Assembly: GCA_041288095.1 (NCBI GenBank)
Contig: JBGGMJ010000212.1
Location: forward strand, 10,415 to 74,414
Direction of reading: 5' to 3'
DNA length: 64,000 bases
Source: Myxococcota bacterium
GTDB taxonomy: Bacteria > Myxococcota > XYA12-FULL-58-9 > JALHOP01
Under the pieces are notes generated by a model that made no database searches, was not told the origin of the DNA, and saw only the letters and a list, made by a program, of their open reading frames with translations. This document shows, piece after piece, positions 1 to 64,000 of the stretch. The translations under genes were made by a program, and so were the position numbers. Numbering within the stretch: position 1 is the stretch's first letter; the number at the start of each line of letters is the position of its first letter.

Positions 1-420
1 CAACCGGCCCGCCTCGCCCTCAACCAGCTCGAGCGCTTCCTGCACCTCTCGGTCATCGATGCCGAGGAGTCGTGGCGCGCGGGCGACGAGGACGGTGCCG
101 CCGAGTTTCTCTCGGGTGCGATGCAATACCTACGGCAAACACACTTCGCGTTCTCACCGCTAACGCGAGGCTTCGAGCTCGTCTGCATGAAGCTCGGCCC
201 GCACTTCGACGGGCTCGCGGACGTGCACGGGCTCCAAGAACGCGTGCTCGCGCATCTCCGCGCCACCGGCGCGGCCGAGGACGAGATCCGGCGTTATTAT
301 CTGCCCTTCATCACGGTGCTGCTGACGCGAAACGTCGAGGCAACCTCGGCCCTGGTCGCGCCGATAATAGACAACGACGATGACGATAAGCGGGGTACCG
401 TCCGAGCTCAGACCACCTAG
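1..420 (+). CDS. hypothetical protein, 5'-truncated by window edge
   Basis: Frame of ORF 121..420 is open back to position 1 (QPARLALNQLERFLHLSVIDAEE...); GC3-rich codon usage. Confidence 0.6.
   Translation, partial: QPARLALNQLERFLHLSVIDAEESWRAGDEDGAAEFLSGAMQYLRQTHFAFSPLTRGFELVCMKLGPHFDGLADVHGLQERVLAHLRATGAAEDEIRRYYLPFITVLLTRNVEATSALVAPIIDNDDDDKRGTVRAQTT
340..367 (+). promoter_or_regulatory. sigma28/FliA-like promoter motif GCAAC-N15-GCCGATAA
   Basis: Perfect FliA -10 element GCCGATAA at 360-367, 12 nt before ATG 380. Confidence 0.7.
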
Positions 421-1666
421 CGGCACCCGTGCCGGCATCCAGGCCACTGTCGAGGGTCTGGAGCGTGGTCGCGTTACCCAGCAGCAACGCCCCCTCCCGG
501 AGATCGCCCAGCGCCTGCTCGTCGATGCCCTGAACGAGCGCGCCGCTCGAGACGGTGCGCTCACCGACAAGGCAATCAGCGACGCCTGGCAAACCATTCG
601 CCACTCCTTCCGCTTGGACCCGCGGCGCAAGGAGAGGACGCCAATCGGCCTGCAATCGTTCGGCTTCCTCGCGGCCCGCTATCTGGGCACGGGTGGCCCG
701 GTCACCGCCGAGCGCTTGCGCGCCATCGATCGCCAGAATCAGGAGCCCATGCGCTTGGCCGCGGCGCCTCGGCTTTCATGGGGTATCGGCGAGTCGAAGC
801 ACATCATCGACATCGCACGCGACGCGCTCGGGGCCAGTCGCGCTCTCGATTTTCTGACGCTTTGGGAGAGCTGGACCGGCACCTCCGTCGGTGACCGCGT
901 GAGCCCGGACACCTCGACCCGTACGCAACAGCGGACATTCACGCGCATCGCTTGGAAGGACAAGCTCGACACCAAGGATATGCTCCGCGTCTTGCGCGGC
1001 GAGGTCCTCGTCATGGAGAACCCCCGCACCAAACAGCTCGACTTCGTGGCCCGCGAGCACAACACGCTCGACATCTTGCTGGCGGCGTGGTCACTCGGGC
1101 GCTCGATGCCGGACAAGATCCTGCATTTCGACCGACACTCCGACTACACGAACGACGTCGACGGAGCCGCCTTGGGGCCAAGGCACCTCGCAGGCTTGCC
1201 GCAAGCAGCGGTCTGGTGGTCGCTCCTCGACGTCATCAAACGGCCAGACGGAGAAACGCCGCTCGCCGACCCCAATCGGGACGTGGCCTTCGTCACCCAC
1301 TTGAGCCCCGAGGAGCGGGAGAGGAAGCTCACCGGCGCGCGCAACTCACCCCTGAAGCCCCGCGACACCAGATGGACCCGCGTCGCCGAGCACATCGGGT
1401 CCGCTCCAGCGGACTTCGTGTCCTACGACCTCGATCTCGTCATGCCGTCCGACCAGATGCGCGTCGGCCAGGAGATGTTACGCGACCCCCGCTTCCAGGA
1501 AGCCATGCTGGCCGCGACGACACGGCTCTTCGTGGTCTCGCCGCAGTTCTCCGGAGGCGGCGATGAAGTTGACGCCCAGCACGCCACGCACTCGCCCGCG
1601 ACTTACACCCGCGTCCTCAACGTCATCCGCCGCGCCGGCGTCAGCGCGGATCGATCTTCGTCGTAG
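380..1666 (+). CDS. UPF0489/arginase-deacetylase-superfamily domain protein with long N-terminal extension
   Basis: C-terminal half has AREHN, ILHFDRHSDY and VSYDLDLV motifs, typical of the metal-binding DxHxD / DxD sites of this superfamily; no signal peptide. Confidence 0.6.
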   Translation: MTISGVPSELRPPSGTRAGIQATVEGLERGRVTQQQRPLPEIAQRLLVDALNERAARDGALTDKAISDAWQTIRHSFRLDPRRKERTPIGLQSFGFLAARYLGTGGPVTAERLRAIDRQNQEPMRLAAAPRLSWGIGESKHIIDIARDALGASRALDFLTLWESWTGTSVGDRVSPDTSTRTQQRTFTRIAWKDKLDTKDMLRVLRGEVLVMENPRTKQLDFVAREHNTLDILLAAWSLGRSMPDKILHFDRHSDYTNDVDGAALGPRHLAGLPQAAVWWSLLDVIKRPDGETPLADPNRDVAFVTHLSPEERERKLTGARNSPLKPRDTRWTRVAEHIGSAPADFVSYDLDLVMPSDQMRVGQEMLRDPRFQEAMLAATTRLFVVSPQFSGGGDEVDAQHATHSPATYTRVLNVIRRAGVSADRSSS

Positions 1667-2483
1667 CGTCGAACGGAAAAGGAACGACGCCGAACCCCGT
1701 GTCGACGTCCGTGTGCCCGCGCAAACGGACCGGTACCGCCTGCTTGCTCTGCAAGGTCTTCATCAGGGCGAGTCCCACCTGCAATGTCGACACGTCGGCG
1801 CTGAGCGTGCGCACCGAGGAACCGAAGATCTTCCCCGCCGCCGGCATGGTGCCCTTCAGCACTTCCTGGCCGGCAAGCGAGACGTCGTGGTTGAGCGCGC
1901 CAATGGCGAGAGGATGGCCGCCGTTGCTCTTCATCTCGACGTCCACATCGACGTGAATGCTGGTGAACGACGCGTTGCCCACGCGAACGGCGACCGGCGT
2001 GATGCTCGGCGGCCGCAAGACCGGCAGCGCCCCGTCACGCTCGAACGGCAGCGCGATCGGTTGATCGGCGACCTTGATGTAGGCTGTGCCGGCGATCTTC
2101 CACGGCAGCTCGTCAGGAATGCCCTTCTTCGCGGTGAGCCGGTTCGCGATTTCGCTCCAGCGGACGACTGCGGGAATGATCAGTGTCGTCGTCTTGCCAG
2201 GCCCGAGGTCGAGCGCCTTGTCGACCTTGCCGTCGGCGAGGGTGACACCGTCGACCACGAGCTTCATGTCGTAGCCGTCGAGGCGTCCGCCGATGCGGTT
2301 CGGGTTCTTCACCGCGAAGGCGATGTCACAGTGCAAGGCGTCGAAGTCCACGGCGCGGTAGTTGACGGTGTCGAACTGCACCTCGGGCGGCTGAATGCCC
2401 GTGACCGCCGAGAGGCCTTGGAGAGCGGCGCAACCGGCGCCGATGAGACAAGCCGTCGACAGCAATAGCGAGAAGCGTTTCAT
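1641..2483 (-). CDS. LEA type 2 (WHy) domain lipoprotein, two tandem domains
   Basis: MKRFSLLLSTACLIGAGC lipobox-like signal; VKNPNRIGGRLDGYDMKLVVDG LEA_2 signature; start trimmed from ORF 1641..2912. Confidence 0.8.
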   Translation of the reverse strand: MKRFSLLLSTACLIGAGCAALQGLSAVTGIQPPEVQFDTVNYRAVDFDALHCDIAFAVKNPNRIGGRLDGYDMKLVVDGVTLADGKVDKALDLGPGKTTTLIIPAVVRWSEIANRLTAKKGIPDELPWKIAGTAYIKVADQPIALPFERDGALPVLRPPSITPVAVRVGNASFTSIHVDVDVEMKSNGGHPLAIGALNHDVSLAGQEVLKGTMPAAGKIFGSSVRTLSADVSTLQVGLALMKTLQSKQAVPVRLRGHTDVDTGFGVVPFPFDATTKIDPR

Positions 2484-2529
2484 GGACGCTGACATCGCCG
2501 GTCCCACGACTCGGGTCAAACGCCGCTGA

Positions 2530-4404
2530 CTAGCGTGCCTCGGGCCCGCGTAAGGATTGCGCTTGCGGCCAGGTCTCGATCCAGCGCGACAGCGGCTTCC
2601 AGATGGCCTCCTGCGCGCGTAGCCGGCCGCTCGCGACGTGATGCTCCGGCCCGAAGGTGACGACGGGTTGGCCGTCACGCAGCACCGGACGGCCACGACG
2701 GTCTCGGCGAATGGTGTACTCGACGACGCCGTTCCTCGGATCACGTCTGTCACGCTCGAACTGTGCCTCGAGACGGCGCGCCGCGGCTCGCGAATGGATC
2801 GCCTCCATGATCTCCCCGTTAACCTCGGCCGACAGCAAATCCATGTTCGACGAGCCGATGAGCCCAACTTCACCGTCGGCAACCAACGTCTTGGCGTGCA
2901 TACGCTGATCACCGGTCAACACGAAGACGCGCAGATTGGGCACACGCGCCAGGAGCCGAGGCCACTCGCGCATGAAGAAGGCGGCGTACAAGGGGTTGTC
3001 GGCGGTGGTCGGGCTGTCGGTCAGGATGGTGATGCGCACGCCGCGGCGCCCCGCCGCGGCGAGGGCGCGCCGTACCCGTTCGCTGAGGACGATGTAGGGA
3101 TTGGTGATGACGACACGGTCGCGCGCCGCGGCGAGGAGGCGCTCGATGCTGGGCTCGATCTGATCGAAGGCATGCGGGGCCGCGGCGTTCGAAGTACGGT
3201 CGAGCGCCTTCACGCGGGCGTCTTCCATGTTCGCGTCGATGCGGAAGCCACGGTTCGCGCCGGCGAGGTCGGCGTTGGCGGCGAGCTCGAGGGCGCGGCC
3301 ATGGAGGTTGCCGAGGGCGAGCTCACCCACGTCCACGCGACGGCGGCGCAGATCTGCCCGCGCGGCCCGCACCATCTCGGCGGCGTAGTGCTCACGCACC
3401 GCCGGCTCCGTGCGCAACCGCTGCCGCATCGCCTGCGATAGCGGAGCGCGGTTCAGCCAGTGGTCCATCATGGCGGCGGCGCCCAGCAGCTCGGCCTCGC
3501 GCGACACCAAGTTGCCGTACATGTCGGGTGTGATCCGATGGTTCAGATCGTCTCGCTCCATCTCGACAGTGACGGCCCGGCGCAGTTGCGCGGCCGCTTC
3601 GGCGCCATCGACCACCACGTCGCTATCGCGGAACGGCATGCCCAAGTCGCGGCGCGAGCTGTAGTACTGGTGCCCGATGTTGCGGCCACCGGTGATACCG
3701 TAACGCTCGGTGACGAGGATCTTGTCGTGGTTGGCGGCGGCGAGCGCCAAGTCGCGCTCGGCGATGACTCGTGGAACCTTGCGGTAGTACGGATTGTAGA
3801 CCGAGACGTTGGCGCCGGCCGCGACCAACTCTTGCAAGTAGTCCTGGCCGCGCAGACTCGAGGTGAAGCCGGTGCGGCCGAAGCTATCTCCGGCCGCGTC
3901 GACGACGGCGTTCACCGGGATGTCGTTGCGGCGGTGACGCAGCAGCTGCCCCAGAAAGGCGTGCCCGAAGACGTCGCGGTCGAGGATGAAGTAGCTCACG
4001 TCGACGCGGCTTCGAGCCGAGCCCAGCACGTGCCAAGTCGCGAGCCAGGCCTCGTTGTTGTCGTGCAGAGCGCGGACCCTGGCATCCACGCCTCGTCCCG
4101 GGAGGGCATCGAACGCGCGCGCAATCGAGCTGCGCGGGCGTGGTGCGTCGCGGCCCGGCTCCACCGGCGGCGCAAGCCCGGTCACCGCCGCGGGAGCCAC
4201 CCCGCGGGCGGCACGTTCGGTCTCACGGGGCGGGGCCGGCGCGCGCGCGTCTGGCGGCACCGGAGTCGGGATCGGGGCCGTAAGGGGAGTTTCCACCGTT
4301 TCGGCGGCGCGCGGGGGTGCCTTCGCCGGGACCTGGAGTCTCGGCGCAGAGGTGCCTTCCGGATGGCGATACAATCCGGACCACAGCGGGCGCTCTTGTG
4401 ACAC
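2530..4404 (-). CDS. phospholipase D family protein (cardiolipin synthase-like), Pro-rich N-terminal tail
   Basis: Two HKD-type motifs: NHDKILVTE...GGRNIG and MHAKTLVAD...GSSNMD. Confidence 0.9.
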   Translation of the reverse strand: MSQERPLWSGLYRHPEGTSAPRLQVPAKAPPRAAETVETPLTAPIPTPVPPDARAPAPPRETERAARGVAPAAVTGLAPPVEPGRDAPRPRSSIARAFDALPGRGVDARVRALHDNNEAWLATWHVLGSARSRVDVSYFILDRDVFGHAFLGQLLRHRRNDIPVNAVVDAAGDSFGRTGFTSSLRGQDYLQELVAAGANVSVYNPYYRKVPRVIAERDLALAAANHDKILVTERYGITGGRNIGHQYYSSRRDLGMPFRDSDVVVDGAEAAAQLRRAVTVEMERDDLNHRITPDMYGNLVSREAELLGAAAMMDHWLNRAPLSQAMRQRLRTEPAVREHYAAEMVRAARADLRRRRVDVGELALGNLHGRALELAANADLAGANRGFRIDANMEDARVKALDRTSNAAAPHAFDQIEPSIERLLAAARDRVVITNPYIVLSERVRRALAAAGRRGVRITILTDSPTTADNPLYAAFFMREWPRLLARVPNLRVFVLTGDQRMHAKTLVADGEVGLIGSSNMDLLSAEVNGEIMEAIHSRAAARRLEAQFERDRRDPRNGVVEYTIRRDRRGRPVLRDGQPVVTFGPEHHVASGRLRAQEAIWKPLSRWIETWPQAQSLRGPEAR

Positions 4405-4410
4405 GAACCG

Positions 4411-4438
4411 TCATCGGCAGAAGTCGGTCCCTAGTTGT
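4411..4438 (-). promoter_or_regulatory. sigma28-like promoter motif ACAAC-N15-GCCGATGA
   Basis: Intergenic, 6 nt before the GTG start of the PLD gene. Confidence 0.6.
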
Positions 4439-4468
4439 CGAGACCGACCCGGGAGACGTGCCAATTGG

Positions 4469-4858
4469 TCACTCGAAGGTGACACCCTTCATACGAACGT
4501 CGTCACAGATGGTGTTGTAGTCCGAGGTCAGCTCGGTCCCCGCCGCGAGATCGAAGCCCGCGTGATCGTGGCCGAACGCGATGGCATCGGAGATCGTCGA
4601 CGGCTCGTCCGAGTGGTTGAAATGCCTCGCGTTGTCGCCGCACAGCACCCAGAGCTTCGAAGAGTCGCTGTAGGTCGAATACATGCGCAGGAAGCGCTGG
4701 GTGCGCTCGGGAAGACTCTTGAACTCGTCCTCCGAGTAGATGCGATCGATGCGCGAATCGAAGCGCCAAACGAGCTGGCCTTTGCGCACTGGCTCGAGGA
4801 GGAACACCCCGATGCCATGAATCGGGCTCATCCTGAGCTCGGTGTCGACCATCATCAT
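4469..4858 (-). CDS. SET domain-containing protein
   Basis: SPIHGIGVF, ARHFNHSDEP, GTELTSDY motifs. Confidence 0.9.
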   Translation of the reverse strand: MMMVDTELRMSPIHGIGVFLLEPVRKGQLVWRFDSRIDRIYSEDEFKSLPERTQRFLRMYSTYSDSSKLWVLCGDNARHFNHSDEPSTISDAIAFGHDHAGFDLAAGTELTSDYNTICDDVRMKGVTFE

Positions 4859-5022
4859 GCGAACAACCTCACCCTCCGAAAACCCCCCGCGGAAACGCGG
4901 GGACAGTATTCCGACGCGGACATAGCGGCAACTGTTACCTCCAGCTCACGCGTGCGCAATGCCGGTGTGACCCGCGGCTCACACTCGGTCCCTAGATCCG
5001 CCGATTCTCGGGCAAGTACGCG

Positions 5023-5038
5023 CGGCACGGCCGTTGCT
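5023..5038 (+). promoter_or_regulatory. sigma54 -24/-12 promoter
   Basis: CGGCACGGCCGTTGCT matches TGGCACG-N4-TTGC(A/T) with GG-N10-GC spacing; about 30 nt before ATG 5068 (RBS GGGAGG). Confidence 0.75.
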
Positions 5039-5067
5039 CTAGTCCTCCTGTCATGCCGGGAGGCTCC

Positions 5068-7299
5068 ATGCGCACCGTCGTCCTCGCAACCTTCATTGGG
5101 ATCGGTCTCGCCGCGACCGCCTGCAGCGGTCTCATCGGCGATTCGCACCAGTCGCCGGGCGACGACGACGACCTCGACGGCGACGAGCTGCCCTTAGGCT
5201 GCGACATCAACATCACCCTCGCGCGCAACGGCTGCACCCAATCCGGGTGTCACGGCCGCAGATACGAAGGCAACCTCGACCTTGCGTCCGCCGGTCTCGC
5301 CGAGCGCTTGATCAACGTCCGCTCACAGACCACCGCCTGCGCCGGCGAGCTGCTCATCGACCCCGCGGCGCCCGAAAACAGCCTCATCCTGAAGGCCACC
5401 AATCCAGCGGCCCATCTCATCGCCGGCTCCGTGTGCACCGAGCGCATGCCGATGGACGGCGAGCCGATGTCCGCCGAAGACCTCGCCTGTCTCAACAGCT
5501 GGGTCCTGGAGGTCATCGAGGACTGGGGGGGTGAGCCCATCGAGCCGTTCGTGCCGTCACCGCCGGAATCGTACGCGGCGATGGTCAAGACCCTGCTCAG
5601 CGGCGAAGTGCTCACCGCCAGCGAGATTGCCGACATCAACGCCAATCCGGAGAACCTCCGCCCGGCGGTCGCTGGTTGGTTGAACACCGCGGGCTTCGAC
5701 GCCATGCTCGGCGAATTCCTGTCCAACTCCTTGCAGTCACGCCTCGAGACGCGGCGCCTCCAGGAATTCTTCGGCGTCCGCGGCAATCGCATTGTGCGCG
5801 CCAACGGGACCAAGCTCGTGGCCGCCGTCGACACCTCCGTGGTCACCACGGCGCGCGACCTCATCGACGGTGGCAAACCGTTCAACGAAATCCTGACGAC
5901 CAACCGCTGGTACGTTAACACCGCGCTCCTGACCGTCATCGCGTACCTCGACCGCACGCTAGCCGACCGCACCCTCGTGGCCAACCGCCATACGGTGACG
6001 CGCGGCACCGCGGTGCTGCCAATCGCAACCTCCGTCGCCACCAAGAACTGGGTCTTTCCGCAGCAACCCACCGATTGCAACGTCACGGTGCTCAACGAAG
6101 AGGCTCTGCTCGCGGCGTTCATGGGCACCTTGAGCTGCAACCCCATCATCAACTTGGACGAAACCAACGCTCCGCTAAAAGCGACGGACTTCACCGATTG
6201 GCGGTACGTCACCTTCACGACCGGCACCAACCCCGTCCCTTGGTATGACGTCCCGAGGGTGCGCGCGGCGACGACCTGGGTCGTGCGCAACCCGCGCGTC
6301 GGCTTCTTCACCCAGCCCGGCTTCCTCGCCAACTGGATGACCAACGACGACAACAGCTACCGCGTTCTCATCAACCAGACTCTCATCGCGGCTCTCGATG
6401 CGACATTCTCCGCCGCCGATCCGACCCCAGAGTTGCTCGCCTCACAGGTCGATGACGAGCACGCCGTCCCCGGCACTCAGTGCTACGGCTGCCACCGCCT
6501 CATGGACCCGATGCGCGGCTATTTCTCCTCGACCACGGACACGAGCTACGCCTACCAGAACACGCCTACCCCGGCTGCCTTCGCGTTCTTCGGCAAGCGC
6601 AAGAACGGCGGAGGTATCGAGAGCTTCGCCGACAGCATCGCGACGCATCCGCGGTTCGCGCTCGCCTGGACGCAAAAACTCTGCATGTTCGCGACGACGA
6701 AGCGCTGCGATGAATCGGATCCCGAGGTGAAGCGCGTCGCCGAGGTTTTCAAGAACAGCGGCTTCGACTTCAAGGACCTGGTCGTCGAGCTCTTCACCTC
6801 TCCCATCGTCACACGGACGGAGCCCATTCAAACCTTCGAGGTCGCGGCGCCGTTCGTCAGCGTTACGCGCCGTGCCCAGCTCTGTCTGCTCCTGAAGACC
6901 CGCACTGGGGTGCCCACGATCTGCGCCAACGCCAACGTCAACAGGGCGCTCACCCAGGTCTCGGTCGACACGTTCGCGCGCGGCGAGGTCGACTTCGTGC
7001 TCGCGGGAGATACGTCATCGTTCCACATGGCCGCGGCGCAGCGGCTTTGCATGGCACTCGCGCCGCTCGCGGTCACGGCCAGCTCGCGCTTCAATCCAAC
7101 CGACGGCGCGGTCATCGAGAAGGTGGTCACGGACTTCATGGGGCTACCGGTGGGACACAGCCGCCATGACCTCTCGGTGACCGCGCTCGAGGATCACGTG
7201 GCGGCCGCCGTCACCGCCGGCGCCAACAACACAGAGGCCGTGCGTTCGGCGTTCGTCGCCGCCTGCCTGTCGACCGATGTTTTAGCTCTAGGAATGTGA
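5068..7299 (+). CDS. lipoprotein, DUF1592/DUF1588-like (planctomycete cytochrome c-associated) protein
   Basis: Lipobox-like LAATAC; heme-like motifs CTQSGCH and CYGCH; RVGFFTQPGFLANW...R and CYGCHRLMDPM pattern; followed by a DUF1501-like partner. Confidence 0.7.
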   Translation: MRTVVLATFIGIGLAATACSGLIGDSHQSPGDDDDLDGDELPLGCDINITLARNGCTQSGCHGRRYEGNLDLASAGLAERLINVRSQTTACAGELLIDPAAPENSLILKATNPAAHLIAGSVCTERMPMDGEPMSAEDLACLNSWVLEVIEDWGGEPIEPFVPSPPESYAAMVKTLLSGEVLTASEIADINANPENLRPAVAGWLNTAGFDAMLGEFLSNSLQSRLETRRLQEFFGVRGNRIVRANGTKLVAAVDTSVVTTARDLIDGGKPFNEILTTNRWYVNTALLTVIAYLDRTLADRTLVANRHTVTRGTAVLPIATSVATKNWVFPQQPTDCNVTVLNEEALLAAFMGTLSCNPIINLDETNAPLKATDFTDWRYVTFTTGTNPVPWYDVPRVRAATTWVVRNPRVGFFTQPGFLANWMTNDDNSYRVLINQTLIAALDATFSAADPTPELLASQVDDEHAVPGTQCYGCHRLMDPMRGYFSSTTDTSYAYQNTPTPAAFAFFGKRKNGGGIESFADSIATHPRFALAWTQKLCMFATTKRCDESDPEVKRVAEVFKNSGFDFKDLVVELFTSPIVTRTEPIQTFEVAAPFVSVTRRAQLCLLLKTRTGVPTICANANVNRALTQVSVDTFARGEVDFVLAGDTSSFHMAAAQRLCMALAPLAVTASSRFNPTDGAVIEKVVTDFMGLPVGHSRHDLSVTALEDHVAAAVTAGANNTEAVRSAFVAACLSTDVLALGM

Positions 7300-7306
7300 G
7301 GCGAGC

Positions 7307-8638
7307 ATGCACCGTCGTGATTTGCTGAAGAGTGCTCTGGCTGGATCGGGTCTCTGGGCGCTGCGCGCCGCGGCGGTGGGCTTGCCCCTATCGTTCGTGC
7401 GGCAACCGACCGCTTTCGCGGCCGATGCCTGCGCGCCAGCGATGCTCACGGACCCCAGGGCGCCCGACTTTCTCATCATGTCGCTCGGGCCCGGCGGCGA
7501 CCCGTTGAACGCCAACTGCCCAGGGGCGTACGTGACCGGCGCCAACAACAACACCAACATCGAGATGCAGGCCACCGACTTCAACCTCGGGAGCTTTGCG
7601 ACCCGCGCCGCCGCGCCGTGGGCGACCCTGCCGACCGCGATGGCGGCACGCACCGCGTTCGTTCACAACCGCACCGGTGCCATCGGTCACAACCAGTTCG
7701 GCGCGGTGACCCGCTTGTTCGGCGCCGTGAAGAACGGCGACGGTCGCGGCGAGGAGTGTCTGCCCTCGGCCCTCGCGCTCGAGACCGCGGCCGCGCTCGG
7801 CAGCATCCAAGCCGAGCCGGTGGCGCTGTCGACCGCGCCACTCACGGTGCGCGGCGTGCCCGTGCAGATGTTCAAGCCGAGCGGCTTGCTCTCACTCTTC
7901 CAACCGCAAGAGTCGACCATCGGAGATCTCGCCGGCCTGCGCGACCAGACCGTCGACATCCTCCACGCGCGGCTCAAGGCTGGTGGGACCCCCGCGCAGA
8001 AGAGGTTCCTCGACCGTTACGTGCTCGGCCGCACCCAGGCACGCGCGCTCGGCGACTGCCTGGGCTCGCTGCTAGCGGAGCTACCGGTGGTCGCGGGTCA
8101 GAGCGACGGCGCGGCCGATCAGGTGCTGACCGCTATCGCGCTCTTCAAGCTCAACGTCACACCGGCGGTCACCATCACCATCCCGTACGGGGGCGACAAT
8201 CACAACGACCCGGATCTCGCGAACGAGATGAATCAAACCATCGCCGGCGTAAACGCGCTCAAATACATGTGGGCGAAGATCACCGAGTACGGCATGGCGG
8301 ACAGAGTCACCTACGCCAACCTCAATACGTTCGGCCGCACCTTGAAGCGGGTGGGCGATGGCCGGTCGCACAATCAAGAACATCACGTCATGACGATCAT
8401 CGGTCGCCGGGCCAACGGGGGTGTCTACGGTGGCATCGCGCAGGGGACGCGCGACTTCGGCGCCACCGCCATCGACTCGGCGAGCGGCGCTTCGAGACCC
8501 ACGGCCGACATACCGGCGGAGGAAACGCTGCAGGGGGCGGCGAAGACTCTGGCGGCGGCCGTGGGCCTCTCGAGCGAGCGCATCGGCGTCCGCATCAACG
8601 GCGGTCGCGTCATCACGGCGGCGGTCACCACGACTTGA
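7307..8638 (+). CDS. DUF1501/DUF1552-like Tat-exported protein
   Basis: Twin-Arg signal HRRDLLK; GGDNH, TFGRT, GRSHN motifs; usual partner of the upstream gene type. Confidence 0.75.
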   Translation: MHRRDLLKSALAGSGLWALRAAAVGLPLSFVRQPTAFAADACAPAMLTDPRAPDFLIMSLGPGGDPLNANCPGAYVTGANNNTNIEMQATDFNLGSFATRAAAPWATLPTAMAARTAFVHNRTGAIGHNQFGAVTRLFGAVKNGDGRGEECLPSALALETAAALGSIQAEPVALSTAPLTVRGVPVQMFKPSGLLSLFQPQESTIGDLAGLRDQTVDILHARLKAGGTPAQKRFLDRYVLGRTQARALGDCLGSLLAELPVVAGQSDGAADQVLTAIALFKLNVTPAVTITIPYGGDNHNDPDLANEMNQTIAGVNALKYMWAKITEYGMADRVTYANLNTFGRTLKRVGDGRSHNQEHHVMTIIGRRANGGVYGGIAQGTRDFGATAIDSASGASRPTADIPAEETLQGAAKTLAAAVGLSSERIGVRINGGRVITAAVTTT

Positions 8639-8644
8639 CGCGCA

Positions 8645-9952
8645 TCAGGCTTTCGCGAGCCCGTGCTTTTTCAGGAGCTCGTGCAAATGACGTCGCGACA
8701 AGCCCGCTTCGCGCGCCGCCGCCGAGATGTTGCCGTCGTGCTTCGCCATGAGGTCGCGCACGTAGCCCGCTTCGAAGGCGTCGACGAGCTTCTCCTTGGC
8801 TTCCTTGTACGGCAGCCCGTCGTCGCTCTCGGGCTTGCCACGGGTGTTCGTGGGCTCCCCTGCTTCACCGAGCACGACGATGCGATGGACGGCATTGCGG
8901 AGCTCGCGGACGTTACCGGGCCAGGGGTTCGCCGCGAGGCTGCGCATGGTCGTCTCGGAGAGCGCGCTCGGGGCGCCGAACGTCGCCGCGAAATGGCGGG
9001 CCAGAGCGGGCACGTCGTCGGCCCGCTCGCGCAGCGGCGGAATGGTGAGCGGCACGATAGCGAGGCGATAGTAGAGGTCGGCGCGGAAGGTACCGCGCTG
9101 GATGCTGTCGTGCAGATCACGGTGCGTGGCGGCGATGACGCGCACATCCACGGCGCGGTAGTCGTTGCTGCCGACGCGCTTCACCTCGCCGCGCTCGAGC
9201 ACACGCAAGAGGCGTGTCTGAGTGTCGGGAGGCAGCTCGCCGATTTCGTCGAGGAACAAAGTGCCACCGTCAGCGTCCTCGAAGACACCCCGGCGGTCGG
9301 CATGGGCGCCGGTGAAAGCTCCCTTCAAGTGACCAAAGAGCTCGCTCTCTACCAGCTCGCGCGGCACCGAAGCGCAGTCGAAGACGACGAACGGTTTGTT
9401 CGCGCGCTGGCCATGCTCGTGAATGGCGCGGGCCACCAGCTCCTTACCGGTGCCGGTCTCGGCGAGAACGAGGACGGTGACATCACTGGACTCGATGCGC
9501 CGCAGCAGCGCGAACATGTGGCGCATGCTCTCGCTCGTGCCGATGAGCCCGCCGTAGCTCTTGGCGGCGAGGTCCGCCGCGGCGGTCAACGGCAGGAGCT
9601 CGAGGGTCGTGTTGCCCAGCTGCACGTGCGCGCCATAAGGCAAGACGGCCTCGACGACCCGGTTCCCCATGACGAAGGAGCCGTTGCTGCTCCCGAGGTC
9701 CTTGACGCCGATGCCGTGCGGCACGACGCGAATTTCGAGGTGCCGCCGCGATACGCGTTTGTCCACGAGGTGGAGGTCGCAGCTCGAGGAGGAACCCACG
9801 AGGGCGGTGCCGCGCGGCAGCTCGAGGTGCTTGCCGAGGTCCTTTGGGTCGCCATGCAGGACCCGCAGGTGGCAGCCAACAGGGGCTGTATTGGGCTCGG
9901 TATCCTGGCGCTCGGTCACCCAATCGCTTGTTTGGTCACGGCCAGGGGACAT
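8645..9952 (-). CDS. FHA-domain sigma54-dependent transcriptional activator (Fis family bEBP)
   Basis: FHA (VSRRH, DLGSSNGS); Walker A AETGTGKE; GAFTGA; LFLDEIGE; WPGNVREL; C-terminal HTH. Confidence 0.95.
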   Translation of the reverse strand: MSPGRDQTSDWVTERQDTEPNTAPVGCHLRVLHGDPKDLGKHLELPRGTALVGSSSSCDLHLVDKRVSRRHLEIRVVPHGIGVKDLGSSNGSFVMGNRVVEAVLPYGAHVQLGNTTLELLPLTAAADLAAKSYGGLIGTSESMRHMFALLRRIESSDVTVLVLAETGTGKELVARAIHEHGQRANKPFVVFDCASVPRELVESELFGHLKGAFTGAHADRRGVFEDADGGTLFLDEIGELPPDTQTRLLRVLERGEVKRVGSNDYRAVDVRVIAATHRDLHDSIQRGTFRADLYYRLAIVPLTIPPLRERADDVPALARHFAATFGAPSALSETTMRSLAANPWPGNVRELRNAVHRIVVLGEAGEPTNTRGKPESDDGLPYKEAKEKLVDAFEAGYVRDLMAKHDGNISAAAREAGLSRRHLHELLKKHGLAKA

Positions 9953-9993
9953 GCGAGGCGTAGTCTATATCGTCATGGTAGCCTTGAGCTACG

Positions 9994-11481
9994 GTGGCAG
10001 CGTCCCTGACTACAGTCGGCCGATACGAGCTCGTGCGACGCCTTGCGGGGGGTGGCATGGGCGAGGTCTTCGCCGCGCGCATCCTCGGCGCCGAGGGCTT
10101 CGTCAAAGACGTCGCCTTGAAGCGCATCTACCCGCACCTCGCCGGTAGCCAAAAGCACCGCCAGCTGTTCGTCCGCGAAGCGAAAATCGTTGCTCAGCTC
10201 AGCCACCCGAACATCGTGCAAGTGCTCGAGCTCGGTAACGACGGCGACGATCTCTTCATGGCGATGGAGTTCGTCTCCGGCATCACCCTGTCCCAGGTGC
10301 TGCGCCGTTTCAACGATGAAGGCCGCAAGCTGCCCTTCCAGATCGTGGTCGCCATCGCCAACGATTTGCTCGAAGCCCTGGCCTACGCCCACGACTACAA
10401 CGATGCGAGTCTCGGCATCCGGGGTATCATCCACGCGGACGTGTCGCCGCAGAACGTCATGCTCACGCAGCAGGGTCGGGCCAAGCTCTGCGATTTCGGG
10501 GTCGCGAAGCTCTTGCGCTTCGCGAACCAAGAAGCGACGCAGCGCGAGCGTTGGGGCAAGGTCGCGTACATGGCGCCCGAAGCCGTCAACGACACGGGCC
10601 TCGACGCGCGCTCCGACATCTATGCCGTCGCCATCATGATGTTCGAGGCGATCAGCGGTCAGCGCGTGTTCTCGGCGAACAACGCAGGAGAGCTCGCACG
10701 CGCGGTCGTGCGGGGCGAACGGCCGTCATTCTATGCGGTGGCCACCGACACCCCCGTCGAGATCGCGGCGGTGATCGAGCGCGGCTGTGCCGTCGATCCA
10801 GCCATGCGTTTCCACAGCGCCGCCGCGATGCGCCGTGCCCTCCTCGACGCCGCGGGCACCGAATCGATCGAGGACTCGCGCCAGTGGCTCAGCGGCATGG
10901 TCGCCGACTCCGTGAGCAAGGATACCTCGCACGAGGGCACGCACAGCAGCCAGCCGACCGCGCTCACGTCGAGCGACACCTCGGTCGACCGTCCGTCACA
11001 GCGGACTTGGAAGCGTGCCGCGCTGGGAGCGACGGCGGGTGCCTTGCTGGCGACCATCGTCACCATGGTCGGACTCATGATGATGCAAGGCGGCAACGCC
11101 CCCGACCCGGAAGCTCCGATCCTCGAGCGCGTGCCGCCCGAGCCACTGCCCGTGCCCGACAATCCGCTAGCCGACGCCACGCCGGTCGACCAGGTACCTC
11201 GCGATGAAGGCGATGCGCACCGTCCTGCCCCGCGCCGGGCAGCGAAGACCACGCCGAAGACGAGCACGCAGAAGCCCGCGCTGCTGACGCTGAACTCGGT
11301 GCCGTGGGCGTACGTCGTGCTCGATGGCCAGCGTCTTCCAAAGCCCACACCACTGTTCGACTACGCGCTCGAGCCGGGCCAGCACACCATCCAACTGCGC
11401 GCCGCCAACGGTAAGACGCAGAGCTTGTCGCTCAATCTCCAGCCCGGCGAGGTCGTTCGCCGCGTGGTGCGTCTCGAATGA
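9994..11481 (+). CDS. Ser/Thr protein kinase with TM helix and C-terminal PEGA domain
   Basis: GGGMGEV, VALK, HADVSPQN, DFG, YMAPE; C-terminal LNSVPWAYVVLDG PEGA pattern. Confidence 0.93.
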   Translation: MAASLTTVGRYELVRRLAGGGMGEVFAARILGAEGFVKDVALKRIYPHLAGSQKHRQLFVREAKIVAQLSHPNIVQVLELGNDGDDLFMAMEFVSGITLSQVLRRFNDEGRKLPFQIVVAIANDLLEALAYAHDYNDASLGIRGIIHADVSPQNVMLTQQGRAKLCDFGVAKLLRFANQEATQRERWGKVAYMAPEAVNDTGLDARSDIYAVAIMMFEAISGQRVFSANNAGELARAVVRGERPSFYAVATDTPVEIAAVIERGCAVDPAMRFHSAAAMRRALLDAAGTESIEDSRQWLSGMVADSVSKDTSHEGTHSSQPTALTSSDTSVDRPSQRTWKRAALGATAGALLATIVTMVGLMMMQGGNAPDPEAPILERVPPEPLPVPDNPLADATPVDQVPRDEGDAHRPAPRRAAKTTPKTSTQKPALLTLNSVPWAYVVLDGQRLPKPTPLFDYALEPGQHTIQLRAANGKTQSLSLNLQPGEVVRRVVRLE

Positions 11482-14147
11482 GCGCGCGCGCTCTCATCAC
11501 GCTCGCGGTGGTGCTCACCGCCTGCAGCGCCGACGGCCTGGTACCCGACACCTGCCAAGAAGACGACGAGTGTCCCTTCGAGCAGTGCTGCGTTCAGGGC
11601 GCCTGTGTCGACCCCGGCCCGGTGGGCAGCTGCGCCACGGCCGCCATCGCGAACAGCAGCCTGGTGGTCACTCCTTCGACCGTCGTCGCCGGCTCGGACG
11701 CCGACGTACGCATCACCGTGCGCGACATTCATGGTCGTCCGATCGCGGGTGCGACCGCCGAGGTGTTGATTTCTAGCGATTGTCTCGGCTGTGACAGCAT
11801 CGTCAGCGGCAGCTGGCGTACCGACGCCGCGGGCAACATCGCCGCGGTGTTCCGCTCGACGGGCGCCGGCGCCAAGGAGCTCAGGCTTTTCGTCGGCAGC
11901 GCCGCATCTCCGACGACCATCATCAACGTGATTCCGGACGTCGCGGTCAGCGTCGGCTTCACGGGCGCCATAGCGGACACCCGCGTCGACTCGCCTCTCG
12001 GTGGCGTGGCGGTGACGCGCCTCGACGTCTACGGCAACCCCGGAGCGCTACCCGAGGTCGACCGCGGGCCAACGGCGGTCGAGATTCAGCTGGATGCGAA
12101 CCCCGCGGGTCTCGTCCTGGTGGACGCCGGCCGCGCCGCCCTCGCACCGGAGAGCCGCCGCTTCGTCTTGTCGCAGCCCAGTGTGCCGGTCGAGGGCCTG
12201 TACGTGAACCAGGTCTCGCACGGCCTGCGCCTCACGGCGTTCGACGCGAGCACCGAGCCGGCACTCGCTGCCTCGCAATCGAATGCCTTCGACATCACCG
12301 CGCCGCACGTGACCTCCGACATCGCCGCCGTGCTCAGCGGCTCGCCGGCGTCGCCGGTCACCCTCGAGTGGGCCGTGACTCCCGACGTGCCCGTCTCACT
12401 GCGCGAGAGCGGTGCCGCGCCCAGCCGCGTCACATCGCCGCATCTCTTCTATCCGACCTTCTCCGGAGAGCTCGCCAGCGTGACACACGTCCGCATCCAG
12501 CCCGAGATGGTGGCGCCCGCGCTCGATGTCGAGGTGACGAAGCTGGGGACCGCCCGCACCTCGTTCATTCCTTCGCAACGCGCCGGCTCGCAGGTGAACA
12601 TCACCGATATCAAGCGCCTCGGCGGTGGCGATCTCGTGGTCGCCGGCACCTTCACTTTCGACATGATCCTGGGCGAGCGGTCCGACGGCAGTCTCGCGCT
12701 GGTCAGCGCCGTCATCACGACCGGCCTCGAAGGCTTCATCGCGCGTCTCGATCCAACGGGGCGAGAGCTGCGCTGGGTCGTCATCTACTACGCGCAAGCC
12801 ACGAACAACCGCGGTGTCAACGTCAGCATCAGAGACATCGACGTAGGTGGCGGCACCATCACCGCCCTCGCCGAGTTCAGTGGCGCCGCCGCCGGCTGGC
12901 GCTTCGACGGCCCCCCGAACGCCGCTTTCCCCGACGGCCGGCCACGACAATGCACCATGGGCACTCCCTCGACCGACACCGCTATAACGACAGCCGTCGC
13001 GCGCATCGATCCCGCCACGGGAGACGTCGATTGGTGCGCGGGCCTGCACGACCCCGACGCCGCGACCGGCACGGTGTCGGACGTCCGCGCCGGCGCCGCC
13101 GCGGTCATCGGCAACGCGCACTACGTCGCGGTGCGCGTCACCGACACGTTCCGTGTTTATCGCGGAACCGTCGCCGACGGAGCACAGCCGGTGAAGCTCG
13201 TGGATGGGGCCGGCGCCGGGAACCCCGTGGTGCTGGTCGTGCCCACCACCGAGAGCGGCTGCACGCCCGGGGTGACTTCGCTCGTGCCCTTGAGTAACGG
13301 CGCGCTCGACGGCGAGTGGAACGTCGCGACGACGGGCATCTCGTTCGACCCGACCGTCCTCTTCAGGGACGCCGACGGCCAAGGCTTCGTGCTCGGCGGT
13401 CAGGCCTGCAGCAACGGCGTCAACGACATCCAGATTGGCGGCACGACCAGCGTCGACACCGCTGGCATCGACAGCACGCTATTGCGGGTCGACACACCAC
13501 TCGACCACGAAATCTCGCCAGGGGGAACGATGCGCCTCGTCTGGCACAGTGACGCCGACAGCACCGACCGCTTGTTCGACGCGGACCGTTTCCTCGATGA
13601 CATCGTCATCCTCGGCGACTTCACGAGCACCCTGCCATTCGGCGGCGGCACGCTCGGCTTGGTGAGCTCCTCCACGACCGCGTACGTCGCTCGTCTCGAC
13701 CGCCTCGCCGGCGAGATCGCCTGGTACAGCAGGATTGGCTCATCGACCACGGCCGCCTCGGGCCAGGGAATCTCGGTGAGCGGCGACCGGATCGTCATTG
13801 CCGTGCAATCGTCGGATGACCTGACCATCGTCGACTCATTGCACACGGCGTTCGACATGAACGACGCGCAGCCGGACCCGGTCGGTCTCCTGGCCGAGCT
13901 CGACAACGACGGAGAGGTGCGCTGGTCCAGCCCCTTCCTGGGCACCACGCGAACCAGCCGCCCGCTTGCGCTTCCAGGCGGCTCGGTCTTGCTCGGCGCC
14001 AATGGCTTGCAAGGCTCGATCGTCCTCGGGCCTCTCGATGCGCAGCCGGCGCGTCAGGCCAATCAGCGCGGCGGCCGTCAAGAGCCGGTGCTCGTGATCT
14101 ACACGCCCTATGATTTCGCCGTGCGCGATATCCTGCGGCAGCCCTAG
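11478..14147 (+). CDS. large lipoprotein with Cys-rich N-terminus, Ig-like domains and beta-propeller-like region
   Basis: Lipobox LTAC; CQEDDECPFEQCCVQGAC; invasin-like ITVRDIHGRPIAG; ATGA overlap with kinase. Confidence 0.75.
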   Translation: MSARALITLAVVLTACSADGLVPDTCQEDDECPFEQCCVQGACVDPGPVGSCATAAIANSSLVVTPSTVVAGSDADVRITVRDIHGRPIAGATAEVLISSDCLGCDSIVSGSWRTDAAGNIAAVFRSTGAGAKELRLFVGSAASPTTIINVIPDVAVSVGFTGAIADTRVDSPLGGVAVTRLDVYGNPGALPEVDRGPTAVEIQLDANPAGLVLVDAGRAALAPESRRFVLSQPSVPVEGLYVNQVSHGLRLTAFDASTEPALAASQSNAFDITAPHVTSDIAAVLSGSPASPVTLEWAVTPDVPVSLRESGAAPSRVTSPHLFYPTFSGELASVTHVRIQPEMVAPALDVEVTKLGTARTSFIPSQRAGSQVNITDIKRLGGGDLVVAGTFTFDMILGERSDGSLALVSAVITTGLEGFIARLDPTGRELRWVVIYYAQATNNRGVNVSIRDIDVGGGTITALAEFSGAAAGWRFDGPPNAAFPDGRPRQCTMGTPSTDTAITTAVARIDPATGDVDWCAGLHDPDAATGTVSDVRAGAAAVIGNAHYVAVRVTDTFRVYRGTVADGAQPVKLVDGAGAGNPVVLVVPTTESGCTPGVTSLVPLSNGALDGEWNVATTGISFDPTVLFRDADGQGFVLGGQACSNGVNDIQIGGTTSVDTAGIDSTLLRVDTPLDHEISPGGTMRLVWHSDADSTDRLFDADRFLDDIVILGDFTSTLPFGGGTLGLVSSSTTAYVARLDRLAGEIAWYSRIGSSTTAASGQGISVSGDRIVIAVQSSDDLTIVDSLHTAFDMNDAQPDPVGLLAELDNDGEVRWSSPFLGTTRTSRPLALPGGSVLLGANGLQGSIVLGPLDAQPARQANQRGGRQEPVLVIYTPYDFAVRDILRQP

Positions 14148-15244
14148 GGCAGGGTCGCGTTCACGGCGACCTTGTCGGTGTCGCTGGTCGCCGCCACGAT
14201 GCCGACCACGGCGCCCGTCACGACGACGCCTGCGGCTGTCCAGAACCACCAACGCTTCCACACCGGCGGCGGCGGCTGTGCTTGCTCCTCGAGACGGTGC
14301 AGCTCGACGAGCTCGGAGCGAATGCGCTCGTTCCCGAGGCTCGGGTTCGAGGCTTCGAGGGTCACGGGGCCGCGGATGTCCTTGAACGGCTTGCGGCTCA
14401 CCATCGCCTGCATGACGGCGCCTTCGCGATCGACGAGCACGACATCGTCGGCTTCCTGCAACGTCATCACCAAGCGCACGTCGCCGAGCTGGCCTTCGCG
14501 CCAGGAAGCGCGGAGGCGTTCGGCGGTGGTCGGCACCAGGCTCAGGTCGACGTTCGTGGTCTCGCGCGCCTTGGCGGTGATGACGACGTCACGGCGGATG
14601 CCGTTCGCTTCGGCGCTCACGAAGTGACGGCCGGGAGGGACGCGCATGTCGCACGGACCGTTGCACGTCCGCTTGTCGACCCGGACCACGGCCTTCGCTT
14701 CGACGCGGATGGTCGCCGTAGGCTCGGCGCCGCCGCAGGTTCGTCGCAGCTCCTCGACGACATGCGGAGGATAGACGGTGGCTTTGGGGTGCCACTTCGG
14801 GTCGAGGGCGCACACGGCTTCCAGATAACCGCGCGCCGCCGTCGTATCGTGGCGTTCGATGGCCACCCAAGCGAGGAGCATCTGGGCTTCGACGGCGGTG
14901 GGCAAATCGCGCTCGGTGCGCGGCGACGCCTCGATGTCGCCCATCAGCGTGCGCAACACCTGCACCGCGCGGTCGACGTCCAGCGCGTCGAAGGCGGCGC
15001 GGCCGGCGGCGAGCGTGGCTCGACGCTGGGTACCTTCGTCGGGGTTGCATGGAGGCGCGTCACCGATGAGGCGCCATGACGCGACACCCATGTTCGAGAG
15101 CTCGGGTACCAAGCGGCTGGTGACCCCAGCGAGCTCGCTGTCGACGCACGTCTGTACCACCGCGACGGTGCCGGGCTCGTCGGCGGCCGACGCGGATGCA
15201 GCCGCGAGCATGAGAACCGCAAGAAAAAGCGTGCTAGAACGCAC
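14144..15244 (-). CDS. exported TPR/PEGA-like protein with C-terminal membrane anchor
   Basis: Signal peptide; helical region; VRVDKR...VPPGRHFV PEGA-like segment; PVWKRWWFWTAAGVVV anchor typical of myxobacterial PEGA proteins. Confidence 0.75.
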   Translation of the reverse strand: MRSSTLFLAVLMLAAASASAADEPGTVAVVQTCVDSELAGVTSRLVPELSNMGVASWRLIGDAPPCNPDEGTQRRATLAAGRAAFDALDVDRAVQVLRTLMGDIEASPRTERDLPTAVEAQMLLAWVAIERHDTTAARGYLEAVCALDPKWHPKATVYPPHVVEELRRTCGGAEPTATIRVEAKAVVRVDKRTCNGPCDMRVPPGRHFVSAEANGIRRDVVITAKARETTNVDLSLVPTTAERLRASWREGQLGDVRLVMTLQEADDVVLVDREGAVMQAMVSRKPFKDIRGPVTLEASNPSLGNERIRSELVELHRLEEQAQPPPPVWKRWWFWTAAGVVVTGAVVGIVAATSDTDKVAVNATLP

Positions 15245-15247
15245 GCC

Positions 15248-15685
15248 ATGGTTCTAGACCCACGGCGGGCGGGGCGCCATCTTCTCCTCTTGGCGTTATG
15301 CGGCGCCGCTTGCGGCGGCGATGTGAGCTTGCGTCTCGGTTTCGTGCTGCCGGAGGGCAGCACCGCCCTCTCCGGCACCGCCACCGTCGACCTGTGGGCG
15401 ACACGCTCGAGCACGCGGATCGCCTTCGTCACGGCGGTCTATGCGCCCGGTGTCGTGCTCGCCCTCGACGACATCGACAAGGAAGGCCCCGACTTGAGCT
15501 TGTTTCTCACGGCACGCAACGCCGAGGGCGCGGCGACCGCCTACGGCGAGCTGGGCCCGGCGGCAACGTCCTCGATAGCGGACGCAGGCGAGGTCTGTTG
15601 CTTGACGATGTGCGTTTGCACCGATGCTTACCGCCAAGCCGAGACCTGCGATTGTGGCTCGACCGGCTGCGAGACGTGCGACTGA
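15248..15685 (+). CDS. small lipoprotein with Cys-rich C-terminus
   Basis: LLLLALCGAAC lipobox; C-terminal CCLTMCVC...CDCGSTGCETCD. Confidence 0.65.
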   Translation: MVLDPRRAGRHLLLLALCGAACGGDVSLRLGFVLPEGSTALSGTATVDLWATRSSTRIAFVTAVYAPGVVLALDDIDKEGPDLSLFLTARNAEGAATAYGELGPAATSSIADAGEVCCLTMCVCTDAYRQAETCDCGSTGCETCD

Positions 15686-15734
15686 GCTCCGCCGATGGCC
15701 GCGGCGTCTTCGGCCTGCTCGAAGGAACCGCGTC

Positions 15735-16058
15735 CTAGCGCGACTCGTTCGACGCCTCCGCCTCGGCGGACACAGGCTCCCGCGTGAAGTCGGTCGTGTC
15801 CATCGGCAAGCCATAGGCCGCGTCGATCCACGCGTCATCGGCGCTCGCCATGGTGCGCCGCTCGTCCTTGATGGGCACGGCTTCGCTGGCCAGAAGACGC
15901 TGCCGCTCCCAGTGGGCCCGCGCGTCGTCTTCGACGGCCACGCGTTCCTCGGGTGTCAGAATAGGCTCGTACGCCCGCCGAGCTTGCTCCGCCACCATGA
16001 CCGCGACAGCGCACAGGAAAAACACCACCACGCCCAGAAAGGCGACGTTCTTACGCAT
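15735..16058 (-). CDS. hypothetical protein with N-terminal membrane anchor
   Basis: RBS GGGGAG; MRKNVAFLGVVVFFLCAVAVMVA. Confidence 0.55.
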   Translation of the reverse strand: MRKNVAFLGVVVFFLCAVAVMVAEQARRAYEPILTPEERVAVEDDARAHWERQRLLASEAVPIKDERRTMASADDAWIDAAYGLPMDTTDFTREPVSAEAEASNESR

Positions 16059-16132
16059 GACACTCCCCCGCCCCCAAAAGGTGCTAACGTCCGCGGCCGG
16101 CCGCAACCGGGGCCACGACACCCGGACCACGC

Positions 16133-16972
16133 ATGATCGTTCATCTCATCGACGGCACGTACGAGCTCTTCAGGCACTTCTACGGCTTGCGCAGCTTCAA
16201 CAAGGGCAAGGACCAGCCCTTCGGCGCGGTGGTCGGCGTGCTCAACACGGTGCTCGGGATGATCGAGCAGGGTGAGCCTTACGTCGGTGTCGCGACCGAC
16301 CACGTCATCGAGTCGTTTCGAAATGACCTTTGGCCCGGCTACAAGACGGGCGCCGGCATCGACCGCGCCCTCTGGTCACAGTTTCATCCGCTGGAAGACG
16401 CGCTGGCGGACATGGGCGTTGCTGTGTGGCCGATGAAAGAGCTCGAGGCCGACGACGCTCTCGCTTCGGCGGCGCACGTGGCGAGTCTCGATGCCCGCGT
16501 CGAGAAGGTGTGCATCTGGACTCCCGACAAGGACCTGGCGCAGTGCGTTCGCGATAGCAGAGTCGTGCAGGTCGACCGCAAGTCGAAGGAGATTCGTGAC
16601 GCTGACGGTGTCCGAGCCAAGTTCGGCGTCGACCCCGAGCGCATCCCCGATTACCTCGCCCTCGTAGGCGACACCGCGGATGGCTATCCGGGCATTGCCG
16701 GCATCGGCGCCAAGACAGCGGCGCGGCTGGTCGCCAAGCACGGCGCCATCGAGGATTTCCCGCCCGAGGTGTTGAAGGACCGCAGCGCCGACGCCTTGCT
16801 GTTCAAGAAGCTCGCGACCCTGCGCGAGGATGCGAAGTTGTTCGAAAGCGTCGACCAGCTCCGCTGGCGCGGACCGACCGAGGCGTTCCCGAAGGCGGCC
16901 ATGAAGCTCGGCTCCGAGGCGTTGCTGACACGCGCGCGCAAGGCCGCCGCGATGCTAGACTCGAAACCATGA
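16133..16972 (+). CDS. 5'-3' exonuclease / flap endonuclease (PolA N-terminal-like)
   Basis: HLIDGT, EADDALAS, TPDKDLAQ, LVGDTADGYPGIAGIGAKTA (H3TH). Confidence 0.93.
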   Translation: MIVHLIDGTYELFRHFYGLRSFNKGKDQPFGAVVGVLNTVLGMIEQGEPYVGVATDHVIESFRNDLWPGYKTGAGIDRALWSQFHPLEDALADMGVAVWPMKELEADDALASAAHVASLDARVEKVCIWTPDKDLAQCVRDSRVVQVDRKSKEIRDADGVRAKFGVDPERIPDYLALVGDTADGYPGIAGIGAKTAARLVAKHGAIEDFPPEVLKDRSADALLFKKLATLREDAKLFESVDQLRWRGPTEAFPKAAMKLGSEALLTRARKAAAMLDSKP

Positions 16973-17877
16973 TCGCCCTCGCACTCATCGTGGTCGCCGC
17001 GACCGATCCCGCTTTCGCCGCGAGTGACGCCACCGCCAAGGCCATCGACAGCATGGAGGGCAAGCTCGTGGTCTACGGCGTCAGCGCTGGGCAGGAGCAT
17101 TCGCTAGAGGGCAGCTCGGGCGAAGCCTTCGCTGACAAGGACGGCCGCGTCCGCAAGATCGCGATGACCTTCTACGGCGAGACCTACCGGGCCCTGCTCG
17201 CCGTGTATGTCCGCGACGGCGTCCCGTTCCTCGCCGAGCGGCGGACTGGACTCTATCGCGGAGGGCTCACCGACCCCGCGATCGGTCACACTGACGTCGA
17301 GCGCGTGTATCTCGACGGCGACAAGGTGCTTGGCGCGGTCGACGGTGAAGGCAAGCCGCTGGCGCCGGCCGGCAGTGAGACCCTGGTGAAGCTGGTACAA
17401 GGAGTCGCCAAGCCCATCATCGAGTGCATCGCCAAGGCGAAGGGCGCCGCGGCTAGCTGCGAGTCCGTGGCGGAGCTACGCGACACTCAGCCTTTCGACA
17501 GCGATCCGCGAATCGCGCTCATCAAGCGTGAATTCGAACGCACGCAAAAGGAGCGCCCATCTTACAAGAAGCGCGACGTCAGCAACGCCAACTGGGAGAT
17601 GACAGGCAGCGCCTACGCCAACGCGGCAGGTGAGCTGCGCTTCGCTTCAATCAGAGCCGGTGGCGCACGCGTCGACTTCTATTACGCGGGGAAAGACCTA
17701 TTGTTCAGCCTGCGCAAGGACAGCGCCGGCGAGGTCCGCGTCTACTATGACGCCGACAAGCCGATTCGCATCCTCGACACCAAGAACAAGCGTGTGCGCG
17801 TCAACCAGACGAGCTACGCGACGCACGTCCAGCCCATCATCGAATATGCGACGTTGCTGCGCGAACCCACCCCTTGA
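16969..17877 (+). CDS. exported hypothetical protein with internal duplication
   Basis: Hydrophobic N-terminus ending AFA; ATGA overlap with the upstream gene; two similar beta-rich halves. Confidence 0.65.
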   Translation: MIALALIVVAATDPAFAASDATAKAIDSMEGKLVVYGVSAGQEHSLEGSSGEAFADKDGRVRKIAMTFYGETYRALLAVYVRDGVPFLAERRTGLYRGGLTDPAIGHTDVERVYLDGDKVLGAVDGEGKPLAPAGSETLVKLVQGVAKPIIECIAKAKGAAASCESVAELRDTQPFDSDPRIALIKREFERTQKERPSYKKRDVSNANWEMTGSAYANAAGELRFASIRAGGARVDFYYAGKDLLFSLRKDSAGEVRVYYDADKPIRILDTKNKRVRVNQTSYATHVQPIIEYATLLREPTP

Positions 17878-17902
17878 TATGTCGGTCCCAACAGGAGCTC
17901 AC

Positions 17903-18370
17903 ATGAGGACGCGACGCGATTTCATCACCACGACCGGGGCCGCTGTCGCCGCCGCTTCTTTTCTTGCCGCCGGCGATGCAAAAGCCGCGGCTGCCGCGAC
18001 GCCGCCGGGGAAGGACGCAAAGGACCTCCACACCGACGTGGTCGAGTCCGCTTCAGCGTGCATCCGCGCCGGCGAGCTATGCGTCGCCCATTGCACCGAA
18101 GAGCTCGCCAAGGGCAACACGTCGATGGCGAGCTGCAACAAGCGCGTCCACGAGATGCTGGCGATGACCCGAGCGATGCAGACGCTCGCCGCCAGCAAGT
18201 CCGAGTTCGCCAAGCGTCACGCGGCCGTGTGCGCCGACGTGTGCAAAGCCTGCGCTGCCGCCTGCCTCGAGCACAAAGAGCACTGGGGCCACGGTATGCA
18301 CATGGCTTGCAAAGCTTGTTACGACGCGTGCGTCGCCTGCGAGCAGAGCTGCCGCAAGCTCGCGGCCTAG
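17903..18370 (+). CDS. csp1: Csp1-type four-helix-bundle copper storage protein, Tat signal
   Basis: TRRDFI Tat signal; CIRAGELCVAHC, CADVCKACAAAC, CKACYDACVACEQSC; RBS AGGAG. Confidence 0.88.
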   Translation: MRTRRDFITTTGAAVAAASFLAAGDAKAAAAATPPGKDAKDLHTDVVESASACIRAGELCVAHCTEELAKGNTSMASCNKRVHEMLAMTRAMQTLAASKSEFAKRHAAVCADVCKACAAACLEHKEHWGHGMHMACKACYDACVACEQSCRKLAA

Positions 18371-18395
18371 CAACTTACGGAAGCACTTCGATAAG

Positions 18396-18686
18396 TTACC
18401 GGCGTACCCAGGCCTCGCAGATCGCCTGGGCTTCCCAGCGACGCGACGCGCGCCGCACGTCGTGCAGCTCACCCGCGTAGATGGCCACGGCGTACCAACA
18501 GCAGCGCCCGTTGGCCTTGGCGGCGCGATGTACCTCGAAGCGCACGCAGGCGTCCGCGTAGATGACCGTGACGTCGCAAGGCGCCGGTCGCCCCGCTCCG
18601 CCGACGAGCAGCTTCAACGTCGCCCGCAACCGTGGACGCGGTGCCCGAGCCTCTTGTCTGCGTGCCAGAGCTGATTGTCGCGCCAT
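18396..18686 (-). CDS. small hypothetical protein
   Basis: GAGGGGGG RBS before ATG 18686; fills the gap between two + genes. Confidence 0.4.
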   Translation of the reverse strand: MARQSALARRQEARAPRPRLRATLKLLVGGAGRPAPCDVTVIYADACVRFEVHRAAKANGRCCWYAVAIYAGELHDVRRASRRWEAQAICEAWVRR

Positions 18687-18746
18687 CGAGCCCCCCTCGA
18701 TCATAGTGTAAGCAAGGGGTCCGACAGTTTTTCCGTGGGAGCGCCG

Positions 18747-19400
18747 GTGCGTCACATCTTGCTGGTCATCGCGTACATTTCGCTCGCCGCCTGCGACAGC
18801 GCCTACTACGGATTCTGGGACAAGCTCGGCGTCCAGAAGCGCGACATCATGGTCAAGCGTGTCGAGTCCGCCCGCGACGCCGAGAAGGACGCGCAGGAGC
18901 AGTTCAAGAGCGCGCTCGATCACTTCCGCGCGGTCGTGAACATCGAGGGTGGCGAGCTCGAGAAGCGCTACGACGCGCTGCAAGGCCAATACGACAAAAG
19001 CGAAGAGCGCGCCAAAGCGGTCACCAAGCGCGTCGACGACGTGCACAACGTCGCCGAGGACCTGTTCAAGGAGTGGCAGGACGAGCTCGGCCAGTACCAA
19101 AGCGGCGAGCTAAGGGCCGCGAGCGCCAAACAGATGAAGGCGACGCGCCAGCGCTACGACGTCTTCATGAAGCAGATGCGCGAAGCCGAAAAAGTGATGC
19201 ACCCCGTGCTCGCCAAGTTCCACGACCAGGTGCTGTTCCTGAAGCACAACCTGAACGCTCAAGCGGTCGGGTCGCTCAGGAACGAGCATCAGCGCATCGA
19301 GACCGACGTCGCCAAGCTCATCGAAGAGATGGAGGCGGCCATCAAGCACGCCGACGGGTTCGTGGAGACCTTGAAGGCGGACAGCCCGCCGAACGCCTAG
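18747..19400 (+). CDS. DUF2959 family lipoprotein
   Basis: LAACDSAYYGFWDKLGVQKRDIMVKRVESARDA and DQVLFLKHNLNAQA signatures. Confidence 0.9.
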   Translation: MRHILLVIAYISLAACDSAYYGFWDKLGVQKRDIMVKRVESARDAEKDAQEQFKSALDHFRAVVNIEGGELEKRYDALQGQYDKSEERAKAVTKRVDDVHNVAEDLFKEWQDELGQYQSGELRAASAKQMKATRQRYDVFMKQMREAEKVMHPVLAKFHDQVLFLKHNLNAQAVGSLRNEHQRIETDVAKLIEEMEAAIKHADGFVETLKADSPPNA

Positions 19401-19415
19401 CCCAATGCGCGCGCC

Positions 19416-19883
19416 TCAGCGCCCCGCGCCCGACAGATCGATCTTGAGAACGTCGCTCGCGAACTTGCCCATGCGGGCAACGACCTTGTCCATGGCGGGC
19501 TTGGCGCTCTTGCCGAGACGGTTTGCTTCCTCTTCGAGCTTCTCGCGACAGCTCAGGTCGTAACAGACGTGGACGCCGGCGAGCTTCTTGGCGTTCACCT
19601 TGGCGGTGAGCATCCCGGCTCGCACCGACGGGCCGGCGCTGTGGCACCAGTCGCACATGTTGGGGACCTGGGGCCCCGCGCCGTTCGTGGCGAAGACGAT
19701 GCCGGTAGGAGCGTCCCCCGCCGCCGCGAACACCAGGAAGACCTTGCCACCCGAAGGGTGCACCCAGGCCGTATAGCCGCGCACGATCAGCGGAAAAGCC
19801 ATGCCGGAGGCGAGCTCCACCTGCGACCTGTCCTTGGGACGGAAGGCCGCGAGCAAGTCGTCCTCGGAGTCCAACTTGAACAT
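19416..19883 (-). CDS. FBP domain protein (FusB/FBP C-terminal treble-clef zinc finger)
   Basis: YTAWVHPSG, MCDWCH, GVHVCYDLSC. Confidence 0.75.
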   Translation of the reverse strand: MFKLDSEDDLLAAFRPKDRSQVELASGMAFPLIVRGYTAWVHPSGGKVFLVFAAAGDAPTGIVFATNGAGPQVPNMCDWCHSAGPSVRAGMLTAKVNAKKLAGVHVCYDLSCREKLEEEANRLGKSAKPAMDKVVARMGKFASDVLKIDLSGAGR

Positions 19884-19930
19884 GTCTCTATCGTGTCATT
19901 TGGCGGCGCGCCTCGCCAGCGAGCGTTGGG

Positions 19931-20464
19931 TCAGCGCGATTTCTTGCCGCCGCTCGGCTTGGCGAGGCCGGCGAGACCGGCCTGCAGAGCGTCGGGGGCG
20001 CCGGTCAGGCTCTTCTGATCCATGTCCTTGATCTTCGGAAGCGGCCGTCCGGTTTTGCGGACGACTTCCTCGCGCCGCGTCTCGCTGACACGCGCATAGT
20101 GCGATTGGACGACCACCGCCGAGCTGCGCGAGTCCTCGGCGGCCATGCGCACGAGCTCGAGGCCCTTCTTGGTCGCCTCGTCCATGGCTTCGGCGTCGCC
20201 TTGGTTCGGCACCAGCTTCTCGAGCACCGTGGCGAGCGTCCCCCACTGACCGCTGCGGATGACGCGCGCGAGCTGCGACGGCACCTGTTTGAGCACGGCC
20301 AAGTCGTTGACCCGGCCCTTGACGCCGGTGACGCCCTGCCAAGCACGGATGGCTCTTCGGCCGAGCTCGCGCGGCAGGCCCTCGCCGTCGATGATCTCTT
20401 GCAGCGCCTCGAGGTCTTCCTCGCTCAGAGGCGGCGGCGCTTTTGGATTGGCGGGTGTCTTCAC
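19931..20464 (-). CDS. hypothetical protein
   Basis: Coding-like GC3 bias; helical, charged sequence. Confidence 0.6.
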   Translation of the reverse strand: MKTPANPKAPPPLSEEDLEALQEIIDGEGLPRELGRRAIRAWQGVTGVKGRVNDLAVLKQVPSQLARVIRSGQWGTLATVLEKLVPNQGDAEAMDEATKKGLELVRMAAEDSRSSAVVVQSHYARVSETRREEVVRKTGRPLPKIKDMDQKSLTGAPDALQAGLAGLAKPSGGKKSR

Positions 20465-20482
20465 CAGGGCAACGACCCTAGC

Positions 20483-23400
20483 TCAATCCAGGCGGTAGTG
20501 GAACGTCACTCCCACCGCGTCGGTCGTCAGGCTCGCTCCCGCGGTGCTTTGCCCATTGGTGGCCCTAGGGGTGATGGCCGCGGTGATGCGTCGCTCGGCG
20601 CCAACCTGGAGGCGATCGAGCCGCCCGTTGACCCCGAAGGTCGCCGCCGACACCGTCGCTCGCCAGTGGCCCGGCGCGACCATCGTCGCCTGGACGTCGG
20701 TCCACCTGTCGACGTTCCACACCCAGGTGGTCACGTCGGTCACGGCCACTCCGTGGTCGTCGCTCGTGGCGGTGCCGTACCAATCGAGGTCGAAGTCGGC
20801 CAGCGAAAAGCCCGCGGTCTCGATGCTCTCGCCGATCGGCATGGAGAGGATGTGCGCCGGCCGATCGGCGGCACCCGAGTAAGTGACGGTGTAGGAGCCG
20901 TCACCGGGGAGGATGACGGTCTGCGCCAAGCCATCGTCGTAACCCGCGACCAGGCCAGCGAGCGGTTGCACCGCCGGCATGGGCTCGCTAGGCAGCGACA
21001 ACGGCGGCTGCGCCTGCCAGCCCGCGGCCCCATGATATTGGAACGTGGTGCGCGGCGTGAGGCTCCCCATCGAGCCAGGCGTGCCACCACCGACCCAGCT
21101 GAAGGCGTTGCGGTGGCTGTCGAAGATGGCCGCCGAATAGACGATGAAGCTGGTGCCCGGCAAGGCGTCGCTCAGCGTGAAACCACCACCGCTAAAGCGG
21201 TGCAGGAACGCCGGCGACAGTGGCGTCGTGCTACCGACGATGCTGTAGAGCTCACCTGGCGCGCCGCCGTAGACCATGACGCTGCCGATGTGCGAGCCGC
21301 AGCTCGCGCAGACCGAGGTCCACGAGGTGCCGTTGAAACGCCACACGCCGAGGATGTCGGCGTTCGAGCCGTCACGACCTCCCGCGAAGGTAGCGTTCAC
21401 GCCGTCGGAAGCGATGCTGTAAGACGAGGCGGGAAGAGGTAGACCGCACGACGCCGCGCCAACACATCGAAACTGCCAGCCGGCCGGCTCGAGAGTGCGC
21501 GTGCTGCTGCCGTCGAAGAACACCAGGCGAGCGCCCGCGGCGTAGCTCGAACGCACCAGGGCACCGACAGCGCCGACCGTCGGGTAATCGGGCTCCGTCC
21601 ACTCGACTCCGTTCCAGCGGACATCGCCATCGGCGCTCTCACCGAAGAGACTCGCGTGGACGGGATCGTAACCGAGCGCCACCAGGTCGCGCTGGCCGAC
21701 ACCGCGCCGCCGCCTCCAGGTTTGGCCGTCCCAATCCCATTGCGAGTCCGTCTCGGAAGGTGGTGTTCCTGGACCGCAGATGGGCTGGTGACCACCGAAC
21801 ATCGTGACCTGACGGCGGCGCGGGTCATACGCCATCCCGCGCAACATCGCGCCGGGCAGGCCCGACGGGTCGCTGCGCAACGTCCAGGCACTACCGTCCC
21901 AGGTCCAGGTGTCGAAGCGGAACGACGAGCTGCAGACGACCGCGGTGCCGCCATAGAGGACGACCTCGTCATGCGCTCCGTCGTAGGTCATCGAGGCCCC
22001 CGCGCGTGGCGGCGGCGTCGAGGCGCAGCCGACACAGCGACGGAGCCAACGCGTACCGTCCCACGACCAGGTCTGCGACTCCGTCGTGCTGGCCGTGAGC
22101 AGGAGCACTTCGTTCAGGTGTGGATCGAAAGTCGCCGTGGGCAAAATGCCGGGGTCCGGTCCGTTGCCGGCCACCGGATCGTTGCACGCCGCGTCGGTGC
22201 ACTTCGCGGTCCAGGCATTGCCGTCCCACTCCCACACGTAGAGCGCCTTGTCGGGCTCACTCGGCTCCACGACCTGACCACCAACGAGGACGACGACGCG
22301 GCGGTTGGGGTCGCTCGCCAAGGCGAAGCGCTGCCGCCGGCGCGGACTCGCGTCGACACAGGAGGTCGCGGTGCAAACACGTCGCCACTGCGCGCCGTTC
22401 CACAGCCAGGTCCTGTTGTATTGGCCGGCCCCACCGAGGCCGCCGCCGTAGTACAGGATCGCATCGCTGGCGAGGTCATACGCGAGCCTTACACCGTTCA
22501 TGTCGAGCGCCGGAGCCGGCGACGGATTGATGGTGCGCAAGCCGACGTTATCGAGCAGCGCCATCTCCCCGGTCAGCGCCACGAGCTGTCCGAGGCGGGG
22601 GTGCGTCGCCGCCGGTGGTTCGAGCGCGCTGACGGCCGGGGCCGCCGGGATGTCGCTGGTCAACCAGGTGAAGCCGCCGGTGGTCGCAACGACCGCCGCG
22701 TCGATGGTCGCGACATCGGCCCCATCGGCAGGCGAGTCGACGATATCGCCCAGCAGCGGGGGAAACGTGTCGGTGAGCGTGAAGGCGTTGGGGTTCCCCT
22801 CTTCGCCCGCGAAGGCGATGTCGAGCACGCCATCGCGGACACGGGAGACCTGCAAGCCCGCGGTCGAGACGTCGAGATCCGAGGCGTTCCCGGCATCATC
22901 GACCGCGGCGATATAAACACGTTGGCGGTCGAGGCTGCCGAGGTCGAGCGCAAACGCTCCTGTCGCATCGGCGGTGCCGACCGCCAAAGCGTACGACGAG
23001 AAGCGGCAGGTCGCGCTCGCGCAAGCGGGCAAGCTGGCCTGAGGATAGGCAACGACGCGCGCGCCGGCTTCGACACCGGAGGCGACACCGACCACCGCGG
23101 TCGAGGGCAGCGCCGGCGTCGTCGACACCCTGGCCCACGGAGCGCGCCTAAGGCTGATGACGCCGGGCTGGTCGACCGCCGGAGGCGCCGGCGGCACGCT
23201 GTCGATCACGAAGCCGCGCGGGGTCGCATCACCGGCGAGAGCGAGGGTCACGTCCGAGACGTTACCGGCCGCGTCGGTGAGCGTGGCGATGACGTCGTAG
23301 GTGCCGTCGACGAGATCGCCGGCGACCCAGACGCGATCGAACGCGAAGACGGTCGCTGACAGTTGCTCCATTGGCAAAGTCAGCGCGCTGCCAAATGCCA

Positions 23401-24019
23401 AGGTGGGCGCTTGCGGCAAGCGCTCGTCGACCGCGAAGCTCACCTGGACGCGCGTGCCGCCGCTGATGGCGCTCACCTCCGCGAGGGGATTGGTGGCGCG
23501 GTCGGGCGTGAGCTCGAGCAGCGTGCTGCCGTCGATGATCGTCGCCGGTGTGAAATCGATGACGATGCTGGGCAGGATGACGGTGTTGGTGTTGCCGACG
23601 AGGTCGAGGATCTCGGCCGTGGTCGTCTGCGCGCCCTCGGTTTCGTCGCCAGCGGTGGTGTACGCGAAAACGTACAAAGGGGTATCAGCAGCGGTCGCCG
23701 CGACCCGCGTGAAGGCGCGCACCGCGCCGTTGCTCGTGAACCTGACCACCGGGTCGATGAGCAATGGCTCGCTCACCGTCATCGTCAGGGTGATCGTGCG
23801 CCCCGCCCCCACGGCATCGGCATCGTATGCGGCGTCGACGACCACGGGCGCGGTGGAGTCGTCGCTCGACGACGGCACGCAGAGCCTTGCGTTGTTGCAG
23901 TGGAAGCCGTCCGGACAGGCGCCGTTCTCGCAGGTCACGAGGACGTTCTCGGGCAACGCCAGGTCGACCGAGCAAGCGCAGAGCAATACGGCAGCGACGA
24001 GGACGACGCGGCGGGCCAT
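20483..24019 (-). CDS. giant lipoprotein: Cys-rich N-terminal module, Ig-like domains, kelch-like (xTWxWDG) repeats
   Basis: LLCAC lipobox; DAAGN Ig motifs; repeated TWLWNG/VWEWDG/TWSWDG/DTWTWDG. Confidence 0.85.
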   Translation of the reverse strand: MARRVVLVAAVLLCACSVDLALPENVLVTCENGACPDGFHCNNARLCVPSSSDDSTAPVVVDAAYDADAVGAGRTITLTMTVSEPLLIDPVVRFTSNGAVRAFTRVAATAADTPLYVFAYTTAGDETEGAQTTTAEILDLVGNTNTVILPSIVIDFTPATIIDGSTLLELTPDRATNPLAEVSAISGGTRVQVSFAVDERLPQAPTLAFGSALTLPMEQLSATVFAFDRVWVAGDLVDGTYDVIATLTDAAGNVSDVTLALAGDATPRGFVIDSVPPAPPAVDQPGVISLRRAPWARVSTTPALPSTAVVGVASGVEAGARVVAYPQASLPACASATCRFSSYALAVGTADATGAFALDLGSLDRQRVYIAAVDDAGNASDLDVSTAGLQVSRVRDGVLDIAFAGEEGNPNAFTLTDTFPPLLGDIVDSPADGADVATIDAAVVATTGGFTWLTSDIPAAPAVSALEPPAATHPRLGQLVALTGEMALLDNVGLRTINPSPAPALDMNGVRLAYDLASDAILYYGGGLGGAGQYNRTWLWNGAQWRRVCTATSCVDASPRRRQRFALASDPNRRVVVLVGGQVVEPSEPDKALYVWEWDGNAWTAKCTDAACNDPVAGNGPDPGILPTATFDPHLNEVLLLTASTTESQTWSWDGTRWLRRCVGCASTPPPRAGASMTYDGAHDEVVLYGGTAVVCSSSFRFDTWTWDGSAWTLRSDPSGLPGAMLRGMAYDPRRRQVTMFGGHQPICGPGTPPSETDSQWDWDGQTWRRRRGVGQRDLVALGYDPVHASLFGESADGDVRWNGVEWTEPDYPTVGAVGALVRSSYAAGARLVFFDGSSTRTLEPAGWQFRCVGAASCGLPLPASSYSIASDGVNATFAGGRDGSNADILGVWRFNGTSWTSVCASCGSHIGSVMVYGGAPGELYSIVGSTTPLSPAFLHRFSGGGFTLSDALPGTSFIVYSAAIFDSHRNAFSWVGGGTPGSMGSLTPRTTFQYHGAAGWQAQPPLSLPSEPMPAVQPLAGLVAGYDDGLAQTVILPGDGSYTVTYSGAADRPAHILSMPIGESIETAGFSLADFDLDWYGTATSDDHGVAVTDVTTWVWNVDRWTDVQATMVAPGHWRATVSAATFGVNGRLDRLQVGAERRITAAITPRATNGQSTAGASLTTDAVGVTFHYRLD

Positions 24020-24055
24020 GGGGTCCCGCGAGTCTACCCGACACCCGCGATGGAA

Positions 24056-24083
24056 GCGACGCGCTCTCACCAGGAGCCGATAA
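24056..24083 (+). promoter_or_regulatory. sigma28-like promoter motif GCGAC-N15-GCCGATAA
   Basis: Perfect -10 element 9 nt before ATG 24093. Confidence 0.7.
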
Positions 24084-24092
24084 GGGCCCGCT

Positions 24093-25502
24093 ATGAAAGT
24101 CTGGCTGGGCCCTACCCCCACCTCATTCCGCGCCCAAAGCCCGGCGAACGCACGTCCCGCCGAGCCATCGATCCGGCGTCAATCCGCGCGCGCGTGGCCT
24201 GATGGGCCGACGAAGCCGGCTCAGGCCTTTGCACGCCGCCGGCCTGACGGGGCGAGCTACCTCGACGCCGCCAAAGTCGCCGAGCTCTTCGGCGAGCTGG
24301 CGCCGCGTCTACCGGCGGAGCTCGCGAAGTCTCTCGAAACACCGCGTATCGATCCACGTTGGTGGGCATGTCCGGCGCCGAAGACCATCGCCACGGTCAT
24401 AGGCACGGACGCATTCAGCAGCGGCAAGTCGCCGTGGCTCCTCGCCTCGCGGGCGGCGTTACCCGAGGGATTGCCGGACGACCTGCGGAGCTACCTCACC
24501 CCCGTGCCCGAGGGGCAGCATTGGCGGTCGGGTTACTTTCCCGTTTTAGCGGACGGGAGGCAAAGCATGGGCGCCTTCGTCGCGCTCCTGCCGCCGAGCT
24601 TCGACGCGGCGAACCCCGCGAAGTCGATCGAGCGTATCGTGCTCACCATCGGCAGCGGCGACAACCGCGCACGCAGCGCCCTCGGTGAGCTTGCCGGCTA
24701 CGCGGCGCCCGGCACCCTCTTCGTCTCGGTCGATATGCAGGCGCTCTCGGTCGGCATGAAGTCCCCCGAGAGCCCAGGTCAGATCGCCTTGCAGCAAGGC
24801 GTCGCCTACGTGCGACGCACCTTGGGTCTTACGGACGCGGTCCCGCAGTACCTCGCCGGCTTCTCGGCGGGCGGCGCCGCCGCCTTGGTCCAAGCCTTCC
24901 AGAGCTTCCCTGGCCTCAAGGGCGCCGCCGCCCTCGCGCCGGTGATCATGCAGTGGAACGTTCACACGCGAAAGTCGCCGGTGCCCGTGACCATCCCCGA
25001 GGAAGCGCCCGGCGATCACTTTGCCCGCACCGCCGCGAACGGCCAGCCGGCAATCGAACGCACCTTCACGGTCGCGAGCAATGTCGTTCGCGCTTACACC
25101 AGCGAAGAAGACTTCGCGGAGCTCAGCCCACAGCGTCATCTCGCGCGTGGCGAGATGCCGAAGGTGCCGCTCCTCATCACCGGCGGCACCGCCGACCTCA
25201 TCGCCCAGCCGGTGGTGTCCTCCGCCGCGGAGCTTGCTTCGTTCAACAAGGGGCTCACGATTCCCGTGGTCTTTGGTCCCTCCGACGACCAGGCCGGCCG
25301 CGTCATCAACATCGAAGGTTTCGCGCGCGCCTTGAGCACACAACCAGGCGTCGCGGTGGTCACGTTGCGCGATGTCGGCCACCAGATCGCGGCGCCCGTG
25401 AAGCGCCCAGACGGCGCCAGCTGGAACATGGATATGCGCGACCTGATGCTGCGCTTCTTCAAAGGCCTCGAGGCCGCGCGAAGCAACACCAGCACCGTAT
25501 AG
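24093..25502 (+). CDS. alpha/beta hydrolase with low-complexity N-terminal tail
   Basis: Nucleophile elbow AGFSAGG; ITGGTADLI (Asp); DVGHQI (His). Confidence 0.8.
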   Translation: MKVWLGPTPTSFRAQSPANARPAEPSIRRQSARAWPDGPTKPAQAFARRRPDGASYLDAAKVAELFGELAPRLPAELAKSLETPRIDPRWWACPAPKTIATVIGTDAFSSGKSPWLLASRAALPEGLPDDLRSYLTPVPEGQHWRSGYFPVLADGRQSMGAFVALLPPSFDAANPAKSIERIVLTIGSGDNRARSALGELAGYAAPGTLFVSVDMQALSVGMKSPESPGQIALQQGVAYVRRTLGLTDAVPQYLAGFSAGGAAALVQAFQSFPGLKGAAALAPVIMQWNVHTRKSPVPVTIPEEAPGDHFARTAANGQPAIERTFTVASNVVRAYTSEEDFAELSPQRHLARGEMPKVPLLITGGTADLIAQPVVSSAAELASFNKGLTIPVVFGPSDDQAGRVINIEGFARALSTQPGVAVVTLRDVGHQIAAPVKRPDGASWNMDMRDLMLRFFKGLEAARSNTSTV

Positions 25503-25509
25503 CCGATAC
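25483..25509 (+). promoter_or_regulatory. sigma28-like promoter motif GCAAC-N14-GCCGATAC
   Basis: 30 nt before ATG 25540. Confidence 0.6.
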
Positions 25510-25539
25510 ACGGGACCCACCCTCTCTGGGCCCCAATCC

Positions 25540-27204
25540 ATGACATCCACCACCGATTCGACTCGCCGCGGCACCGGCGTTCGAGGCACTCCCTCGGGCG
25601 CAGCCCCCGTTCCCACCAAGCAACCCGACCCGAAGAGCATCACTCCGATGCAAGCCGGCAAGGGCTTCAGGGTGGTCTCGGACCCCTCGACCTGGTTGCC
25701 CGTCAAAACGGACATCCTCGACAGCAAGGGCGAGGTCGTCGGCCACCGCCAGATCCGTGACCGCTCGCTGCTCGGCCGAGAAGCCGGCTTCGACCGCATC
25801 ATCGATTTCGCGCCGGGCACGCCGGTGCAGCGCATCTACCTCGACGAGACCCCACGCACCGACGCCATCGAGACGCCGAGCTGGCCGGGCTCCGAGGTCC
25901 GGACACTGGTCGCGCAAGGCCCGTCGAAGAACCGCATCGATCTAACCATCGTCGGCGACGGCTACACCGAAGCCGAGAAGGACAAGTTCTTCCTCGACGC
26001 CAAGCGCATCACCGAGGAGCTCTTCGGCCACGACACCTTCAAGTCGTACTTGCCACTGTTCAACGTCCACGCCGTATTCGTGCCCTCGAAACAGAGCGGC
26101 ATCGGCGACGGACGCTCGAAAGACACCGCGCTCGGCTGCTACCGCCATCCGCAGCATCGCCAGGCGGTCATGCCCGGCAACTCGTCCGCCGCGAAGCGCG
26201 CCACGCAGCTGGCGCCCGACGTCGACTATCCGATCATCGTCGCCAACGATAAGTTCTACGGCGGCCTCGGCGGCACCTTCGCAGTCACGACCTCGGCGCC
26301 GCTCAACATCACGACGGTGTTGCGTCACGAGCTGGGGCACAACTTCGGCCGCGTCGGTGAAGAGTACGACGGCGGCCAGGTTTATGACGGCGCGAACCAC
26401 AGCTCGTCGTCGTCGAACGTGCCGTGGCAGCACTTCGTCAAAGGCCAGACACCGGTGCACAGCGCCAAGCTCCTGCACATCTCGGCCCCCTGGAAGAACC
26501 TCGGCGGCGGCGAGTGGCAGACCAGCGTCACCGTGCCGGACAACGCCAAGAGCACGCTGCTCGACTTCTCGAGCTTGGGCTTCGACAAGAAGGAAGACGT
26601 CGAGCTCCTCGTCGACGGCAAGTCAGTGCCCTACGACGGCAAGTTCAACTACGACCGCAACTTCTACAAGGTGAAGCTCGAGCTCGCGCCCGGCCGCCAC
26701 ACCATCACGTTCAAGGACCGGGCTGGCGACGGCAACAACATCCTGTCGCGCCTCGCGGTGTACGGCTTGCCGGAGACCTTCCCGAGCGACCGCGCCACCG
26801 TCGGCGCCTTCCAGAGCTATCGCGAAGGCGGCGGCAGCGGCGGCTTCCGTCCCACCGAGTCGGATTGCTTGATGCGCGACATGCAGCTCACGCATTTCTG
26901 CCCGGCCTGCCAGGAGAACATGTGGCGTAACTTCCTGAAGGAAGTGAGCCTCATCGACGGCGTCGAACGCAATAACGGAATGGTGACCGCGAAGCTCGTG
27001 CCTTTGGGTGACGAGCGCTTGAAGGTCGAGTGGATCGATCCGACCGGAAAGTCACGGCCGGAGCTCGCGGGCAAACGCGAGTGGCAGCCGGTGGCAGGCG
27101 ACGTCGGCAAGTGGAAGCTGCAGGTGCGGTTCGTGTCCGAGGAAGTGAAAGATCCGAAGCAGGCTGCTTGGACCGTTCACGAGGCGCCGTTCGAGATCGC
27201 GTAG
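25540..27204 (+). CDS. M64 family (IgA peptidase-like) metallopeptidase, no signal peptide
   Basis: NRIDLTIVGDGYT, YGGLGG, HELGHNFGRVGEEY, CLMR...FCPAC. Confidence 0.9.
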   Translation: MTSTTDSTRRGTGVRGTPSGAAPVPTKQPDPKSITPMQAGKGFRVVSDPSTWLPVKTDILDSKGEVVGHRQIRDRSLLGREAGFDRIIDFAPGTPVQRIYLDETPRTDAIETPSWPGSEVRTLVAQGPSKNRIDLTIVGDGYTEAEKDKFFLDAKRITEELFGHDTFKSYLPLFNVHAVFVPSKQSGIGDGRSKDTALGCYRHPQHRQAVMPGNSSAAKRATQLAPDVDYPIIVANDKFYGGLGGTFAVTTSAPLNITTVLRHELGHNFGRVGEEYDGGQVYDGANHSSSSSNVPWQHFVKGQTPVHSAKLLHISAPWKNLGGGEWQTSVTVPDNAKSTLLDFSSLGFDKKEDVELLVDGKSVPYDGKFNYDRNFYKVKLELAPGRHTITFKDRAGDGNNILSRLAVYGLPETFPSDRATVGAFQSYREGGGSGGFRPTESDCLMRDMQLTHFCPACQENMWRNFLKEVSLIDGVERNNGMVTAKLVPLGDERLKVEWIDPTGKSRPELAGKREWQPVAGDVGKWKLQVRFVSEEVKDPKQAAWTVHEAPFEIA

Positions 27205-27205
27205 A

Positions 27206-28066
27206 CTAGACGGCGGGTGGCGGATCGGGATCGAGGTGCCGCGCTCGCGCCTCCTTCGCCTTCTCGACTAGCTTCAAATGGTACTGGTGCTGAATCGCCA
27301 GCGACACGCCCACTAGCGCCGCGTTCGCCAGCGTGCCCGCGACCGGAAACACGATGCGGGCAAAATCCGAAACCGTATGCGCGACAGCGACCAGCTTCAT
27401 CGAAGCTGGCGTCGTCTTGCTCGCCAGCACTTTCTCCATCCACCGCAATGACGATAGCGCGATCAACCCACCCACGACCGGGATCGCGTACGAGCATCCG
27501 AGCACGATGTACTGAGCCACCTGCCCCGTGACGCCGGTGCCCATCATCCCGGCGATCGCCGCCGCGGTCCCGCTGCCGACGAGGAACACCAAGTCCGACG
27601 CGTGAACCTTCGCCTCGACCGTGTACGAAACCGCTTCGTGCGCCTTGCGGTCGACGGCATCCCCGGTAGCCGCAAGCCCAAAGAGCCGCAGATCGATCGG
27701 CAGGCCGCCCCCGGTCACCCGCGTGTTCAACGCCGGCCCCTGGAGCTCGATGCGCAGCCACTTCAGCAGCCACCTGCGCCACAAGACGCTCTCGAGGTTC
27801 GTATTGCCGTCGAAGTCGACGACCTGAATCAGCTCGATGCCCGTGTTGGGGCGGATGGTGTGCAGCTCGGAAAATGTGATCCCGACAGTCACTCCGCCAA
27901 GCCGGGCGCTGCCGTCCAAGAACGGCCTCTCGTGCGTTACCCGGCTCGATGAGAAAGGGCCCGGGGCGTGCTTGTGCGGCTGGACCAAGCCGACGAGCGA
28001 ATCCATGCAAGCCGCGACCTTACGCTGGAACGCAGGGAAGATCGGGTCGCGCTTGGGGATAAGCAC
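27206..28066 (-). CDS. hypothetical protein with Gly/Ala-rich hydrophobic C-terminal helices
   Basis: 286-aa ORF filling the gap; several hydrophobic segments; preceded by a motif variant. Confidence 0.65.
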   Translation of the reverse strand: MLIPKRDPIFPAFQRKVAACMDSLVGLVQPHKHAPGPFSSSRVTHERPFLDGSARLGGVTVGITFSELHTIRPNTGIELIQVVDFDGNTNLESVLWRRWLLKWLRIELQGPALNTRVTGGGLPIDLRLFGLAATGDAVDRKAHEAVSYTVEAKVHASDLVFLVGSGTAAAIAGMMGTGVTGQVAQYIVLGCSYAIPVVGGLIALSSLRWMEKVLASKTTPASMKLVAVAHTVSDFARIVFPVAGTLANAALVGVSLAIQHQYHLKLVEKAKEARARHLDPDPPPAV

Positions 28067-28074
28067 GATGTCGA

Positions 28075-28102
28075 GTATCCGCAGGAAAATATCGGGAGTT
28101 GC
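28075..28102 (-). promoter_or_regulatory. sigma28-like promoter motif GCAAC-N15-GCGGATAC
   Basis: Intergenic, 8 nt before GTG 28066. Confidence 0.5.
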
Positions 28103-28127
28103 GTACGCCGCTACCGAACCCGCGGCA

Positions 28128-28580
28128 CTAGCCCTCCAACCAGGTAAACTCCGCCGTCCGCGCCATCGTCAGCCATTCCCGCTGCAGCTCCTCCGGTGGC
28201 ACGCGGGGCTTACGCGCCGCCAGATCGAGCCACAAGATGACGCTCTCGACGACGGCGCAGACCGTCTTGTCGCTATCGCGCACGATCGTGTTGCGAACGC
28301 GCATCTTGCGCGCATCACGCGTCGACGCCGCGAGCTCGATGCGGACCTCGAAAGGCTCGAGTAGCCGCAGCTCCTTCTTGTAGGTCAGCTTGTCCTCGAC
28401 CACGACCGGCCCGAAGCCTTGCGCGCGGAAGGTGTCGATGGTGAAGCCGCGGTCCGCGAGAAACGACATGCGGCAGTCCTCGGCGGCTCCCAGATACGCG
28501 GCGTTGCGCATGTGCTGGTTGAAGTCCATGTCCGGCCAGCGGGCAAAGAGGCGCAAAGAGAATGGGTTCGCTTCACTCAT
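28128..28580 (-). CDS. acyl-CoA thioesterase (4HBT/YbgC-like hotdog fold)
   Basis: RWPDMDFNQHMRNAAYL; GPVVVEDKLTYKKEL. Confidence 0.9.
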   Translation of the reverse strand: MSEANPFSLRLFARWPDMDFNQHMRNAAYLGAAEDCRMSFLADRGFTIDTFRAQGFGPVVVEDKLTYKKELRLLEPFEVRIELAASTRDARKMRVRNTIVRDSDKTVCAVVESVILWLDLAARKPRVPPEELQREWLTMARTAEFTWLEG

Positions 28581-28654
28581 GCACCCGCATTTAGCAAACC
28601 CGTGGGGGGTCGAGCACGCCGCCGTGTCGGAGCGAGTCACCCGCGCCTTTTGAC

Positions 28655-28681
28655 GAAACTTTGGCGGGCCATAGCCGACGT
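28655..28681 (+). promoter_or_regulatory. sigma28-like promoter motif variant GAAAC-N14-GCCGACGT
   Basis: Intergenic, upstream of RBS AGGAG and ATG 28704. Confidence 0.45.
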
Positions 28682-28703
28682 ACTCCGGCGAGGAGATCGC
28701 CCC

Positions 28704-30929
28704 ATGGACACCCGCCTCCGCCGCTCCCATACCCACCGCCACTACCTCTCTTCCGCGCCGCACCAAGGCGGTATCCAGCAGGCGGCGACCCGGCACTTCT
28801 ACGATCACACAGCGGCCAAGCAGGCCTCGCATAGCCGCCATTTCCCCGACGCGACCTTTGGCCATCTCAGCAAGCGGCCGATTCCCGGCGTCAGCGCCGC
28901 TCTCGCCCAGAACCCGGCGAGCGAGCTGGCTCTGCACGGCGCGAGCCTGGCGTTCGCTCCCGAGCCGCCGAAGAAGCCGGCCATCGGCAAATGGGGCTTC
29001 GATACCGACGGCATGGACCTCGCCGTCAAAGCCGGCGACGACTTCAACCGTCACGCCAACGGCATTGCCCTCGACAAGACCGAGATCCCGGCCGACGCCA
29101 ACTCGATGGGCGCCTTCATCCGCTTGCGCGACCTGTCGACCCAGCGCACCCGCGACATCGTCGAGTCCCTCGCAAAAGCCGAGAGCTCCGAGGGCAGCGG
29201 CGAGCGCAAGGTACGCGACCTCTACGGCAGCTTCATGGACGTCAAAACCATCGAGGCCGCCGGTGTGAAGCCCTTGGCGCCCGAGCTCGAGCTCATCGCC
29301 GGCATCAAGAGCTCGCAAGACATCGCCCGCGTCATGGCGCAGCTGTCACGCACCGGCGCCACCCCCTTCGGCTTGTCCATCGGCCCCGACAGCAAGAAGC
29401 CTACCGAATACATCGCCGGCTTCTCGCAAGGTGGCCTGGGCCTCCCCGACCGCGACTTCTACCTCGAGAAAGACCCGCGCAGCGTCGAGCTCCAGGGCAA
29501 ATACAAGCAGCACATCGCCAACATGTTGAAGCTCGCCGGGGTCGCTGACGCCGACACCCGCGCGCAGAAGATCTACGACCTCGAGCACAAGATGGCCGAG
29601 GTCCACTGGTCGAACGTCGACTCGCGCGACGCCGAGAAGACCTACAACAAATGGACGCGCGCCGACTTCGACAAGCTCGCGCCCGGCGTCGACTGGAACG
29701 CCTACCTGGGTGGCATCGGCGTCGGCAAAGAGAGCCACTTCATCGTCGGCCAACCGTCCGCGATCGCGGGCATGGCGAAGCTCGTTGCCGCCGAGTCGGT
29801 CGACACCTGGCGCGACTACCTCACCTTCCACCTCATCAAGGGTGGCGCGCCGCTGCTCCCCAAGGCCTTCGTCGACGAAGACTTCGCCTTCTCCGGGAAG
29901 ATCCTCGCCGGCAAGCCCGAGCAAGGCGAGCGCTGGAAGCGCGGCGTGGCGTTGACCTCGAACGCTCTCGCTGACGTGATCGCGCAGCACTACGTCGCCA
30001 AGCACTTCACGCCCGAGACCAAGGCGCGCATGGAGAAGATCGTCAAGGACGTGGTCGCCGCCATGGACGCGCGCCTCGACGAGGTGCCGTGGATGGCCAA
30101 GGAGACCCGGAAGAAAGCCAAGGAGAAGCTCGCGTCCTTCAAGGCGATGATCGGCTACCCCGACACCTGGCGCGACTACGGCAAGCTCACCATCGAGCCG
30201 GGCCAGGCCTACGCCAACATGCAGCGTGTCGCCGAGGGCGAGCACCAGCGCAACCTCGACAAGCTCGGCCAGCCGATCAATCGCGGCGAGTGGTTCATGA
30301 CGCCGATGACCGTGAACGCCTACGCGGATCCGAGCGTCAACGTCATCTGCTTCCCCGCGGCGATCTTGCAGCCGCCGTTCTTCGATCCCAACGCCGACGA
30401 CGCGGTGAACTACGGCGCCATCGGCGCGGTCATCGGTCACGAGATCGGCCACCACTTCGACGATCAAGGGCGCAAGTACGACGCCGAGGGCCGTCTGACC
30501 GACTGGTGGCTGCCGTCGGACGTGAAGAACTTCAAGGCGATCACCGACAAGGTGGTGGCGCAGTACGGCGCCTTCGAGCCGTTGCCCGGCGTCAAAGTCA
30601 ACGGCGAGCTGACCCTGGGCGAGAACATCGGCGACCTCACTGGTCTCGATCTCGCCTACGATGCGTATCGCGCGTCGCTCAACGGGAAACCGGCCCCGAT
30701 CATCGACGGCACCACCGGCGGCCAGCGCTTCTTCCTGGGCTTCGCGCAGGTATGGCGCACCAAATACCGCGAGAAGGCGCTACGCAACCTCCTCGCCACC
30801 GACCCGCACTCGCCGGGCATGGTGCGCGCCGGCAGCGTCCGCAACAGCGACGCCTGGTACGGTGCCTTCGGCGTCGAGCCGGGTGACAAGATGTACCTGC
30901 CGCCCGAGCAGCGCCTGCACGTCTGGTGA
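28704..30929 (+). CDS. M13 family metallopeptidase (neprilysin/PepO-like) with His-rich N-terminal tail
   Basis: VKAGDDFNRHANG, VNAY, NYGAIGAVIGHEIGHHFDDQG, GENIGD, DPHSP. Confidence 0.95.
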   Translation: MDTRLRRSHTHRHYLSSAPHQGGIQQAATRHFYDHTAAKQASHSRHFPDATFGHLSKRPIPGVSAALAQNPASELALHGASLAFAPEPPKKPAIGKWGFDTDGMDLAVKAGDDFNRHANGIALDKTEIPADANSMGAFIRLRDLSTQRTRDIVESLAKAESSEGSGERKVRDLYGSFMDVKTIEAAGVKPLAPELELIAGIKSSQDIARVMAQLSRTGATPFGLSIGPDSKKPTEYIAGFSQGGLGLPDRDFYLEKDPRSVELQGKYKQHIANMLKLAGVADADTRAQKIYDLEHKMAEVHWSNVDSRDAEKTYNKWTRADFDKLAPGVDWNAYLGGIGVGKESHFIVGQPSAIAGMAKLVAAESVDTWRDYLTFHLIKGGAPLLPKAFVDEDFAFSGKILAGKPEQGERWKRGVALTSNALADVIAQHYVAKHFTPETKARMEKIVKDVVAAMDARLDEVPWMAKETRKKAKEKLASFKAMIGYPDTWRDYGKLTIEPGQAYANMQRVAEGEHQRNLDKLGQPINRGEWFMTPMTVNAYADPSVNVICFPAAILQPPFFDPNADDAVNYGAIGAVIGHEIGHHFDDQGRKYDAEGRLTDWWLPSDVKNFKAITDKVVAQYGAFEPLPGVKVNGELTLGENIGDLTGLDLAYDAYRASLNGKPAPIIDGTTGGQRFFLGFAQVWRTKYREKALRNLLATDPHSPGMVRAGSVRNSDAWYGAFGVEPGDKMYLPPEQRLHVW

Positions 30930-30977
30930 CGCACAGCAGCGTGTGCCGTGAGGGCACAGCGTCTCCGAGCGTGTGTC

Positions 30978-30985
30978 GCCGATAA
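30978..30985 (+). promoter_or_regulatory. sigma28-like -10 element GCCGATAA
   Basis: Intergenic, upstream of RBS GGAG / ATG 31022; -35 element not clearly matched. Confidence 0.5.
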
Positions 30986-31021
30986 GCTCGGCTCACACCG
31001 CCGCGTAAATTGGAGACCTCT

Positions 31022-31408
31022 ATGACCTCGGAAATCAACTTCACTGGCCGCAGCGCACCGCGTGGCATCGTCGCCCCCGGACCGCGCGTCCAGCTCGGCA
31101 TCAAGCAGGGCGATAGCTTTCAGATTCGCCCCGGCGAGCCGCTCTACGTGTTCGTCCCACTGACCGTTGGCACGAATTTCAGCTTTGCACAGATGGAGAA
31201 GAGCGCTTTCTCCATCGGTCCGTCGCAGATGCCGCCAGGAGTCGGCACCCCCCGGATCGCGGGCGAGTGGTTCCAGATTTCAATGACGCCCGGCGTCCGC
31301 GAAGGCACGCGCGAAGAAGTGCGCCTGCAGACGAAGGCCACCCCGGAGGCCGTCGCGCACACGGCGCTGACGTTCACGCTGGTCACCGGCGGTCGCCGCT
31401 TCTACTAG
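31022..31408 (+). CDS. hypothetical protein (beta-rich)
   Basis: RBS GGAG; ORF fills the gap; no signal peptide. Confidence 0.6.
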   Translation: MTSEINFTGRSAPRGIVAPGPRVQLGIKQGDSFQIRPGEPLYVFVPLTVGTNFSFAQMEKSAFSIGPSQMPPGVGTPRIAGEWFQISMTPGVREGTREEVRLQTKATPEAVAHTALTFTLVTGGRRFY

Positions 31409-31412
31409 AGCG

Positions 31413-31952
31413 TTAGACCCTGGGCGCGGCGAGCTGTAGGGCCGCGCCATTCGCCGGGCGACCATAACGCTGGGCGAAAGCGAGCGCGCGCGTGAGGTCT
31501 GGGGTGCGCAACGAGCCCTGCTGACCCGGCGCGTTCTCCGGACAACCGGCGTTGATCCAGCGCGCGATCTCGTCGATCTGATCATCCGGCAGGTACGGAC
31601 CACCCGACGGCATACGCGCGAACATGTCACCGTCGGCGCGCAGGTAGCGAATGATGTAGGTCTCTTCGGCGCGTCCGTTTCCGCGGAGGCTCTCGTCGAT
31701 GAGCGGGAAGCGCATGTCGCCGAGCTCGACCGCGGCGCTCAGCAGCTCGTCGCGGGTGCCCCACTTGAAGCTCGGGCCGTGCACTTCGAGGTGCGGTTCG
31801 CGCTGCTGGTCGGTGTGCCAGGCGGAGATGGCGCCATCGAGGATCTGCTTGACGCGCGCGAAGCCGGGGACCGGGCCGGGCGGCGTGGCTGTCGCGGGAG
31901 CCGCCTGCGCGACTTGGACGCCGGTGCTTTGAATGCGGTCGATAGGCTGCAT
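31413..31952 (-). CDS. cytochrome c-like (planctomycete-type) domain protein lacking CxxCH
   Basis: RMPSGGPYLPDDQIDEIARWINAGCP resembles the distal-Met/C-terminal helix motif; RBS GGAG before ATG 31952. Confidence 0.6.
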   Translation of the reverse strand: MQPIDRIQSTGVQVAQAAPATATPPGPVPGFARVKQILDGAISAWHTDQQREPHLEVHGPSFKWGTRDELLSAAVELGDMRFPLIDESLRGNGRAEETYIIRYLRADGDMFARMPSGGPYLPDDQIDEIARWINAGCPENAPGQQGSLRTPDLTRALAFAQRYGRPANGAALQLAAPRV

Positions 31953-32005
31953 GAACGGACTCCAGATGAAGGCCGAAAAACGGTAAAAATGTAGGGAGCG
32001 CCTAA

Positions 32006-32033
32006 TCATCGGCGCATGGGCCCGCCTGGTGCG
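32006..32033 (-). promoter_or_regulatory. sigma28-like promoter motif CGCAC-N15-GCCGATGA
   Basis: Intergenic, oriented toward gene 31413..31952. Confidence 0.5.
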
Positions 32034-32088
32034 CGGGAACCGCGATCCGTGCCACCTAGGTTACAGCTCCAGCGTCGGTCACAATTCC

Positions 32089-32116
32089 GCGACGAACCGG
32101 CAACGTTTGCCGATGA
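32089..32116 (+). promoter_or_regulatory. sigma28-like promoter motif GCGAC-N15-GCCGATGA
   Basis: Intergenic, upstream of the four-gene operon starting at 32209. Confidence 0.6.
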
Positions 32117-32208
32117 ATTGACCCGCTAGCGGCTTCCCCATCCAGTCGCCGGTCCTCACCCACAACTCAAGGCCACGCCGCATCAAGCGATGAGCTCGAG
32201 AGGTTCAC

Positions 32209-33585
32209 GTGTCTTCACAGCTTCAAGTCAATTTCGACAATCCAGATGTTCAGGCCCGTGTCACCGCCATGCGCGGCGAAGCCCTGGAATCCGGTGTCAC
32301 GGAAGGGGAATTTGACGAGGCGCTGGGTCGCGCCAATCAGGTCGACGGTGACCGCGACCTCTTCAGCGATACCGACCTCGGCCACCTCGAGGAGGCGCTT
32401 CAAAACACCCGCCAGGCCATCGCGCTCCGGCCACCGCGCAGGGGGTTCGCGCCCCAAGCGCCGCGCCAAAGCCTCACCGAGAAGCTCGAGGAGAACCTCG
32501 AGACCAACCGCCGCACCGCCGCCACCGCTCAGCAAGCCGGCAACGGCCTGTCGGTCGATCTCGTTCGCGGCGCGGCTCCCGCCGAGCCCGTTCGTACCCC
32601 GCCGCCGGCGGCTACCGAGCATCGCCTGCTCTCGGCCAACGGCGTCACCCGCACGACCTACTGGGGTCGCGTGTCGCCCGACGGCACCGTGTTCGCCATC
32701 GGCAGCAACCGCGGCGTCAGCGCCTTCGACATTCGCGAAGGTCAAAGCAACGCGGTGCACTTCCGCCAGGGCTCGTTCGACCCGACGTTCACCAACGACG
32801 CGCTCATCTTCCAGGGCGGCGGTACGTGGCGCGCCTCGATGGATTGGCTGCGCAACAACCCCCCGGAGGAAGTGAACGGCGAGGTCCCGGGGCACGTGCA
32901 GCGCATCGGCTCGCTCGCCCTCTATCAGGACGTCGCCGCCGACGGCGCCCGCGGCATCGCGCTCGACGGCCACATGTGGACCCCCGACTCTGGCCCCAGC
33001 AAGCGTGACCCGCGAATCACCGGCTCGAAGACCGCGAGCGTCCGCTTCCATCACCTGGACTCGTTGGCCGGCGCCACCGCGCCGCAAAACGTGCAGACGG
33101 TCTCGACGCCATTCCACAGCGGCTTCCAGCTTTCGAACGACGGTAGTCACGTCGTGTCGATGATCGCGAACCCCGACGCACCGACCCAGCAGGTCGGCTA
33201 CGCCATTTACCGCGTGTCGCGCCGCGATAGCGGAGAGGTCGATCTCACGCCGGTGCGCGCCGTCTCGGGCCTGCGCGGCGGCAAGCCGAAGATGGGCGGT
33301 GACTTCGTCGCCTTCCACCACGCCGTGACCGCCGAGGACTTCGCCTCGTACGGGTTCGCTTCCGCGGACGACCCGGCGTTCCAGGAGCTGCTGCGCCAGG
33401 GCACGGCCGACATCTACGTTTACAACATGCGGGACAACACCGTGCGCCGGGCCACCAACGCCGGCGCCGGCAACCTCGCCTGGTTCCCGTCGTTCAGCCA
33501 GGACGCGCAAGGCAACTACCGCGTCCACTACTTACAACTCAACGCCGACGGCTCGCGCCGCATCATGTCGGCCCCGGTGAACTAA
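32209..33585 (+). CDS. TolB-like beta-propeller protein (copy A1), no signal peptide
   Basis: VSPDGTVFAI, ADIYVYNMRDNTVRRATN, AWFPSFSQD (PD40-like); paralog of 34957..36348. Confidence 0.75.
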   Translation: MSSQLQVNFDNPDVQARVTAMRGEALESGVTEGEFDEALGRANQVDGDRDLFSDTDLGHLEEALQNTRQAIALRPPRRGFAPQAPRQSLTEKLEENLETNRRTAATAQQAGNGLSVDLVRGAAPAEPVRTPPPAATEHRLLSANGVTRTTYWGRVSPDGTVFAIGSNRGVSAFDIREGQSNAVHFRQGSFDPTFTNDALIFQGGGTWRASMDWLRNNPPEEVNGEVPGHVQRIGSLALYQDVAADGARGIALDGHMWTPDSGPSKRDPRITGSKTASVRFHHLDSLAGATAPQNVQTVSTPFHSGFQLSNDGSHVVSMIANPDAPTQQVGYAIYRVSRRDSGEVDLTPVRAVSGLRGGKPKMGGDFVAFHHAVTAEDFASYGFASADDPAFQELLRQGTADIYVYNMRDNTVRRATNAGAGNLAWFPSFSQDAQGNYRVHYLQLNADGSRRIMSAPVN

Positions 33586-34925
33586 TGACCACCATGCAAC
33601 CCGTAGGCAGCAACACCGTCGTCGCCCGCATCAACGAGGAGCCACCCGTCGGTGGCACCGGGCCGTACAACCCGAACCCGCCGTTCGCACCCGGCCAGAT
33701 CGCGAGCGCTCCGGCGCCGAAGTGGACGCCGATCATGCAGCGCCCCGCCGCGGAGCTCGGGCTGCAAGCACCGGCTCAGCGCAGCGTGCGCGATAGCGTA
33801 CAGACCATCGCCGCGGCCGCCGCGGGCCCGAGCGACGCTTTGCCGATCAACGTGCAGAGCAGCCGGCCCTACCCCGAGCTCGGCGTCAGCGTGCAGACGC
33901 TCGCCAGCGGTCTGAACTCGGTGTGGAGCATGGCGTACGCCCCGAACGGCGACGTCTACTTCACCGAGCGTCCGGGCCGCGTGCGCCTGATCCGCGACGG
34001 CGTCGTCCAGCCGGAGCCGGTGATGAGCCTCCAGGTCGGCGGTGGCGAAGGTGGCCTCTTGGGCATGGCCCTCGACCCGAACTTCGCGCAGAACCGCAAT
34101 GCTTACCTGTACTACACGGCTTCGGGAAACCGTGAGAACCGCGTGGTCCGCGTCACTCTCGGCGCCGATGGCCGCAGCGCTGGCCCCGAGACCGTGCTGG
34201 TGTCCGGCATTCCCGCCGCGGGCAACCACAACGGCGGTCGCATCGCCTTCGGTCCCGACGGCAAGCTCTACATCACCACTGGTGATGCGGGCCGCGCTCA
34301 GAATTCGCAGTCGCTTGGCTCGCTCGCCGGCAAGATCTTGCGCGTCAACAGCGATGGCACCGCCCCCAGCGACAACCCGTTCGTAGGCCGCGAAGGCGCC
34401 GACGCGCGCATCTGGAGCTACGGCCATCGCAATCCGCAGGGGCTCGGCTGGAACAGCCGTGGCGATCTGGTGGCGAGCGAGTTCGGATCGTCGGCGAACG
34501 ACGAGATCAATCTGATCCGGCCCGGCAGCAACTACGGCTGGCCGAACGCCGAAGGCGATAGCCACGCTCCGCCCTTCACGCCGCCGCTCGCGCACGCCGG
34601 CCGCGGTCCGAGCTGGGCGCCATCGGGCAGCACCTTTTTGACCAGCGACAAGATTCCGCAATGGCGGAACAACTATTTCATGTCGATGCTCGGCTTCAGC
34701 GCCGGCGCCGCTCGCGGCGTGCAGCGCTTCGAGATCGACGAGAACAACGTCGTGCGTCGCCAGCAGAACCTGTTCCGCGACGACTTCGGTCGCGTGCGCA
34801 GCGTGAGCCAGGGTCCCGACGGCTATCTCTACATGACGACAAGCAATCTCGACGGCCGTGGCCCACGGCTGCCGGAAGGCGATCGGATCCTCCGCATCGT
34901 CCCGCTCGAGCGCGCTTCGAACTAA
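33585..34925 (+). CDS. PQQ-dependent sugar dehydrogenase (glucose/sorbosone DH, GSDH) (copy B1), Pro-rich tail instead of signal peptide
   Basis: GEGGLLG, HNGGRIAFGPDGKLYITTGD, GHRNPQG, DEINLIRPGSNYGWP; TAATG overlap with the upstream gene. Confidence 0.92.
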   Translation: MTTMQPVGSNTVVARINEEPPVGGTGPYNPNPPFAPGQIASAPAPKWTPIMQRPAAELGLQAPAQRSVRDSVQTIAAAAAGPSDALPINVQSSRPYPELGVSVQTLASGLNSVWSMAYAPNGDVYFTERPGRVRLIRDGVVQPEPVMSLQVGGGEGGLLGMALDPNFAQNRNAYLYYTASGNRENRVVRVTLGADGRSAGPETVLVSGIPAAGNHNGGRIAFGPDGKLYITTGDAGRAQNSQSLGSLAGKILRVNSDGTAPSDNPFVGREGADARIWSYGHRNPQGLGWNSRGDLVASEFGSSANDEINLIRPGSNYGWPNAEGDSHAPPFTPPLAHAGRGPSWAPSGSTFLTSDKIPQWRNNYFMSMLGFSAGAARGVQRFEIDENNVVRRQQNLFRDDFGRVRSVSQGPDGYLYMTTSNLDGRGPRLPEGDRILRIVPLERASN

Positions 34926-34956
34926 TCCATTCAGTATAATCCACTAGGAGTGTCCC

Positions 34957-36348
34957 GTGTCCGCCATCGATCAATTGACCTTCGACAGCAGCGTAGTTCG
35001 TGACCGTGTTCGCGCCATGCGCAATGAAGCAGTAACCGCCGGCGTCGAGCCCGGTGAGTTCGACGAGGCCCTCGGCCGCGCCAACGTCATCGACGGCGAC
35101 CGCGACCGTTTCAGCGAGATCGACCTCGGTACGCTCGAGCAAGCCGTCGGCGATCGCCGCCGCGACATGTCGCTGCGCCCCGGCTTCGGCCCCGGCCTGT
35201 CGTTGCCGTCGACCGCGCAAATCATCGACCGCAACCTCGAGCAGACCCGCCGCGACGCGGCGCTCGCGACCACCCTCCCCGGCCTCACCGCCGACATCGT
35301 CGCGACGGCTCAGCCGGCGCAGCCGACCTTCGGCGCCGCGCAGGCAGGCACCGAGCTGCGTAACCTCGCGGCCAACGGCATCACCAGCACCTCGTACTGG
35401 GGTCGCGTGTCGCCGAACGGCGAGATGTTCGCCATCGGCAGCAACCGCGGCGTGTCGCTCGTCGACCTGCGCCCCGGCCAGAGCAACGCCGTCCACTTCC
35501 GTCAGGGCTCGTATGACCCGACGTTCGGCGACGACGCGCTCTACTTCCAAGGTGGCGGCACCTGGCGCGTCGGCATGGACTGGCTGCGCAACAACCCGCC
35601 CGAGAACGTGACCGGCGAAGTCCCCGGTGGCGTGCAGCGCGTCACTTCGCTCGCGCTCTACCAAGACGTCATGGGCAGCGACCGTAATGGCTACGCTCTC
35701 GACGGCCACCTCTGGGCCGGCGATGCGGCGCCCAGCACGCGTGACCCGCGCGTCAGTGGCTCGGCCACCGCGAGCGTCCGCGTGCACTCGTTGAACGGTC
35801 TCGCGACCGGCACCGATCGCAACACGCAGACCATCGCGACGCCGTTCCACAGCGGCTGGCAGATGTCGCACGACGGCCGGCACATGGTGTCGCAGATCGT
35901 CGATCCGGCGAACCCGAACACCCAGCGGGGCTACGCCATCTACGGTGTCAGCCGTAGCGACAGCGGCGCGGTCGAGCTGAGCCCGGTGCGTCTCGTGTCG
36001 GGTCTGCAAGGCGGCAAGCCGAAGATGGGCGGCGACTACCTCGCCTACCACCACGCGGTCACGGCGGCGGACTTCGCGCACTACGGGTTCGCTTCGGCCG
36101 AAGACCCGGCGTTCCAGGACCTCCTGCGCCGCGGCACCGCCGACATCTATCTGTACAACATCCGTGACAACACGGTCCGTCGCGCCACCAACGCCGGCCC
36201 GGGCAATCTCGCCTGGTTCCCGTCGTTCGCGACCAACGCCGACGGCACGCTGCGCGTGGTCTACCTGCAGCGCAACACCGACGGCAGCAACCGCGTGATG
36301 TCGATCAACGCGGACGCCCCGGCGCCAGCGTCGGCTCCGGCCCAGTAA
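34957..36348 (+). CDS. TolB-like beta-propeller protein (copy A2)
   Basis: Colinear high similarity to 32209..33585; RBS AGGAG. Confidence 0.75.
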   Translation: MSAIDQLTFDSSVVRDRVRAMRNEAVTAGVEPGEFDEALGRANVIDGDRDRFSEIDLGTLEQAVGDRRRDMSLRPGFGPGLSLPSTAQIIDRNLEQTRRDAALATTLPGLTADIVATAQPAQPTFGAAQAGTELRNLAANGITSTSYWGRVSPNGEMFAIGSNRGVSLVDLRPGQSNAVHFRQGSYDPTFGDDALYFQGGGTWRVGMDWLRNNPPENVTGEVPGGVQRVTSLALYQDVMGSDRNGYALDGHLWAGDAAPSTRDPRVSGSATASVRVHSLNGLATGTDRNTQTIATPFHSGWQMSHDGRHMVSQIVDPANPNTQRGYAIYGVSRSDSGAVELSPVRLVSGLQGGKPKMGGDYLAYHHAVTAADFAHYGFASAEDPAFQDLLRRGTADIYLYNIRDNTVRRATNAGPGNLAWFPSFATNADGTLRVVYLQRNTDGSNRVMSINADAPAPASAPAQ

Positions 36349-36349
36349 G

Positions 36350-38413
36350 ATGATGGTCGAGGCGGTCAACCGTCTCTTTGCTCGCCTCGGCCTTTCCAGT
36401 GCGCCGAGCGAACCGGCTTTGCCGCCGTTTCGTCCGGAAGATATTTGCACCTCCGATCCGGAGCGCCGCGTCCCACCGAGCTTCCTCGGTGAGGCGCGGC
36501 CTTCGGCCGTCGCCCACCATCACGGCATCGCACCGGCGCCACGCGTAGCGGCTCCGCTATCGCGTCCCACCACCTGGACGCCCCAGCAGTACGAGCGCTT
36601 CGCGGCACGGGTCCGCGAGTATCTCGCGCAAAACGACACCCTCCTGCCGCATCATGCCGCTTGGCACGAGGTGAACGGCCCCGGCGGCTCGCGCGGCCCC
36701 GGCTCGGGCACCGCTTTCTTGCAGATGCATCACGAGATGATCGTCGACATGGAGCGCTTCATCCGCGCCTCGGGGCGCGACCTCGATCTGGTGCCGCTGG
36801 TCGAATGGCGGCCGACGCAGGAGGTGCCGCCGCAGCTCGGTAACGTCGAACGCTACTCGACCACCCCGAACGTGCGCACGCCGTCGTGGCTCACGAGCGA
36901 GGGTGGCACGGAGCGCGCGCCGATCTTCGGTTACACCCGCCTCGCCGACTTCAAGAGCCTCGACGAGCTCGGTCGCGCCTTTGGCAGCGGCCCGCCGGAC
37001 AATCTCGGCTACCACGGCGCCGGCCACGCTGGAGTCGGCGGCGTCATGTGGAGTCGCCGCGCGCCCGTCGATCCGGTCTTCTGGCTGTGGCACCGCCACA
37101 TCGACAACATCGTCGAGACCTGGCTTGCGACCGAAAACGGCCGCGCCTGGGCGGCGACCGACGAAGGCCGCGCCTGGCGTGAGGCGACTGGCCACCATCA
37201 CCACGCGGCGCCGGGCGACAAGGTTCACGAGCGCACCGAAGCGCTGCTGCGTATGCGCGCCGCCAACGCCGCCGACTACGAGAGCTACATGTCGGGCTCG
37301 TCCTTCGACCCGCCCGTGAACGCCTGGCCCGCCGACGCGCTGCCGATCAACGTCCAGAGCTCCGAGCGCATGAACCATCTCGGCGTCACGGTGCAGACGC
37401 TCGCAAGCGATCTGCGCGTGCCGTGGGGCATGGCCTTCGCGCCGAACGGCGACGTCTACTTCACCGAGCGCGGTGGCCGCGTTCGCGTCATCCGCGACGG
37501 CGTCGTGCAGTCACAGCCCGTCCTCACCATCCCGGTCGGGGGCGGCGAAGGTGGCCTGCTCGGCATCGCGCTCGATCCGGATTTCGCGCGCAACAACCTC
37601 GCCTATCTTTACTACACGACACCCGGCTCGACCGAGAACCGCGTCGTGCGCGTGCCGCTCGCGGGCCCCAACGTCGGCCAGCAGTCGGTCATCGTCTCGG
37701 GCATCCCGGCCTCCGGCATCCATAACGGCGGACGCATCGCCTTCGGCCCCGACGGCAAGCTCTACATCACCACCGGCGACGCGGCGCGCTCGAACAGCGC
37801 CCAGGACCTGCGCTCGCTCGGCGGCAAGATCTTGCGCGTCAACAGAGACGGCTCCGCTCCCGCGGACAACCCCTTCGTGGGTCGTGCCGATGCCGACGCG
37901 CGCATCTGGACCTACGGCCACCGCAACCCGCAGGGTCTATCCTGGAACAGCCGTGGCGAGCTGATCGCCAGCGAGCTCGGCGGCGCCTCGCAGGACGAGA
38001 TCAATCTCATTCGTCCCGGCAGCAACTATGGCTGGCCCGAGGCCCAGGGCGACTCGCACCGCCCGCCGTTCACGGCACCGCTGGCTCATGCCGGCCGCAA
38101 CCCGAGCTGGGCCCCATCGGGCGGCACGTTCCTCACCAGCGGCAAGATCCCGCAGTGGCAGGACCGCTATTTCATGGCGATGCTCGGCTTTGGCCCTGGC
38201 GCCGCGCGCGGCCTGCGGATGTTCGAGCTCGACGAGAACAACCAGGTGCGCAACCAGACCGTGTTGTTCCGTGACGTCTACGGCCGCGTTCGCAACGTCA
38301 TGCAGGGCCCCGACGGTTATCTCTACGTAACCACCAGCAACCATGATGGTCGCGGCGAGCCCGGACGCGGCGATGATCAGATCCTGCGCATCGTCCCGAG
38401 CACGGCGCGCTGA
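36350..38413 (+). CDS. tyrosinase (type-3 copper) domain + PQQ-dependent sugar dehydrogenase fusion (copy B2)
   Basis: CuA-like HHAAWH...FLQMHHEM; CuB YHGAGH...GGVM...APVDPVFWLWHRHID; then a GSDH domain paralogous to 33585..34925. Confidence 0.88.
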   Translation: MMVEAVNRLFARLGLSSAPSEPALPPFRPEDICTSDPERRVPPSFLGEARPSAVAHHHGIAPAPRVAAPLSRPTTWTPQQYERFAARVREYLAQNDTLLPHHAAWHEVNGPGGSRGPGSGTAFLQMHHEMIVDMERFIRASGRDLDLVPLVEWRPTQEVPPQLGNVERYSTTPNVRTPSWLTSEGGTERAPIFGYTRLADFKSLDELGRAFGSGPPDNLGYHGAGHAGVGGVMWSRRAPVDPVFWLWHRHIDNIVETWLATENGRAWAATDEGRAWREATGHHHHAAPGDKVHERTEALLRMRAANAADYESYMSGSSFDPPVNAWPADALPINVQSSERMNHLGVTVQTLASDLRVPWGMAFAPNGDVYFTERGGRVRVIRDGVVQSQPVLTIPVGGGEGGLLGIALDPDFARNNLAYLYYTTPGSTENRVVRVPLAGPNVGQQSVIVSGIPASGIHNGGRIAFGPDGKLYITTGDAARSNSAQDLRSLGGKILRVNRDGSAPADNPFVGRADADARIWTYGHRNPQGLSWNSRGELIASELGGASQDEINLIRPGSNYGWPEAQGDSHRPPFTAPLAHAGRNPSWAPSGGTFLTSGKIPQWQDRYFMAMLGFGPGAARGLRMFELDENNQVRNQTVLFRDVYGRVRNVMQGPDGYLYVTTSNHDGRGEPGRGDDQILRIVPSTAR

Positions 38414-38416
38414 CCG

Positions 38417-39286
38417 TCAACGAAGCCGCTCGAGCTTCTCCTTGAACGCGACGCAGGGATCCGGTCGCGGGACCGGCGCCGTCGTCCAGACGACGTCGTA
38501 GCCCGCGGTCATCGCGCCATCCTCGACGAAGCCAATCGAGAGGACCTGGTCCGGCGACACGCCCGGCGCATGAGCGGCATGGAACGCCGCACCGTGAGCG
38601 CGGCTCGCATGCTCGCCACCGGCGATGAGCACGGCGCCGTCGCGCGTCGCCGAGGCCAACATGCGCTGCGCGAGATGCGCATCGCGGAGCTCTTGCGCCG
38701 AGGCCATGACCTTCACGGACGCGTCGTCGGCGTAGCCACAGTGGCCCTTGCGCACGTTGTCCTCGATCACGGACCGCCCCGCCGCGTCGAGCGAGGCGGT
38801 GAAGCCGAAGGCAGCGGGCGTCTCGCCCTTCTTGCTCGCGGCCATCAACGCCTCGCGACCGATGTTGCCGCCAACGATGGGCAGACGACCGGTCATGGCG
38901 ATGCGCACCAGCGGCTCGTACATCGCGTAGCTAGGCCAGCCTCGCTGCTCCCAACCGACCGCTTCACCGAAGGTCGCGGGGTCGCGCTGCTGGAGGATGA
39001 CGGGCGTCTGATCGACCTCGAGCATCTCGAAGACGAGCGCCGGTCTGCGGCCCGCCGCGACCAGGGCCTGCAAGACCTCGGCCTGCAAGGCGTGGTGCCG
39101 GGGGTTGTCGTGCAGCTCGCCGAGAAAGACGAAGCGCGCCTGGCGCGCTGCCGCGAACACGGACTCCGGCCCCGTGGCTGCTCCGCGCATCACGATGCTC
39201 TCGCCCGGCGGCGCGGCGGCGACCGAAGCTTTCCGCTGTGGCGTACACGCCCCGAGCAGCACCACCAAGAGCGCAAGAGCTCGCAT
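38417..39286 (-). CDS. ChaN family (heme-uptake-like) lipoprotein
   Basis: LLGAC lipobox; FLGELHDNPRHH, FEML, GHCG, AQELRDAHLA, LIAGGEH. Confidence 0.85.
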   Translation of the reverse strand: MRALALLVVLLGACTPQRKASVAAAPPGESIVMRGAATGPESVFAAARQARFVFLGELHDNPRHHALQAEVLQALVAAGRRPALVFEMLEVDQTPVILQQRDPATFGEAVGWEQRGWPSYAMYEPLVRIAMTGRLPIVGGNIGREALMAASKKGETPAAFGFTASLDAAGRSVIEDNVRKGHCGYADDASVKVMASAQELRDAHLAQRMLASATRDGAVLIAGGEHASRAHGAAFHAAHAPGVSPDQVLSIGFVEDGAMTAGYDVVWTTAPVPRPDPCVAFKEKLERLR

Positions 39287-39810
39287 CAGAATGACCACTC
39301 GAGACCAATGCCCGAAACGAACGTGTTCATCCCTCCGACGGCGCCGGCGATACGCAGGGTCGCAGCGACGTGTTTGCTCAGGGGCAAGCCGACGAGCGCG
39401 TGTCCCGCTCCGTTCAAGCCACGCCGGGCACCGTCGACATTCTGAGCGACCGTGTAGCCGACACCGAGCCCGCCCTCGAGGATGACCGGACCGTGCCAAC
39501 GATAAACCACCAAGGCGTCGGCGAGACCGCCTCGCCCACCCTTCGACGTGTTGATCATGGCGCCGTCGAGCCGCAGACCAAAGCGGTGCGTGCGTCCCCA
39601 CATGATGCCGGTGCCGATGCCGAACGCGACCCCCGAAAATCCCGAGCTGCAGTCATTTTCGACCAGGCGGCCATCCACCGTGAGCACGACGGTCTGGCAG
39701 GGAATCGTCGTCCCGATGACGCCGTAACCTGCCCCGACGCCGAAGACGAAATGCGCCTGAGGGCCGCGGCCATCGATGTGTCCGGCCACCGCCAAGCCAG
39801 CGATGAGCAA
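39286..39810 (-). CDS. putative outer-membrane beta-barrel protein
   Basis: Gly-rich amphipathic strands; C-terminal GLEWSF; TGATG coupling to the ChaN gene; start uncertain. Confidence 0.6.
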   Translation of the reverse strand: MLIAGLAVAGHIDGRGPQAHFVFGVGAGYGVIGTTIPCQTVVLTVDGRLVENDCSSGFSGVAFGIGTGIMWGRTHRFGLRLDGAMINTSKGGRGGLADALVVYRWHGPVILEGGLGVGYTVAQNVDGARRGLNGAGHALVGLPLSKHVAATLRIAGAVGGMNTFVSGIGLEWSF

Positions 39811-40040
39811 CGCAGGTGAAACGATGGCAAAACCTCAGGTGTTGGTCTGACACACACCGCCCAGCGCCGCCACCTCGCCACCCGCTGGAACCGGCGAAGT
39901 CTCGAGCATTTAGCCAAGCCCCCTCGCGCCCACCTAAAAAAAGCTGCGAACACACATCGCAAACGTCTCCAAGTCGGTGATAACTTTCGGGTCCGGTCCC
40001 CCGACCCCCCCAAATGGTTATCCCCCAGGAGAGTTTGTCA

Positions 40041-41123
40041 ATGCGGGTAGCAGCCCAAGCTGTCGTAGCAGCAGTGTGTCTAGTCATGTCCTCGGCGTGC
40101 GGTTTGTTCGCTGGCGCGGTCAGTAACGCCACGGCTCAGGACATCAGCGCCGACTTGTTTCCCCCAGCCGAGCTCGGTGGCGAGCCGGTTCAGCCGCTGC
40201 AGTTCCAAGCACTCGCTTCGGACGGCACGCCGACCTACGGCTTGCCCGACGAGGCCGACACCAGCGCTTGGGGTCCGGTGATCTACGCGCACATCCGCGC
40301 GCTCGACTCGGGTGATAGCGAAGGCGTCTTCGAAGTTCAGGTGGCGTCCTTCACCCAGGAGACGGCGCAGAACCTGCTCTTCACCGTCGCCGTCAGCTCG
40401 CGCGACGGTCGCGTCTTCGCGATGGAAGGCCAGACCGGCGAGACCAATCCGACGAGCTGCTCGTTCGTCGTCGCCTCGGGCAGCAACGGCTCGACCCTCG
40501 GCAGCCGCATCACCACCTGTCTCGTCGACTGGGTGCGCGGCAACGGCATTCCGGCGCAGCTCGACTACGACGTCGCGGTCACTACCACCAGCCAGCCTGG
40601 TCAGCAGGTCTCGGGCCTGCCGTTCGCGCACGAGCACACGGAGACCTTGGTCGCCAAGCGCCAGCTCGAGCAGGAATGCTTCGAGCGCAACCTGAGCTTG
40701 GGGGCCGGCGTCCTCGACAACATCGACTACATCGAGCTCCGGGATCTGAGCGTCGAAGGCAACGCGACGGTGAGCGTCAACGTTCAGGTGCAGGCTTGGG
40801 CGCAAGTGTTGCCGGCCATCCCGCTGACTCCGGGCACCAGCGTCACCATGAACGCCGCGGTTCCCGCGAACACGCCGCGCTCGTACCGCTTCGACGGCAA
40901 GAACGAGACCGCCAACGACTTCAACGCGCAATTCACGCCGGCGATGGGCGGCTGGATGTACAAGACCCTCGACCTCGCGATCGAAGGCGCGGTGTTGGCC
41001 CGCGAAGGCGCCCCGCACAAGGCGGTGGTCGGCTGTTACACGGTCTACGGCGACGCGCCGCGCACCGGCACCATCACGTTCGTCATCAAGGGCGAAGCTG
41101 CGTTCACCACCGAGGCTCACTGA
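40041..41123 (+). CDS. hypothetical lipoprotein
   Basis: RBS AGGAG; VCLVMSSAC lipobox-like signal; beta-rich. Confidence 0.75.
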   Translation: MRVAAQAVVAAVCLVMSSACGLFAGAVSNATAQDISADLFPPAELGGEPVQPLQFQALASDGTPTYGLPDEADTSAWGPVIYAHIRALDSGDSEGVFEVQVASFTQETAQNLLFTVAVSSRDGRVFAMEGQTGETNPTSCSFVVASGSNGSTLGSRITTCLVDWVRGNGIPAQLDYDVAVTTTSQPGQQVSGLPFAHEHTETLVAKRQLEQECFERNLSLGAGVLDNIDYIELRDLSVEGNATVSVNVQVQAWAQVLPAIPLTPGTSVTMNAAVPANTPRSYRFDGKNETANDFNAQFTPAMGGWMYKTLDLAIEGAVLAREGAPHKAVVGCYTVYGDAPRTGTITFVIKGEAAFTTEAH

Positions 41124-41163
41124 GCCTCGTCCGCTAAAAACGACACCATTTCTGGAGATTAAC

Positions 41164-41904
41164 GTGATGCGAATGATTCGTGCGGCTTTGGCTATTTCGA
41201 CGATGATGTGGGCGGGAGTCGCCCAAGCTCAGGACACCAGCGACGTGCCGCCGGCCGAGACACCGGCCACCACGTCGTCGGCGACGGTGGAGACGGCGGA
41301 GAGCGCACCGGTGACCCCGGCGGCGGACCCGGCGCCCGCGGAGAGCCAACCCATGAGCACCACCATGACGGTGGAGCAAGCACCGATGCCCAGCCGTGGC
41401 ATCGAGCGCGGCAATTGGTACGTGGGCATCGGTCTCGGCGTCGGTGGCTCGAGCCTCGCCGATGACGCCATCGGCGGCGGTCTCGCCGGCATGACGAGCT
41501 TCCGAGCCGGCGCCATCATCGCCGACCGCTTGCTCGTCGGCGGCCAGATGTCGCTCGCCGGCCAGTTCAACAAGTGGGCGGCGATGGAGCCGACCGGCTC
41601 GGCGCTGTCGTCTGTCATGGCGGAGGGCATGTACTTCCCGATGGCGGACTTGCCGCTCAACGTCGCGGCTGGTTTTGGCTGGGGCTCGGCCCTCAAGGTC
41701 GGCCGCCTCGCCGACAACGGAGACAGCCCTCGGGTCGTCACCCAGAGCGGCAACGGTGTCGCCTGGATGACCGCTGTTGGCTGGGACTTCTTCGCGGGCG
41801 AAGGGTTCAACCTAGGCCTGCAGGCGCGCTACGACGGCACGCACTCCGGCAACATCGGCGCGAGCCACGCAGGCACCATGAATCTCTGGTTCAACTTCTA
41901 CTAG
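41164..41904 (+). CDS. outer-membrane beta-barrel protein
   Basis: Signal peptide ending AQAQ; Pro/Thr linker; WYVGIGLGVG; C-terminal LWFNFY. Confidence 0.8.
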   Translation: MMRMIRAALAISTMMWAGVAQAQDTSDVPPAETPATTSSATVETAESAPVTPAADPAPAESQPMSTTMTVEQAPMPSRGIERGNWYVGIGLGVGGSSLADDAIGGGLAGMTSFRAGAIIADRLLVGGQMSLAGQFNKWAAMEPTGSALSSVMAEGMYFPMADLPLNVAAGFGWGSALKVGRLADNGDSPRVVTQSGNGVAWMTAVGWDFFAGEGFNLGLQARYDGTHSGNIGASHAGTMNLWFNFY

Positions 41905-41919
41905 AATGTAATGACCGGC

Positions 41920-41950
41920 GCCGCCCGCGACTTTTTGGGTCGCGGGCGGC
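41920..41950 (+). terminator. stem-loop downstream of beta-barrel gene
   Basis: Perfect 12-bp stem GCCGCCCGCGAC / GTCGCGGGCGGC with a 7-nt loop; no clear U-tract. Confidence 0.5.
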
Positions 41951-41995
41951 TCGGACAGCCTCCCTTTCCGCCGCCGGTCTTGTAAAAAGACCGCC

Positions 41996-43162
41996 ATGAC
42001 TTCGTCCCCAGTTCGGCTCGATACCGTCGAGCGGCTGGCCGTCCATGCACCTCCCACAGCGCGCGCCCACTTGCCGGCTCTCACAGCGGCGCGCTTCATC
42101 GCCGCGTTCCAGGTGCTGCTCTTCCACTGCACCAACTGGTCGACGTGGTTGCCTTCGCCGGTGCGAACGTTCGCCTCGACCGGCTACATCGCCGTCGCCT
42201 TCTTCTTCATCCTCTCCGGTTTCATCCTGACCTACACCTACTGGTCACCGATGCGCGCCGGCCTGCGCCTCGGGGTGTTCTACAAGGCGCGCTTCGCCCG
42301 CATCTACCCGATGTACATGGCCGCCCTGCTGCTGGCGTTGCCGTTTTACGCGAAAGCGGTCATGCACGGGCACGGTGGCGCGGCGCGCGGCATCCGCGAC
42401 GCGTTGCTCACCGTGAGTCTCCTACAGGCACACGTACCGAGCGCGGCGCTCACCTGGAATCCGCCGGCGTGGTCCTTGTCGACGGAAGCGTTCTTCTATT
42501 TCTGCTTCCCGTTCGTCTTGCCGGTGCTGCTGCGCGGCTCGATGCTGCGCGCCTGGCTCACCGCTGTCGTCGCGGTCATCGTCGCGGTGGCCCTGCCGAT
42601 AGCGTACCTCGCGATCAATCCCGACGGCATCGGCAGCCCCGATTTCGAGGCGAGCGCGACCTGGCTCAACCTGCTGCGCTATCACCCGCTCGCGCGTTTC
42701 GCCGAGTTCCTCTTGGGCATGTGCGTGGCTCGCGCCTATCTCGACCAACCATCGCTGCGCACACCACGCGCGGCCATGCTGCTGACGGCAACCTCACTCG
42801 CGACGCTGGCTGGGCTGCTCGCTTTCGCGGACCATATTCCCTACGTACTCTTGCACAACGGACTACTCGCGCCGGCGTTCGCCGCCCTGGTGCTCGGGCT
42901 CGCGACGACCACCGCCATCTCGAAGCCTTTACAACGTCGTTGGCTCGTCACGCTCGGCGAGGCCAGCTACGGGCTATACATCCTGCACATCCCGCTCTTC
43001 ATGGCCGCGGGCGCGGTGGCTCGCAAGATCACCGAAGACGGCGACAAGAGCGGCTGGTTCACGCTGGCATTCATCGCCTTCGCGATAGCGATCTCGGCCG
43101 TCGCCTACCGCATGGTCGAAGTGCCGGCGCGCCGCTTTCTGCTCAAGCGTTCCGTCAGGTAG
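41996..43162 (+). CDS. acyltransferase family 3 (OafA-like) membrane O-acyltransferase
   Basis: LPALTAARFIAA, AVAFFFILSGFIL, RFARIYP, WSLSTEAFFY, LGEASYGLYILH. Confidence 0.92.
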   Translation: MTSSPVRLDTVERLAVHAPPTARAHLPALTAARFIAAFQVLLFHCTNWSTWLPSPVRTFASTGYIAVAFFFILSGFILTYTYWSPMRAGLRLGVFYKARFARIYPMYMAALLLALPFYAKAVMHGHGGAARGIRDALLTVSLLQAHVPSAALTWNPPAWSLSTEAFFYFCFPFVLPVLLRGSMLRAWLTAVVAVIVAVALPIAYLAINPDGIGSPDFEASATWLNLLRYHPLARFAEFLLGMCVARAYLDQPSLRTPRAAMLLTATSLATLAGLLAFADHIPYVLLHNGLLAPAFAALVLGLATTTAISKPLQRRWLVTLGEASYGLYILHIPLFMAAGAVARKITEDGDKSGWFTLAFIAFAIAISAVAYRMVEVPARRFLLKRSVR

Positions 43163-44795
43163 GCTGGGCGTCGCGCTCGCGAACGCGCACCCGATGCACG
43201 GCGTCTGCTAGTGCTCGTGCGTCTTCCTCGCGGATCCGCGCGGCGAAAACGGCGCGCAGACGAACGACGCTGATGGCGTTGTAGCCGCCCTGGCCGTTGC
43301 TCAAATACGTGCGCAAGACCGCCAGTTGCTCGTCACGCGTAAGCTCGGAGAGGCGACGTAGCCTGCCGTCGGCGCTCAAGAGGGCTTGGTAGGCGGCCGG
43401 GTGCTGCTCGCGCAGGTCGTGAGTAAGGAAGAGCTCATCGGCCGCGACCGCATAGCCTATGCGCTCGAACAGACGGTCCCCGGCGTAAGCACCGTCGCCG
43501 AGTATCGCACGCACCTGCTCGGTCATGTACCCCAGCGCGAGGCGAGGGTTGACCATCTGGTCCAAGGCGATGGCGCTCGCCGAAAAAGGCTGCGATTGCG
43601 TCGTGAGGTCCAGCATCGCGAAGCGCCAAGAAGGCGAATAGCGCTGCACCGCGAGCACGGACTCCAGAGCCAGCTCGCCTTCGCGGACATTGCGGCGCTG
43701 TCCCAGGGAAGCCGCATAGAAGCCGCTCTGGGTCCGAACGATGTCACGGAAGTGCGCGTAGGCGACGTGTTGATAGACCTCGATCGGATAATCACCGGCG
43801 GCGCGCTCACGTAGGAAGCGAGCGTGCGTCGCGGGCGCCGATGCGACCTGCGCGAGTAACCGATCATAGGCGGTGTCCAGGTCGGCGCGGTGCGCTTCGC
43901 GCAGGCCACGCAGCTGAATCGCGTCGGTGTTTGTGAGCGGATTGACGCGGCCTTCCGTGCCTGGCCGAACACCGAACTTCCAGGTCTCGGCGAACCGCAG
44001 CACCCGCTGGCGCAGGAAGACATCGTCGATGACGACGCCATCGGGCCCCATCGCGAAGTGGCCAGGGAACTCACGCTGGAAGAATCCCGCGTAGTAGCTG
44101 TCGACGCCGTTCATCACCGGCGTCGTGTAGATCCAGCGAACGTCGCGCGGCGGCAGATTGAAGAACGACACGCGGTCGCTCTCACTTTGCTCGCGGGCGG
44201 TGGCTTGCAGATCGAACGTGTGGGGCGAGTTCGGGAAGATGATTGGCCGCACTGTCATGCCGTGGCGCGTTCGCAGGTCGCCCAAGAACTGGGCGTCCGA
44301 GAGAGCCGCCGCTAAAGCGTACACACCCGCCTCATCGGTAACGCGCTCCGGGACCGGAGTCGCCGCGCTGCCGTTGCCGAAGTGGTGGCGAAACGCGTCC
44401 AGCCTCTCCTGCAGCGCCGGGTAGTAGGCGCCCTGCTCGTAGGGCCGCGAGACGTAGTGGTCGTAGACCATGAAAACGAGGTCGCGATAGGCGCGCAGCG
44501 GCGAGCCGCGCTCGTTCATACGGGCGTTGTCAGCGGCCCAGGGGCGGTAGTCCAGCAGATAGGCCGGGCTGCGCAGGAGCTCGGGATCCATGCTCAGCGC
44601 CGGGGCGCTCTCGCCCGGGCCCCCCGGCACGGCAAGCTCGAGCTGCGGGTTCGGCACCCCCTGCACTCTGAGGATGTGCGGTCTCGAGCTCATGCCGGTG
44701 CGAGGTGCAAGGACGGGTGCCGAGCGCGCTGGCGCGGCATATTCAGGCGCGACAGGGGCGGCGCGGCCAACGGCTTCGATTGCAGGAACTGTCAT
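43155..44795 (-). CDS. hypothetical protein, paralog of 55679..57286
   Basis: Colinear similarity, e.g. ERAAGDYPIEVYQHVAY vs ERAAGDYPAEVYQHVAY; start MTVPAIEAVGR chosen by analogy to the paralog. Confidence 0.85.
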   Translation of the reverse strand: MTVPAIEAVGRAAPVAPEYAAPARSAPVLAPRTGMSSRPHILRVQGVPNPQLELAVPGGPGESAPALSMDPELLRSPAYLLDYRPWAADNARMNERGSPLRAYRDLVFMVYDHYVSRPYEQGAYYPALQERLDAFRHHFGNGSAATPVPERVTDEAGVYALAAALSDAQFLGDLRTRHGMTVRPIIFPNSPHTFDLQATAREQSESDRVSFFNLPPRDVRWIYTTPVMNGVDSYYAGFFQREFPGHFAMGPDGVVIDDVFLRQRVLRFAETWKFGVRPGTEGRVNPLTNTDAIQLRGLREAHRADLDTAYDRLLAQVASAPATHARFLRERAAGDYPIEVYQHVAYAHFRDIVRTQSGFYAASLGQRRNVREGELALESVLAVQRYSPSWRFAMLDLTTQSQPFSASAIALDQMVNPRLALGYMTEQVRAILGDGAYAGDRLFERIGYAVAADELFLTHDLREQHPAAYQALLSADGRLRRLSELTRDEQLAVLRTYLSNGQGGYNAISVVRLRAVFAARIREEDARALADAVHRVRVRERDAQPT

Positions 44796-44842
44796 GAAAC
44801 GTAGCCCTCGCCCTTTTCCTCGTTGGAGGCTCTTCGCTTCCA

Positions 44843-44869
44843 TCATCGGCCATCCGTGGCCCGGGTTGC
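44843..44869 (-). promoter_or_regulatory. sigma28-like promoter motif GCAAC-N14-GCCGATGA
   Basis: Intergenic, upstream of ATG 44795. Confidence 0.6.
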
Positions 44870-44894
44870 GGGAAACGTCGCGCGGCCCTAGCTA

Positions 44895-46034
44895 ATGGCC
44901 ATGGACCGAGCTCCCCGACTCATCGCCCTTACGGCTCTCGCAACAGTAACGCTCTTGTCAGCGCATCTCGACGCGGCCGCTCAGCGCACCATCAAGACGA
45001 AAGACGGCCCCATCCACGCCACCCGCGTTGCCGGAGGGCTCGCCCACCCATGGGGCATCGCTTTCCTTCCGGACGGTCGGATGCTGGTCACCGAACGCCC
45101 GGGTCGCCTACGCCTCATCGATGGAAACGGCGCCGTGAGTCCGCCTTTGCGCGGCACTCCCAACGTGGTGGTCACGGATCAGGGCGGCCTGCTCGACGTC
45201 GCGCTGAGCCCGTCCTTCAAAGCGGACCGCTTCGTGTACCTGACGTATGCCGAGCCCGGCGAAGGCGGCGCTTCGACCGCGGTGGCCCGCGGCACTCTGT
45301 CCGCCAAAGAAAACTCCATCGAGGGTCTCGCGGTCATCTTCCGTCAGACACCTAAGGTCGAGGGCCCGAACCATTGGGGCTCGCGCATGGTCTTCGCGAA
45401 GGACGGCAAGCTCTTCGTCACCTTGGGTGAGCGCTTCAAGTTCGACCCCGCGCAAGACACACGGACGACCTTCGGCGCCATCGTGCGCATCGCCGCGGAC
45501 GGTAGCGCTCCCATAGACAACCCCTTCTTCGGTAAGAAGGACACACGCCCGGAGATCTGGAGCCACGGGCATCGCAACGTCCAAGGGGCGGCGATTCACC
45601 CCACGACCGGCGTCCTTTGGGCCCACGAGTTCGGTCCGCGCGGTGGTGACGAGCTCAACATCATCAAAGCCGGCAAGAACTACGGCTGGCCACTCGTCAG
45701 TTGGGGAAAACACTATGACCTCCGCGACATCCCCGATCCGCCGACCCGCCCCGACCTCGAACCGCCCGTGAAGTACTGGGACCCGGTCATCTCGCCATCC
45801 GGGATGACCTTCTACACCGGCGATCTCTTTCCGAAATGGCGCGGCAATCTCCTCATTGGCGGCTTGTCCGCCGAAGCGGTGGTGCGCCTCGGCCTCGACG
45901 GCGACAAGGTCGTCGCCGAGGAGCGCATCGGCATGGGCGAGCGCGTCAGAGCGGTCGCGCAGGCTCCGGACGGGTCCATCGTCGTCCTCACCGACGATGA
46001 CGACGACGGCGCAGTCATTCGTCTCACCCCGTAG
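44895..46034 (+). CDS. PQQ-dependent aldose sugar dehydrogenase (YliI/Asd-like) with Sec signal peptide
   Basis: HPWGIAFLPDG, QGGLLDV, HWGSR, GHRNVQG, GPRGGDELN, NYGWP. Confidence 0.93.
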   Translation: MAMDRAPRLIALTALATVTLLSAHLDAAAQRTIKTKDGPIHATRVAGGLAHPWGIAFLPDGRMLVTERPGRLRLIDGNGAVSPPLRGTPNVVVTDQGGLLDVALSPSFKADRFVYLTYAEPGEGGASTAVARGTLSAKENSIEGLAVIFRQTPKVEGPNHWGSRMVFAKDGKLFVTLGERFKFDPAQDTRTTFGAIVRIAADGSAPIDNPFFGKKDTRPEIWSHGHRNVQGAAIHPTTGVLWAHEFGPRGGDELNIIKAGKNYGWPLVSWGKHYDLRDIPDPPTRPDLEPPVKYWDPVISPSGMTFYTGDLFPKWRGNLLIGGLSAEAVVRLGLDGDKVVAEERIGMGERVRAVAQAPDGSIVVLTDDDDDGAVIRLTP

Positions 46035-46103
46035 CCGCCGCTCATTCCGCAGTTGCGTCCGCAGCGCCGGAGTGTAACCCTCCCAACAACGAGGAGGGGT
46101 CCC

Positions 46104-46415
46104 ATGGCTATCGTCGAACGCCGTGACACCGACGAGATGGTCGGTCACATCATGCAGCAGGAAGCGCAGCGTAAACTGTGGTTCATGCTGACGCTCGTTG
46201 GCTTCATCGTGACGACCGTCATCCTCTTCATGACCGCCGCGCCCGGTGGCGCCGACCTCGTCTTTTCCCTCGTCCTGAACGGCGGCTTCGCCGTTGCCAT
46301 GATCCTCTTCTATCGATCGCGCGTACGCGGCAAGGACCGCATCGGGATGGTCATGCCGACGATGCTCGCGGTGCTGAGCACCGTCCTCGTCTGGGTTCTA
46401 TCGCGCAAGTTCTAG
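46104..46415 (+). CDS. small 3-TM membrane protein
   Basis: RBS GAGGAGG; three hydrophobic segments. Confidence 0.7.
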   Translation: MAIVERRDTDEMVGHIMQQEAQRKLWFMLTLVGFIVTTVILFMTAAPGGADLVFSLVLNGGFAVAMILFYRSRVRGKDRIGMVMPTMLAVLSTVLVWVLSRKF

Positions 46416-49400
46416 CTACGGCGCGATGTAGAAGGCTTGCACGACGCCGAGCGTGTCGAGCGCCACGTCGACGAAGCCCGGCCGCGTGACGAAGCGCGGT
46501 CCGGTGCCAGTCGCGAGGTCCCCGTCCGCGTCAGCGGGCACCGTCTCCCAGGTCGTGATCGGCCGAATGACCGGCCGGCCGTTGCGCAGCGGCAGCACCT
46601 CGTCACCGCGCGCGTCCTGGAAAAGCGGATCGTCCGGCCAGTCGCTGGCGCGGACCCAATCCGTGGCACGGACGTAGACGACGACGGGGCGAGCGCCCCC
46701 GCCGGTGATCGGCACCGCCGACAAGGCAGGCATGACCGGCATGGTCACGACGACACCGCGCGGCGTCGCCGGATCGTCGAGCGACAAGCCACGGGCCACC
46801 GGGGTGCCGAGCTTGTGAACGATCCGGTAACGGACATCGTCCTGCGTGTCGGCGCCCAAGGCCACGTCGCCCGAGAACGCGATGGCTCGCGATAGCGGAC
46901 GGAGCTTCGCGTTCGTGGCCTGCGGCAATAGCGAAGCTCGCGCCTCGCTCATGAAGTCGCGCTGCTCGCCGGGCTGCCTGGGCTCGAGGTCGCCGTAGAA
47001 GCGGGTCATCAAGCGCTGGACCTTGGGCGTGCCGAAACGGTCGGCGGCGAAGTCGGCGCCGGGCCCCAAGACGTTGCCGGGCGGCAGCGCGCGCGACCAC
47101 GCGCCGAACGAGCTGATGCGATTGCCCAGAGCGACGCCCACCGTCTCCTGGAGCTCACTCGCGATGAACAGGTCGTTCACACCGTCGCGGTTCGAGTCGG
47201 CGAGACGAATCATGCGCCCTTCGCTCAGCGTGCCGACGTCACCCCAAGCCGAAAAGAACCCGGTTGCCTTGCCCTGGTCGGCAAGTCCGCTCGCCACCCA
47301 AACCCGGCGCGCGGCACCGGCACCAACCAGCGCGACGATATCGGAGATGCCGTCGTGATTGACGTCGGCGGCATGAATCGAGTTGGGCTGTCCGCCCCCG
47401 AGGACCGGTGACGTGCCCGGTATCGCCGAGAGCGCGCACGGCCCGAAGGTGATCCCGTACGTACGAATCTGGGTGTTGCCGCCGGCGGAGAGACCGAACG
47501 CCAGGTCCTGGAGGCCGTCGTCGTTGAAGTCCGCGACCGCTATGGCGGTGTGGACGGCGTTGACCACCAAGGGCGCGGCGCAGGCTCGCGAGAAAGTCCC
47601 GGTCGGCGCGCCGCCGCTCACGTTGGCTGTCAGAATCTCGATGTTGCTGTTGGCGCCGTTGTTGGCCGTCACCACCAGGTCGAGCACACCGTCGTTGTTG
47701 ATGTCCGCGGGCACGACTGCCATGAGCGACGCCAGGCCGGTGGTGATTGTCTCGTCGGCGTAGGAGCCCTGCCAGACGCCCCCGACGATCACGGGATGAT
47801 GGATACGGACATCGGGACCGCTGATCTCGATGAGCTCCGCCGGCCCGTCGCGGTTCAAGTCGAACGCATCCATGCGGAAGCTGAACAAGAAGTCGACCGC
47901 GGCGCTCGTGAGCACGGCGCGCGGCTGCAACCCGAAGGTTCCGGCACCTTGGCCGAGCTCGCCGAGCAGCACCCACTCGCGCTGCTGCAGGTCACCGTCA
48001 TGCGTCACCCCGTCGAGGAGACCGTCGCCATTCAAGTCGGCGATGAAGGGGGCGCGCAGCCCTCCTGAAATGTTCGCGTCGAAGAAACCGACGCCGGCTA
48101 GGCGCAAGCCGCCCGTCGCGTGCGTGAGGTCGGCGGTCGCCTGGAACACGAACGCGGCGTCGCTCTGCCTGTCGAGCCAAAGCGCGTCGAGCAAGCCGTC
48201 GCTGTCGACATCGGCGACCTCGAAGGCGTTGACGATGGCGCTGCCCGAAACCGTGTTGGGCGTGCCGAAAGCTCCGCTCCCCGCCGCTGGTGCCGGCTGC
48301 GGCGACAGATAGAGCACGTCGTCGCAGCCGCGACGCGCCACTACGATCTCGGAGCGTCCGTCCCCGGTCACATCCGCTGTTGCGTGCGACAACGGCGACG
48401 TGGTGAGGCAGCTGCTCACATCGATGGTCGATAGACGCTGCATTACCGGCGACGCGCCCGGAATCAATCGATCGATGCCGAGCACCTCCTGGTCGGTGGA
48501 CGTCACGAGGTCTTGACGCCCGTCGCCGTTGACGTCGCCAAAGCGGACGGTACGCGGACGGCCTTCGATGGCGGTGCCATTCACGCGCGCGAAGTCGCGC
48601 GTCGAGCTTCCCAAGAGCAGACCCGTGCGGCCGTTCTGCGCGAGCTCTGTCGCAGTGGCACCAAGGTCCGCGAAAGCATCCCCGTTGGCGTTGCCGCTGG
48701 CGAGCACCACGCCCTCTTCCTGGTCCACGACGGCATCGTCATCGACGGTGTAACGCAAGGCCGTGACCTGCACCGGCGTGCCGAGTCGTGGTCCTCCCGC
48801 GACCGAGGCTTGTCCGAACCAGACCATGATCGGCGCGAGCAGAGTCGGCGCCGCCGATGCCGTTGCGAGATCCGCGAAGCCGTCGCCGTCGAAGTCGCCG
48901 GCGGCGAGCTCGAAGATGTCGGTGGGCAGCCCGTAGGCGTTGGTGTCGAGCGTGAACGCTCCGGCGCCGTTGCCCAGGTAGAGACGCACCTCCTCGAAGT
49001 CGTTGATGACGAAGTCGATGTCGCCGTCGCCGTCGAAGTCGCCGGCGGTGATGTCTCTGTCCGGCGACGCGGGGCTGGTGACGTTGGTCCCCGCGAGGAG
49101 CGTCGAGGCCGGGGTGACGGCGCCGGGCACGCCGCGAAACGGACGAACCGTGGTACCGTCGACGCGGATCAAGAGGTCATCGGCTCCGTCGGCGTTGAAG
49201 CGCGTGACCGCCATCCTCGGCCTGTCGTTCGCAACGGCGATGACACCAAACCCGCCCAGCCCGGTCGACGAACCGAGCCGAAGCACCAGTTGCGTGCCGT
49301 TGAAGTAGGCGGCGTCCGCGAACCCGTCGGCGTTGAAGTCGCCCATCGCGACGGGGTCGATGACGCCCGCGAGCCCCTGGATGTCCTGCGTGAAGCCGGC

Positions 49401-50711
49401 GAGATTTCCAACAACCATCCCCATCCGGCCGGACACCGCGCCCAGTGTCGCCGGCAGCGGTGGATTCAAGCCGTCGCTTGCTTGAATGCGCAAGCGCACC
49501 AGATCGGGCTGGGCGTTGCCGATGTCGGCCACCGAGTCCCAGCGGAAGATGTGCACGATGCCCCGTCCCTCGGCGGTAGTTAGATCGTAGCGGCCGTGGC
49601 TCAGCTCGTCGGGATATTCGCTGCAAGGCGCCCAGAGGAGCTCATCGTCCATCGCGTATTCGACGGTGATGTCGACCAAGTCGGCCTCGGCGTCCGACAC
49701 TCGATACTCGACGCTGATCGCGCCCGAGATGCCGTCGATCAAGCCACCTTGCGCGAAGATGCCCTGCACGATCGGAGCCGTCTGGTTGTCGACCGACAGG
49801 GTCACGACCGACCATGCTCCGTAATCGCGGACGCCGTCGATCTCGTCGTAGGCACGCATGCGCAAACCCACCGCTGTCTCCGTGCGCGCGCCGATGCCGC
49901 CGACGAGGAGAGGTGCCTCGCTATCCCACACCAAGACGTTCTCGCGCCCGTCGCTCTCGAGGTCCGCGACGACACCGACGCGCAACCGCGCATCCCGCCA
50001 GACATCTAGGTCGTCGAGACGGTACTGGATTTCCACGTTCGCGGGATCGAACGCGGTGTCGGTCACACGGAACTCTACCGGGATGTCGCCGCGGAACGTG
50101 CGGGTGTCGAGCAGGACCTCGGTGGCTGGCGCGTCGTTGCCCGCGCCCACGATGCTGGTCGTGAAAGTCTGTCCGGCGAGAGCGGGCGAGCCGTCGTCCG
50201 TAGGGGTCGCGCGCGCCGCGAAGGTCGGCGTGTAGGCCACGACGTCGACGTCGCCGACCTCGTCACCATCGGTGTCTGCTTGCCGCACCGTGAGGCCACA
50301 GCCCCCGGTGGCCTCGTTCACGAGATCGAGCAGGACGCGATAGTCCACGCCGTCGCTCGACGCGGAAAGGTCGTTGACCCCGTTCGCCGTGGAAGCAAGG
50401 CACCAAATGCTCTGATCGCGTGAGTATTCGACGGCGAGGGACACGCGGTCGTCGCCGAAAGGCGCGGCGTTGGCGTCCCGCACCGTGATATCGAGCTCGA
50501 CCTCGCGCGTCACGCGCTCGATGTCCGCGATAGCGACACCGGGCGCGAGGTTCCCTTGACCCTCGGCGCAGCTATTGGTCACCGGATTGCAGCGCGACCC
50601 TTCGGGACAATCGTCATCATCGGCACAGGTGACGATGACGCCTTCGGGAATTCCCAGGTCGACGGAGCACGACGCCAAGAGCAAAGCGGGTAAGCAATGA
50701 CGGAAGCGCAT
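46416..50711 (-). CDS. giant FG-GAP/VCBS repeat lipoprotein with Cys-rich N-terminal module
   Basis: LLASC lipobox; many GDFNADGFAD / GDFDGDGDID / ADVNHDGISD repeats. Confidence 0.9.
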   Translation of the reverse strand: MRFRHCLPALLLASCSVDLGIPEGVIVTCADDDDCPEGSRCNPVTNSCAEGQGNLAPGVAIADIERVTREVELDITVRDANAAPFGDDRVSLAVEYSRDQSIWCLASTANGVNDLSASSDGVDYRVLLDLVNEATGGCGLTVRQADTDGDEVGDVDVVAYTPTFAARATPTDDGSPALAGQTFTTSIVGAGNDAPATEVLLDTRTFRGDIPVEFRVTDTAFDPANVEIQYRLDDLDVWRDARLRVGVVADLESDGRENVLVWDSEAPLLVGGIGARTETAVGLRMRAYDEIDGVRDYGAWSVVTLSVDNQTAPIVQGIFAQGGLIDGISGAISVEYRVSDAEADLVDITVEYAMDDELLWAPCSEYPDELSHGRYDLTTAEGRGIVHIFRWDSVADIGNAQPDLVRLRIQASDGLNPPLPATLGAVSGRMGMVVGNLAGFTQDIQGLAGVIDPVAMGDFNADGFADAAYFNGTQLVLRLGSSTGLGGFGVIAVANDRPRMAVTRFNADGADDLLIRVDGTTVRPFRGVPGAVTPASTLLAGTNVTSPASPDRDITAGDFDGDGDIDFVINDFEEVRLYLGNGAGAFTLDTNAYGLPTDIFELAAGDFDGDGFADLATASAAPTLLAPIMVWFGQASVAGGPRLGTPVQVTALRYTVDDDAVVDQEEGVVLASGNANGDAFADLGATATELAQNGRTGLLLGSSTRDFARVNGTAIEGRPRTVRFGDVNGDGRQDLVTSTDQEVLGIDRLIPGASPVMQRLSTIDVSSCLTTSPLSHATADVTGDGRSEIVVARRGCDDVLYLSPQPAPAAGSGAFGTPNTVSGSAIVNAFEVADVDSDGLLDALWLDRQSDAAFVFQATADLTHATGGLRLAGVGFFDANISGGLRAPFIADLNGDGLLDGVTHDGDLQQREWVLLGELGQGAGTFGLQPRAVLTSAAVDFLFSFRMDAFDLNRDGPAELIEISGPDVRIHHPVIVGGVWQGSYADETITTGLASLMAVVPADINNDGVLDLVVTANNGANSNIEILTANVSGGAPTGTFSRACAAPLVVNAVHTAIAVADFNDDGLQDLAFGLSAGGNTQIRTYGITFGPCALSAIPGTSPVLGGGQPNSIHAADVNHDGISDIVALVGAGAARRVWVASGLADQGKATGFFSAWGDVGTLSEGRMIRLADSNRDGVNDLFIASELQETVGVALGNRISSFGAWSRALPPGNVLGPGADFAADRFGTPKVQRLMTRFYGDLEPRQPGEQRDFMSEARASLLPQATNAKLRPLSRAIAFSGDVALGADTQDDVRYRIVHKLGTPVARGLSLDDPATPRGVVVTMPVMPALSAVPITGGGARPVVVYVRATDWVRASDWPDDPLFQDARGDEVLPLRNGRPVIRPITTWETVPADADGDLATGTGPRFVTRPGFVDVALDTLGVVQAFYIAP

Positions 50712-50747
50712 TCTCCCGCCTTTTTACCCTCAAACCGGGGAGCAGGC

Positions 50748-51395
50748 CTATGACCGCGTGAACACCACGTGGGTCGCCTTTTCGGTGGCAGCGTGCTCGC
50801 TCACGCGATAGCCGAGCTTCGGCAGATCGATACCTCGCAAGAGGTGCTCACCCTTGCCCAAGACGACCGGTGACACGACGAGGTGGAGCTCATCGATGGC
50901 GCCCGCCTCCAGGTAATGGCGAACGGTCGCGACTCCTCCACCGACGCGAATGTCTTTCGCGCCCGCCGCCTCCTTCGCTCGCCGCATGGCCTCATCCGGT
51001 CCGCCCGTCACGAAGTGGAACGTCGTGCCACCCTTCATCTCGAACGACTTGCGCGCATGGTGCGTGAGCACGAAGACCGGCACGTGGTACGGCGGTTCCT
51101 CGCCCCACCAACCTTGCCACGACTCATCGGGCCACGGTCCGCGCACGGGGCCGAACATGTTGCGGCCGAGGATCCAAGCGCCGAGGCCCGCCATGCTGCG
51201 CTTCGCAAAGTCGTCGTCGACCCCGGTCGTTCCCTCGTCGCGCCCACCAAACATGGTGTGGAAGGTCCGGGTCGTGACCATCCAGCCATGGAGCTGTTCG
51301 CCGCGCTCTCCCATTGGCTTGTCCAAGGTCTGGCTCGAGCCGGCGCCATAGCCGTCGAGCGAGATGGTGAAAGCGTTCACACGTACTTTGCTCAT
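50748..51395 (-). CDS. dihydrofolate reductase / RibD C-terminal family protein
   Basis: ISLDGYGAG, ILGRNMF, PVFVLTH, VGGGVATV, IDELHL. Confidence 0.92.
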   Translation of the reverse strand: MSKVRVNAFTISLDGYGAGSSQTLDKPMGERGEQLHGWMVTTRTFHTMFGGRDEGTTGVDDDFAKRSMAGLGAWILGRNMFGPVRGPWPDESWQGWWGEEPPYHVPVFVLTHHARKSFEMKGGTTFHFVTGGPDEAMRRAKEAAGAKDIRVGGGVATVRHYLEAGAIDELHLVVSPVVLGKGEHLLRGIDLPKLGYRVSEHAATEKATHVVFTRS

Positions 51396-51434
51396 GCGGA
51401 CTCCTCGTAGTGCCAGCGTGGCTCAGGGCCCCGC

Positions 51435-51461
51435 GAAACGGGCCCCCTTACCCCGCGATAA
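51435..51461 (+). promoter_or_regulatory. sigma28-like promoter motif variant GAAAC-N14-CGCGATAA
   Basis: 8 nt before ATG 51470. Confidence 0.4.
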
Positions 51462-51469
51462 CCGGTTCC

Positions 51470-52051
51470 ATGAACCAGGCAATCGCGACTCCAACCGGCC
51501 AGGGTATCGCCCTCGCGGGGCTAGCGACCGAACATCTGCCAGCGACCGTACCGCCGGGTCCCGGCGAGCCGCTTCCTCCGCCAAAACCTTCGTGGCTGCA
51601 AGACGTCATGGCGAGCGACGCCGGCGTCGGCCTCAAGCGTTGGATGAACGGCATTGGCGCGGGCCTCGGGTACATCGCACCGGCCGCCATGGTCCTCGGT
51701 AGCGCCTACTACACGAGCCACATGCCCGGCAGCTACAGCGACGTCGCCACGGCAGCCGCGGTCGTAAGCATCGGTGGCAGTGTCTTACAGGCCGTCTATC
51801 AGGGTTGGGACGGCGACGGCGCCATCGATACCTATCGCAAAGCGCAACACCCGAACCCGCGTTGGGCGAGCTTCCGCGATGTCATGGGCTACTTCGCGCT
51901 CCCGGCGATTGTCGCGAGCACCCTCGTCGGCGCCTTCGTCAGTCCAGGCCTAGGCATCGCCGCGGGTACCATCACGGCGCTCGGCGGCATGAGTCTCGCC
52001 CTGACGACGCACTTCTACAGGATAGAGAAGTACGGCAGCCGCGACCTCTAG
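51470..52051 (+). CDS. hypothetical membrane protein with Pro-rich N-terminal tail
   Basis: MNQAIATPTGQG...PPGPGEPLPPPKP followed by about four Gly/Ala-rich hydrophobic segments. Confidence 0.65.
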   Translation: MNQAIATPTGQGIALAGLATEHLPATVPPGPGEPLPPPKPSWLQDVMASDAGVGLKRWMNGIGAGLGYIAPAAMVLGSAYYTSHMPGSYSDVATAAAVVSIGGSVLQAVYQGWDGDGAIDTYRKAQHPNPRWASFRDVMGYFALPAIVASTLVGAFVSPGLGIAAGTITALGGMSLALTTHFYRIEKYGSRDL

Positions 52052-53070
52052 ACGGGCGGCGGATTGCGCTCGGCGAAGTCCGTGCGTTGGTGCCAGTACG
52101 GGTAGATCGGTGTCACGGCGCTCGCTTCGTCGAGACGCTTCACCTGCTCGGCGCTGAGCGACCAGCCGATGCATGCGAGGTTCTGCTCGAGCTGTTCCGC
52201 GGTGCGTGCGCCGATGATCACCGACGACACGGTGGGGCGCTGTAACACCCAGTTGAGCGCGACCTGCGCGACCGACTTGCCGGTCTCCTTGGCGAGCACA
52301 TCGAGCACGTCGACGATCTTGTAGACGTGCTCGTTGGGCACTGGGGGCCCCACCGTCTTGTGCAAGCGACTCTCCGCCGGCAGCGGCTGGCCACGGCGCA
52401 GTTTGCCGCCCAGCCTTCCCCAACCGAGCGGGCTCCACACCATCGTGCCGACCCCTTGGTCGAGCCCGAGCGGCATGAGCTCCCATTCGAATTCGCGGCT
52501 GATGAGCGAGTAGTAAGCTTGGTGCGCCGCGTAGCGCGGCCAGCCATATCTGTCCGCGATAGCAAGCGACTTCATGAGGTGCCAGCCCGAGAAGTTCGAG
52601 CACGCGACGTAGCGGACCTTGCCGCTGGTCACCAGCGCGTCGAGCGCCTTCAAGACCTCTTCGATGGGCGTCTGCGCATCGAAGCCGTGGAGGTGGTAGA
52701 TGTCGATGAAGTCGGTGCCGAGCCGCTTGAGCGAAGCCTCGCAGGCGCTGACGAGATGGTAGCGCGATGAGCCCAAGTCATTCGGGCCATCACCCATCTT
52801 GAAAGTCGCTTTGGTCGAGATGATGGCGTTCGGGCGGCGCTTGCCGAGGGCCTTGCCCAAGATCTCCTCCGCGAGCCCGCGCGAGTAGACGTCGGCGGTG
52901 TCGAAGAAGTTGCAGCCTACCTCGAAGCACATGTCGATGAGGCGCGTGGCCTCGGCGACATCGCTAGCGCCCCACGCCTTGAAGAACTCGTTACCACCAC
53001 CGAAGGTCGCGGTGCCGAAGCAGAGCGCCGGCACCTTGAGACCCGAATTGCCTAACCGACGAAAATCCAT
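52048..53070 (-). CDS. aldo/keto reductase
   Basis: LGNSGLKV, FFDTADVYS, SLKRLGTDFIDIY, GKVRYVACSNF. Confidence 0.95.
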   Translation of the reverse strand: MDFRRLGNSGLKVPALCFGTATFGGGNEFFKAWGASDVAEATRLIDMCFEVGCNFFDTADVYSRGLAEEILGKALGKRRPNAIISTKATFKMGDGPNDLGSSRYHLVSACEASLKRLGTDFIDIYHLHGFDAQTPIEEVLKALDALVTSGKVRYVACSNFSGWHLMKSLAIADRYGWPRYAAHQAYYSLISREFEWELMPLGLDQGVGTMVWSPLGWGRLGGKLRRGQPLPAESRLHKTVGPPVPNEHVYKIVDVLDVLAKETGKSVAQVALNWVLQRPTVSSVIIGARTAEQLEQNLACIGWSLSAEQVKRLDEASAVTPIYPYWHQRTDFAERNPPPV

Positions 53071-53239
53071 GGCGCCGTGAAAGCGCGGTTTGCGATCGCG
53101 CGCAAGAGGTCGCGGAGCAGGCATGCGACGTGCGCGCGACGCCCGCGCCAAGGAGGGCAAATCGCACATGCGCGACAGCGGAGTGTGGCGCTCCGCATCA
53201 CCGCGACCGCCGGAATGGCCAATCTCGAGCAGTCGCGCG

Positions 53240-53255
53240 CGGCGCGGTGCTTGCA
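53240..53255 (+). promoter_or_regulatory. sigma54 -24/-12 promoter
   Basis: CGGCGCGGTGCTTGCA, GG-N10-GC spacing, about 30 nt before ATG 53285. Confidence 0.55.
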
Positions 53256-53284
53256 CACGCCCTTCGCAAACTGGAGGGTTTTAC

Positions 53285-53575
53285 ATGGGAGCTTTTGATC
53301 CACTGTTTCGCGGTAGGCGTCGTAGCTTCGGCCGTCGGGCCGCGCCCGGCATGATGATGGGCGGCGGCAAGATTGGCAGCTTGGTCGGCCTCGCTGGTCT
53401 GGGGTACGCCGCGTATCGGTTCTTGCAGACCGAGCGTGGCCGCGCCGTGCAGAGCAACGTCGTCGAGCACGTCCGCAACTTCGGAGAGCGCGTCCGCGCG
53501 CAATCCGAGGACCTCGGCACGCGCTGGTCCAAGTCGAAGTCAGGCGCGAGCGACCTCGGCGAAACACAGCTCTAG
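53285..53575 (+). CDS. small hypothetical protein with one TM segment
   Basis: RBS GGAGG; IGSLVGLAGLGYAAYRFL. Confidence 0.65.
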   Translation: MGAFDPLFRGRRRSFGRRAAPGMMMGGGKIGSLVGLAGLGYAAYRFLQTERGRAVQSNVVEHVRNFGERVRAQSEDLGTRWSKSKSGASDLGETQL

Positions 53576-53707
53576 GACCGCTAGGGCGGACAGCGGCCGT
53601 GCCCACACGGCCGCCTGTCCAGAGCCCCACCGCCTTGACCATTGTCGGCGCGCCAGGTCGTCCCCATCTTGGCGCCCGTAGTACGAAACTCAACGGGGGA
53701 ATAATCA

Positions 53708-54295
53708 ATGTTGCGACACACTGCATCCGTTCTAGCGATCACCGCCGGCCTATGCGCGGGCGCCTGCGACCAAAACAAGAAGGACACCGACGCTCGGCCG
53801 ACGACGTCGGCGTCGACCACCACCACCGGAGCGCGCACGACGAGCGACAGCAATGCGCTCGCCATGATCAACGCCTTGAACCAGGGCGAAATCGACCAGG
53901 CGAACGCGGCGATCCCGAAGCTCGCGCATGATGACGCGAAGGACTTCGCGGACATGATGCTCAAGCATCACAGCGAGGCCCTCGCCAAGGTCTCGACCAT
54001 CGTGATCGAGCAGAAGATGACGATGTTGGACAACGCGACCTCGACGGCCATGAAGCGCGACAGCGCCGACCTCGTCGGTAAGATGTCGACAGCCACCGCC
54101 GGCCCGGTCTTCGACCGCATGTACATGCAGGCGCAGGTCGACGGTCACACCAAGGCGCTGCGGATGATCGACAATGACATCCTGCCGAACATCGACAACA
54201 TGACCTTGAAGAACACGGTGACGGAGATGCGCCGCCAAGTGCAGGAGCACCTCGCCAAAGCTCAGGGCATTCTCGGAACCATGCCGGCGACCTGA
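53708..54295 (+). CDS. DUF4142 domain lipoprotein
   Basis: Lipobox AGAC; GEIDQA, KDFADMMLKHH, FDRMYMQAQVDGH, QEHLAKA. Confidence 0.9.
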   Translation: MLRHTASVLAITAGLCAGACDQNKKDTDARPTTSASTTTTGARTTSDSNALAMINALNQGEIDQANAAIPKLAHDDAKDFADMMLKHHSEALAKVSTIVIEQKMTMLDNATSTAMKRDSADLVGKMSTATAGPVFDRMYMQAQVDGHTKALRMIDNDILPNIDNMTLKNTVTEMRRQVQEHLAKAQGILGTMPAT

Positions 54296-54297
54296 CC

Positions 54298-54759
54298 TTA
54301 TTCGCCAGACTCGCCCGGCTCACTCCCGGCGAAACGTACACTGTCGACGAGCGCGAGAGCCTTCGCCTCGTCGGCGGTGTCGTCGAAGTAGATGCTCATC
54401 TGCAGGTGGCCCACATCGCTGACCGCGAAAGCGTTCAAGCTCTCGACGTTACCTTCGGGCCCGACGTCCCGCAGACGGTAGGCGAAGTACGCAATATCGC
54501 CGTCGTCCTTGTTGAGCACGACCCTACCGTCGGGATCCATTTCGCGCTTCAAACCCTTGAGCCGGCGTTGCCGCGACTGCTCCTCTTCGCCCTCGCCCCA
54601 GGCCGAGATCCACATGGTGAAGCCCGGGCGCCAGAACACCAGGTTCTCGTCTTCCATGCGGCGCGCCATCGGCTCGGGCAGCGTCAAGGCCCACTCCGCC
54701 GTGAGCTCCTGAAAACCTTCGAGGACCGGGTACCCGGAGGGTGGCCATTGTTTTGCCAT
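54298..54759 (-). CDS. hypothetical protein
   Basis: Coding-like ORF (LVFWRPGFTMWISAW...GHLQMSIYFDD). Confidence 0.7.
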   Translation of the reverse strand: MAKQWPPSGYPVLEGFQELTAEWALTLPEPMARRMEDENLVFWRPGFTMWISAWGEGEEEQSRQRRLKGLKREMDPDGRVVLNKDDGDIAYFAYRLRDVGPEGNVESLNAFAVSDVGHLQMSIYFDDTADEAKALALVDSVRFAGSEPGESGE

Positions 54760-54807
54760 GCGTTGGAGTTAGCACGACGCGTGGACTCCGTGTAGCACTG
54801 GTGTGCG

Positions 54808-55245
54808 ATGACCAACACCAGCTCGACGGCCACGACCCACCTCATCTTGTCGCTCGCTCTACCCTTTGGCGCGGCCATGGTCTTCGCGGTCTTGGTGTAC
54901 CTCGTGCCGGTGCAACCCATGGCGCCGGAGATGGTCTTCATGTTCCTCGGTGGCGCCGCCGTCCTCGGTATCGTTGGTCCCGCGATGGGGCGATTGATGC
55001 GCGCCAAGATCGGGCAACCCGAGACCCTCCAAGCCTACCTGCGGCAGTCGCTGACGCCGACCCTGGTCAGCTTGGCGATCCGCGAAGCGGGCGTGATCAT
55101 GGCCGCGCTCTATGTCCACTTTGGCGGAGTGGCCATCCGTGGCATCGCCGTCGCCGGCGTCATCATCCTCACCATGTTGATCGACGTGCGCACACCCGGA
55201 CGGGTTCGGGCCGAATACGAGCTGCTCACCGGACGTCGCGCTTAA
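54808..55245 (+). CDS. hypothetical 4-TM membrane protein
   Basis: Four hydrophobic segments. Confidence 0.65.
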   Translation: MTNTSSTATTHLILSLALPFGAAMVFAVLVYLVPVQPMAPEMVFMFLGGAAVLGIVGPAMGRLMRAKIGQPETLQAYLRQSLTPTLVSLAIREAGVIMAALYVHFGGVAIRGIAVAGVIILTMLIDVRTPGRVRAEYELLTGRRA

Positions 55246-55679
55246 GGAGCTTTGCCGGCCCGCGCCCGCTCGACCAGCGACCGCAACAGAACGCCGCTCC
55301 CCGACAGCTCCGACTCGAACCACATAAGGGCGTCATCGATGCTGGCGTGCGTCGAGCGCACGACACCGGCGCGTGCCGGAGCGAGGAGCTGAATCGCCAT
55401 GTTGACGCCGCGTGCGATCGTGGACTCGGAGACGAAGGCGAAGCGCATTCGCGAGAAGCGATCGGCTCCGCCCGCGATGGCCCGCCGGTGGTTGTTACTC
55501 GGCGGACCGCTGTTGCCGACGTACATGAGGACGTGGGCGTCACGGTCGGTGCGCCGTTGCGCCAGGTCGCCGAACTCGTGGATGACGGAGACCAGCTTGG
55601 CGTAGTCCACTTGCTCGGCGCGGCCCAACAGCATCGCGACCAGCGACAGACCCGGTTCGTCGTAGGCGTAGCCCAACAT
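55242..55679 (-). CDS. hypothetical STAS/SEC14-like small protein
   Basis: PPSNNHRRAIA...FAFVSESTIARGV...DDALMWF pattern; TGATG coupled to the upstream gene. Confidence 0.6.
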   Translation of the reverse strand: MLGYAYDEPGLSLVAMLLGRAEQVDYAKLVSVIHEFGDLAQRRTDRDAHVLMYVGNSGPPSNNHRRAIAGGADRFSRMRFAFVSESTIARGVNMAIQLLAPARAGVVRSTHASIDDALMWFESELSGSGVLLRSLVERARAGKAP

Positions 55680-57286
55680 CAGCGTTGGGGCACTCTCGCA
55701 CGATGAATGACACCAGCCAAGTGCCGCAGATCGTCTTCACGGATGCGCGTCGTGAGCACCGAGCGCATGCGCACGACGCCGGTCGGGCTCGTCGTGCCGT
55801 CGGCGTTCACCATGTAGCGGCGAAGGAGGCGGACCTGATCGGCGCGCGGTAGGTCGGCGACGCGACGCAGCGAACCGTCGCTCTGCAGCAGCTCGCGATG
55901 GATCTCGGGCTGGTACTCGCGAAGGTAGCGTGGCTCGAACAGCTCGTCCGCCAGAACGGCGTAGCTCATCCGCTCGTAGAGAGCTTCGCTCGCGTAGACG
56001 TCGTCACCCAGGATCGCCTTGAGCTGCTCGGCGACGTAGGTGAAAGCGAGCACCGGATCGGCCATCTGGTCGATGACGGCGGCGCGCGCGAAGATCGGCT
56101 GCGATTGCGAGGCCAGCTCGGTGAGCAAGAAACGCCACGCTGGCGTGTAACGTTGCAGCGTCAGCATCGATTCGAGGGCCATCTGCCGCGCGCTAGAGTC
56201 CGGCCGCTCCGCCAAAGCAAGCACGTAGAAGCTGCTCTGCAGACGCGCCATCTCTCGCAAGTGCGGGTAGGCGACGTGCTGGTAAACCTCGGCTGGATAG
56301 TCGCCGGCCGCGCGCTCTCGCTCGAAGCGCGCCCGCACCTCGGCGTCTCCAGCGACGCGCGGGAGGAGGCGCTCGTAGGCGGCGTCGAATTCGCCGCGCA
56401 GCTCTTCGCGCATGCGGCGGTACTGAAGATCGTTCGCATCCGAGATGGGATGCTCGAGCGGTTCGCCGCTGTTCATGTCAATCGAGCGTTTCCAGGTGTG
56501 CGCGAACGCCATGGCGCGGTCACGTAACAACCAATCGTCGACGACGACTCCTTCGCGGCCCATCGCGAAAACCCCGGGGAAGCTGCCGCGCTCGATGCTC
56601 GCCCGATACGAATCGAGTCCGCGCTGGACCGGCGTCGCGAAAGTCGTGTGCACTTCGCGCGGCCGCATGTCCCAGACGGCGACGGTGCGCCGATCCGTCT
56701 CGACGCGCCGGCTCATCAGGAGGTCGAAGGTGCGCTGGGAGTTCAAGAAGGTGACCGGCTGGACGTCGAAGCCGTAACGCGCTCGCATCGCTTCGATGAC
56801 GGCCGGGCTCGTGAGCACATCCGCGATAGCCTGCATCTCGAGGTCGTCGTTCACGCGCTCGGGCAAGGTGCAAACCGGCGCGTCCCCAGCGCACAGATGA
56901 CGTCGCAGCTCGGCGAGCTTGGTGTTGAAGTCCGCGAGGCCTCTCTCGCCACGCGGTCCTTCGAGGGTCCGCTCGTAGAGGGCGATGGTCAGCTCGCGAA
57001 AGGCACGCGCCGCGGTCCCGCGCTCGGTGACGGCGTCGAAGTCGCGGACCCAATCGGTGTAGTTGACCAGCAGCGCTGGGCTGTGTGCCATCGACGGATC
57101 GGGCACGAACGGCTGGGGCTCGGGGAGCGTGAGCCCGGCATTGGGGGCGCCGCCAACGGCCAGGGCGTGCGCGCGTGTCGACATGCCGACACGCGGCGAG
57201 CCGCCCGGAACGGTCGACATGGGGACGTCGACACGCACCGCCGCGCCGGACGGGCGGCCAAGGGACTCAATCGAGGGAATTGGCAT
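55679..57286 (-). CDS. hypothetical protein, paralog of 43155..44795
   Basis: Colinear similarity across the folded region; low-complexity N-terminus MPIPSIESLGRPSG. Confidence 0.85.
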   Translation of the reverse strand: MPIPSIESLGRPSGAAVRVDVPMSTVPGGSPRVGMSTRAHALAVGGAPNAGLTLPEPQPFVPDPSMAHSPALLVNYTDWVRDFDAVTERGTAARAFRELTIALYERTLEGPRGERGLADFNTKLAELRRHLCAGDAPVCTLPERVNDDLEMQAIADVLTSPAVIEAMRARYGFDVQPVTFLNSQRTFDLLMSRRVETDRRTVAVWDMRPREVHTTFATPVQRGLDSYRASIERGSFPGVFAMGREGVVVDDWLLRDRAMAFAHTWKRSIDMNSGEPLEHPISDANDLQYRRMREELRGEFDAAYERLLPRVAGDAEVRARFERERAAGDYPAEVYQHVAYPHLREMARLQSSFYVLALAERPDSSARQMALESMLTLQRYTPAWRFLLTELASQSQPIFARAAVIDQMADPVLAFTYVAEQLKAILGDDVYASEALYERMSYAVLADELFEPRYLREYQPEIHRELLQSDGSLRRVADLPRADQVRLLRRYMVNADGTTSPTGVVRMRSVLTTRIREDDLRHLAGVIHRARVPQR

Positions 57287-57318
57287 GCGTCGGACCCAGG
57301 GTCCTGGGCCCGAGCTGA

Positions 57319-57346
57319 GCTTCGGCGGGAGGAGCCGGAAGGTTGC
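57319..57346 (-). promoter_or_regulatory. sigma28-like promoter motif GCAAC-N15-GCCGAAGC
   Basis: Intergenic, 32 nt before ATG 57286. Confidence 0.5.
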
Positions 57347-57418
57347 GCCTCTGTGGAAGGGTCAGGGAGCGGCCGGCACGACTTGACTCGTGTGGCGCGT
57401 CACGGGCAACGCAGCATC

Positions 57419-58087
57419 ATGAGCGACTCGTTCCCGTTCAACCCCGCCATGGTCACCATGCTGATCGTCGCCGTGGTCATCGGCTTCATCGTTTTGGGTC
57501 ACTTCCTGGAGAAGAGACGCACCGAGGCGTTGCGGGCGTTCGCGACCAGCCGTCGCTTCGAGTTCGCTGAAACGGACACCGGCATGCTCGGCGGCGTTCC
57601 CTTCAAGACCCTGTCGCGCGGGCGGAGCCAACGCATCGACAACGTGATCCGCGGGACACTCAACGGCATCGAGCTCGTCCTCTGCGATTTTCGCTACGTG
57701 AGCGGGAGCGGCAAGAACCGGCGCACCAACCGCCGCTCGCTCTGCCTCTTGCGGACTCCCGGCCATGCGGCACCGCCCTTCTTCGCCCGCCGGCAGATCG
57801 CCCTCTTCGACGGCCTGGGAAAGCTGTTCGGAGGACAGGACATCAACTTCCCTGAAGATCAGGCCTTCTCCGAAGCTTACGTGCTGCAAACGTCCGGCGA
57901 CGAAGGCGAGCTGCGGCGTTTCATGAACGCCAAAACGCGTGGCGCGTTCATCCGTTTGAAGGACCAGCGTTTCACCGTGGAGAACATCGGCGACCAGGTG
58001 CTCGTCGAGAATAGCCGGCGGCTCAAGGTTCACCAGCTCGACCTTTTCCTGACGAACGCCATGACCCTGCGAGCAGCTTGGTCGTAG
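57419..58087 (+). CDS. hypothetical protein with N-terminal membrane anchor
   Basis: MVTMLIVAVVIGFIVLGHFLEKRRTEAL; QDINFPEDQAFSEAYVL. Confidence 0.75.
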   Translation: MSDSFPFNPAMVTMLIVAVVIGFIVLGHFLEKRRTEALRAFATSRRFEFAETDTGMLGGVPFKTLSRGRSQRIDNVIRGTLNGIELVLCDFRYVSGSGKNRRTNRRSLCLLRTPGHAAPPFFARRQIALFDGLGKLFGGQDINFPEDQAFSEAYVLQTSGDEGELRRFMNAKTRGAFIRLKDQRFTVENIGDQVLVENSRRLKVHQLDLFLTNAMTLRAAWS

Positions 58088-58090
58088 CCC

Positions 58091-58106
58091 TGGCACAGCG
58101 CCTGCA
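58091..58106 (+). promoter_or_regulatory. sigma54 -24/-12 promoter
   Basis: TGGCACAGCGCCTGCA, GG-N10-GC spacing, intergenic before ORF 58191. Confidence 0.5.
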
Positions 58107-58190
58107 GCCCTCGGAGCAACGCGCTCTGAGCAGCCACATTGGCCCCGTTCTGGGCCACCCGGCGCCAGGGCCTCGACGAAAGGCCACACG

Positions 58191-58424
58191 ATGTTCGGCT
58201 ACTCCTTCATTTCTCCTCGGAGCACCCTGCTGGGGGTGGGGCTCTTGGCGCTGACCTCGGCGGCGATCACCATCCCTCGCCTCGTGAGATCTCGCCGGAG
58301 CGCCGCCGCTTCGACCCGGAAGGTCCCGGTAACGCAAAAGAAGACGGCGGCAGGCACGGCCAAGAAGAACGCGCGTCGCAAGGCCGCGCGTAGCCGCTCG
58401 CAGAAGCAAGTCGCCGCGAGCTGA
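58191..58424 (+). CDS. small protein, TM segment plus Lys/Arg-rich tail
   Basis: AAAGG RBS; LLGVGLLALTSAAITIP followed by a basic tail. Confidence 0.5.
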   Translation: MFGYSFISPRSTLLGVGLLALTSAAITIPRLVRSRRSAAASTRKVPVTQKKTAAGTAKKNARRKAARSRSQKQVAAS

Positions 58425-58476
58425 CTCGGGAACGCCGTCGTTGCATCGGTTCGATGTCGGTGCCTAGAAACCGCTG

Positions 58477-59946
58477 GTGACCGACTCGACGGCGTCCGAC
58501 GAGAACCTGACCGACCGCCTGCGGCTCTTCGGCGTCGTGGCGCTCGACGTGTCGCTGCTCGGCTGCGTCGTGCATATCGTGTCGGTCCTCGCCCTGGCGA
58601 GCCCCGCTCAGCTCCTGGGCCCCGCGCTCTACGTCCAGGCCGCCGGGTGCTTCTTTCCCCTGGCCACATGGCTGCTCTGCCGCAAGCCCCGCGGCACCGG
58701 CTTCCTGCGCATTCTCGAAGCGGTCAGCCTCGTGGGCTCGAGCCTCGCGCTGATGTTCATGGGCCAGTTCCTCGCGCGCGACAACATGCCCGACCTGACG
58801 GGCGCCGCCGCCGGCGCGATTACCGCCGCCCGCGAGACCACGCAGGACCGCTTTTCCGTTATAGCGGTTTACGCCACGGCCATGATCTTCGTGCTGCGAT
58901 CGGCCCTCGTCCCGAGTCGCAGCCAGCGGACGGCCATCCTCGGGGTGATCATCGGCATCACCATCCTCCTCGGGCCGCTGTTCCCGTTCCACGACGCGGC
59001 GTTCGAGCGCAACGTCCGCATGGGTATCGCCACCTGCGCACTCTGGGCACTCTCGGTGGCGGTGTGCGCGACGCTGTCGTCGGTCATCCACGGCCTGCGC
59101 AGAGAAATAGTGCAGGCGCGCAAGCTCGGCCAGTACACCCTCGGCGACAAGCTCGGCGAGGGTGGCATGGGCACGGTCTACCGCGCCTCACACGCGCTTC
59201 TCCGCCGTCCCACCGCCATCAAGCTTCTCCAGGAAGGGCGATCGGGGAGCGACGCCGTCAAACGCTTCGAGCGCGAGGTTCAGCTCACCTCGCAGCTCAC
59301 GCATCCGCACACCATCACCATCTACGACTACGGCCGCACGCCCGATGGCGTTTTCTACTACGCCATGGAGCTCCTGGAAGGCACGACGCTTCAGCGGATC
59401 GTCGAGACGGAGGGCGCCCAGCCCGCCGCGCGCGTCGCTCGCATCTTGGCGATGGTCGCCGGCGCTCTCGCTGAAGCACACGCTCGCGGTCTCATCCACC
59501 GCGACATCAAACCGGCCAACATCATCCTCGGTGAGCGCGGCGGCATCGCCGACTTCGCGAAGGTGCTCGACTTCGGTCTGGTGCGCGAGGTGAACGACGC
59601 GGCTTCGCCGGAGCTGACCATGGTCGGCAGCGTCGTCGGCACGCCGATGTACCTTGCCCCGGAGCTCATTCAGGGCGAGCCCGCTACCGCGCAGTCGGAC
59701 CTCTACGCTCTCGGCGCGGTGGGCTACTTCATGGTCGCGGGCAACACCGTCTTCGAAGGCAAGACCGTCGTCGAGATCTGCGCGCACCACCTGCACACTC
59801 CGCCGACACCGCCGTCGGCGAAGCTAGGCAAGCCCGTTCACTCCGGCCTCGAAGCCCTCCTCATGCAGTGCCTCGGCAAGGATCCCGGCGCGCGGCCCGC
59901 GAGCGCCCAGGCATTCGCGGAGTCTCTCACCGCGCTGGAGCTCTAG
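58477..59946 (+). CDS. Ser/Thr protein kinase with N-terminal multi-TM sensor
   Basis: About 6 TM segments; GEGGMGTVY, AIK, HRDIKPAN, DFGLV, GTPMYLAPE. Confidence 0.95.
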   Translation: MTDSTASDENLTDRLRLFGVVALDVSLLGCVVHIVSVLALASPAQLLGPALYVQAAGCFFPLATWLLCRKPRGTGFLRILEAVSLVGSSLALMFMGQFLARDNMPDLTGAAAGAITAARETTQDRFSVIAVYATAMIFVLRSALVPSRSQRTAILGVIIGITILLGPLFPFHDAAFERNVRMGIATCALWALSVAVCATLSSVIHGLRREIVQARKLGQYTLGDKLGEGGMGTVYRASHALLRRPTAIKLLQEGRSGSDAVKRFEREVQLTSQLTHPHTITIYDYGRTPDGVFYYAMELLEGTTLQRIVETEGAQPAARVARILAMVAGALAEAHARGLIHRDIKPANIILGERGGIADFAKVLDFGLVREVNDAASPELTMVGSVVGTPMYLAPELIQGEPATAQSDLYALGAVGYFMVAGNTVFEGKTVVEICAHHLHTPPTPPSAKLGKPVHSGLEALLMQCLGKDPGARPASAQAFAESLTALEL

Positions 59947-62082
59947 ATGCGCTTGCGTCCCCCCGTTATCGCGTTCGTCCTTTTGCTCGCCTCGTGCCGC
60001 AGCACGTTGTCGACCTGGCCGGAGTACGGCGGCCCGCTGGGCGTCGAGCCGGGTGGCCACTTCTTCATGGCCCACCACTACTCGGAGGCCGCCCAGATCA
60101 CGAAGGCGAACGTCGCGCGCTTGCAGCAGGTCGCCTCGTTCGAGTGGACGCAGAAGGTCCCCGACGCCTTCAACGGCAAGGAGTACGCGACCTCGGTGAC
60201 GCCGATTCACGTGATCATCGACGGCGAAGACTTCCTCTACGGCTGTAGCGCCTTCAATCAGGTCTGGAAGCTCCGGGGCAGCAAGTCGCCGGCGGGGAAC
60301 CCGCTCCAGGAGCTCGCGACGTTCGACCCGGAGCTTCCCGCGAAGACCGACGGCGAGAACTACAAGTGTCGCGGCGTGAGCTACTGGTTGGACGCGGAGA
60401 AAGCTCCCCAAGCCGCGTGCCGTCACAAGATCTACTCGGCGACGATCGACGGCCGTCTCTTTGCTCTCGACGCCAAGACGCTCCGCGCCTGCGACGAATT
60501 CGGCACGGCCGGCGTGGTCGATCTCAAGCAAGACCTGCGCGCCGAGGCCGAGCCCGAAGCACTCGAGTACTACGTCGCGACCGCGCCGCTGGTATATCCG
60601 CTCGAGCAGTCAGCGATGCTGGTCATCGGAGGTGGTGTCCGCGATAGCTACAAGCTCGACGTCGCGAGCGGCGCGGTCCGTGGCTACGACGCGACGACAG
60701 GCAAGCGCCTGTGGGTCTGGGACGCAGCCGGAGACGGCTTCACCCAAGGCACGCCCAATGCTTGGACCGCGCTCGCGATGGACCCGATGCTTGGCCACGT
60801 CTATCTACCGACCGGCAACGCCTCTCCGGACTATCACAGCGCCTCGCGACGCGCCGGCGCCGACGACTACGCGAGCAGCATCGTCGCGCTCGACATGCGA
60901 TCGATCGACTTCGGGGCCAAAGACGCACGGCCACGCGTCGCCTGGCACAAGAAGCTCGTGTATCGCGACGTCTGGGATTTCGACATCCCCGCGCAGCCCA
61001 TCCTCACGACGATCCGCGGCATCCCCGCCCTCGTCCAGGGCACGAAGATGGGGTTCGTCTTCTTCGTCGACCGGCGGACCGGCGAATGGCTGCCGGGCTA
61101 CGAGCCCAGCATGGTCGACGTGACGGCGCGCTCGCACAAGAACGGCGACGCGACCGCACCCAGCATCGCGGCTCCCGACGAGCAGGTGGCGCGCGCCCAG
61201 CCCTTCCCTCCCGCGCCGTGGCGGTTGCATCCCGACGCCGCGTCCATCGACGACGTCACCTGGGATCACCCGTCGTGTCAGGCGCAGAAGAAGGACTTCT
61301 ATTACAACGGCGTCTTCACGCCCGCTACGGCGGACAAGGGCATGAAAGGCAGCCTGCATTTCCCCGGTGCCGGTGGCGGCCTCGAATGGGGTGGGATGAG
61401 CTTCGACCCGGTGCGACGCCTGCTTTACGTCAATCAGTCGCATTGGTCGTTCTACGCCCGGCTGCTCGCGCGCGAAGACTACGAGAGAGAGTCGGTGGAC
61501 GAGCGCGGCAAAGGGAAGTCGGGCTACCGGCCGATGCGCGGGTCCGCGTGGGGCACCTACCGCTCCCTCTTCATCGTGAAGGGCAACGAGCGCATCAAGA
61601 CGCTGCTGTTCTGCACCAAGCCGCCATGGGGGAGCCTCATTGCCGTCGATATCGACACCGGCAAGGTGCATTGGGGCAAGAAGCCCAACGGCGGGCTCGA
61701 GCCCTTCGGCAACTTCCGGCGACACGCGAGCCTCATGTCGAACGCGCCCATCGAGTCGTTGCTCGAGGGTGACGACTTTCTCGCGGCCAAGCTCGCGGAC
61801 CCCACCTACGAGCCGGGCACCACCAACATCGGTGGCTCGGTGGCGACGGCGACCGGTTTGTTGTTCATCGGCGCGACGGGGGACGGACTGTTCCGCGTCA
61901 TCGACAGCGACACCGGTCGCGTGCTCAAGGAGCTCGAGCTGCCCGACGGCTTGTCCGCGATGGCGAACCCGATCACCTACATCGGCGTCGACGGCAAACA
62001 ATACGTCGTCGTCGCGGCTGGCGGAAACCCTTACGTGCCGGGTCGGCGCGGCAAGAAGGTCGTCGCCTTCGCGTTGCCGTAG
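59947..62082 (+). CDS. PQQ-dependent glucose/quinate dehydrogenase-family quinoprotein (soluble/lipoprotein form)
   Basis: QITKANVARL, CRGVSYW, DGRLFALDA, GTPNAW, YLPTGNASPD, DVWDFD, KPPWG, ANPITY; LLASC lipobox. Confidence 0.9.
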   Translation: MRLRPPVIAFVLLLASCRSTLSTWPEYGGPLGVEPGGHFFMAHHYSEAAQITKANVARLQQVASFEWTQKVPDAFNGKEYATSVTPIHVIIDGEDFLYGCSAFNQVWKLRGSKSPAGNPLQELATFDPELPAKTDGENYKCRGVSYWLDAEKAPQAACRHKIYSATIDGRLFALDAKTLRACDEFGTAGVVDLKQDLRAEAEPEALEYYVATAPLVYPLEQSAMLVIGGGVRDSYKLDVASGAVRGYDATTGKRLWVWDAAGDGFTQGTPNAWTALAMDPMLGHVYLPTGNASPDYHSASRRAGADDYASSIVALDMRSIDFGAKDARPRVAWHKKLVYRDVWDFDIPAQPILTTIRGIPALVQGTKMGFVFFVDRRTGEWLPGYEPSMVDVTARSHKNGDATAPSIAAPDEQVARAQPFPPAPWRLHPDAASIDDVTWDHPSCQAQKKDFYYNGVFTPATADKGMKGSLHFPGAGGGLEWGGMSFDPVRRLLYVNQSHWSFYARLLAREDYERESVDERGKGKSGYRPMRGSAWGTYRSLFIVKGNERIKTLLFCTKPPWGSLIAVDIDTGKVHWGKKPNGGLEPFGNFRRHASLMSNAPIESLLEGDDFLAAKLADPTYEPGTTNIGGSVATATGLLFIGATGDGLFRVIDSDTGRVLKELELPDGLSAMANPITYIGVDGKQYVVVAAGGNPYVPGRRGKKVVAFALP

Positions 62083-63560
62083 TCGACGCAATCGCGAACC
62101 AGCGCAAAGGCGCCCGACACCACCAGCGGCTCACACATCGCGACGGCTTTCTCGACGGAGCTGCCCTCGGCGAAGAGATACTCGCAATCCGTTGCCCGCG
62201 GCGCTTCCATGTTGCCGCGGCAGGAAGGCGTCAGAGCCTCGATGGGAATGTGCTTACCGGAGAAGACGGCGCCGTCATAACCACCGCGCGTCGCCAAATA
62301 GTAGCCGTGAATGTGCAGGAGCTGCGGCGCCCAAGCCTCGGCGAAGCGACCATCGCGCGAAGCAACCGCGAGCCGAGCCCCCTCGGGGATCGCCGCGAGC
62401 ACCGGCTCCGCATGACGCACTTCGCGATCATAGTCGGAGAAGAACGCGAGCATCGCGGCGACATGTGTGCCGACGAGCAGAGGCTGAGCGAGCTCACGCC
62501 ACCGAGGCGCGCCGTCGCGGTCCAGGGTCAAGAGCGCGAGCACTCCGATCTCCGCGACGAAAAACAGCCGCACATTGAAGGCCCAGATGAAGTCGCCACC
62601 CGCCTCCATCGCCATCGGCGTCGCGACGTACGCTAGAACGGTCAGCGCCGCGAACGCACGCATCATGCGCACGACAGGTGCCCGCACGCCGCCACGACGC
62701 TCCTGCATGATCGCCAGCAACGCCGCGCCGCCCACGAACGCAACGTGGGACGCGAGCCCCGCGCCGCGGTCGAAGACGCCGAACTGCGCGACCACGTGGC
62801 GCCAGAAGATCGACAAGTCTTCGTACTGCACGCTGAACGGATGGGTCTCGTGCCGCGCGATCAAGCGAGTGACCAATATCGGCAAGAGAGGCACGACGCT
62901 CGCGGCGCCGACCATGAGACTCGCGCGAACGACACGGCGGTCACGCGTCATCCACATCGACACGAGGGCACAAGCCCATGGAATGGCCAGGGCGATGTGC
63001 GTAAGCATGAGCAGGAGGCCGGCGCCGGCAGCCGCGATCGCGGACCGCTTCTGACCGCGCGCCAACGCCACGAGCTCGGCCAGCCCGAAGAGATAGACGG
63101 GGACGCCGACGAGCGTCGGCAGGAAGCCCCAGAAGAAGATCATCCCGTAGGTGAGGAACACCGCCGCGGCACCAGCCCACCAGGGGGCCGCCAAAACGCG
63201 AAACAGCCGGTCGGCGGCGAGGACGGTGGCGACCGCGACGAAGCTACAGAAGAGCTTCGCGGCGATGAACGGACCACACAGCGCGACGAGCGGCGCCAAC
63301 ACGACGTAGACGAGGTAATAGGGAAACGGCTGAATGTTGACGGCGTAGTATTGCGTCGCAATCGGGTCGCCCATGACGAGCTTCGCGAGGATGTTCGCGA
63401 TCGCCAGGTGGCTCGGCAGGTCGGTGCCGGGCACATAGCGCACCGTCCAAAGGGGCAGCACCGTCGCGACCAGGGTAGCCAGCACCATCAGCAAGCGAGC
63501 CCGCTCGGGAGACAGCGCGAAGGTAGGCGCCAGGTCACGAGCGCGGGCGAAGGTCGACAT
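62031..63560 (-). CDS. polytopic membrane protein, possible GT-C glycosyltransferase
   Basis: More than 10 TM segments; PGTDLPSHLA loop after TM1; FFWGFLP. Confidence 0.7.
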   Translation of the reverse strand: MSTFARARDLAPTFALSPERARLLMVLATLVATVLPLWTVRYVPGTDLPSHLAIANILAKLVMGDPIATQYYAVNIQPFPYYLVYVVLAPLVALCGPFIAAKLFCSFVAVATVLAADRLFRVLAAPWWAGAAAVFLTYGMIFFWGFLPTLVGVPVYLFGLAELVALARGQKRSAIAAAGAGLLLMLTHIALAIPWACALVSMWMTRDRRVVRASLMVGAASVVPLLPILVTRLIARHETHPFSVQYEDLSIFWRHVVAQFGVFDRGAGLASHVAFVGGAALLAIMQERRGGVRAPVVRMMRAFAALTVLAYVATPMAMEAGGDFIWAFNVRLFFVAEIGVLALLTLDRDGAPRWRELAQPLLVGTHVAAMLAFFSDYDREVRHAEPVLAAIPEGARLAVASRDGRFAEAWAPQLLHIHGYYLATRGGYDGAVFSGKHIPIEALTPSCRGNMEAPRATDCEYLFAEGSSVEKAVAMCEPLVVSGAFALVRDCVDYGNAKATTFLPRRPGT

Positions 63561-63589
63561 CGGGCAGCGCTTGTAGCAAATGAGACCCC

Positions 63590-64000
63590 ATGGTGGACAA
63601 GGCCGAGATCAAAAAGCGCATTCTCGAAGCGCTTGACGCCACGCGAGCAGCGCTCATGGACGCCCAAAAGTCGTCCCAGGAAGCGGCGACCCACGAGGAA
63701 TCACGCGCCGAGAGCGACAAAGACATGCGCTCGACCGAGATGTCGTACATCGCGCGCGGTCAAGCCATGCGGGTACAGGCCATCGAAGCCGAGCGCGCCC
63801 GGGTCGCGGCGATGCCGATCATCGCGTTCACGGGTGACGCCGCCGTCGCCGCTTCGGCGCTGGTACGCATTACCGATGCCCATGGTGAACGCCGCGTCTT
63901 CATCGCGCCCGGCGGTGGTGGACAGCGCATCACCTTCGGAGCCGAGACCATCGACATCGTCACCCCCTCCTCGCCGCTGGGCGAAGCGCTCGTCGGCGCC
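63590..64000 (+). CDS. GreA/GreB-family elongation-factor-like protein, 3'-truncated
   Basis: Translated by hand (absent from the ORF track): AATHEESRAESDKDMRSTEMSYIARGQAMR...FIAPGGGG...VTPSSPLGEALVG. Confidence 0.85.
   Translation, partial: MVDKAEIKKRILEALDATRAALMDAQKSSQEAATHEESRAESDKDMRSTEMSYIARGQAMRVQAIEAERARVAAMPIIAFTGDAAVAASALVRITDAHGERRVFIAPGGGGQRITFGAETIDIVTPSSPLGEALVGA

Follow-up and report, generated by a model that had tools for sequence, protein, structure and literature searches.

In a 64,000-nucleotide stretch of the genome of a Myxococcota bacterium (hereafter the window), the initial annotation noticed a bipartite motif in front of 12 transcription units encoding signal-less proteins, and proposed that a scattered set of non-flagellar genes is controlled by a sigma-28-type factor whose -35 element is altered (CAAC). 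This raises the questions of which factor reads the motif and what becomes of the products of the genes that it precedes. The explanation that we consider likely as a whole is that the motif marks promoters recognised by an alternative sigma factor, here called sigma2, which is encoded in a type III secretion cluster (T3SS*) and has a regulon of about 400 transcription units.

Occurrence and conservation of the motif

All 12 sequences quoted in the initial annotation were retrieved at the stated places, 5' of the corresponding gene starts and in the same orientation, and the three exact copies of GCCGATAA (360, 24076 and 30978) are each located 5' of a start codon. Scored with a two-block weight matrix derived from the whole genome, the training genome being the scored genome, 10 of these 12 sites reach at least 13 bits (range 13.5-23.6), the weak members being those of genes 28704 and 31022 (Table 1). 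The window contains 23 copies of GCCGATRA (5.8 expected) and six of CAAC-N14/15-GCCGAT (0.53 expected), two of the latter being intragenic (7403 and 37867); each of the two counts was reached in none of 100 shuffles.

Table 1. Motif sites of the window and the genes that they precede
Site	Strand	Sequence	Bits	Gene	Product	Remarks
338..368	+	AGGCAAC-N15-GCCGATAAT	23.6	380-1666	428 aa, no Pfam family	ATG 12 nt 3' of the -10 block
4410..4440	-	CGACAAC-N15-GCCGATGAC	15.6	2530-4404	PLD-domain protein (PLDc_2)	
24054..24084	+	AAGCGAC-N15-GCCGATAAG	17.3	24093-25502	469 aa, unknown	Both blocks kept in G002, spacer divergent
25481..25510	+	AAGCAAC-N14-GCCGATACA	21.3	25540-27204	Signal-less M64 peptidase (Peptidase_M64)	GCAACAC and TAGCCGATA kept in 4 of 4 genomes of the genus
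28074..28104	-	ACGCAAC-N15-GCGGATACT	17.4	27206-28066	286 aa, unknown	CGCAAC kept in 3 genomes
28653..28683	+	ACGAAAC-N15-GCCGACGTA	11.1	28704-30929	Signal-less M13 peptidase (Peptidase_M13)	Weak variant; both blocks nevertheless kept in G001 and G002
30956..30986	+	Poor -35 CAGCGTC; -10 GCCGATAAG	11.8	31022-31408		-10 kept only in G002; doubtful regulon member
32005..32034	-	GCGCACC-N14-GCCGATGAT	16.9	31413-31952		Both blocks kept in 4 genomes
32087..32117	+	CCGCGAC-N15-GCCGATGAA	13.5	32209-33585	Followed by GSDH genes	Both blocks kept in 4 genomes
44842..44871	-	CCGCAAC-N14-GCCGATGAT	19.2	43155-44795		
51433..51462	+	GCGAAAC-N14-CGCGATAAC	18.2	51470-52051		
57318..57348	-	GCGCAAC-N15-GCCGAAGCT	15.6	55679-57286	Paralogue of 43155-44795	

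Genome-wide, no upstream signal is stronger than cGCAAC-N14/15-gCCGATA(a/c), and CCGATA is contained in all top-enriched 8-mers upstream of genes. At 15 bits or more, 375 intergenic matches were obtained, whereas five Markov shuffles gave 11.2 on average and reversed sequence gave 8; a genome-wide total of about 375-430 sites bears out the earlier suggestion that there could be hundreds. Among the 418 matches of at least 16 bits, 362 are intergenic, and a start in the same orientation lies within -30..250 nt of 338 of them, with gene calls and starts taken from our own crude caller; the distance between site and start codon peaks at 0-60 nt upstream. Coding sequence served as a further control: CAAC is found exactly 15 or 16 nt 5' of CCGATA in 128 of 402 intergenic copies and only 10 of 1038 intragenic ones. 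In six orthologous window promoters compared across the genus, the -35 and -10 blocks are kept and the spacers diverge. The motif is real, has the position and orientation of a promoter and is conserved in orthologous promoters.

Candidate readers of the motif

The genome encodes two FliA/WhiG-like sigma factors, sigma1 and sigma2, and thus contains the kind of factor that had been predicted. The sigma2 gene (contig C92:35188-36072, outside the window) is the last of a conserved four-gene operon, preceded by genes for a 185-aa protein, a small TPR protein and a 159-aa protein, which belongs to a needle-less 'Myxo'/T3SS* type III secretion cluster. The region C92:600-24182 of this cluster encodes SctI-like, SctJ, FliG-like, FliH/SctL, SctN, YscO, FliK-like, FliM/N, FliO, FliP, FliQ and FliR proteins, and no secretin or needle gene was recognised in the C92 cluster. 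A motif of 19.3 bits is present at its head, and others lie 5' of the flhA/sctV region and of the gene after flhB.

Across the phylum, sigma2 is located within or beside the T3SS* cluster, in most relatives directly 5' of sctI-sctJ. A motif of at least 13.5 bits lies upstream of sctI or sctJ at 12 of the 30 loci scanned (G000-G005, G009, G011, G014, G015, G019 and G023); with the matrix of the present genome, none was found 5' of sctI-sctJ in five genomes of one family, G010, G025 and G007. The motif also occurs at the head of the sigma2 operon in G000-G002, G009, G014, G019, G025, G037, G040 and three 9-10 Mb genomes of another family, and exact matches adjoin sigma2 in G047, G054, G083, G087 and G117. 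The motif is tied to sigma2 and to the secretion operon.

On the FliA_WhiG model sigma2 scores 164.4 bits, below the cut-off of 189.6, and its -35 recognition helix reads SKSWTSRLH against SESRVSQLH, flagellar FliA and sigma1 having retained S-R-x-x-Q. In the P. aeruginosa sigma-28 structure, as described in PMC12784957, S224 and Q228 make the -35 base contacts, the extended -10 is recognised by R97, and -11A is held in place by D66 and Y76. Sigma2 retains the D, the aromatic residue, R82 and R97, with W replacing R225 and R replacing Q228, and LSKSW(T)SRLH does not vary among 21 sigma2 sequences. This clade-invariant change in the helix would therefore direct sigma2 to GCAAC instead of TAAAG. 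A sigma-28-like -10 and spacing, a different -35 and one sigma factor with a changed recognition helix agree with the altered -35 that had been postulated, and the core of that proposal, a sigma-28-type factor with a scattered, non-flagellar and mostly signal-less regulon, is supported. As a second sigma-28 paralogue, sigma2 is the best candidate reader, and we hold with good confidence that it would fill this role. It would descend from the flagellar sigma-28 (FliA) family and retain the residues for the extended -10, its reading of GCAAC setting it apart from the true flagellar FliA of sister genomes; it would probably activate the secretion apparatus as well as the operon in which it lies and, in this genus, drive roughly 400 additional transcription units.

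Other accounts of the motif were weighed. For a repeat element or a transcription factor binding site, nothing specific was found beyond a periodic CCGATAG-like heptamer signal in other intergenic DNA, and the bipartite structure with a fixed-length spacer of variable sequence, the strict orientation and distance to start codons, a -10 identical to that of a known sigma family and the confinement of conservation to the two blocks make such an element highly improbable. No more credible is a reading by flagellar FliA, whose gene would be missing from the 90%-complete assembly and whose class-3 regulon would be enlarged, despite the sigma-28 consensus of the -10 and the flagellar clusters with FliA in sister genomes (in G001-G003, FliA exceeds the family cut-off, and flagellins and a second FlhA are present). 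Flagellin promoters of G001-G003, G005 and G008 read TAAAGGT-N11-GnCGATG, with TAAAGGT rather than GCAAC in G001, G002, G005 and G008, and the flagellar clusters of G001 and G002 (75 kb) have TAAAG-type sites, with only two strong GCAAC sites, near the cluster ends. Moreover, the motif is present in G004, G010 and G015 (21, 10 and 23 strict matches; 0-1 in controls), where neither flagellin nor FliA above the cut-off was found and sigma2 is the sole FliA-family match at E<=1e-30, and strict matches are zero in the flagellated G024, G030, G032 and G038. The sigma-28-type reader of the initial annotation is thus retained, and flagellar FliA in this role is rejected since flagellin promoters of sister genomes carry the canonical TAAAG.

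It is also improbable, to a lesser degree, that sigma1 (C127:21744-22571) reads the motif, alone or together with sigma2, and accounts for the expansion of the regulon in the genus. This FliA/WhiG-like protein (166 bits) is followed by an 80-aa FlgM-like gene (PF04316 FlgM match of 31.3 bits, cut-off 25), the pair being conserved in G005, and all genomes with the highest strict counts (59-91 in the genus, 31 in G005) have sigma1, a coincidence that counts against sigma2 as the reader; neither G005 (97% complete, with a motif 5' of sctJ) nor G016 yielded a sigma2 gene. However, the helix of sigma1 is canonical (TDSRVCQLH) and therefore predicts a TAAAG-type -35, and its close relatives (E<1e-50) are restricted to the genus, G005, G006 and G012. 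There are 16-24 strict matches in G008, G011, G015, G017, G019 and G025, which have no close sigma1 relative, yet only 3 and 6 in G006 and G012, which have one. No motif of at least 13 bits lies near sigma1, and in many families the motif tracks the sigma2 locus. In one family without sigma2 (f10), strict matches are in small excess (44 against 10 in the control, 18 genomes), and the reversed-pattern control is therefore imperfect.

Regulon content and possible fate of its products

The association with signal-less proteins holds: by a hydrophobicity heuristic, which is not SignalP, a hydrophobic N-terminal stretch is present in 40 of 361 targets against 1608 of 4328 other genes (Fisher p = 4e-27), and Tat motifs are not enriched (4/361 against 89/4328). 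No Pfam family was assigned to 102 of 144 targets, compared with 43 of 129 neighbouring controls (p = 8e-10). Peptidases, lipases, nucleases and lytic transglycosylases predominate among the 42 annotated targets; 23 of the 42 are degradative enzymes, serpins or Fic proteins, against 5 of 86 controls. Ribosomal proteins, SecA, Lon and RF-1 are among the controls, and the motif precedes none of them. Most units driven by sigma2 would encode proteins devoid of Sec or Tat signals. Many of these belong to no known family, and the others include the enzyme classes just named and serpins.

We tentatively propose that these products may leave the cell via the T3SS*. As to the link to an export gate that had been evoked, the gate is most likely that of the non-flagellar T3SS*, with the motif in its own operon, rather than the flagellar one. 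A rather unlikely reading, granting the sigma2 promoter, is that the regulon serves a physiological or developmental programme whose proteins are cytoplasmic or otherwise exported. Many targets could indeed be cytoplasmic, among them S9, M20 and C26 peptidases, an intracellular-type PHB depolymerase, kinases including histidine kinases, oxidoreductases, desaturases, Crp-like regulators, a TPP enzyme and a GidA-like protein; about 11% of targets have hydrophobic or lipoprotein-like N-termini, no N-terminal sequence motif emerged among targets beyond a compositional bias, about 400 substrates would be an unusually large set, and the regulon is apparently small in Myxococcaceae-like genomes (8-13 relaxed matches). 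Conversely, several Sec/Tat-less targets make no sense in the cytoplasm of their producer, such as an M4 thermolysin with FTP propeptide, S8, a non-specific endonuclease (Endonuclease_NS), LysM-PG_binding-SLT lytic transglycosylases, a class 2 lipase and serpins; the M4, S8, Endonuclease_NS, LysM-PG_binding-SLT and lipase proteins, with others, have no hydrophobic N-terminus. Residues 2-25 of targets show an excess of P, S, Q and T and a deficit of K, F, Y, L and acidic residues, and cysteine is depleted along the proteins, biases exceeding those of other signal-less proteins. In M4 protease orthologues the first ~8 residues are kept and the next ~100 diverge, a conserved extreme N-terminus that also argues against a merely physiological or developmental programme.

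Relation to known systems

The FliA (sigma-28)/FlgM class-3 regulon of E. coli, Salmonella and P. aeruginosa shares with sigma2 its sigma family (best HMM match), the extended -10 with ~15-nt spacing, the conserved -10-reading residues (PMC12784957), genes beside a type III export apparatus and products without Sec signals. It differs by its -35 (TCTAAAG, against cGCAAC) and by R225 and Q228 in the helix, where sigma2, below the family cut-off, has W and R. The apparatus of sigma2 is a non-flagellar, needle-less T3SS, unlike that of FliA, and FliA controls some tens of flagellar and chemotaxis genes whereas sigma2 would control about 400 units of hydrolases and unknowns. FliA has FlgM as a partner; for sigma2, FlgM-like control is only proposed.

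A FliA-family sigma-28 is present in Chlamydia, in cells without flagella; this factor and Streptomyces WhiG have TAAA-type -35 elements and small regulons, and to our knowledge their genes are not in a T3SS cluster. WhiG, the subject of PMC8325347 (WhiG/RsiG), is a FliA-family sigma factor in a non-flagellar programme. No description of sigma2, its promoter or its regulon was found in the literature searched.

The needle-less T3SS* of Myxococcus xanthus, reportedly the 'Myxo' NF-T3SS of Abby and Rocha 2012, resembles the present cluster in SctJ, SctN, SctL, SctQ-like FliM/N, FliO, FliP, FliQ, FliR, FlhB and FlhA. FliO is reported in Myxococcota NF-T3SS in PMC12403147. The word 'sigma' is absent from the main text of PMC12075869 and PMC3459982, 'sigma factor' is used in PMC10849154 only for the motility regulator SigF, and the 'Myxo' T3SS* papers searched describe no cluster-encoded sigma factor, promoter motif or effector; unlike the systems described there, the present cluster can be connected with a defined class of promoters and with a set of candidate substrates. 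In another family, a 9-Mb genome contains the same T3SS* cluster together with a sigma2 orthologue and 5-6 motifs.

In T3SS-coupled regulation, as by BtrS/BtrA of Bordetella or by chaperone-dependent activators, secretion activity frees a transcription factor that drives substrate genes. For sigma2 such coupling is only proposed, perhaps as a FlgM-like, secretion-coupled checkpoint; the small TPR protein of the sigma2 operon has the size of class II T3SS chaperones.

A bipartite promoter class and its distribution

The bipartite signal cGCAAC-N14/15-gCCGATA(a/c) is a real and conserved promoter class. An unbiased k-mer count found CCGATA common to all the top-enriched 8-mers upstream of genes; in the source genome, 402 of its 1440 occurrences are intergenic although intergenic sequence makes up 7% of the DNA, and CAAC stands exactly 15 or 16 nt upstream of 128 of these 402 vs 10 of the 1038 intragenic ones. 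A two-block matrix refined on the intergenic matches gave the consensus, and yielded 375 intergenic matches of at least 15 bits vs 11.2 in Markov shuffles and 8 in the reversed sequence. At a threshold of at least 16 bits, 418 matches were retained (362 intergenic, 338 with a co-oriented start at -30 to 250 nt), with a spacer of 14 nt in 283 and of 15 nt in 135, and start codons lie most often 0-60 nt from the -10. The most frequent -10 octamers among these strong sites are GCCGATAA (54), GCCGATAC (39) and CCCGATAA (23), and the main -35 pentamers are GCAAC (260), ACAAC (48) and GCACC (40). Compared with the sigma-28 promoter TAAA-N15-GCCGATAA, the motif has the GCCGATAA-like extended -10 but not the TAAA(G) -35, and only four intergenic sites of the TAAAG type occur in this genome. 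A housekeeping promoter is rejected, as the motif is absent at the ribosomal protein, SecA, Lon, RF-1 and EPSP synthase genes of the same regions as its targets.

All 12 sites of the window quoted in the initial annotation were located where it had placed them. Ten score 13.5-23.6 bits, and those before 28704 and 31022 reach 11.1 and 11.8 bits. In the three congeners, both blocks are kept, with drifted spacers and flanks, before 24093, 25540, 28066, 28704, 31952 and 32209; the site before 31022 is retained in only one of them (G002). The short sequence GTCACAATT may be a regulator binding site common to the divergent 31952-/32209 promoters; its position and conservation are given in the table. 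The annotated targets in the window are a PLD protein and two peptidases, of families M64 and M13, and a protein atlas look-up of the top target (380-1666) returned sub-threshold leads only. The tandem repeats of the window are unrelated to the motif and an Rfam search of the window found no family.

The genus has 59-91 strict matches of the motif, against 0-31 in the rest of the order; family f13 shows 24 and 11, and some genomes of family f12 up to 21. Counts are near background in the Myxococcaceae-like family f17, where a relaxed pattern gives 8-13 matches vs 0-2 in two genomes lacking the sigma factor described below as sigma2. By these counts, the large size of the regulon results from an expansion specific to the lineage.

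These results were obtained on an assembly of 5.85 Mb in 212 contigs (~67% G+C, 90% complete), with genes predicted by a codon-usage caller written for the analysis (4958 genes, 93% of the DNA, approximate start codons). The runs listed for positions 24000-33900 of the window are three soil-metagenome DNA runs from one study, with no RNA run among them.

A sigma-28 paralogue in the type III secretion cluster

The initial annotation had postulated a sigma28-family factor, and the FliA_WhiG model indeed identified two such proteins in the source genome, both near but under the cut-off: sigma1 (275 aa, 166 bits) and sigma2 (294 aa). FliA/WhiG (TIGR02479) is the highest-scoring family for sigma2, with 164.4 bits for a curated cut-off of 189.6, while the flagellar FliA of the sister genomes score 214-215 bits. 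In the open complex of Pseudomonas aeruginosa sigma-28, S224 and Q228 contact -35 bases, R97 reads the extended -10 and D66 and Y76 capture -11A, according to the available text of PMC12784957. When sigma2 is aligned to PDB 9wsm_F, its D118, F128, R134 and R149 fall at D66, Y76, R82 and R97 of the P. aeruginosa protein, so that the set of -10-reading residues is present, and these four positions are invariant in 21 orthologues. In the -35 helix the serine is kept (S224), Q228 is replaced by R and R225 by W, which departs from the residues reading the bases of TCTAAAG. The altered -35 that had been proposed is in keeping with the helix, SKSW(T)SRLH being invariant in sigma2 orthologues vs S-R-x-x-Q in flagellar FliA and sigma1. 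With its -10 residues kept and its -35 helix changed, sigma2 fits a promoter combining the sigma-28 -10 with a new -35.

Sigma2 is encoded along with a probably needle-less "Myxo" system (T3SS*), a type III secretion apparatus of the non-flagellar kind (NF-T3SS), placed between the flagellum and injectisomes by Abby and Rocha (2012). The minus-strand cluster of contig C92 comprises genes for SctI-like, SctJ, FliG-like, FliH/SctL, SctN, YscO, FliK-like, FliM/N, FliO, FliP, FliQ and FliR proteins, FliO having been reported in Myxococcota NF-T3SS (PMC12403147, available text), and FlhB and FlhA (FHIPEP) are encoded on other contigs. Genes of the export apparatus, of the ATPase complex and of the sorting platform, as expected of the Myxo system, are present in the genome; no secretin, needle or translocon was recognised by Pfam in the cluster, where several genes have no family. 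A 19.3-bit motif stands at the head of the cluster, and others lie in front of the flhA region and of the gene that follows flhB.

Sigma2 closes an operon of four genes, after those of a 185-aa protein, a 138-aa TPR protein and a 159-aa protein. All 20 relatives compared have this operon, single genes being undetected in some. It lies directly upstream of sctI-sctJ-fliG in most relatives, and is preceded by the motif in nine lineages. A motif of at least 13.5 bits was found before sctI or sctJ at 12 of 30 loci, in several families; the matrix missed it at the other 18, which are those of one family (five genomes), G007, G010, G025 and ten further loci belonging mostly to more distant families or incomplete. 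With a profile built on 21 sigma2 sequences, one copy was detected in 89 of the 151 genomes sampled across the phylum. Exact motif matches adjoin the sigma2 gene in five further genomes. The T3SS cluster of a 9-Mb genome from another family contains a sigma2 orthologue with the helix QSKSWASRLH, and its operon is headed by a 22.8-bit motif; in two more genomes of that family the motif lies 1.5-1.6 kb upstream of sigma2.

Taken with the helix, this association makes sigma2 the probable reader of the motif. A point against the assignment comes from two relatives, G005 and G016, in which a profile search did not find sigma2: G005 has 31 strict matches and possesses sigma1 with its FlgM-like partner. 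In the source genome, sigma1 has a canonical -35 helix and stands just before the only FlgM-like gene (80 aa), a pair conserved in G005 (region L138); no sigma1 regulon was found in the source genome, whose intergenic TAAAG-type sites number only four. The flagellar FliA, which a sigma-28-like -10 would readily suggest, is excluded because the flagellin promoters of G001, G002, G005 and G008 have the canonical TAAAGGT-N11-GnCGATG, because the sites in flagellar clusters are of the TAAAG type and not GCAAC, and because the motif occurs independently of flagella: four flagellated genomes (G024, G030, G032, G038) have no strict match, yet 21, 10 and 23 were counted in G004, G010 and G015, where neither flagellin nor FliA was found. 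With flagellin promoters of the TAAAG type in four relatives and the motif present in genomes without flagellin, sigma2 also departs from the sigma-28 family in not driving late flagellar genes such as flagellin.

All three congeners carry a flagellar cluster (with FliA, flagellins, a second FlhA and rod genes) that is missing from the source assembly. Their FliA scores over the cut-off; a search of the whole source assembly found no flagellin or rod gene and a single FHIPEP. The cluster is either unassembled or lost.

Several features of the secretion loci are reported in the table. The FliG-like gene is, on its domain matches, a flagellum-like feature inside an NF-T3SS. The C-terminus of the 185-aa protein may bear some resemblance to needle or inner-rod proteins, an impression that PDB and Pfam did not support; neither this protein nor the 159-aa one of the operon had a meaningful match among PDB sequences. 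In the 9-Mb genome, the row of four motifs that separates flhB from flhA implies four small genes with one promoter each.

Coordinates of the sigma factors and of associated features (C, contig of the source genome unless stated; L141, region of the relative G029)
Feature	Location	Strand	Description
sigma2	C92:35188-36072		FliA-family paralogue
185-aa protein	C92:37386-37943	-	First gene of the sigma2 operon; Gly-rich middle; small chaperone-size TPR protein next
FliG-like gene	C92:21671-22693	-	Right after sctJ; weak FliG_M, FliG_N and FliG_C matches; conserved in relatives
sigma1	C127:21744-22571		FliA-like sigma
sigma1 and FlgM-like gene	C127:21744-22853		Outside the window
ORF of ~80 aa	C31:5400-5700	-	Between an 18.2-bit motif and flhA/sctV; starts ~47 nt past the -10
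Four motifs ~450 nt apart	L141:9700-11200 = G029:C57:149700-151200		Between flhB and flhA, 9-Mb genome
GTCACAATT	window 32078-32086	+	Directly upstream of the promoter before 32209, in the gap to the divergent promoter of 31952-; kept in 4/4 genomes of the genus
Motif-driven paralogue	window 43155-44795	-	N-terminus MTVPAIEAVGR, then Pro/Ala-rich
Motif-driven paralogue	window 55679-57286	-	N-terminus MPIPSIESLGR, then Pro/Ala-rich

Regulon products and their possible secretion

In the source genome, 429 genes have a site of at least 14 bits within 250 nt. The association with signal-less proteins, first noticed in the window, holds at this scale, a hydrophobic N-terminal stretch being present in 40 of 361 targets vs 1608 of 4328 other genes, a result unchanged with unextended starts; Tat motifs are not enriched in the targets. 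Annotation was compared in the 40 target-richest 20-kb regions, between 144 of their 153 targets and 129 non-targets drawn randomly from the same regions. No Pfam family was assigned to 102 of the 144 targets vs 43 of the 129 controls (p = 8e-10). Degradative enzymes, inhibitors or Fic proteins account for 23 of the 42 annotated targets vs 5 of the 86 annotated controls; the 23 targets are ten peptidases, two serpins, four proteins of lipase/esterase fold, two nucleases/phosphoesterases, three lytic transglycosylases, a GH97 and a Fic protein. Regulators, oxidoreductases and lipid-modifying enzymes are found among the other annotated targets, and housekeeping genes fall among the controls. Most target hydrolases are devoid of a signal peptide, which is present in a clostripain, a trypsin-like protein, a cytochrome c and a PSD protein.

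Relative to other signal-less proteins, the targets show over residues 2-25 an excess of P, S, Q and T and a deficit of D, E, K, F, Y and L, and cysteine is depleted along their whole length. No N-terminal sequence motif emerged from the targets. Orthologues of the M4 protease among them keep MA(D/E)P(L/I)xLN-like N-termini followed by ~100 divergent residues. Co-regulation with the secretion cluster, lack of Sec/Tat signals and N-terminal composition make it possible that the signal-less products of the regulon are substrates of the Myxo system, a proposal put forward tentatively.

Effectors of this system are called "potential", and none is named, in the available text of PMC12075869. More generally, the accessible parts of the Myxococcus xanthus T3SS* papers and reviews (PMC12075869, PMC10849154, PMC12288465, PMC3459982) describe no cluster sigma factor, promoter or effector, and a literature search on myxobacterial T3SS and sigma-28 found no description of sigma2 or of the motif. 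Under the scheme that we envisage, the earliest-branching non-flagellar type III system would have retained a flagellar-style sigma-28 regulator with its -35 reading head re-aimed, and in this soil lineage the re-aimed sigma would have recruited ~400 promoters. The motif would accordingly flag the substrates of this system, lytic enzymes and novel proteins that lack signals and number in the hundreds, which would be released on prey contact under an FlgM-like, secretion-coupled checkpoint. As a whole, this chain of events is speculative and rather doubtful.

A motif tied to the sigma factor of the cluster offers a sequence-only route to lists of candidate substrates, applicable to uncultured lineages and, in its relaxed form, to the Myxococcaceae-like genomes of 9-10 Mb. 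Since the motif also heads the same T3SS cluster in the latter, the question of the substrates becomes testable in cultured model myxobacteria. A retained FliA-type regulator with a changed -35 helix would be a regulatory trace of the origin of the Myxo system, and sigma2 would represent a natural example of a duplicated sigma insulated from its parent. An alternative-sigma regulon of ~8% of all genes, with 71% of its sampled members outside any Pfam family, would be unusual in itself.

Two further observations concern the targets and the motif. The two motif-driven paralogues of the window have similar extreme N-termini. Genome-wide, a second -35 class was sought among the intergenic CGAT(A/G) sites lacking the GCAAC -35 and none was found, the only regularity being that GATA, CCGA and ATAG recur every 7 nt around them, which points to CCGATAG-like heptamers repeated in tandem in some intergenic stretches.

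Follow-up and report, generated by a model that had tools for sequence, protein, structure and literature searches.

Natural fusions of a six-bladed PQQ dehydrogenase with a second redox domain have been described before. For example, CcPDH of Coprinopsis cinerea combines an AA8 cytochrome b, an AA12 PQQ domain and a CBM1 module, and its second redox domain accepts the electrons of its dehydrogenase (PMC4332668, PMC6881789). CcPDH is secreted and its partner is a haem b cytochrome working by outer-sphere electron transfer, whereas in the fusion studied here, TyrGSDH2, the partner is a putative O2-activating dicopper site. We know of no role of a dicopper site as an electron relay. On the copper side, the polyphenol oxidase MelD2 of Streptomyces is intracellular, as the apparently non-secreted TyrGSDH2 would be, and has been proposed to handle phenolics inside the cell, but it is a canonical MelC2-like enzyme with a helper protein and without a dehydrogenase partner (PMC2758597). 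We counted MelD2 as a precedent for an intracellular type-3 copper oxidase.

The gene of TyrGSDH2 lies in a 64,000-nucleotide stretch of Myxococcota DNA (the window). In the titles and opening lines of the abstracts of the literature searched, no description of a natural tyrosinase–GSDH fusion was found, although both halves come from well-studied enzyme classes; the earlier note on this DNA likewise had not recognised the architecture as characterised. To our knowledge, little has been established about which electron acceptors soluble six-bladed PQQ-type dehydrogenases use physiologically. If its halves are redox-coupled, TyrGSDH2 would be the natural counterpart of two enzymes that are paired artificially in sensor chemistry, and an oxygen-linked sugar oxidase giving water instead of peroxide. 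In this study, we propose that TyrGSDH2 is a genuine, selectively maintained two-domain oxidoreductase whose copper module is redox-coupled to the dehydrogenases of its operon, and we give this joint reading a probability of roughly 0.35.

Integrity of the fusion gene and its operon

The reading frame of TyrGSDH2 starts with an ATG after a gap of 1 nt from the stop of the upstream ORF X2, cannot be extended upstream, and is open along its whole length. The earlier note had read a single 687-aa ORF with a type-3 copper domain and a complete GSDH propeller, and this was confirmed by the ORF listing, Pfam and motifs; the four copper-domain motifs that it quoted were all found, at residues 96–130 and 216–255. 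The features of the locus are collected in Table 1.

Table 1. Features of the TyrGSDH2 locus (positions in the window).
Feature	Positions	Strand	Description	Basis
X1	32209..33585	+	458 aa; no Pfam or NCBIfam family; PD40/TolB-like beta-propeller lead; first gene of the predicted operon	
GSDH1	33585..34925	+	446-aa unfused paralog; Pro-rich N-extension of ~85 aa; no signal-peptide-like segment	GSDH, 295 bits
X2	34957..36348	+	463-aa paralog of X1, directly upstream of the fusion gene	
TyrGSDH2	36350..38413	+	Fusion ORF, 687 aa, stop codon included	ORF listing, Pfam, orthologues, dN/dS
N-terminal region	36350..36571	+	Residues 1–74; short conserved helix (2–12), then Pro-rich region modelled as disordered	Structure model, relatives alignment, dN/dS
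Copper module	36572..37309	+	Residues 75–320; compact type-3-copper (tyrosinase-like) module, predicted, with C-terminal helical hairpin (291–315)	Model, Foldseek, profile
Putative CuA	36653..36730	+	H102 and H106 (one helix, i and i+4), H127 (next helix); F123 four residues ahead of H127	
Putative CuB	37013..37105	+	H222, H226, H248; F244 (H3-4), D252 (H3+4); G223 after first CuB His	
Tandem repeat	37119..37178	+	27 nt, 2.2 copies; encodes a duplicated GRAW-containing motif at the end of the copper core	
His-rich loop	37190..37204	+	G281-HHHH285, within the copper module	Model, alignments
Interdomain connector	37310..37333	+	Residues 321–328, about 8 residues	pLDDT below 50 from residue 323; paralog similarity from residue 327
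GSDH propeller	37334..38410	+	Residues 329–687; complete, six-bladed	Pfam, PDB matches, motifs

Such an ORF could also come from an assembly error at the junction, from read-through across two genes or from a pseudogene in decay, and the collapsed propellers of some relatives do show that the region is prone to deletion. The same copper–GSDH fusion was, however, present in independent assemblies, in proteins 99% (P0001), 87% (L001) and 84% (L002, whose protein is P0002) identical to TyrGSDH2, and the four distinct full-length sequences, all on separate contigs, have a common junction. Compared with the L001 and L002 orthologues (dS 0.75–1.9), dN/dS was 0.06–0.10 for the copper module and 0.065–0.10 for the GSDH half, and about 0.06–0.10 in segment 281–326 and on both sides of the junction. 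Both modules are under strong purifying selection. A misassembly at the junction, which the earlier note had raised against its own reading, was not borne out; as far as the sequence evidence goes, an artefact is refuted, and we consider it next to impossible. The N-terminal residues 1–74 were under weaker constraint than the domains (dN/dS 0.26–0.35), with AVNRLF and EDICTSDPERRVP conserved among relatives and pLDDT below 50 at residues 16–61 and 64–69.

The gene order is X1–GSDH1–X2–TyrGSDH2, with the fusion gene last, and the host clade is a small group of uncultured Myxococcota. The TAA stop of X1 and the ATG of GSDH1 have one base in common (TAATG), and the four genes read as a translationally coupled operon. 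The block is conserved at loci L001, L002 and L003. At L003 the fourth gene is truncated (its protein is P0004) while a full GSDH1 is still in the operon, and a second intact GSDH was present at 3/3 cassette loci seen. X1 and X2 are 64% identical and fall into separate clades, both represented by orthologues in each of the four genomes; the 14 homologues of X2 are all on contigs of the same small clade. The PD40/TolB-likeness of X was taken from an Atlas search run on X2, which gave leads only (TM ~0.5 to PD40/TolB clusters), and the X-family profile had only a marginal WD40 match in the PDB (E 0.0045). The conserved operon ties the fusion to this PD40-like family, which has no assigned function. 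In one relative (P0009), an X-like protein (33% identity over ~450 aa, E 9e-61) is fused directly to the copper domain without GSDH, and we counted this single polypeptide in favour of a link between X and the copper module. Neither the operon nor this X–copper fusion had been mentioned in the earlier note.

Several other leads around the cassette were dropped. The neighbouring M13 peptidase, orf198 and ChaN-like genes are conserved in L001–L003, but so is everything for more than 10 kb, which indicates ordinary synteny between close relatives, and a functional role for them was rejected. A defence system was rejected too: PADLOC gave 0 matches for the six proteins scanned from the cassette and its neighbourhood. 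The window had no Rfam or tRNA matches. A promoter and terminator scan of 31300–38700, uninformative for a 68% GC genome, gave one promoter-like site in X1 and, on the wrong strand, one terminator-like site, a yield not above that of shuffled sequences.

The copper module and the dehydrogenase half

The Pfam tyrosinase profile PF00264 matched residues 174–259 with 39.4 bits (gathering cut-off 22.6), through profile positions 121–212 of 214, that is, the CuB half only. The module belongs to a sizeable uncharacterised family (262 representatives at E ≤ 1e-3), in which 87/112 members pass PF00264 at E ≤ 1e-4. Six histidines are conserved among the 112 aligned members: H102 in 110, H106 in 111, H127 in 112, H222 in 110, H226 in 112 and H248 in 110, and a separate MAFFT alignment gave the same picture. 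In the AlphaFold model (pLDDT 82, pTM 0.77; copper module mostly above 90), they fall in two sets of three on helices 98–109, 119–141, 220–229 and 242–259, the arrangement expected of a type-3 site. The family profile matched Streptomyces tyrosinase (E 2.9e-19) and Limulus hemocyanin II (E 1.2e-14), each time across both copper sites. The N-terminal module has, in sequence and predicted fold, the hallmarks of a coupled binuclear (type-3) copper site, as the earlier note had proposed.

Diagnostic motifs for CuA and CuB, with Phe at H3-4 and Asp at H3+4, have been reported for type-3 copper proteins (PMC3658974). The CuB site, H222-x3-H226-x21-H248, follows the H1(3)-H2(n)-H3 motif, with F244 in 110/112 rows and D252 in 76/112, where a further 16 have Glu. 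At CuA, F123 is kept in 100/112 rows, but the H1(n)-H2(8)-H3 motif of the alpha and gamma subclasses is absent: nine residues ahead of H127 stands G118 (73/112 rows have Gly there), H54, which is the canonical second CuA His in the Streptomyces enzyme, aligns with Gly, and the second His is H106, four residues after H102. The predicted CuA is an unusual H-x3-H...H site (H-x3-H-x20-H). The CuA of arthropod hemocyanins reads H-x3-H. Their second CuA His is likewise shifted relative to tyrosinases (PMC3658974), whereas TyrGSDH2 is bacterial and much smaller, and no match to the Pfam hemocyanin family PF00372 was reported for it. In a survey of PF00264 proteins, the first and second His were 7–9 or 16–24 residues apart (PMC11803259), as against 3 in TyrGSDH2. 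Fusion aside, this CuA arrangement bears on the relation of the tyrosinase and arthropod-hemocyanin lineages.

Among solved structures, the best sequence matches, and the best fold matches among the Foldseek matches listed, are bacterial tyrosinases and o-aminophenol oxidases such as Streptomyces MelC2 (1WX2), Priestia megaterium tyrosinase (3NM8) and SmNspF (9T62). They have in common with TyrGSDH2 a six-His binuclear copper motif on a helical bundle and a CuB of H-x3-H...H with Phe at H3-4 and Asp at H3+4, and SmNspF also carries the HGAGH CuB motif. TyrGSDH2 differs in its shorter copper core (about 205 aa), its fusion to a propeller and its upstream gene, the PD40-like X2; no MelC1-type caddie or helper gene was found by Pfam among its neighbours. 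The structural likeness is weak: the Foldseek PDB matches listed are type-3 copper proteins, but with TM of only 0.35–0.44 and a best E of 0.011, and 0/130 matches reached E ≤ 0.001 with a query model that included ~80 disordered residues.

An Asn directly following the first CuB His, described as the 'first activity controller', is a correlate, though not a proof, of monophenolase activity (PMC11803259). TyrGSDH2 lacks this strict-tyrosinase marker and has G223; the 112 family members have Gly (46), Ala (26), Asn (17), Ser (8) or Asp (4) there among others. This argues for a diphenol or aminophenol over tyrosine as substrate. The duplicated GRAW motif is kept in relatives. The GHHHH stretch, which the earlier note had called a linker, turned out to be a lower-confidence loop inside the copper module: pLDDT falls to 67 in block 281–290, and confident helices (291–305, 307–315) come after it. 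The loop is conserved in 7/8 clade members, and its positions are seldom His across the wider family (8–27 of 112).

The dehydrogenase half (GSDH2) matched the Pfam GSDH profile PF07995 at residues 356–668 almost over its full length (positions 2–329 of 332; 299 bits, E 4.6e-89), which indicates a complete six-bladed domain. Its motifs are H458-N-G-G-R462, G523-H-R-N-P-Q-G529 and N559-Y-G-W-P563, with residues common to at least 79 of the 80–84 GSDH rows except N459 (10/84). A complete propeller had been claimed in the earlier note, and these matches agree. The closest solved relatives are PQQ aldose/glucose dehydrogenases: Pyrobaculum PaeASD (3A9G/3A9H, E 3.2e-76, with 3A9G covering residues 23–358 of the 362-aa query), Thermus 2ISM (3.9e-68), E. 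coli YliI/Asd (2G8S, 3e-43) and Acinetobacter sGDH (1C9U, 4.3e-34). All are full-length six-bladed GSDHs with HxGGR catalytic-His, GHRNxQG and NYGWP motifs; TyrGSDH2 differs from them in having no signal-peptide-like N-terminus and a copper domain ahead of the GSDH. H458 and R525-N526 are also found in the alignments with 3A9G, 2ISM and 3DAS and would, by motif, be equivalent to sGDH His144 and Arg228/Asn229; a catalytic His and an Arg-Asn pair that binds the PQQ quinone oxygens have been described (PMC6881789). GSDH2 is an intact GSDH-type propeller keeping this motif set, with putative PQQ binding. The NCBIfam model TIGR03606 was not reached (154.4 bits, cut-off 434.55), but it is a narrow model, which the canonical GSDH3 of the window also fails (120.9 bits).

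Similarity to GSDH1 runs from P327-A-D-A-L-P-I-N-V to residue 683 (260/359, 72% identity, E 7e-176), both proteins keep the catalytic-site motif residues, and nothing upstream of P327 resembles GSDH1. The start of the GSDH at DALPINV, given in the earlier note as the start of paralog similarity, was thus reproduced. Its suggestion that the tyrosinase domain was gained or lost at a clean junction held in part: the junction is clean, but the loss that can be demonstrated in relatives is of the propeller core, not of the tyrosinase domain. GSDH1 is not simply TyrGSDH2 minus the copper domain, as its N-extension is its own, unrelated, and has a conserved GPY(N/L)P. We rejected the idea that the full propeller arose through gene conversion from GSDH1, because the two are about equally similar throughout the domain (identities of 47/64 for blade 1, 182/248 for the core and 30/47 for the last blade) and GSDH2 orthologues are 88–91% alike, compared with 70–73% to GSDH1.

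Collapsed propellers and the possible function of the fusion

The propeller core, with its HNGGR and GHRNPQG motifs, is deleted in frame in five distinct relatives (P0003, P0004, P0005, P0006 from locus L004, and P0008), so that only blade 1 and the last blade remain, and all six copper-site His are retained in each. This indicates that the copper domain does not need its own GSDH. At L004, no X or GSDH gene was found within ±10 kb of the truncated form, and together with the five core-less relatives this argues that GSDH coupling is not obligatory for the copper module. The copper domain, putatively active, clearly gets by without its own propeller in sister lineages, possibly with GSDH1 in trans. 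In the copper-domain tree, the truncated forms fall into one group (support 81/83, not starred), and they have a common left deletion edge at about residue 399/400, with right edges at about 588 or at 626–629. Many independent deletions are therefore not required; a single early deletion that later eroded further would fit equally well, with the root and the long branches of P0008 and P0009 uncertain.

None of X1, GSDH1, X2 and TyrGSDH2 has a signal-peptide-like N-terminus by Kyte–Doolittle hydrophobicity, a cruder test than SignalP, whereas 98/105 related GSDHs do. The maximum over 12 residues was 0.74 within the first 70 residues of TyrGSDH2, compared with 2.27 and 2.57 for the exported GSDH3 and PQQ-DH of the same window. 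In a survey preprint, every six-bladed PQQ enzyme examined was exported (bioRxiv 10.64898/2026.07.10.737718), which makes PQQ loading of the operon dehydrogenases doubtful. No pqq biosynthesis genes were found among the 36 large ORFs scanned in the window.

We regard quinone redox cycling between the copper module and GSDH, the function suggested in the earlier note, as plausible on chemical grounds. The copper module would use O2 to oxidise a catechol or o-aminophenol, free or protein-bound, to an o-quinone or quinone-imine, and this quinone would take up the electrons of the reduced cofactor in the operon propellers, in cis for GSDH2 and in trans for GSDH1. Overall, the reaction sugar + 1/2 O2 -> lactone + H2O would result, without H2O2 and with the phenolic kept reduced, so that an O2-insensitive dehydrogenase would gain an oxygen-linked outlet in a compartment with no evident cytochrome partner. 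X would probably dock or present the substrate or partner, and redundancy between the two dehydrogenases would account for sister lineages that have lost the GSDH2 core but not the copper module. O2 does not oxidise reduced PQQ-GDH, which mediators regenerate instead (PMC11206384), and we counted this need for another acceptor, as well as the short connector between the modules, in favour of redox coupling. Against it we counted the rarity of GSDH in the copper family (5/112), the weak Foldseek similarity to solved tyrosinases (best E 0.011, TM 0.37–0.44), and the missing signal-peptide-like N-termini and pqq genes in the scanned window ORFs. How the two domains sit relative to each other is predicted without confidence (Atlas whole-protein model, pTM 0.53).

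PQQH2 is itself an o-diphenol. In a bolder form of the coupling, which we regard as a long shot, the operon would be a self-contained sugar oxidase that forms water and works with a protein-bound quinone. This quinone would arise when the dicopper module hydroxylates and oxidises a conserved Tyr in a flexible stretch of its partners, giving peptidyl-DOPA/dopaquinone, with the GPY(N/L)P Tyr of the GSDH1 extension or the invariant Y310 just ahead of the GSDH2 propeller as candidates, and the tethered quinone, or PQQH2, would carry electrons from the propeller active site to the Cu2O2 centre. If true, this would be a cytoplasmic quinoprotein system that makes or regenerates its own quinone independently of periplasmic cytochromes, and the type-3 copper proteins would gain a bacterial branch with a CuA site like the one in arthropod hemocyanins.

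The collapsed relatives bear on the reading that the copper module is the only essential catalyst, a catechol or aminophenol oxidase acting on a small phenolic or on protein tyrosines, with GSDH as a sugar- or ligand-binding or structural part and X as a second binding or presenting module. The missing core of five distinct relatives with six intact His agrees with it, the in-frame retention of only blade 1 and the last blade suggests a structural role for the remnant, and P0009 has X and copper domain without any GSDH. The wider family points the same way: besides GSDH, its partners are propeller, lectin or binding modules, with FG-GAP (2), fucose lectin (2), CBM6 (1) and P-domain (1), which fits a logic of a catalytic head plus a binding module. 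GSDH2 nevertheless keeps its catalytic His and its RN and NYGWP motifs despite 28% divergence from GSDH1, evolves as slowly as the copper module, and preserves a cofactor pocket that would be unexpected in a pure binding module, and every cassette locus seen has its second intact GSDH. We hold this reading to be possible but rather unlikely. Redox coupling with the operon dehydrogenases remains our preferred explanation.

The lack of signal-peptide-like N-termini in all four proteins would also suit a cytoplasmic unit that makes or tailors a pigment or specialised metabolite, in which the copper module acts in the manner of the GriF/NspF o-aminophenol oxidases and the GSDHs act on a sugar-like intermediate, without a redox cycle between them. 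SmNspF is the best structural match among the Foldseek matches listed and has the HGAGH motif, G223 follows the first CuB His (its meaning taken from PMC11803259), and a weak NCBIfam match to BagH/FevF was obtained (24 bits, far under the cut-off). But the neighbours showed no PKS, NRPS, aminotransferase or other biosynthetic genes, the flanking genes common with L001–L003 look like ordinary synteny, and the NspF and BagH matches are weak, which leaves a biosynthetic unit unlikely. Still more improbable is a role of the copper module in metal (copper) handling or in oxidative protection under metal stress, with GSDH as an ancestral passenger. The clade-conserved GHHHH loop would fit it, and at L004 the truncated form lies directly downstream of OEP-CzcB-CusA/CzcA and P1B-type ATPase genes; such a context was seen at 1/4 loci only, however, the L004 ATPase scores best with Zn/Cd/Pb-type and not copper models, and no such genes flank the cassette in the window. 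The full fusion, the collapsed-propeller fusion and the X–copper fusion form a natural series that could serve as ready-made controls.

The fusion gene and its dehydrogenase half

The earlier note described one ORF in which a tyrosinase-like domain is joined to a GSDH propeller, and this observation was confirmed by the ORF listing, Pfam, the motifs and the paralog alignment. The fusion, TyrGSDH2, is a single ORF of 687 aa. The Pfam GSDH family matched at full length (residues 356-668, profile positions 2-329 of 332, 299 bits), and the Pfam tyrosinase match covered the CuB half only (residues 174-259, 39.4 bits against a threshold of 22.6). The four histidine motifs quoted in the note were all found in the fusion. 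The sharp start of similarity to the unfused paralog GSDH1 also held: it begins at P327-ADALPINV and ends at residue 683 with 72% identity, and there is none before P327. The G+C content is 65-69% across the entire window, and the genes are of the types usual for Myxococcota, with FG-GAP giants, Ser/Thr kinases and an FHA-sigma54 activator. The 64-kb window yielded neither tRNA nor tmRNA genes, nor any Rfam family at its gathering score.

The same fusion was found in the protein P0001, in the related locus L001 of a Myxococcota MAG and in P0002, which is encoded by the locus L002, with identities of 99%, 87% and 84%, respectively. When the window, L001 and L002 were compared (dS 0.75-2.2), the dN/dS values of the copper module, residues 281-326 and the GSDH half were 0.06-0.10, 0.06-0.11 and 0.065-0.10, respectively, and the N-terminal 74 residues were less constrained (0.26-0.35). 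The recurrent fusion and the low dN/dS rule out misassembly or decay as far as sequence reaches; the fusion is genuine, and selection has kept both of its halves in this lineage.

Among solved structures, the GSDH half is nearest to five PQQ aldose/glucose dehydrogenase entries, with E values of 3.2e-76 (3A9G/3A9H), 3.9e-68 (2ISM), 3.8e-57 (3DAS), 3e-43 (2G8S) and 4.3e-34 (1C9U). The motifs HNGGR (458-462), GHRNPQG (523-529) and NYGWP (559-563) are common to at least 79 of the 80-84 GSDH rows of the alignment A3, with N459 as the variable exception. Functions are assigned to the catalytic His and to the Arg-Asn pair as in the accessible part of PMC6881789.

The copper module

A search with residues 1-330 against 1.84 billion cluster representatives gave 262 matching proteins at E <= 1e-3, of which 118 reached E <= 1e-10 and 10 reached E <= 1e-30. 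The family alignment holds the query and 111 proteins (112 rows) picked from 155, for which the match had to span query residues <=105 to >=252; 44 partial ones were omitted. The putative CuA ligands H102, H106 and H127 were conserved in 110, 111 and 112 of the 112 rows, and the putative CuB ligands H222, H226 and H248 in 110, 112 and 110, respectively, in agreement with a further alignment of the family (A1). At both sites, a Phe precedes the third His by four residues (F123 in 100/112, F244 in 110/112); at CuB, an Asp follows the third His by four residues (D252) in 76 rows. The diagnostic value of these two positions is stated in the part of PMC3658974 that was available.

Judged from the alignments, the CuA arrangement is unusual. 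The second CuA His canonically precedes the third by nine residues; the fusion has Gly118 at this position, and H54 of Streptomyces tyrosinase lies opposite a Gly. The family keeps H106 instead, four residues past H102, so that CuA and CuB both read H-x3-H-x20/21-H. Arthropod hemocyanin also has H-x3-H. A survey of PF00264 proteins gives first-to-second His spacings of 7-9 or 16-24 residues in its accessible text (PMC11803259), and the accessible text of PMC3658974 reports a shifted second His in the cytosolic beta-subclass only.

The AlphaFold2 model of residues 1-330, built on the 112-row alignment, had a pLDDT of 82.3 and a pTM of 0.77, with residues 16-69 disordered and the six His on helices 98-109, 119-141, 220-229 and 242-259. 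Among the Foldseek matches listed from the PDB, all were type-3 copper proteins, with SmNspF (9t62) at the top and Streptomyces and Priestia tyrosinases and hemocyanins next; the scores were weak (best E 0.011, TM 0.35-0.44, 0 of 130 at E <= 0.001). The family profile gave a clearer match, with E values of 2.9e-19 and 9.2e-18 to Streptomyces tyrosinases, covering both Cu sites; for Limulus hemocyanin II, E was 1.2e-14. The residue after the first CuB His is Gly223; in the available part of PMC11803259, Asn at this position goes with tyrosine hydroxylation and Gly or Ala with short PPOs.

The note had read GHHHH (281-285) as part of a linker. In the model, it is a loop within the copper module, and the two helices that come next (291-315) are confident. 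The connector to the propeller is only about 8 residues, as placed by the model and the start of the paralog alignment, and the junction lies at about 37310-37340 of the window. The fusion gene also contains a tandem repeat with a 27-nt unit (2.2 copies, 78% matches). It encodes a duplicated 9-residue ...GRAW... motif where the copper core ends, and this duplication is kept across the clade.

The four-gene block and its relatives

The gene order is X1-GSDH1-X2-TyrGSDH2, with a stop/start overlap of X1 and GSDH1 (TAATG) and a gap of 1 nt between X2 and TyrGSDH2. The same block occurs in L001, L002 and L003. The upstream genes are duplicated too, and X1 and X2 are 64% identical. Because X1 and X2 fall into separate clades and all four genomes contribute orthologues to both, the duplication predates these species. 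Neither has a Pfam or NCBIfam family match. X has only 14 detectable homologues, several of which share contigs with fusions. A collection of predicted structures (Atlas) offered PD40/TolB-like propellers (TM ~0.5) as a lead only, and the X profile had only a marginal WD40 match in the PDB.

Coordinates of the features in the window and in the related loci
Feature	Location	Strand	Remark
198-aa ORF	window 31413-32009	-	no family match
X1	window 32209-33585
GSDH1	window 33585-34925	+	unfused paralog
GSDH1 N-extension	window 33585-33840		residues 1-85
GSDH1 N-extension	L001 7227-7480
GSDH1 N-extension	L002 7241-7490
GSDH1 N-extension	L003 7243-7490
X2	window 34957-36348
TyrGSDH2	window 36350-38413	+	fusion
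Tandem repeat	window 37119-37178		within fusion gene
ChaN/Tiki-superfamily gene	window 38417-39601	-	PF04187
Third GSDH	window 44895-46034		canonical, 450 bits
8-bladed PQQ-type dehydrogenase	window 59947-62082
OEP-CzcB-CusA/CzcA-P1B-ATPase cluster and P0006 gene	L004 2184-11512

The divergent 198-aa ORF lies beside the cassette in L001-L003 as well (71-78% identity), which may mean nothing because the wider region is syntenic. The ChaN-like gene directly downstream of the fusion is also conserved in L001-L003; its listed start is probably too far upstream, as the L001 and L002 versions have 293 aa. L001-L003 are syntenic (76-91% protein identity for cassette genes, 70-88% for neighbours) despite different database labels, which are uncultured Bdellovibrionales for the genome of L002 and L004 and Myxococcota for L001 and L003. 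One of the two labels is probably off.

In five distinct proteins, the propeller core has been deleted in frame, and the copper module with all six His is kept: P0003, P0004 (identical to the L003 protein), P0005, P0006 (the L004 protein) and P0008. What is left of the propeller is residues 329-399 plus 588-687 or 626-687, the retained blades being 1 and 6, and in every case these remnants are at least as close to the GSDH half of the fusion (GSDH2) as to GSDH1. In the copper-domain tree, full-length forms are short-branched and adjoin the outgroup, and truncated forms are nested and long-branched (support 81/83; root uncertain). The truncated gene of L003 lies within the cassette, beside an intact GSDH1. 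Another relative, P0009 (726 aa), joins an X-like part (33% identical to X2 along ~450 aa, E 9e-61) to the copper module and has no GSDH; by the Rosetta-stone argument, X may bind the copper module.

Possible function and location

Because X, copper and GSDH modules are genetically tied in several arrangements, joint action is most likely. O2 does not re-oxidize glucose dehydrogenases of the PQQ type, which require another acceptor, according to the available text of PMC11206384. A dicopper oxidase makes o-quinones from O2; an o-quinone that couples the copper module to GSDH re-oxidation would therefore be the simplest joint chemistry. On this view, the presence of GSDH1 in the operon would also account for the loss of GSDH2 in the relatives. 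We tentatively favor this coupled redox chemistry, at a probability of about one in three.

Somewhat less likely, the copper domain is a head on a propeller that serves for binding or scaffolding. GSDH is the partner in 5 of the 112 family members, and others carry FG-GAP (2), fucose lectin (2), CBM6, a P-domain or other partners. A biosynthetic role seems improbable, and metal handling is very unlikely. L004 and L002 are two loci of one genome. In L004, the truncated P0006 gene lies directly downstream of an OEP-CzcB-CusA/CzcA-P1B-ATPase cluster, and no X or GSDH gene is present within +-10 kb. For the redox coupling, PQQ loading is uncertain because the four cassette proteins lack export signals: no hydrophobic segment was seen at any of their N-termini (peak Kyte-Doolittle hydrophobicity over 12 residues, -0.03 to 0.74), compared with 2.27 for the third GSDH and 2.57 for the 8-bladed dehydrogenase of the window, and the ORFs have no room for upstream extension. 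Such a segment occurs in 98 of the 105 nearest other GSDHs vs. 0 of 6 GSDH1 orthologues. A survey preprint of six-bladed PQQ enzymes, in its accessible part, reports Sec signals on all its sequences (bioRxiv 10.64898/2026.07.10.737718).

We found no description of a tyrosinase and sorbosone dehydrogenase fusion in the literature that was searched, judged by titles and the beginnings of abstracts. It is visible, unnamed, in public protein sets through precomputed Pfam labels. As far as the literature was searched, it is a previously undescribed combination of known enzyme kinds.

As a mobile module, the compact copper domain also follows Cys-rich repeats or is combined with fucose-lectin propellers, FG-GAP repeats, CBM6 or proprotein-convertase P-domains (for example, P0007 (759 aa), P0031/P0097, P0032/P0057, P0034 and P0011/P0071). 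About 29 of the 146 copper-family proteins starting with Met have a hydrophobic N-terminus. The L004 cluster encodes an outer-membrane factor, a CzcB-type adaptor, a CusA/CzcA-type RND pump and a P1B-type heavy-metal ATPase, which scores best with Zn/Cd/Pb models.

The third GSDH has a signal-peptide-like N-terminus and the 8-bladed dehydrogenase a lipobox-like one; therefore, the organism probably uses PQQ enzymes outside the cytoplasm. GSDH1 orthologues have a Pro-rich extension of ~85 aa in place of the usual signal peptide. P0176 is without this type of extension, and a GPY(N/L)P tyrosine and an APAPKW..MQRP motif are conserved in 5 of 6 distinct sequences. Beside a tyrosinase-like enzyme, this conserved exposed Tyr is a possible candidate protein substrate.
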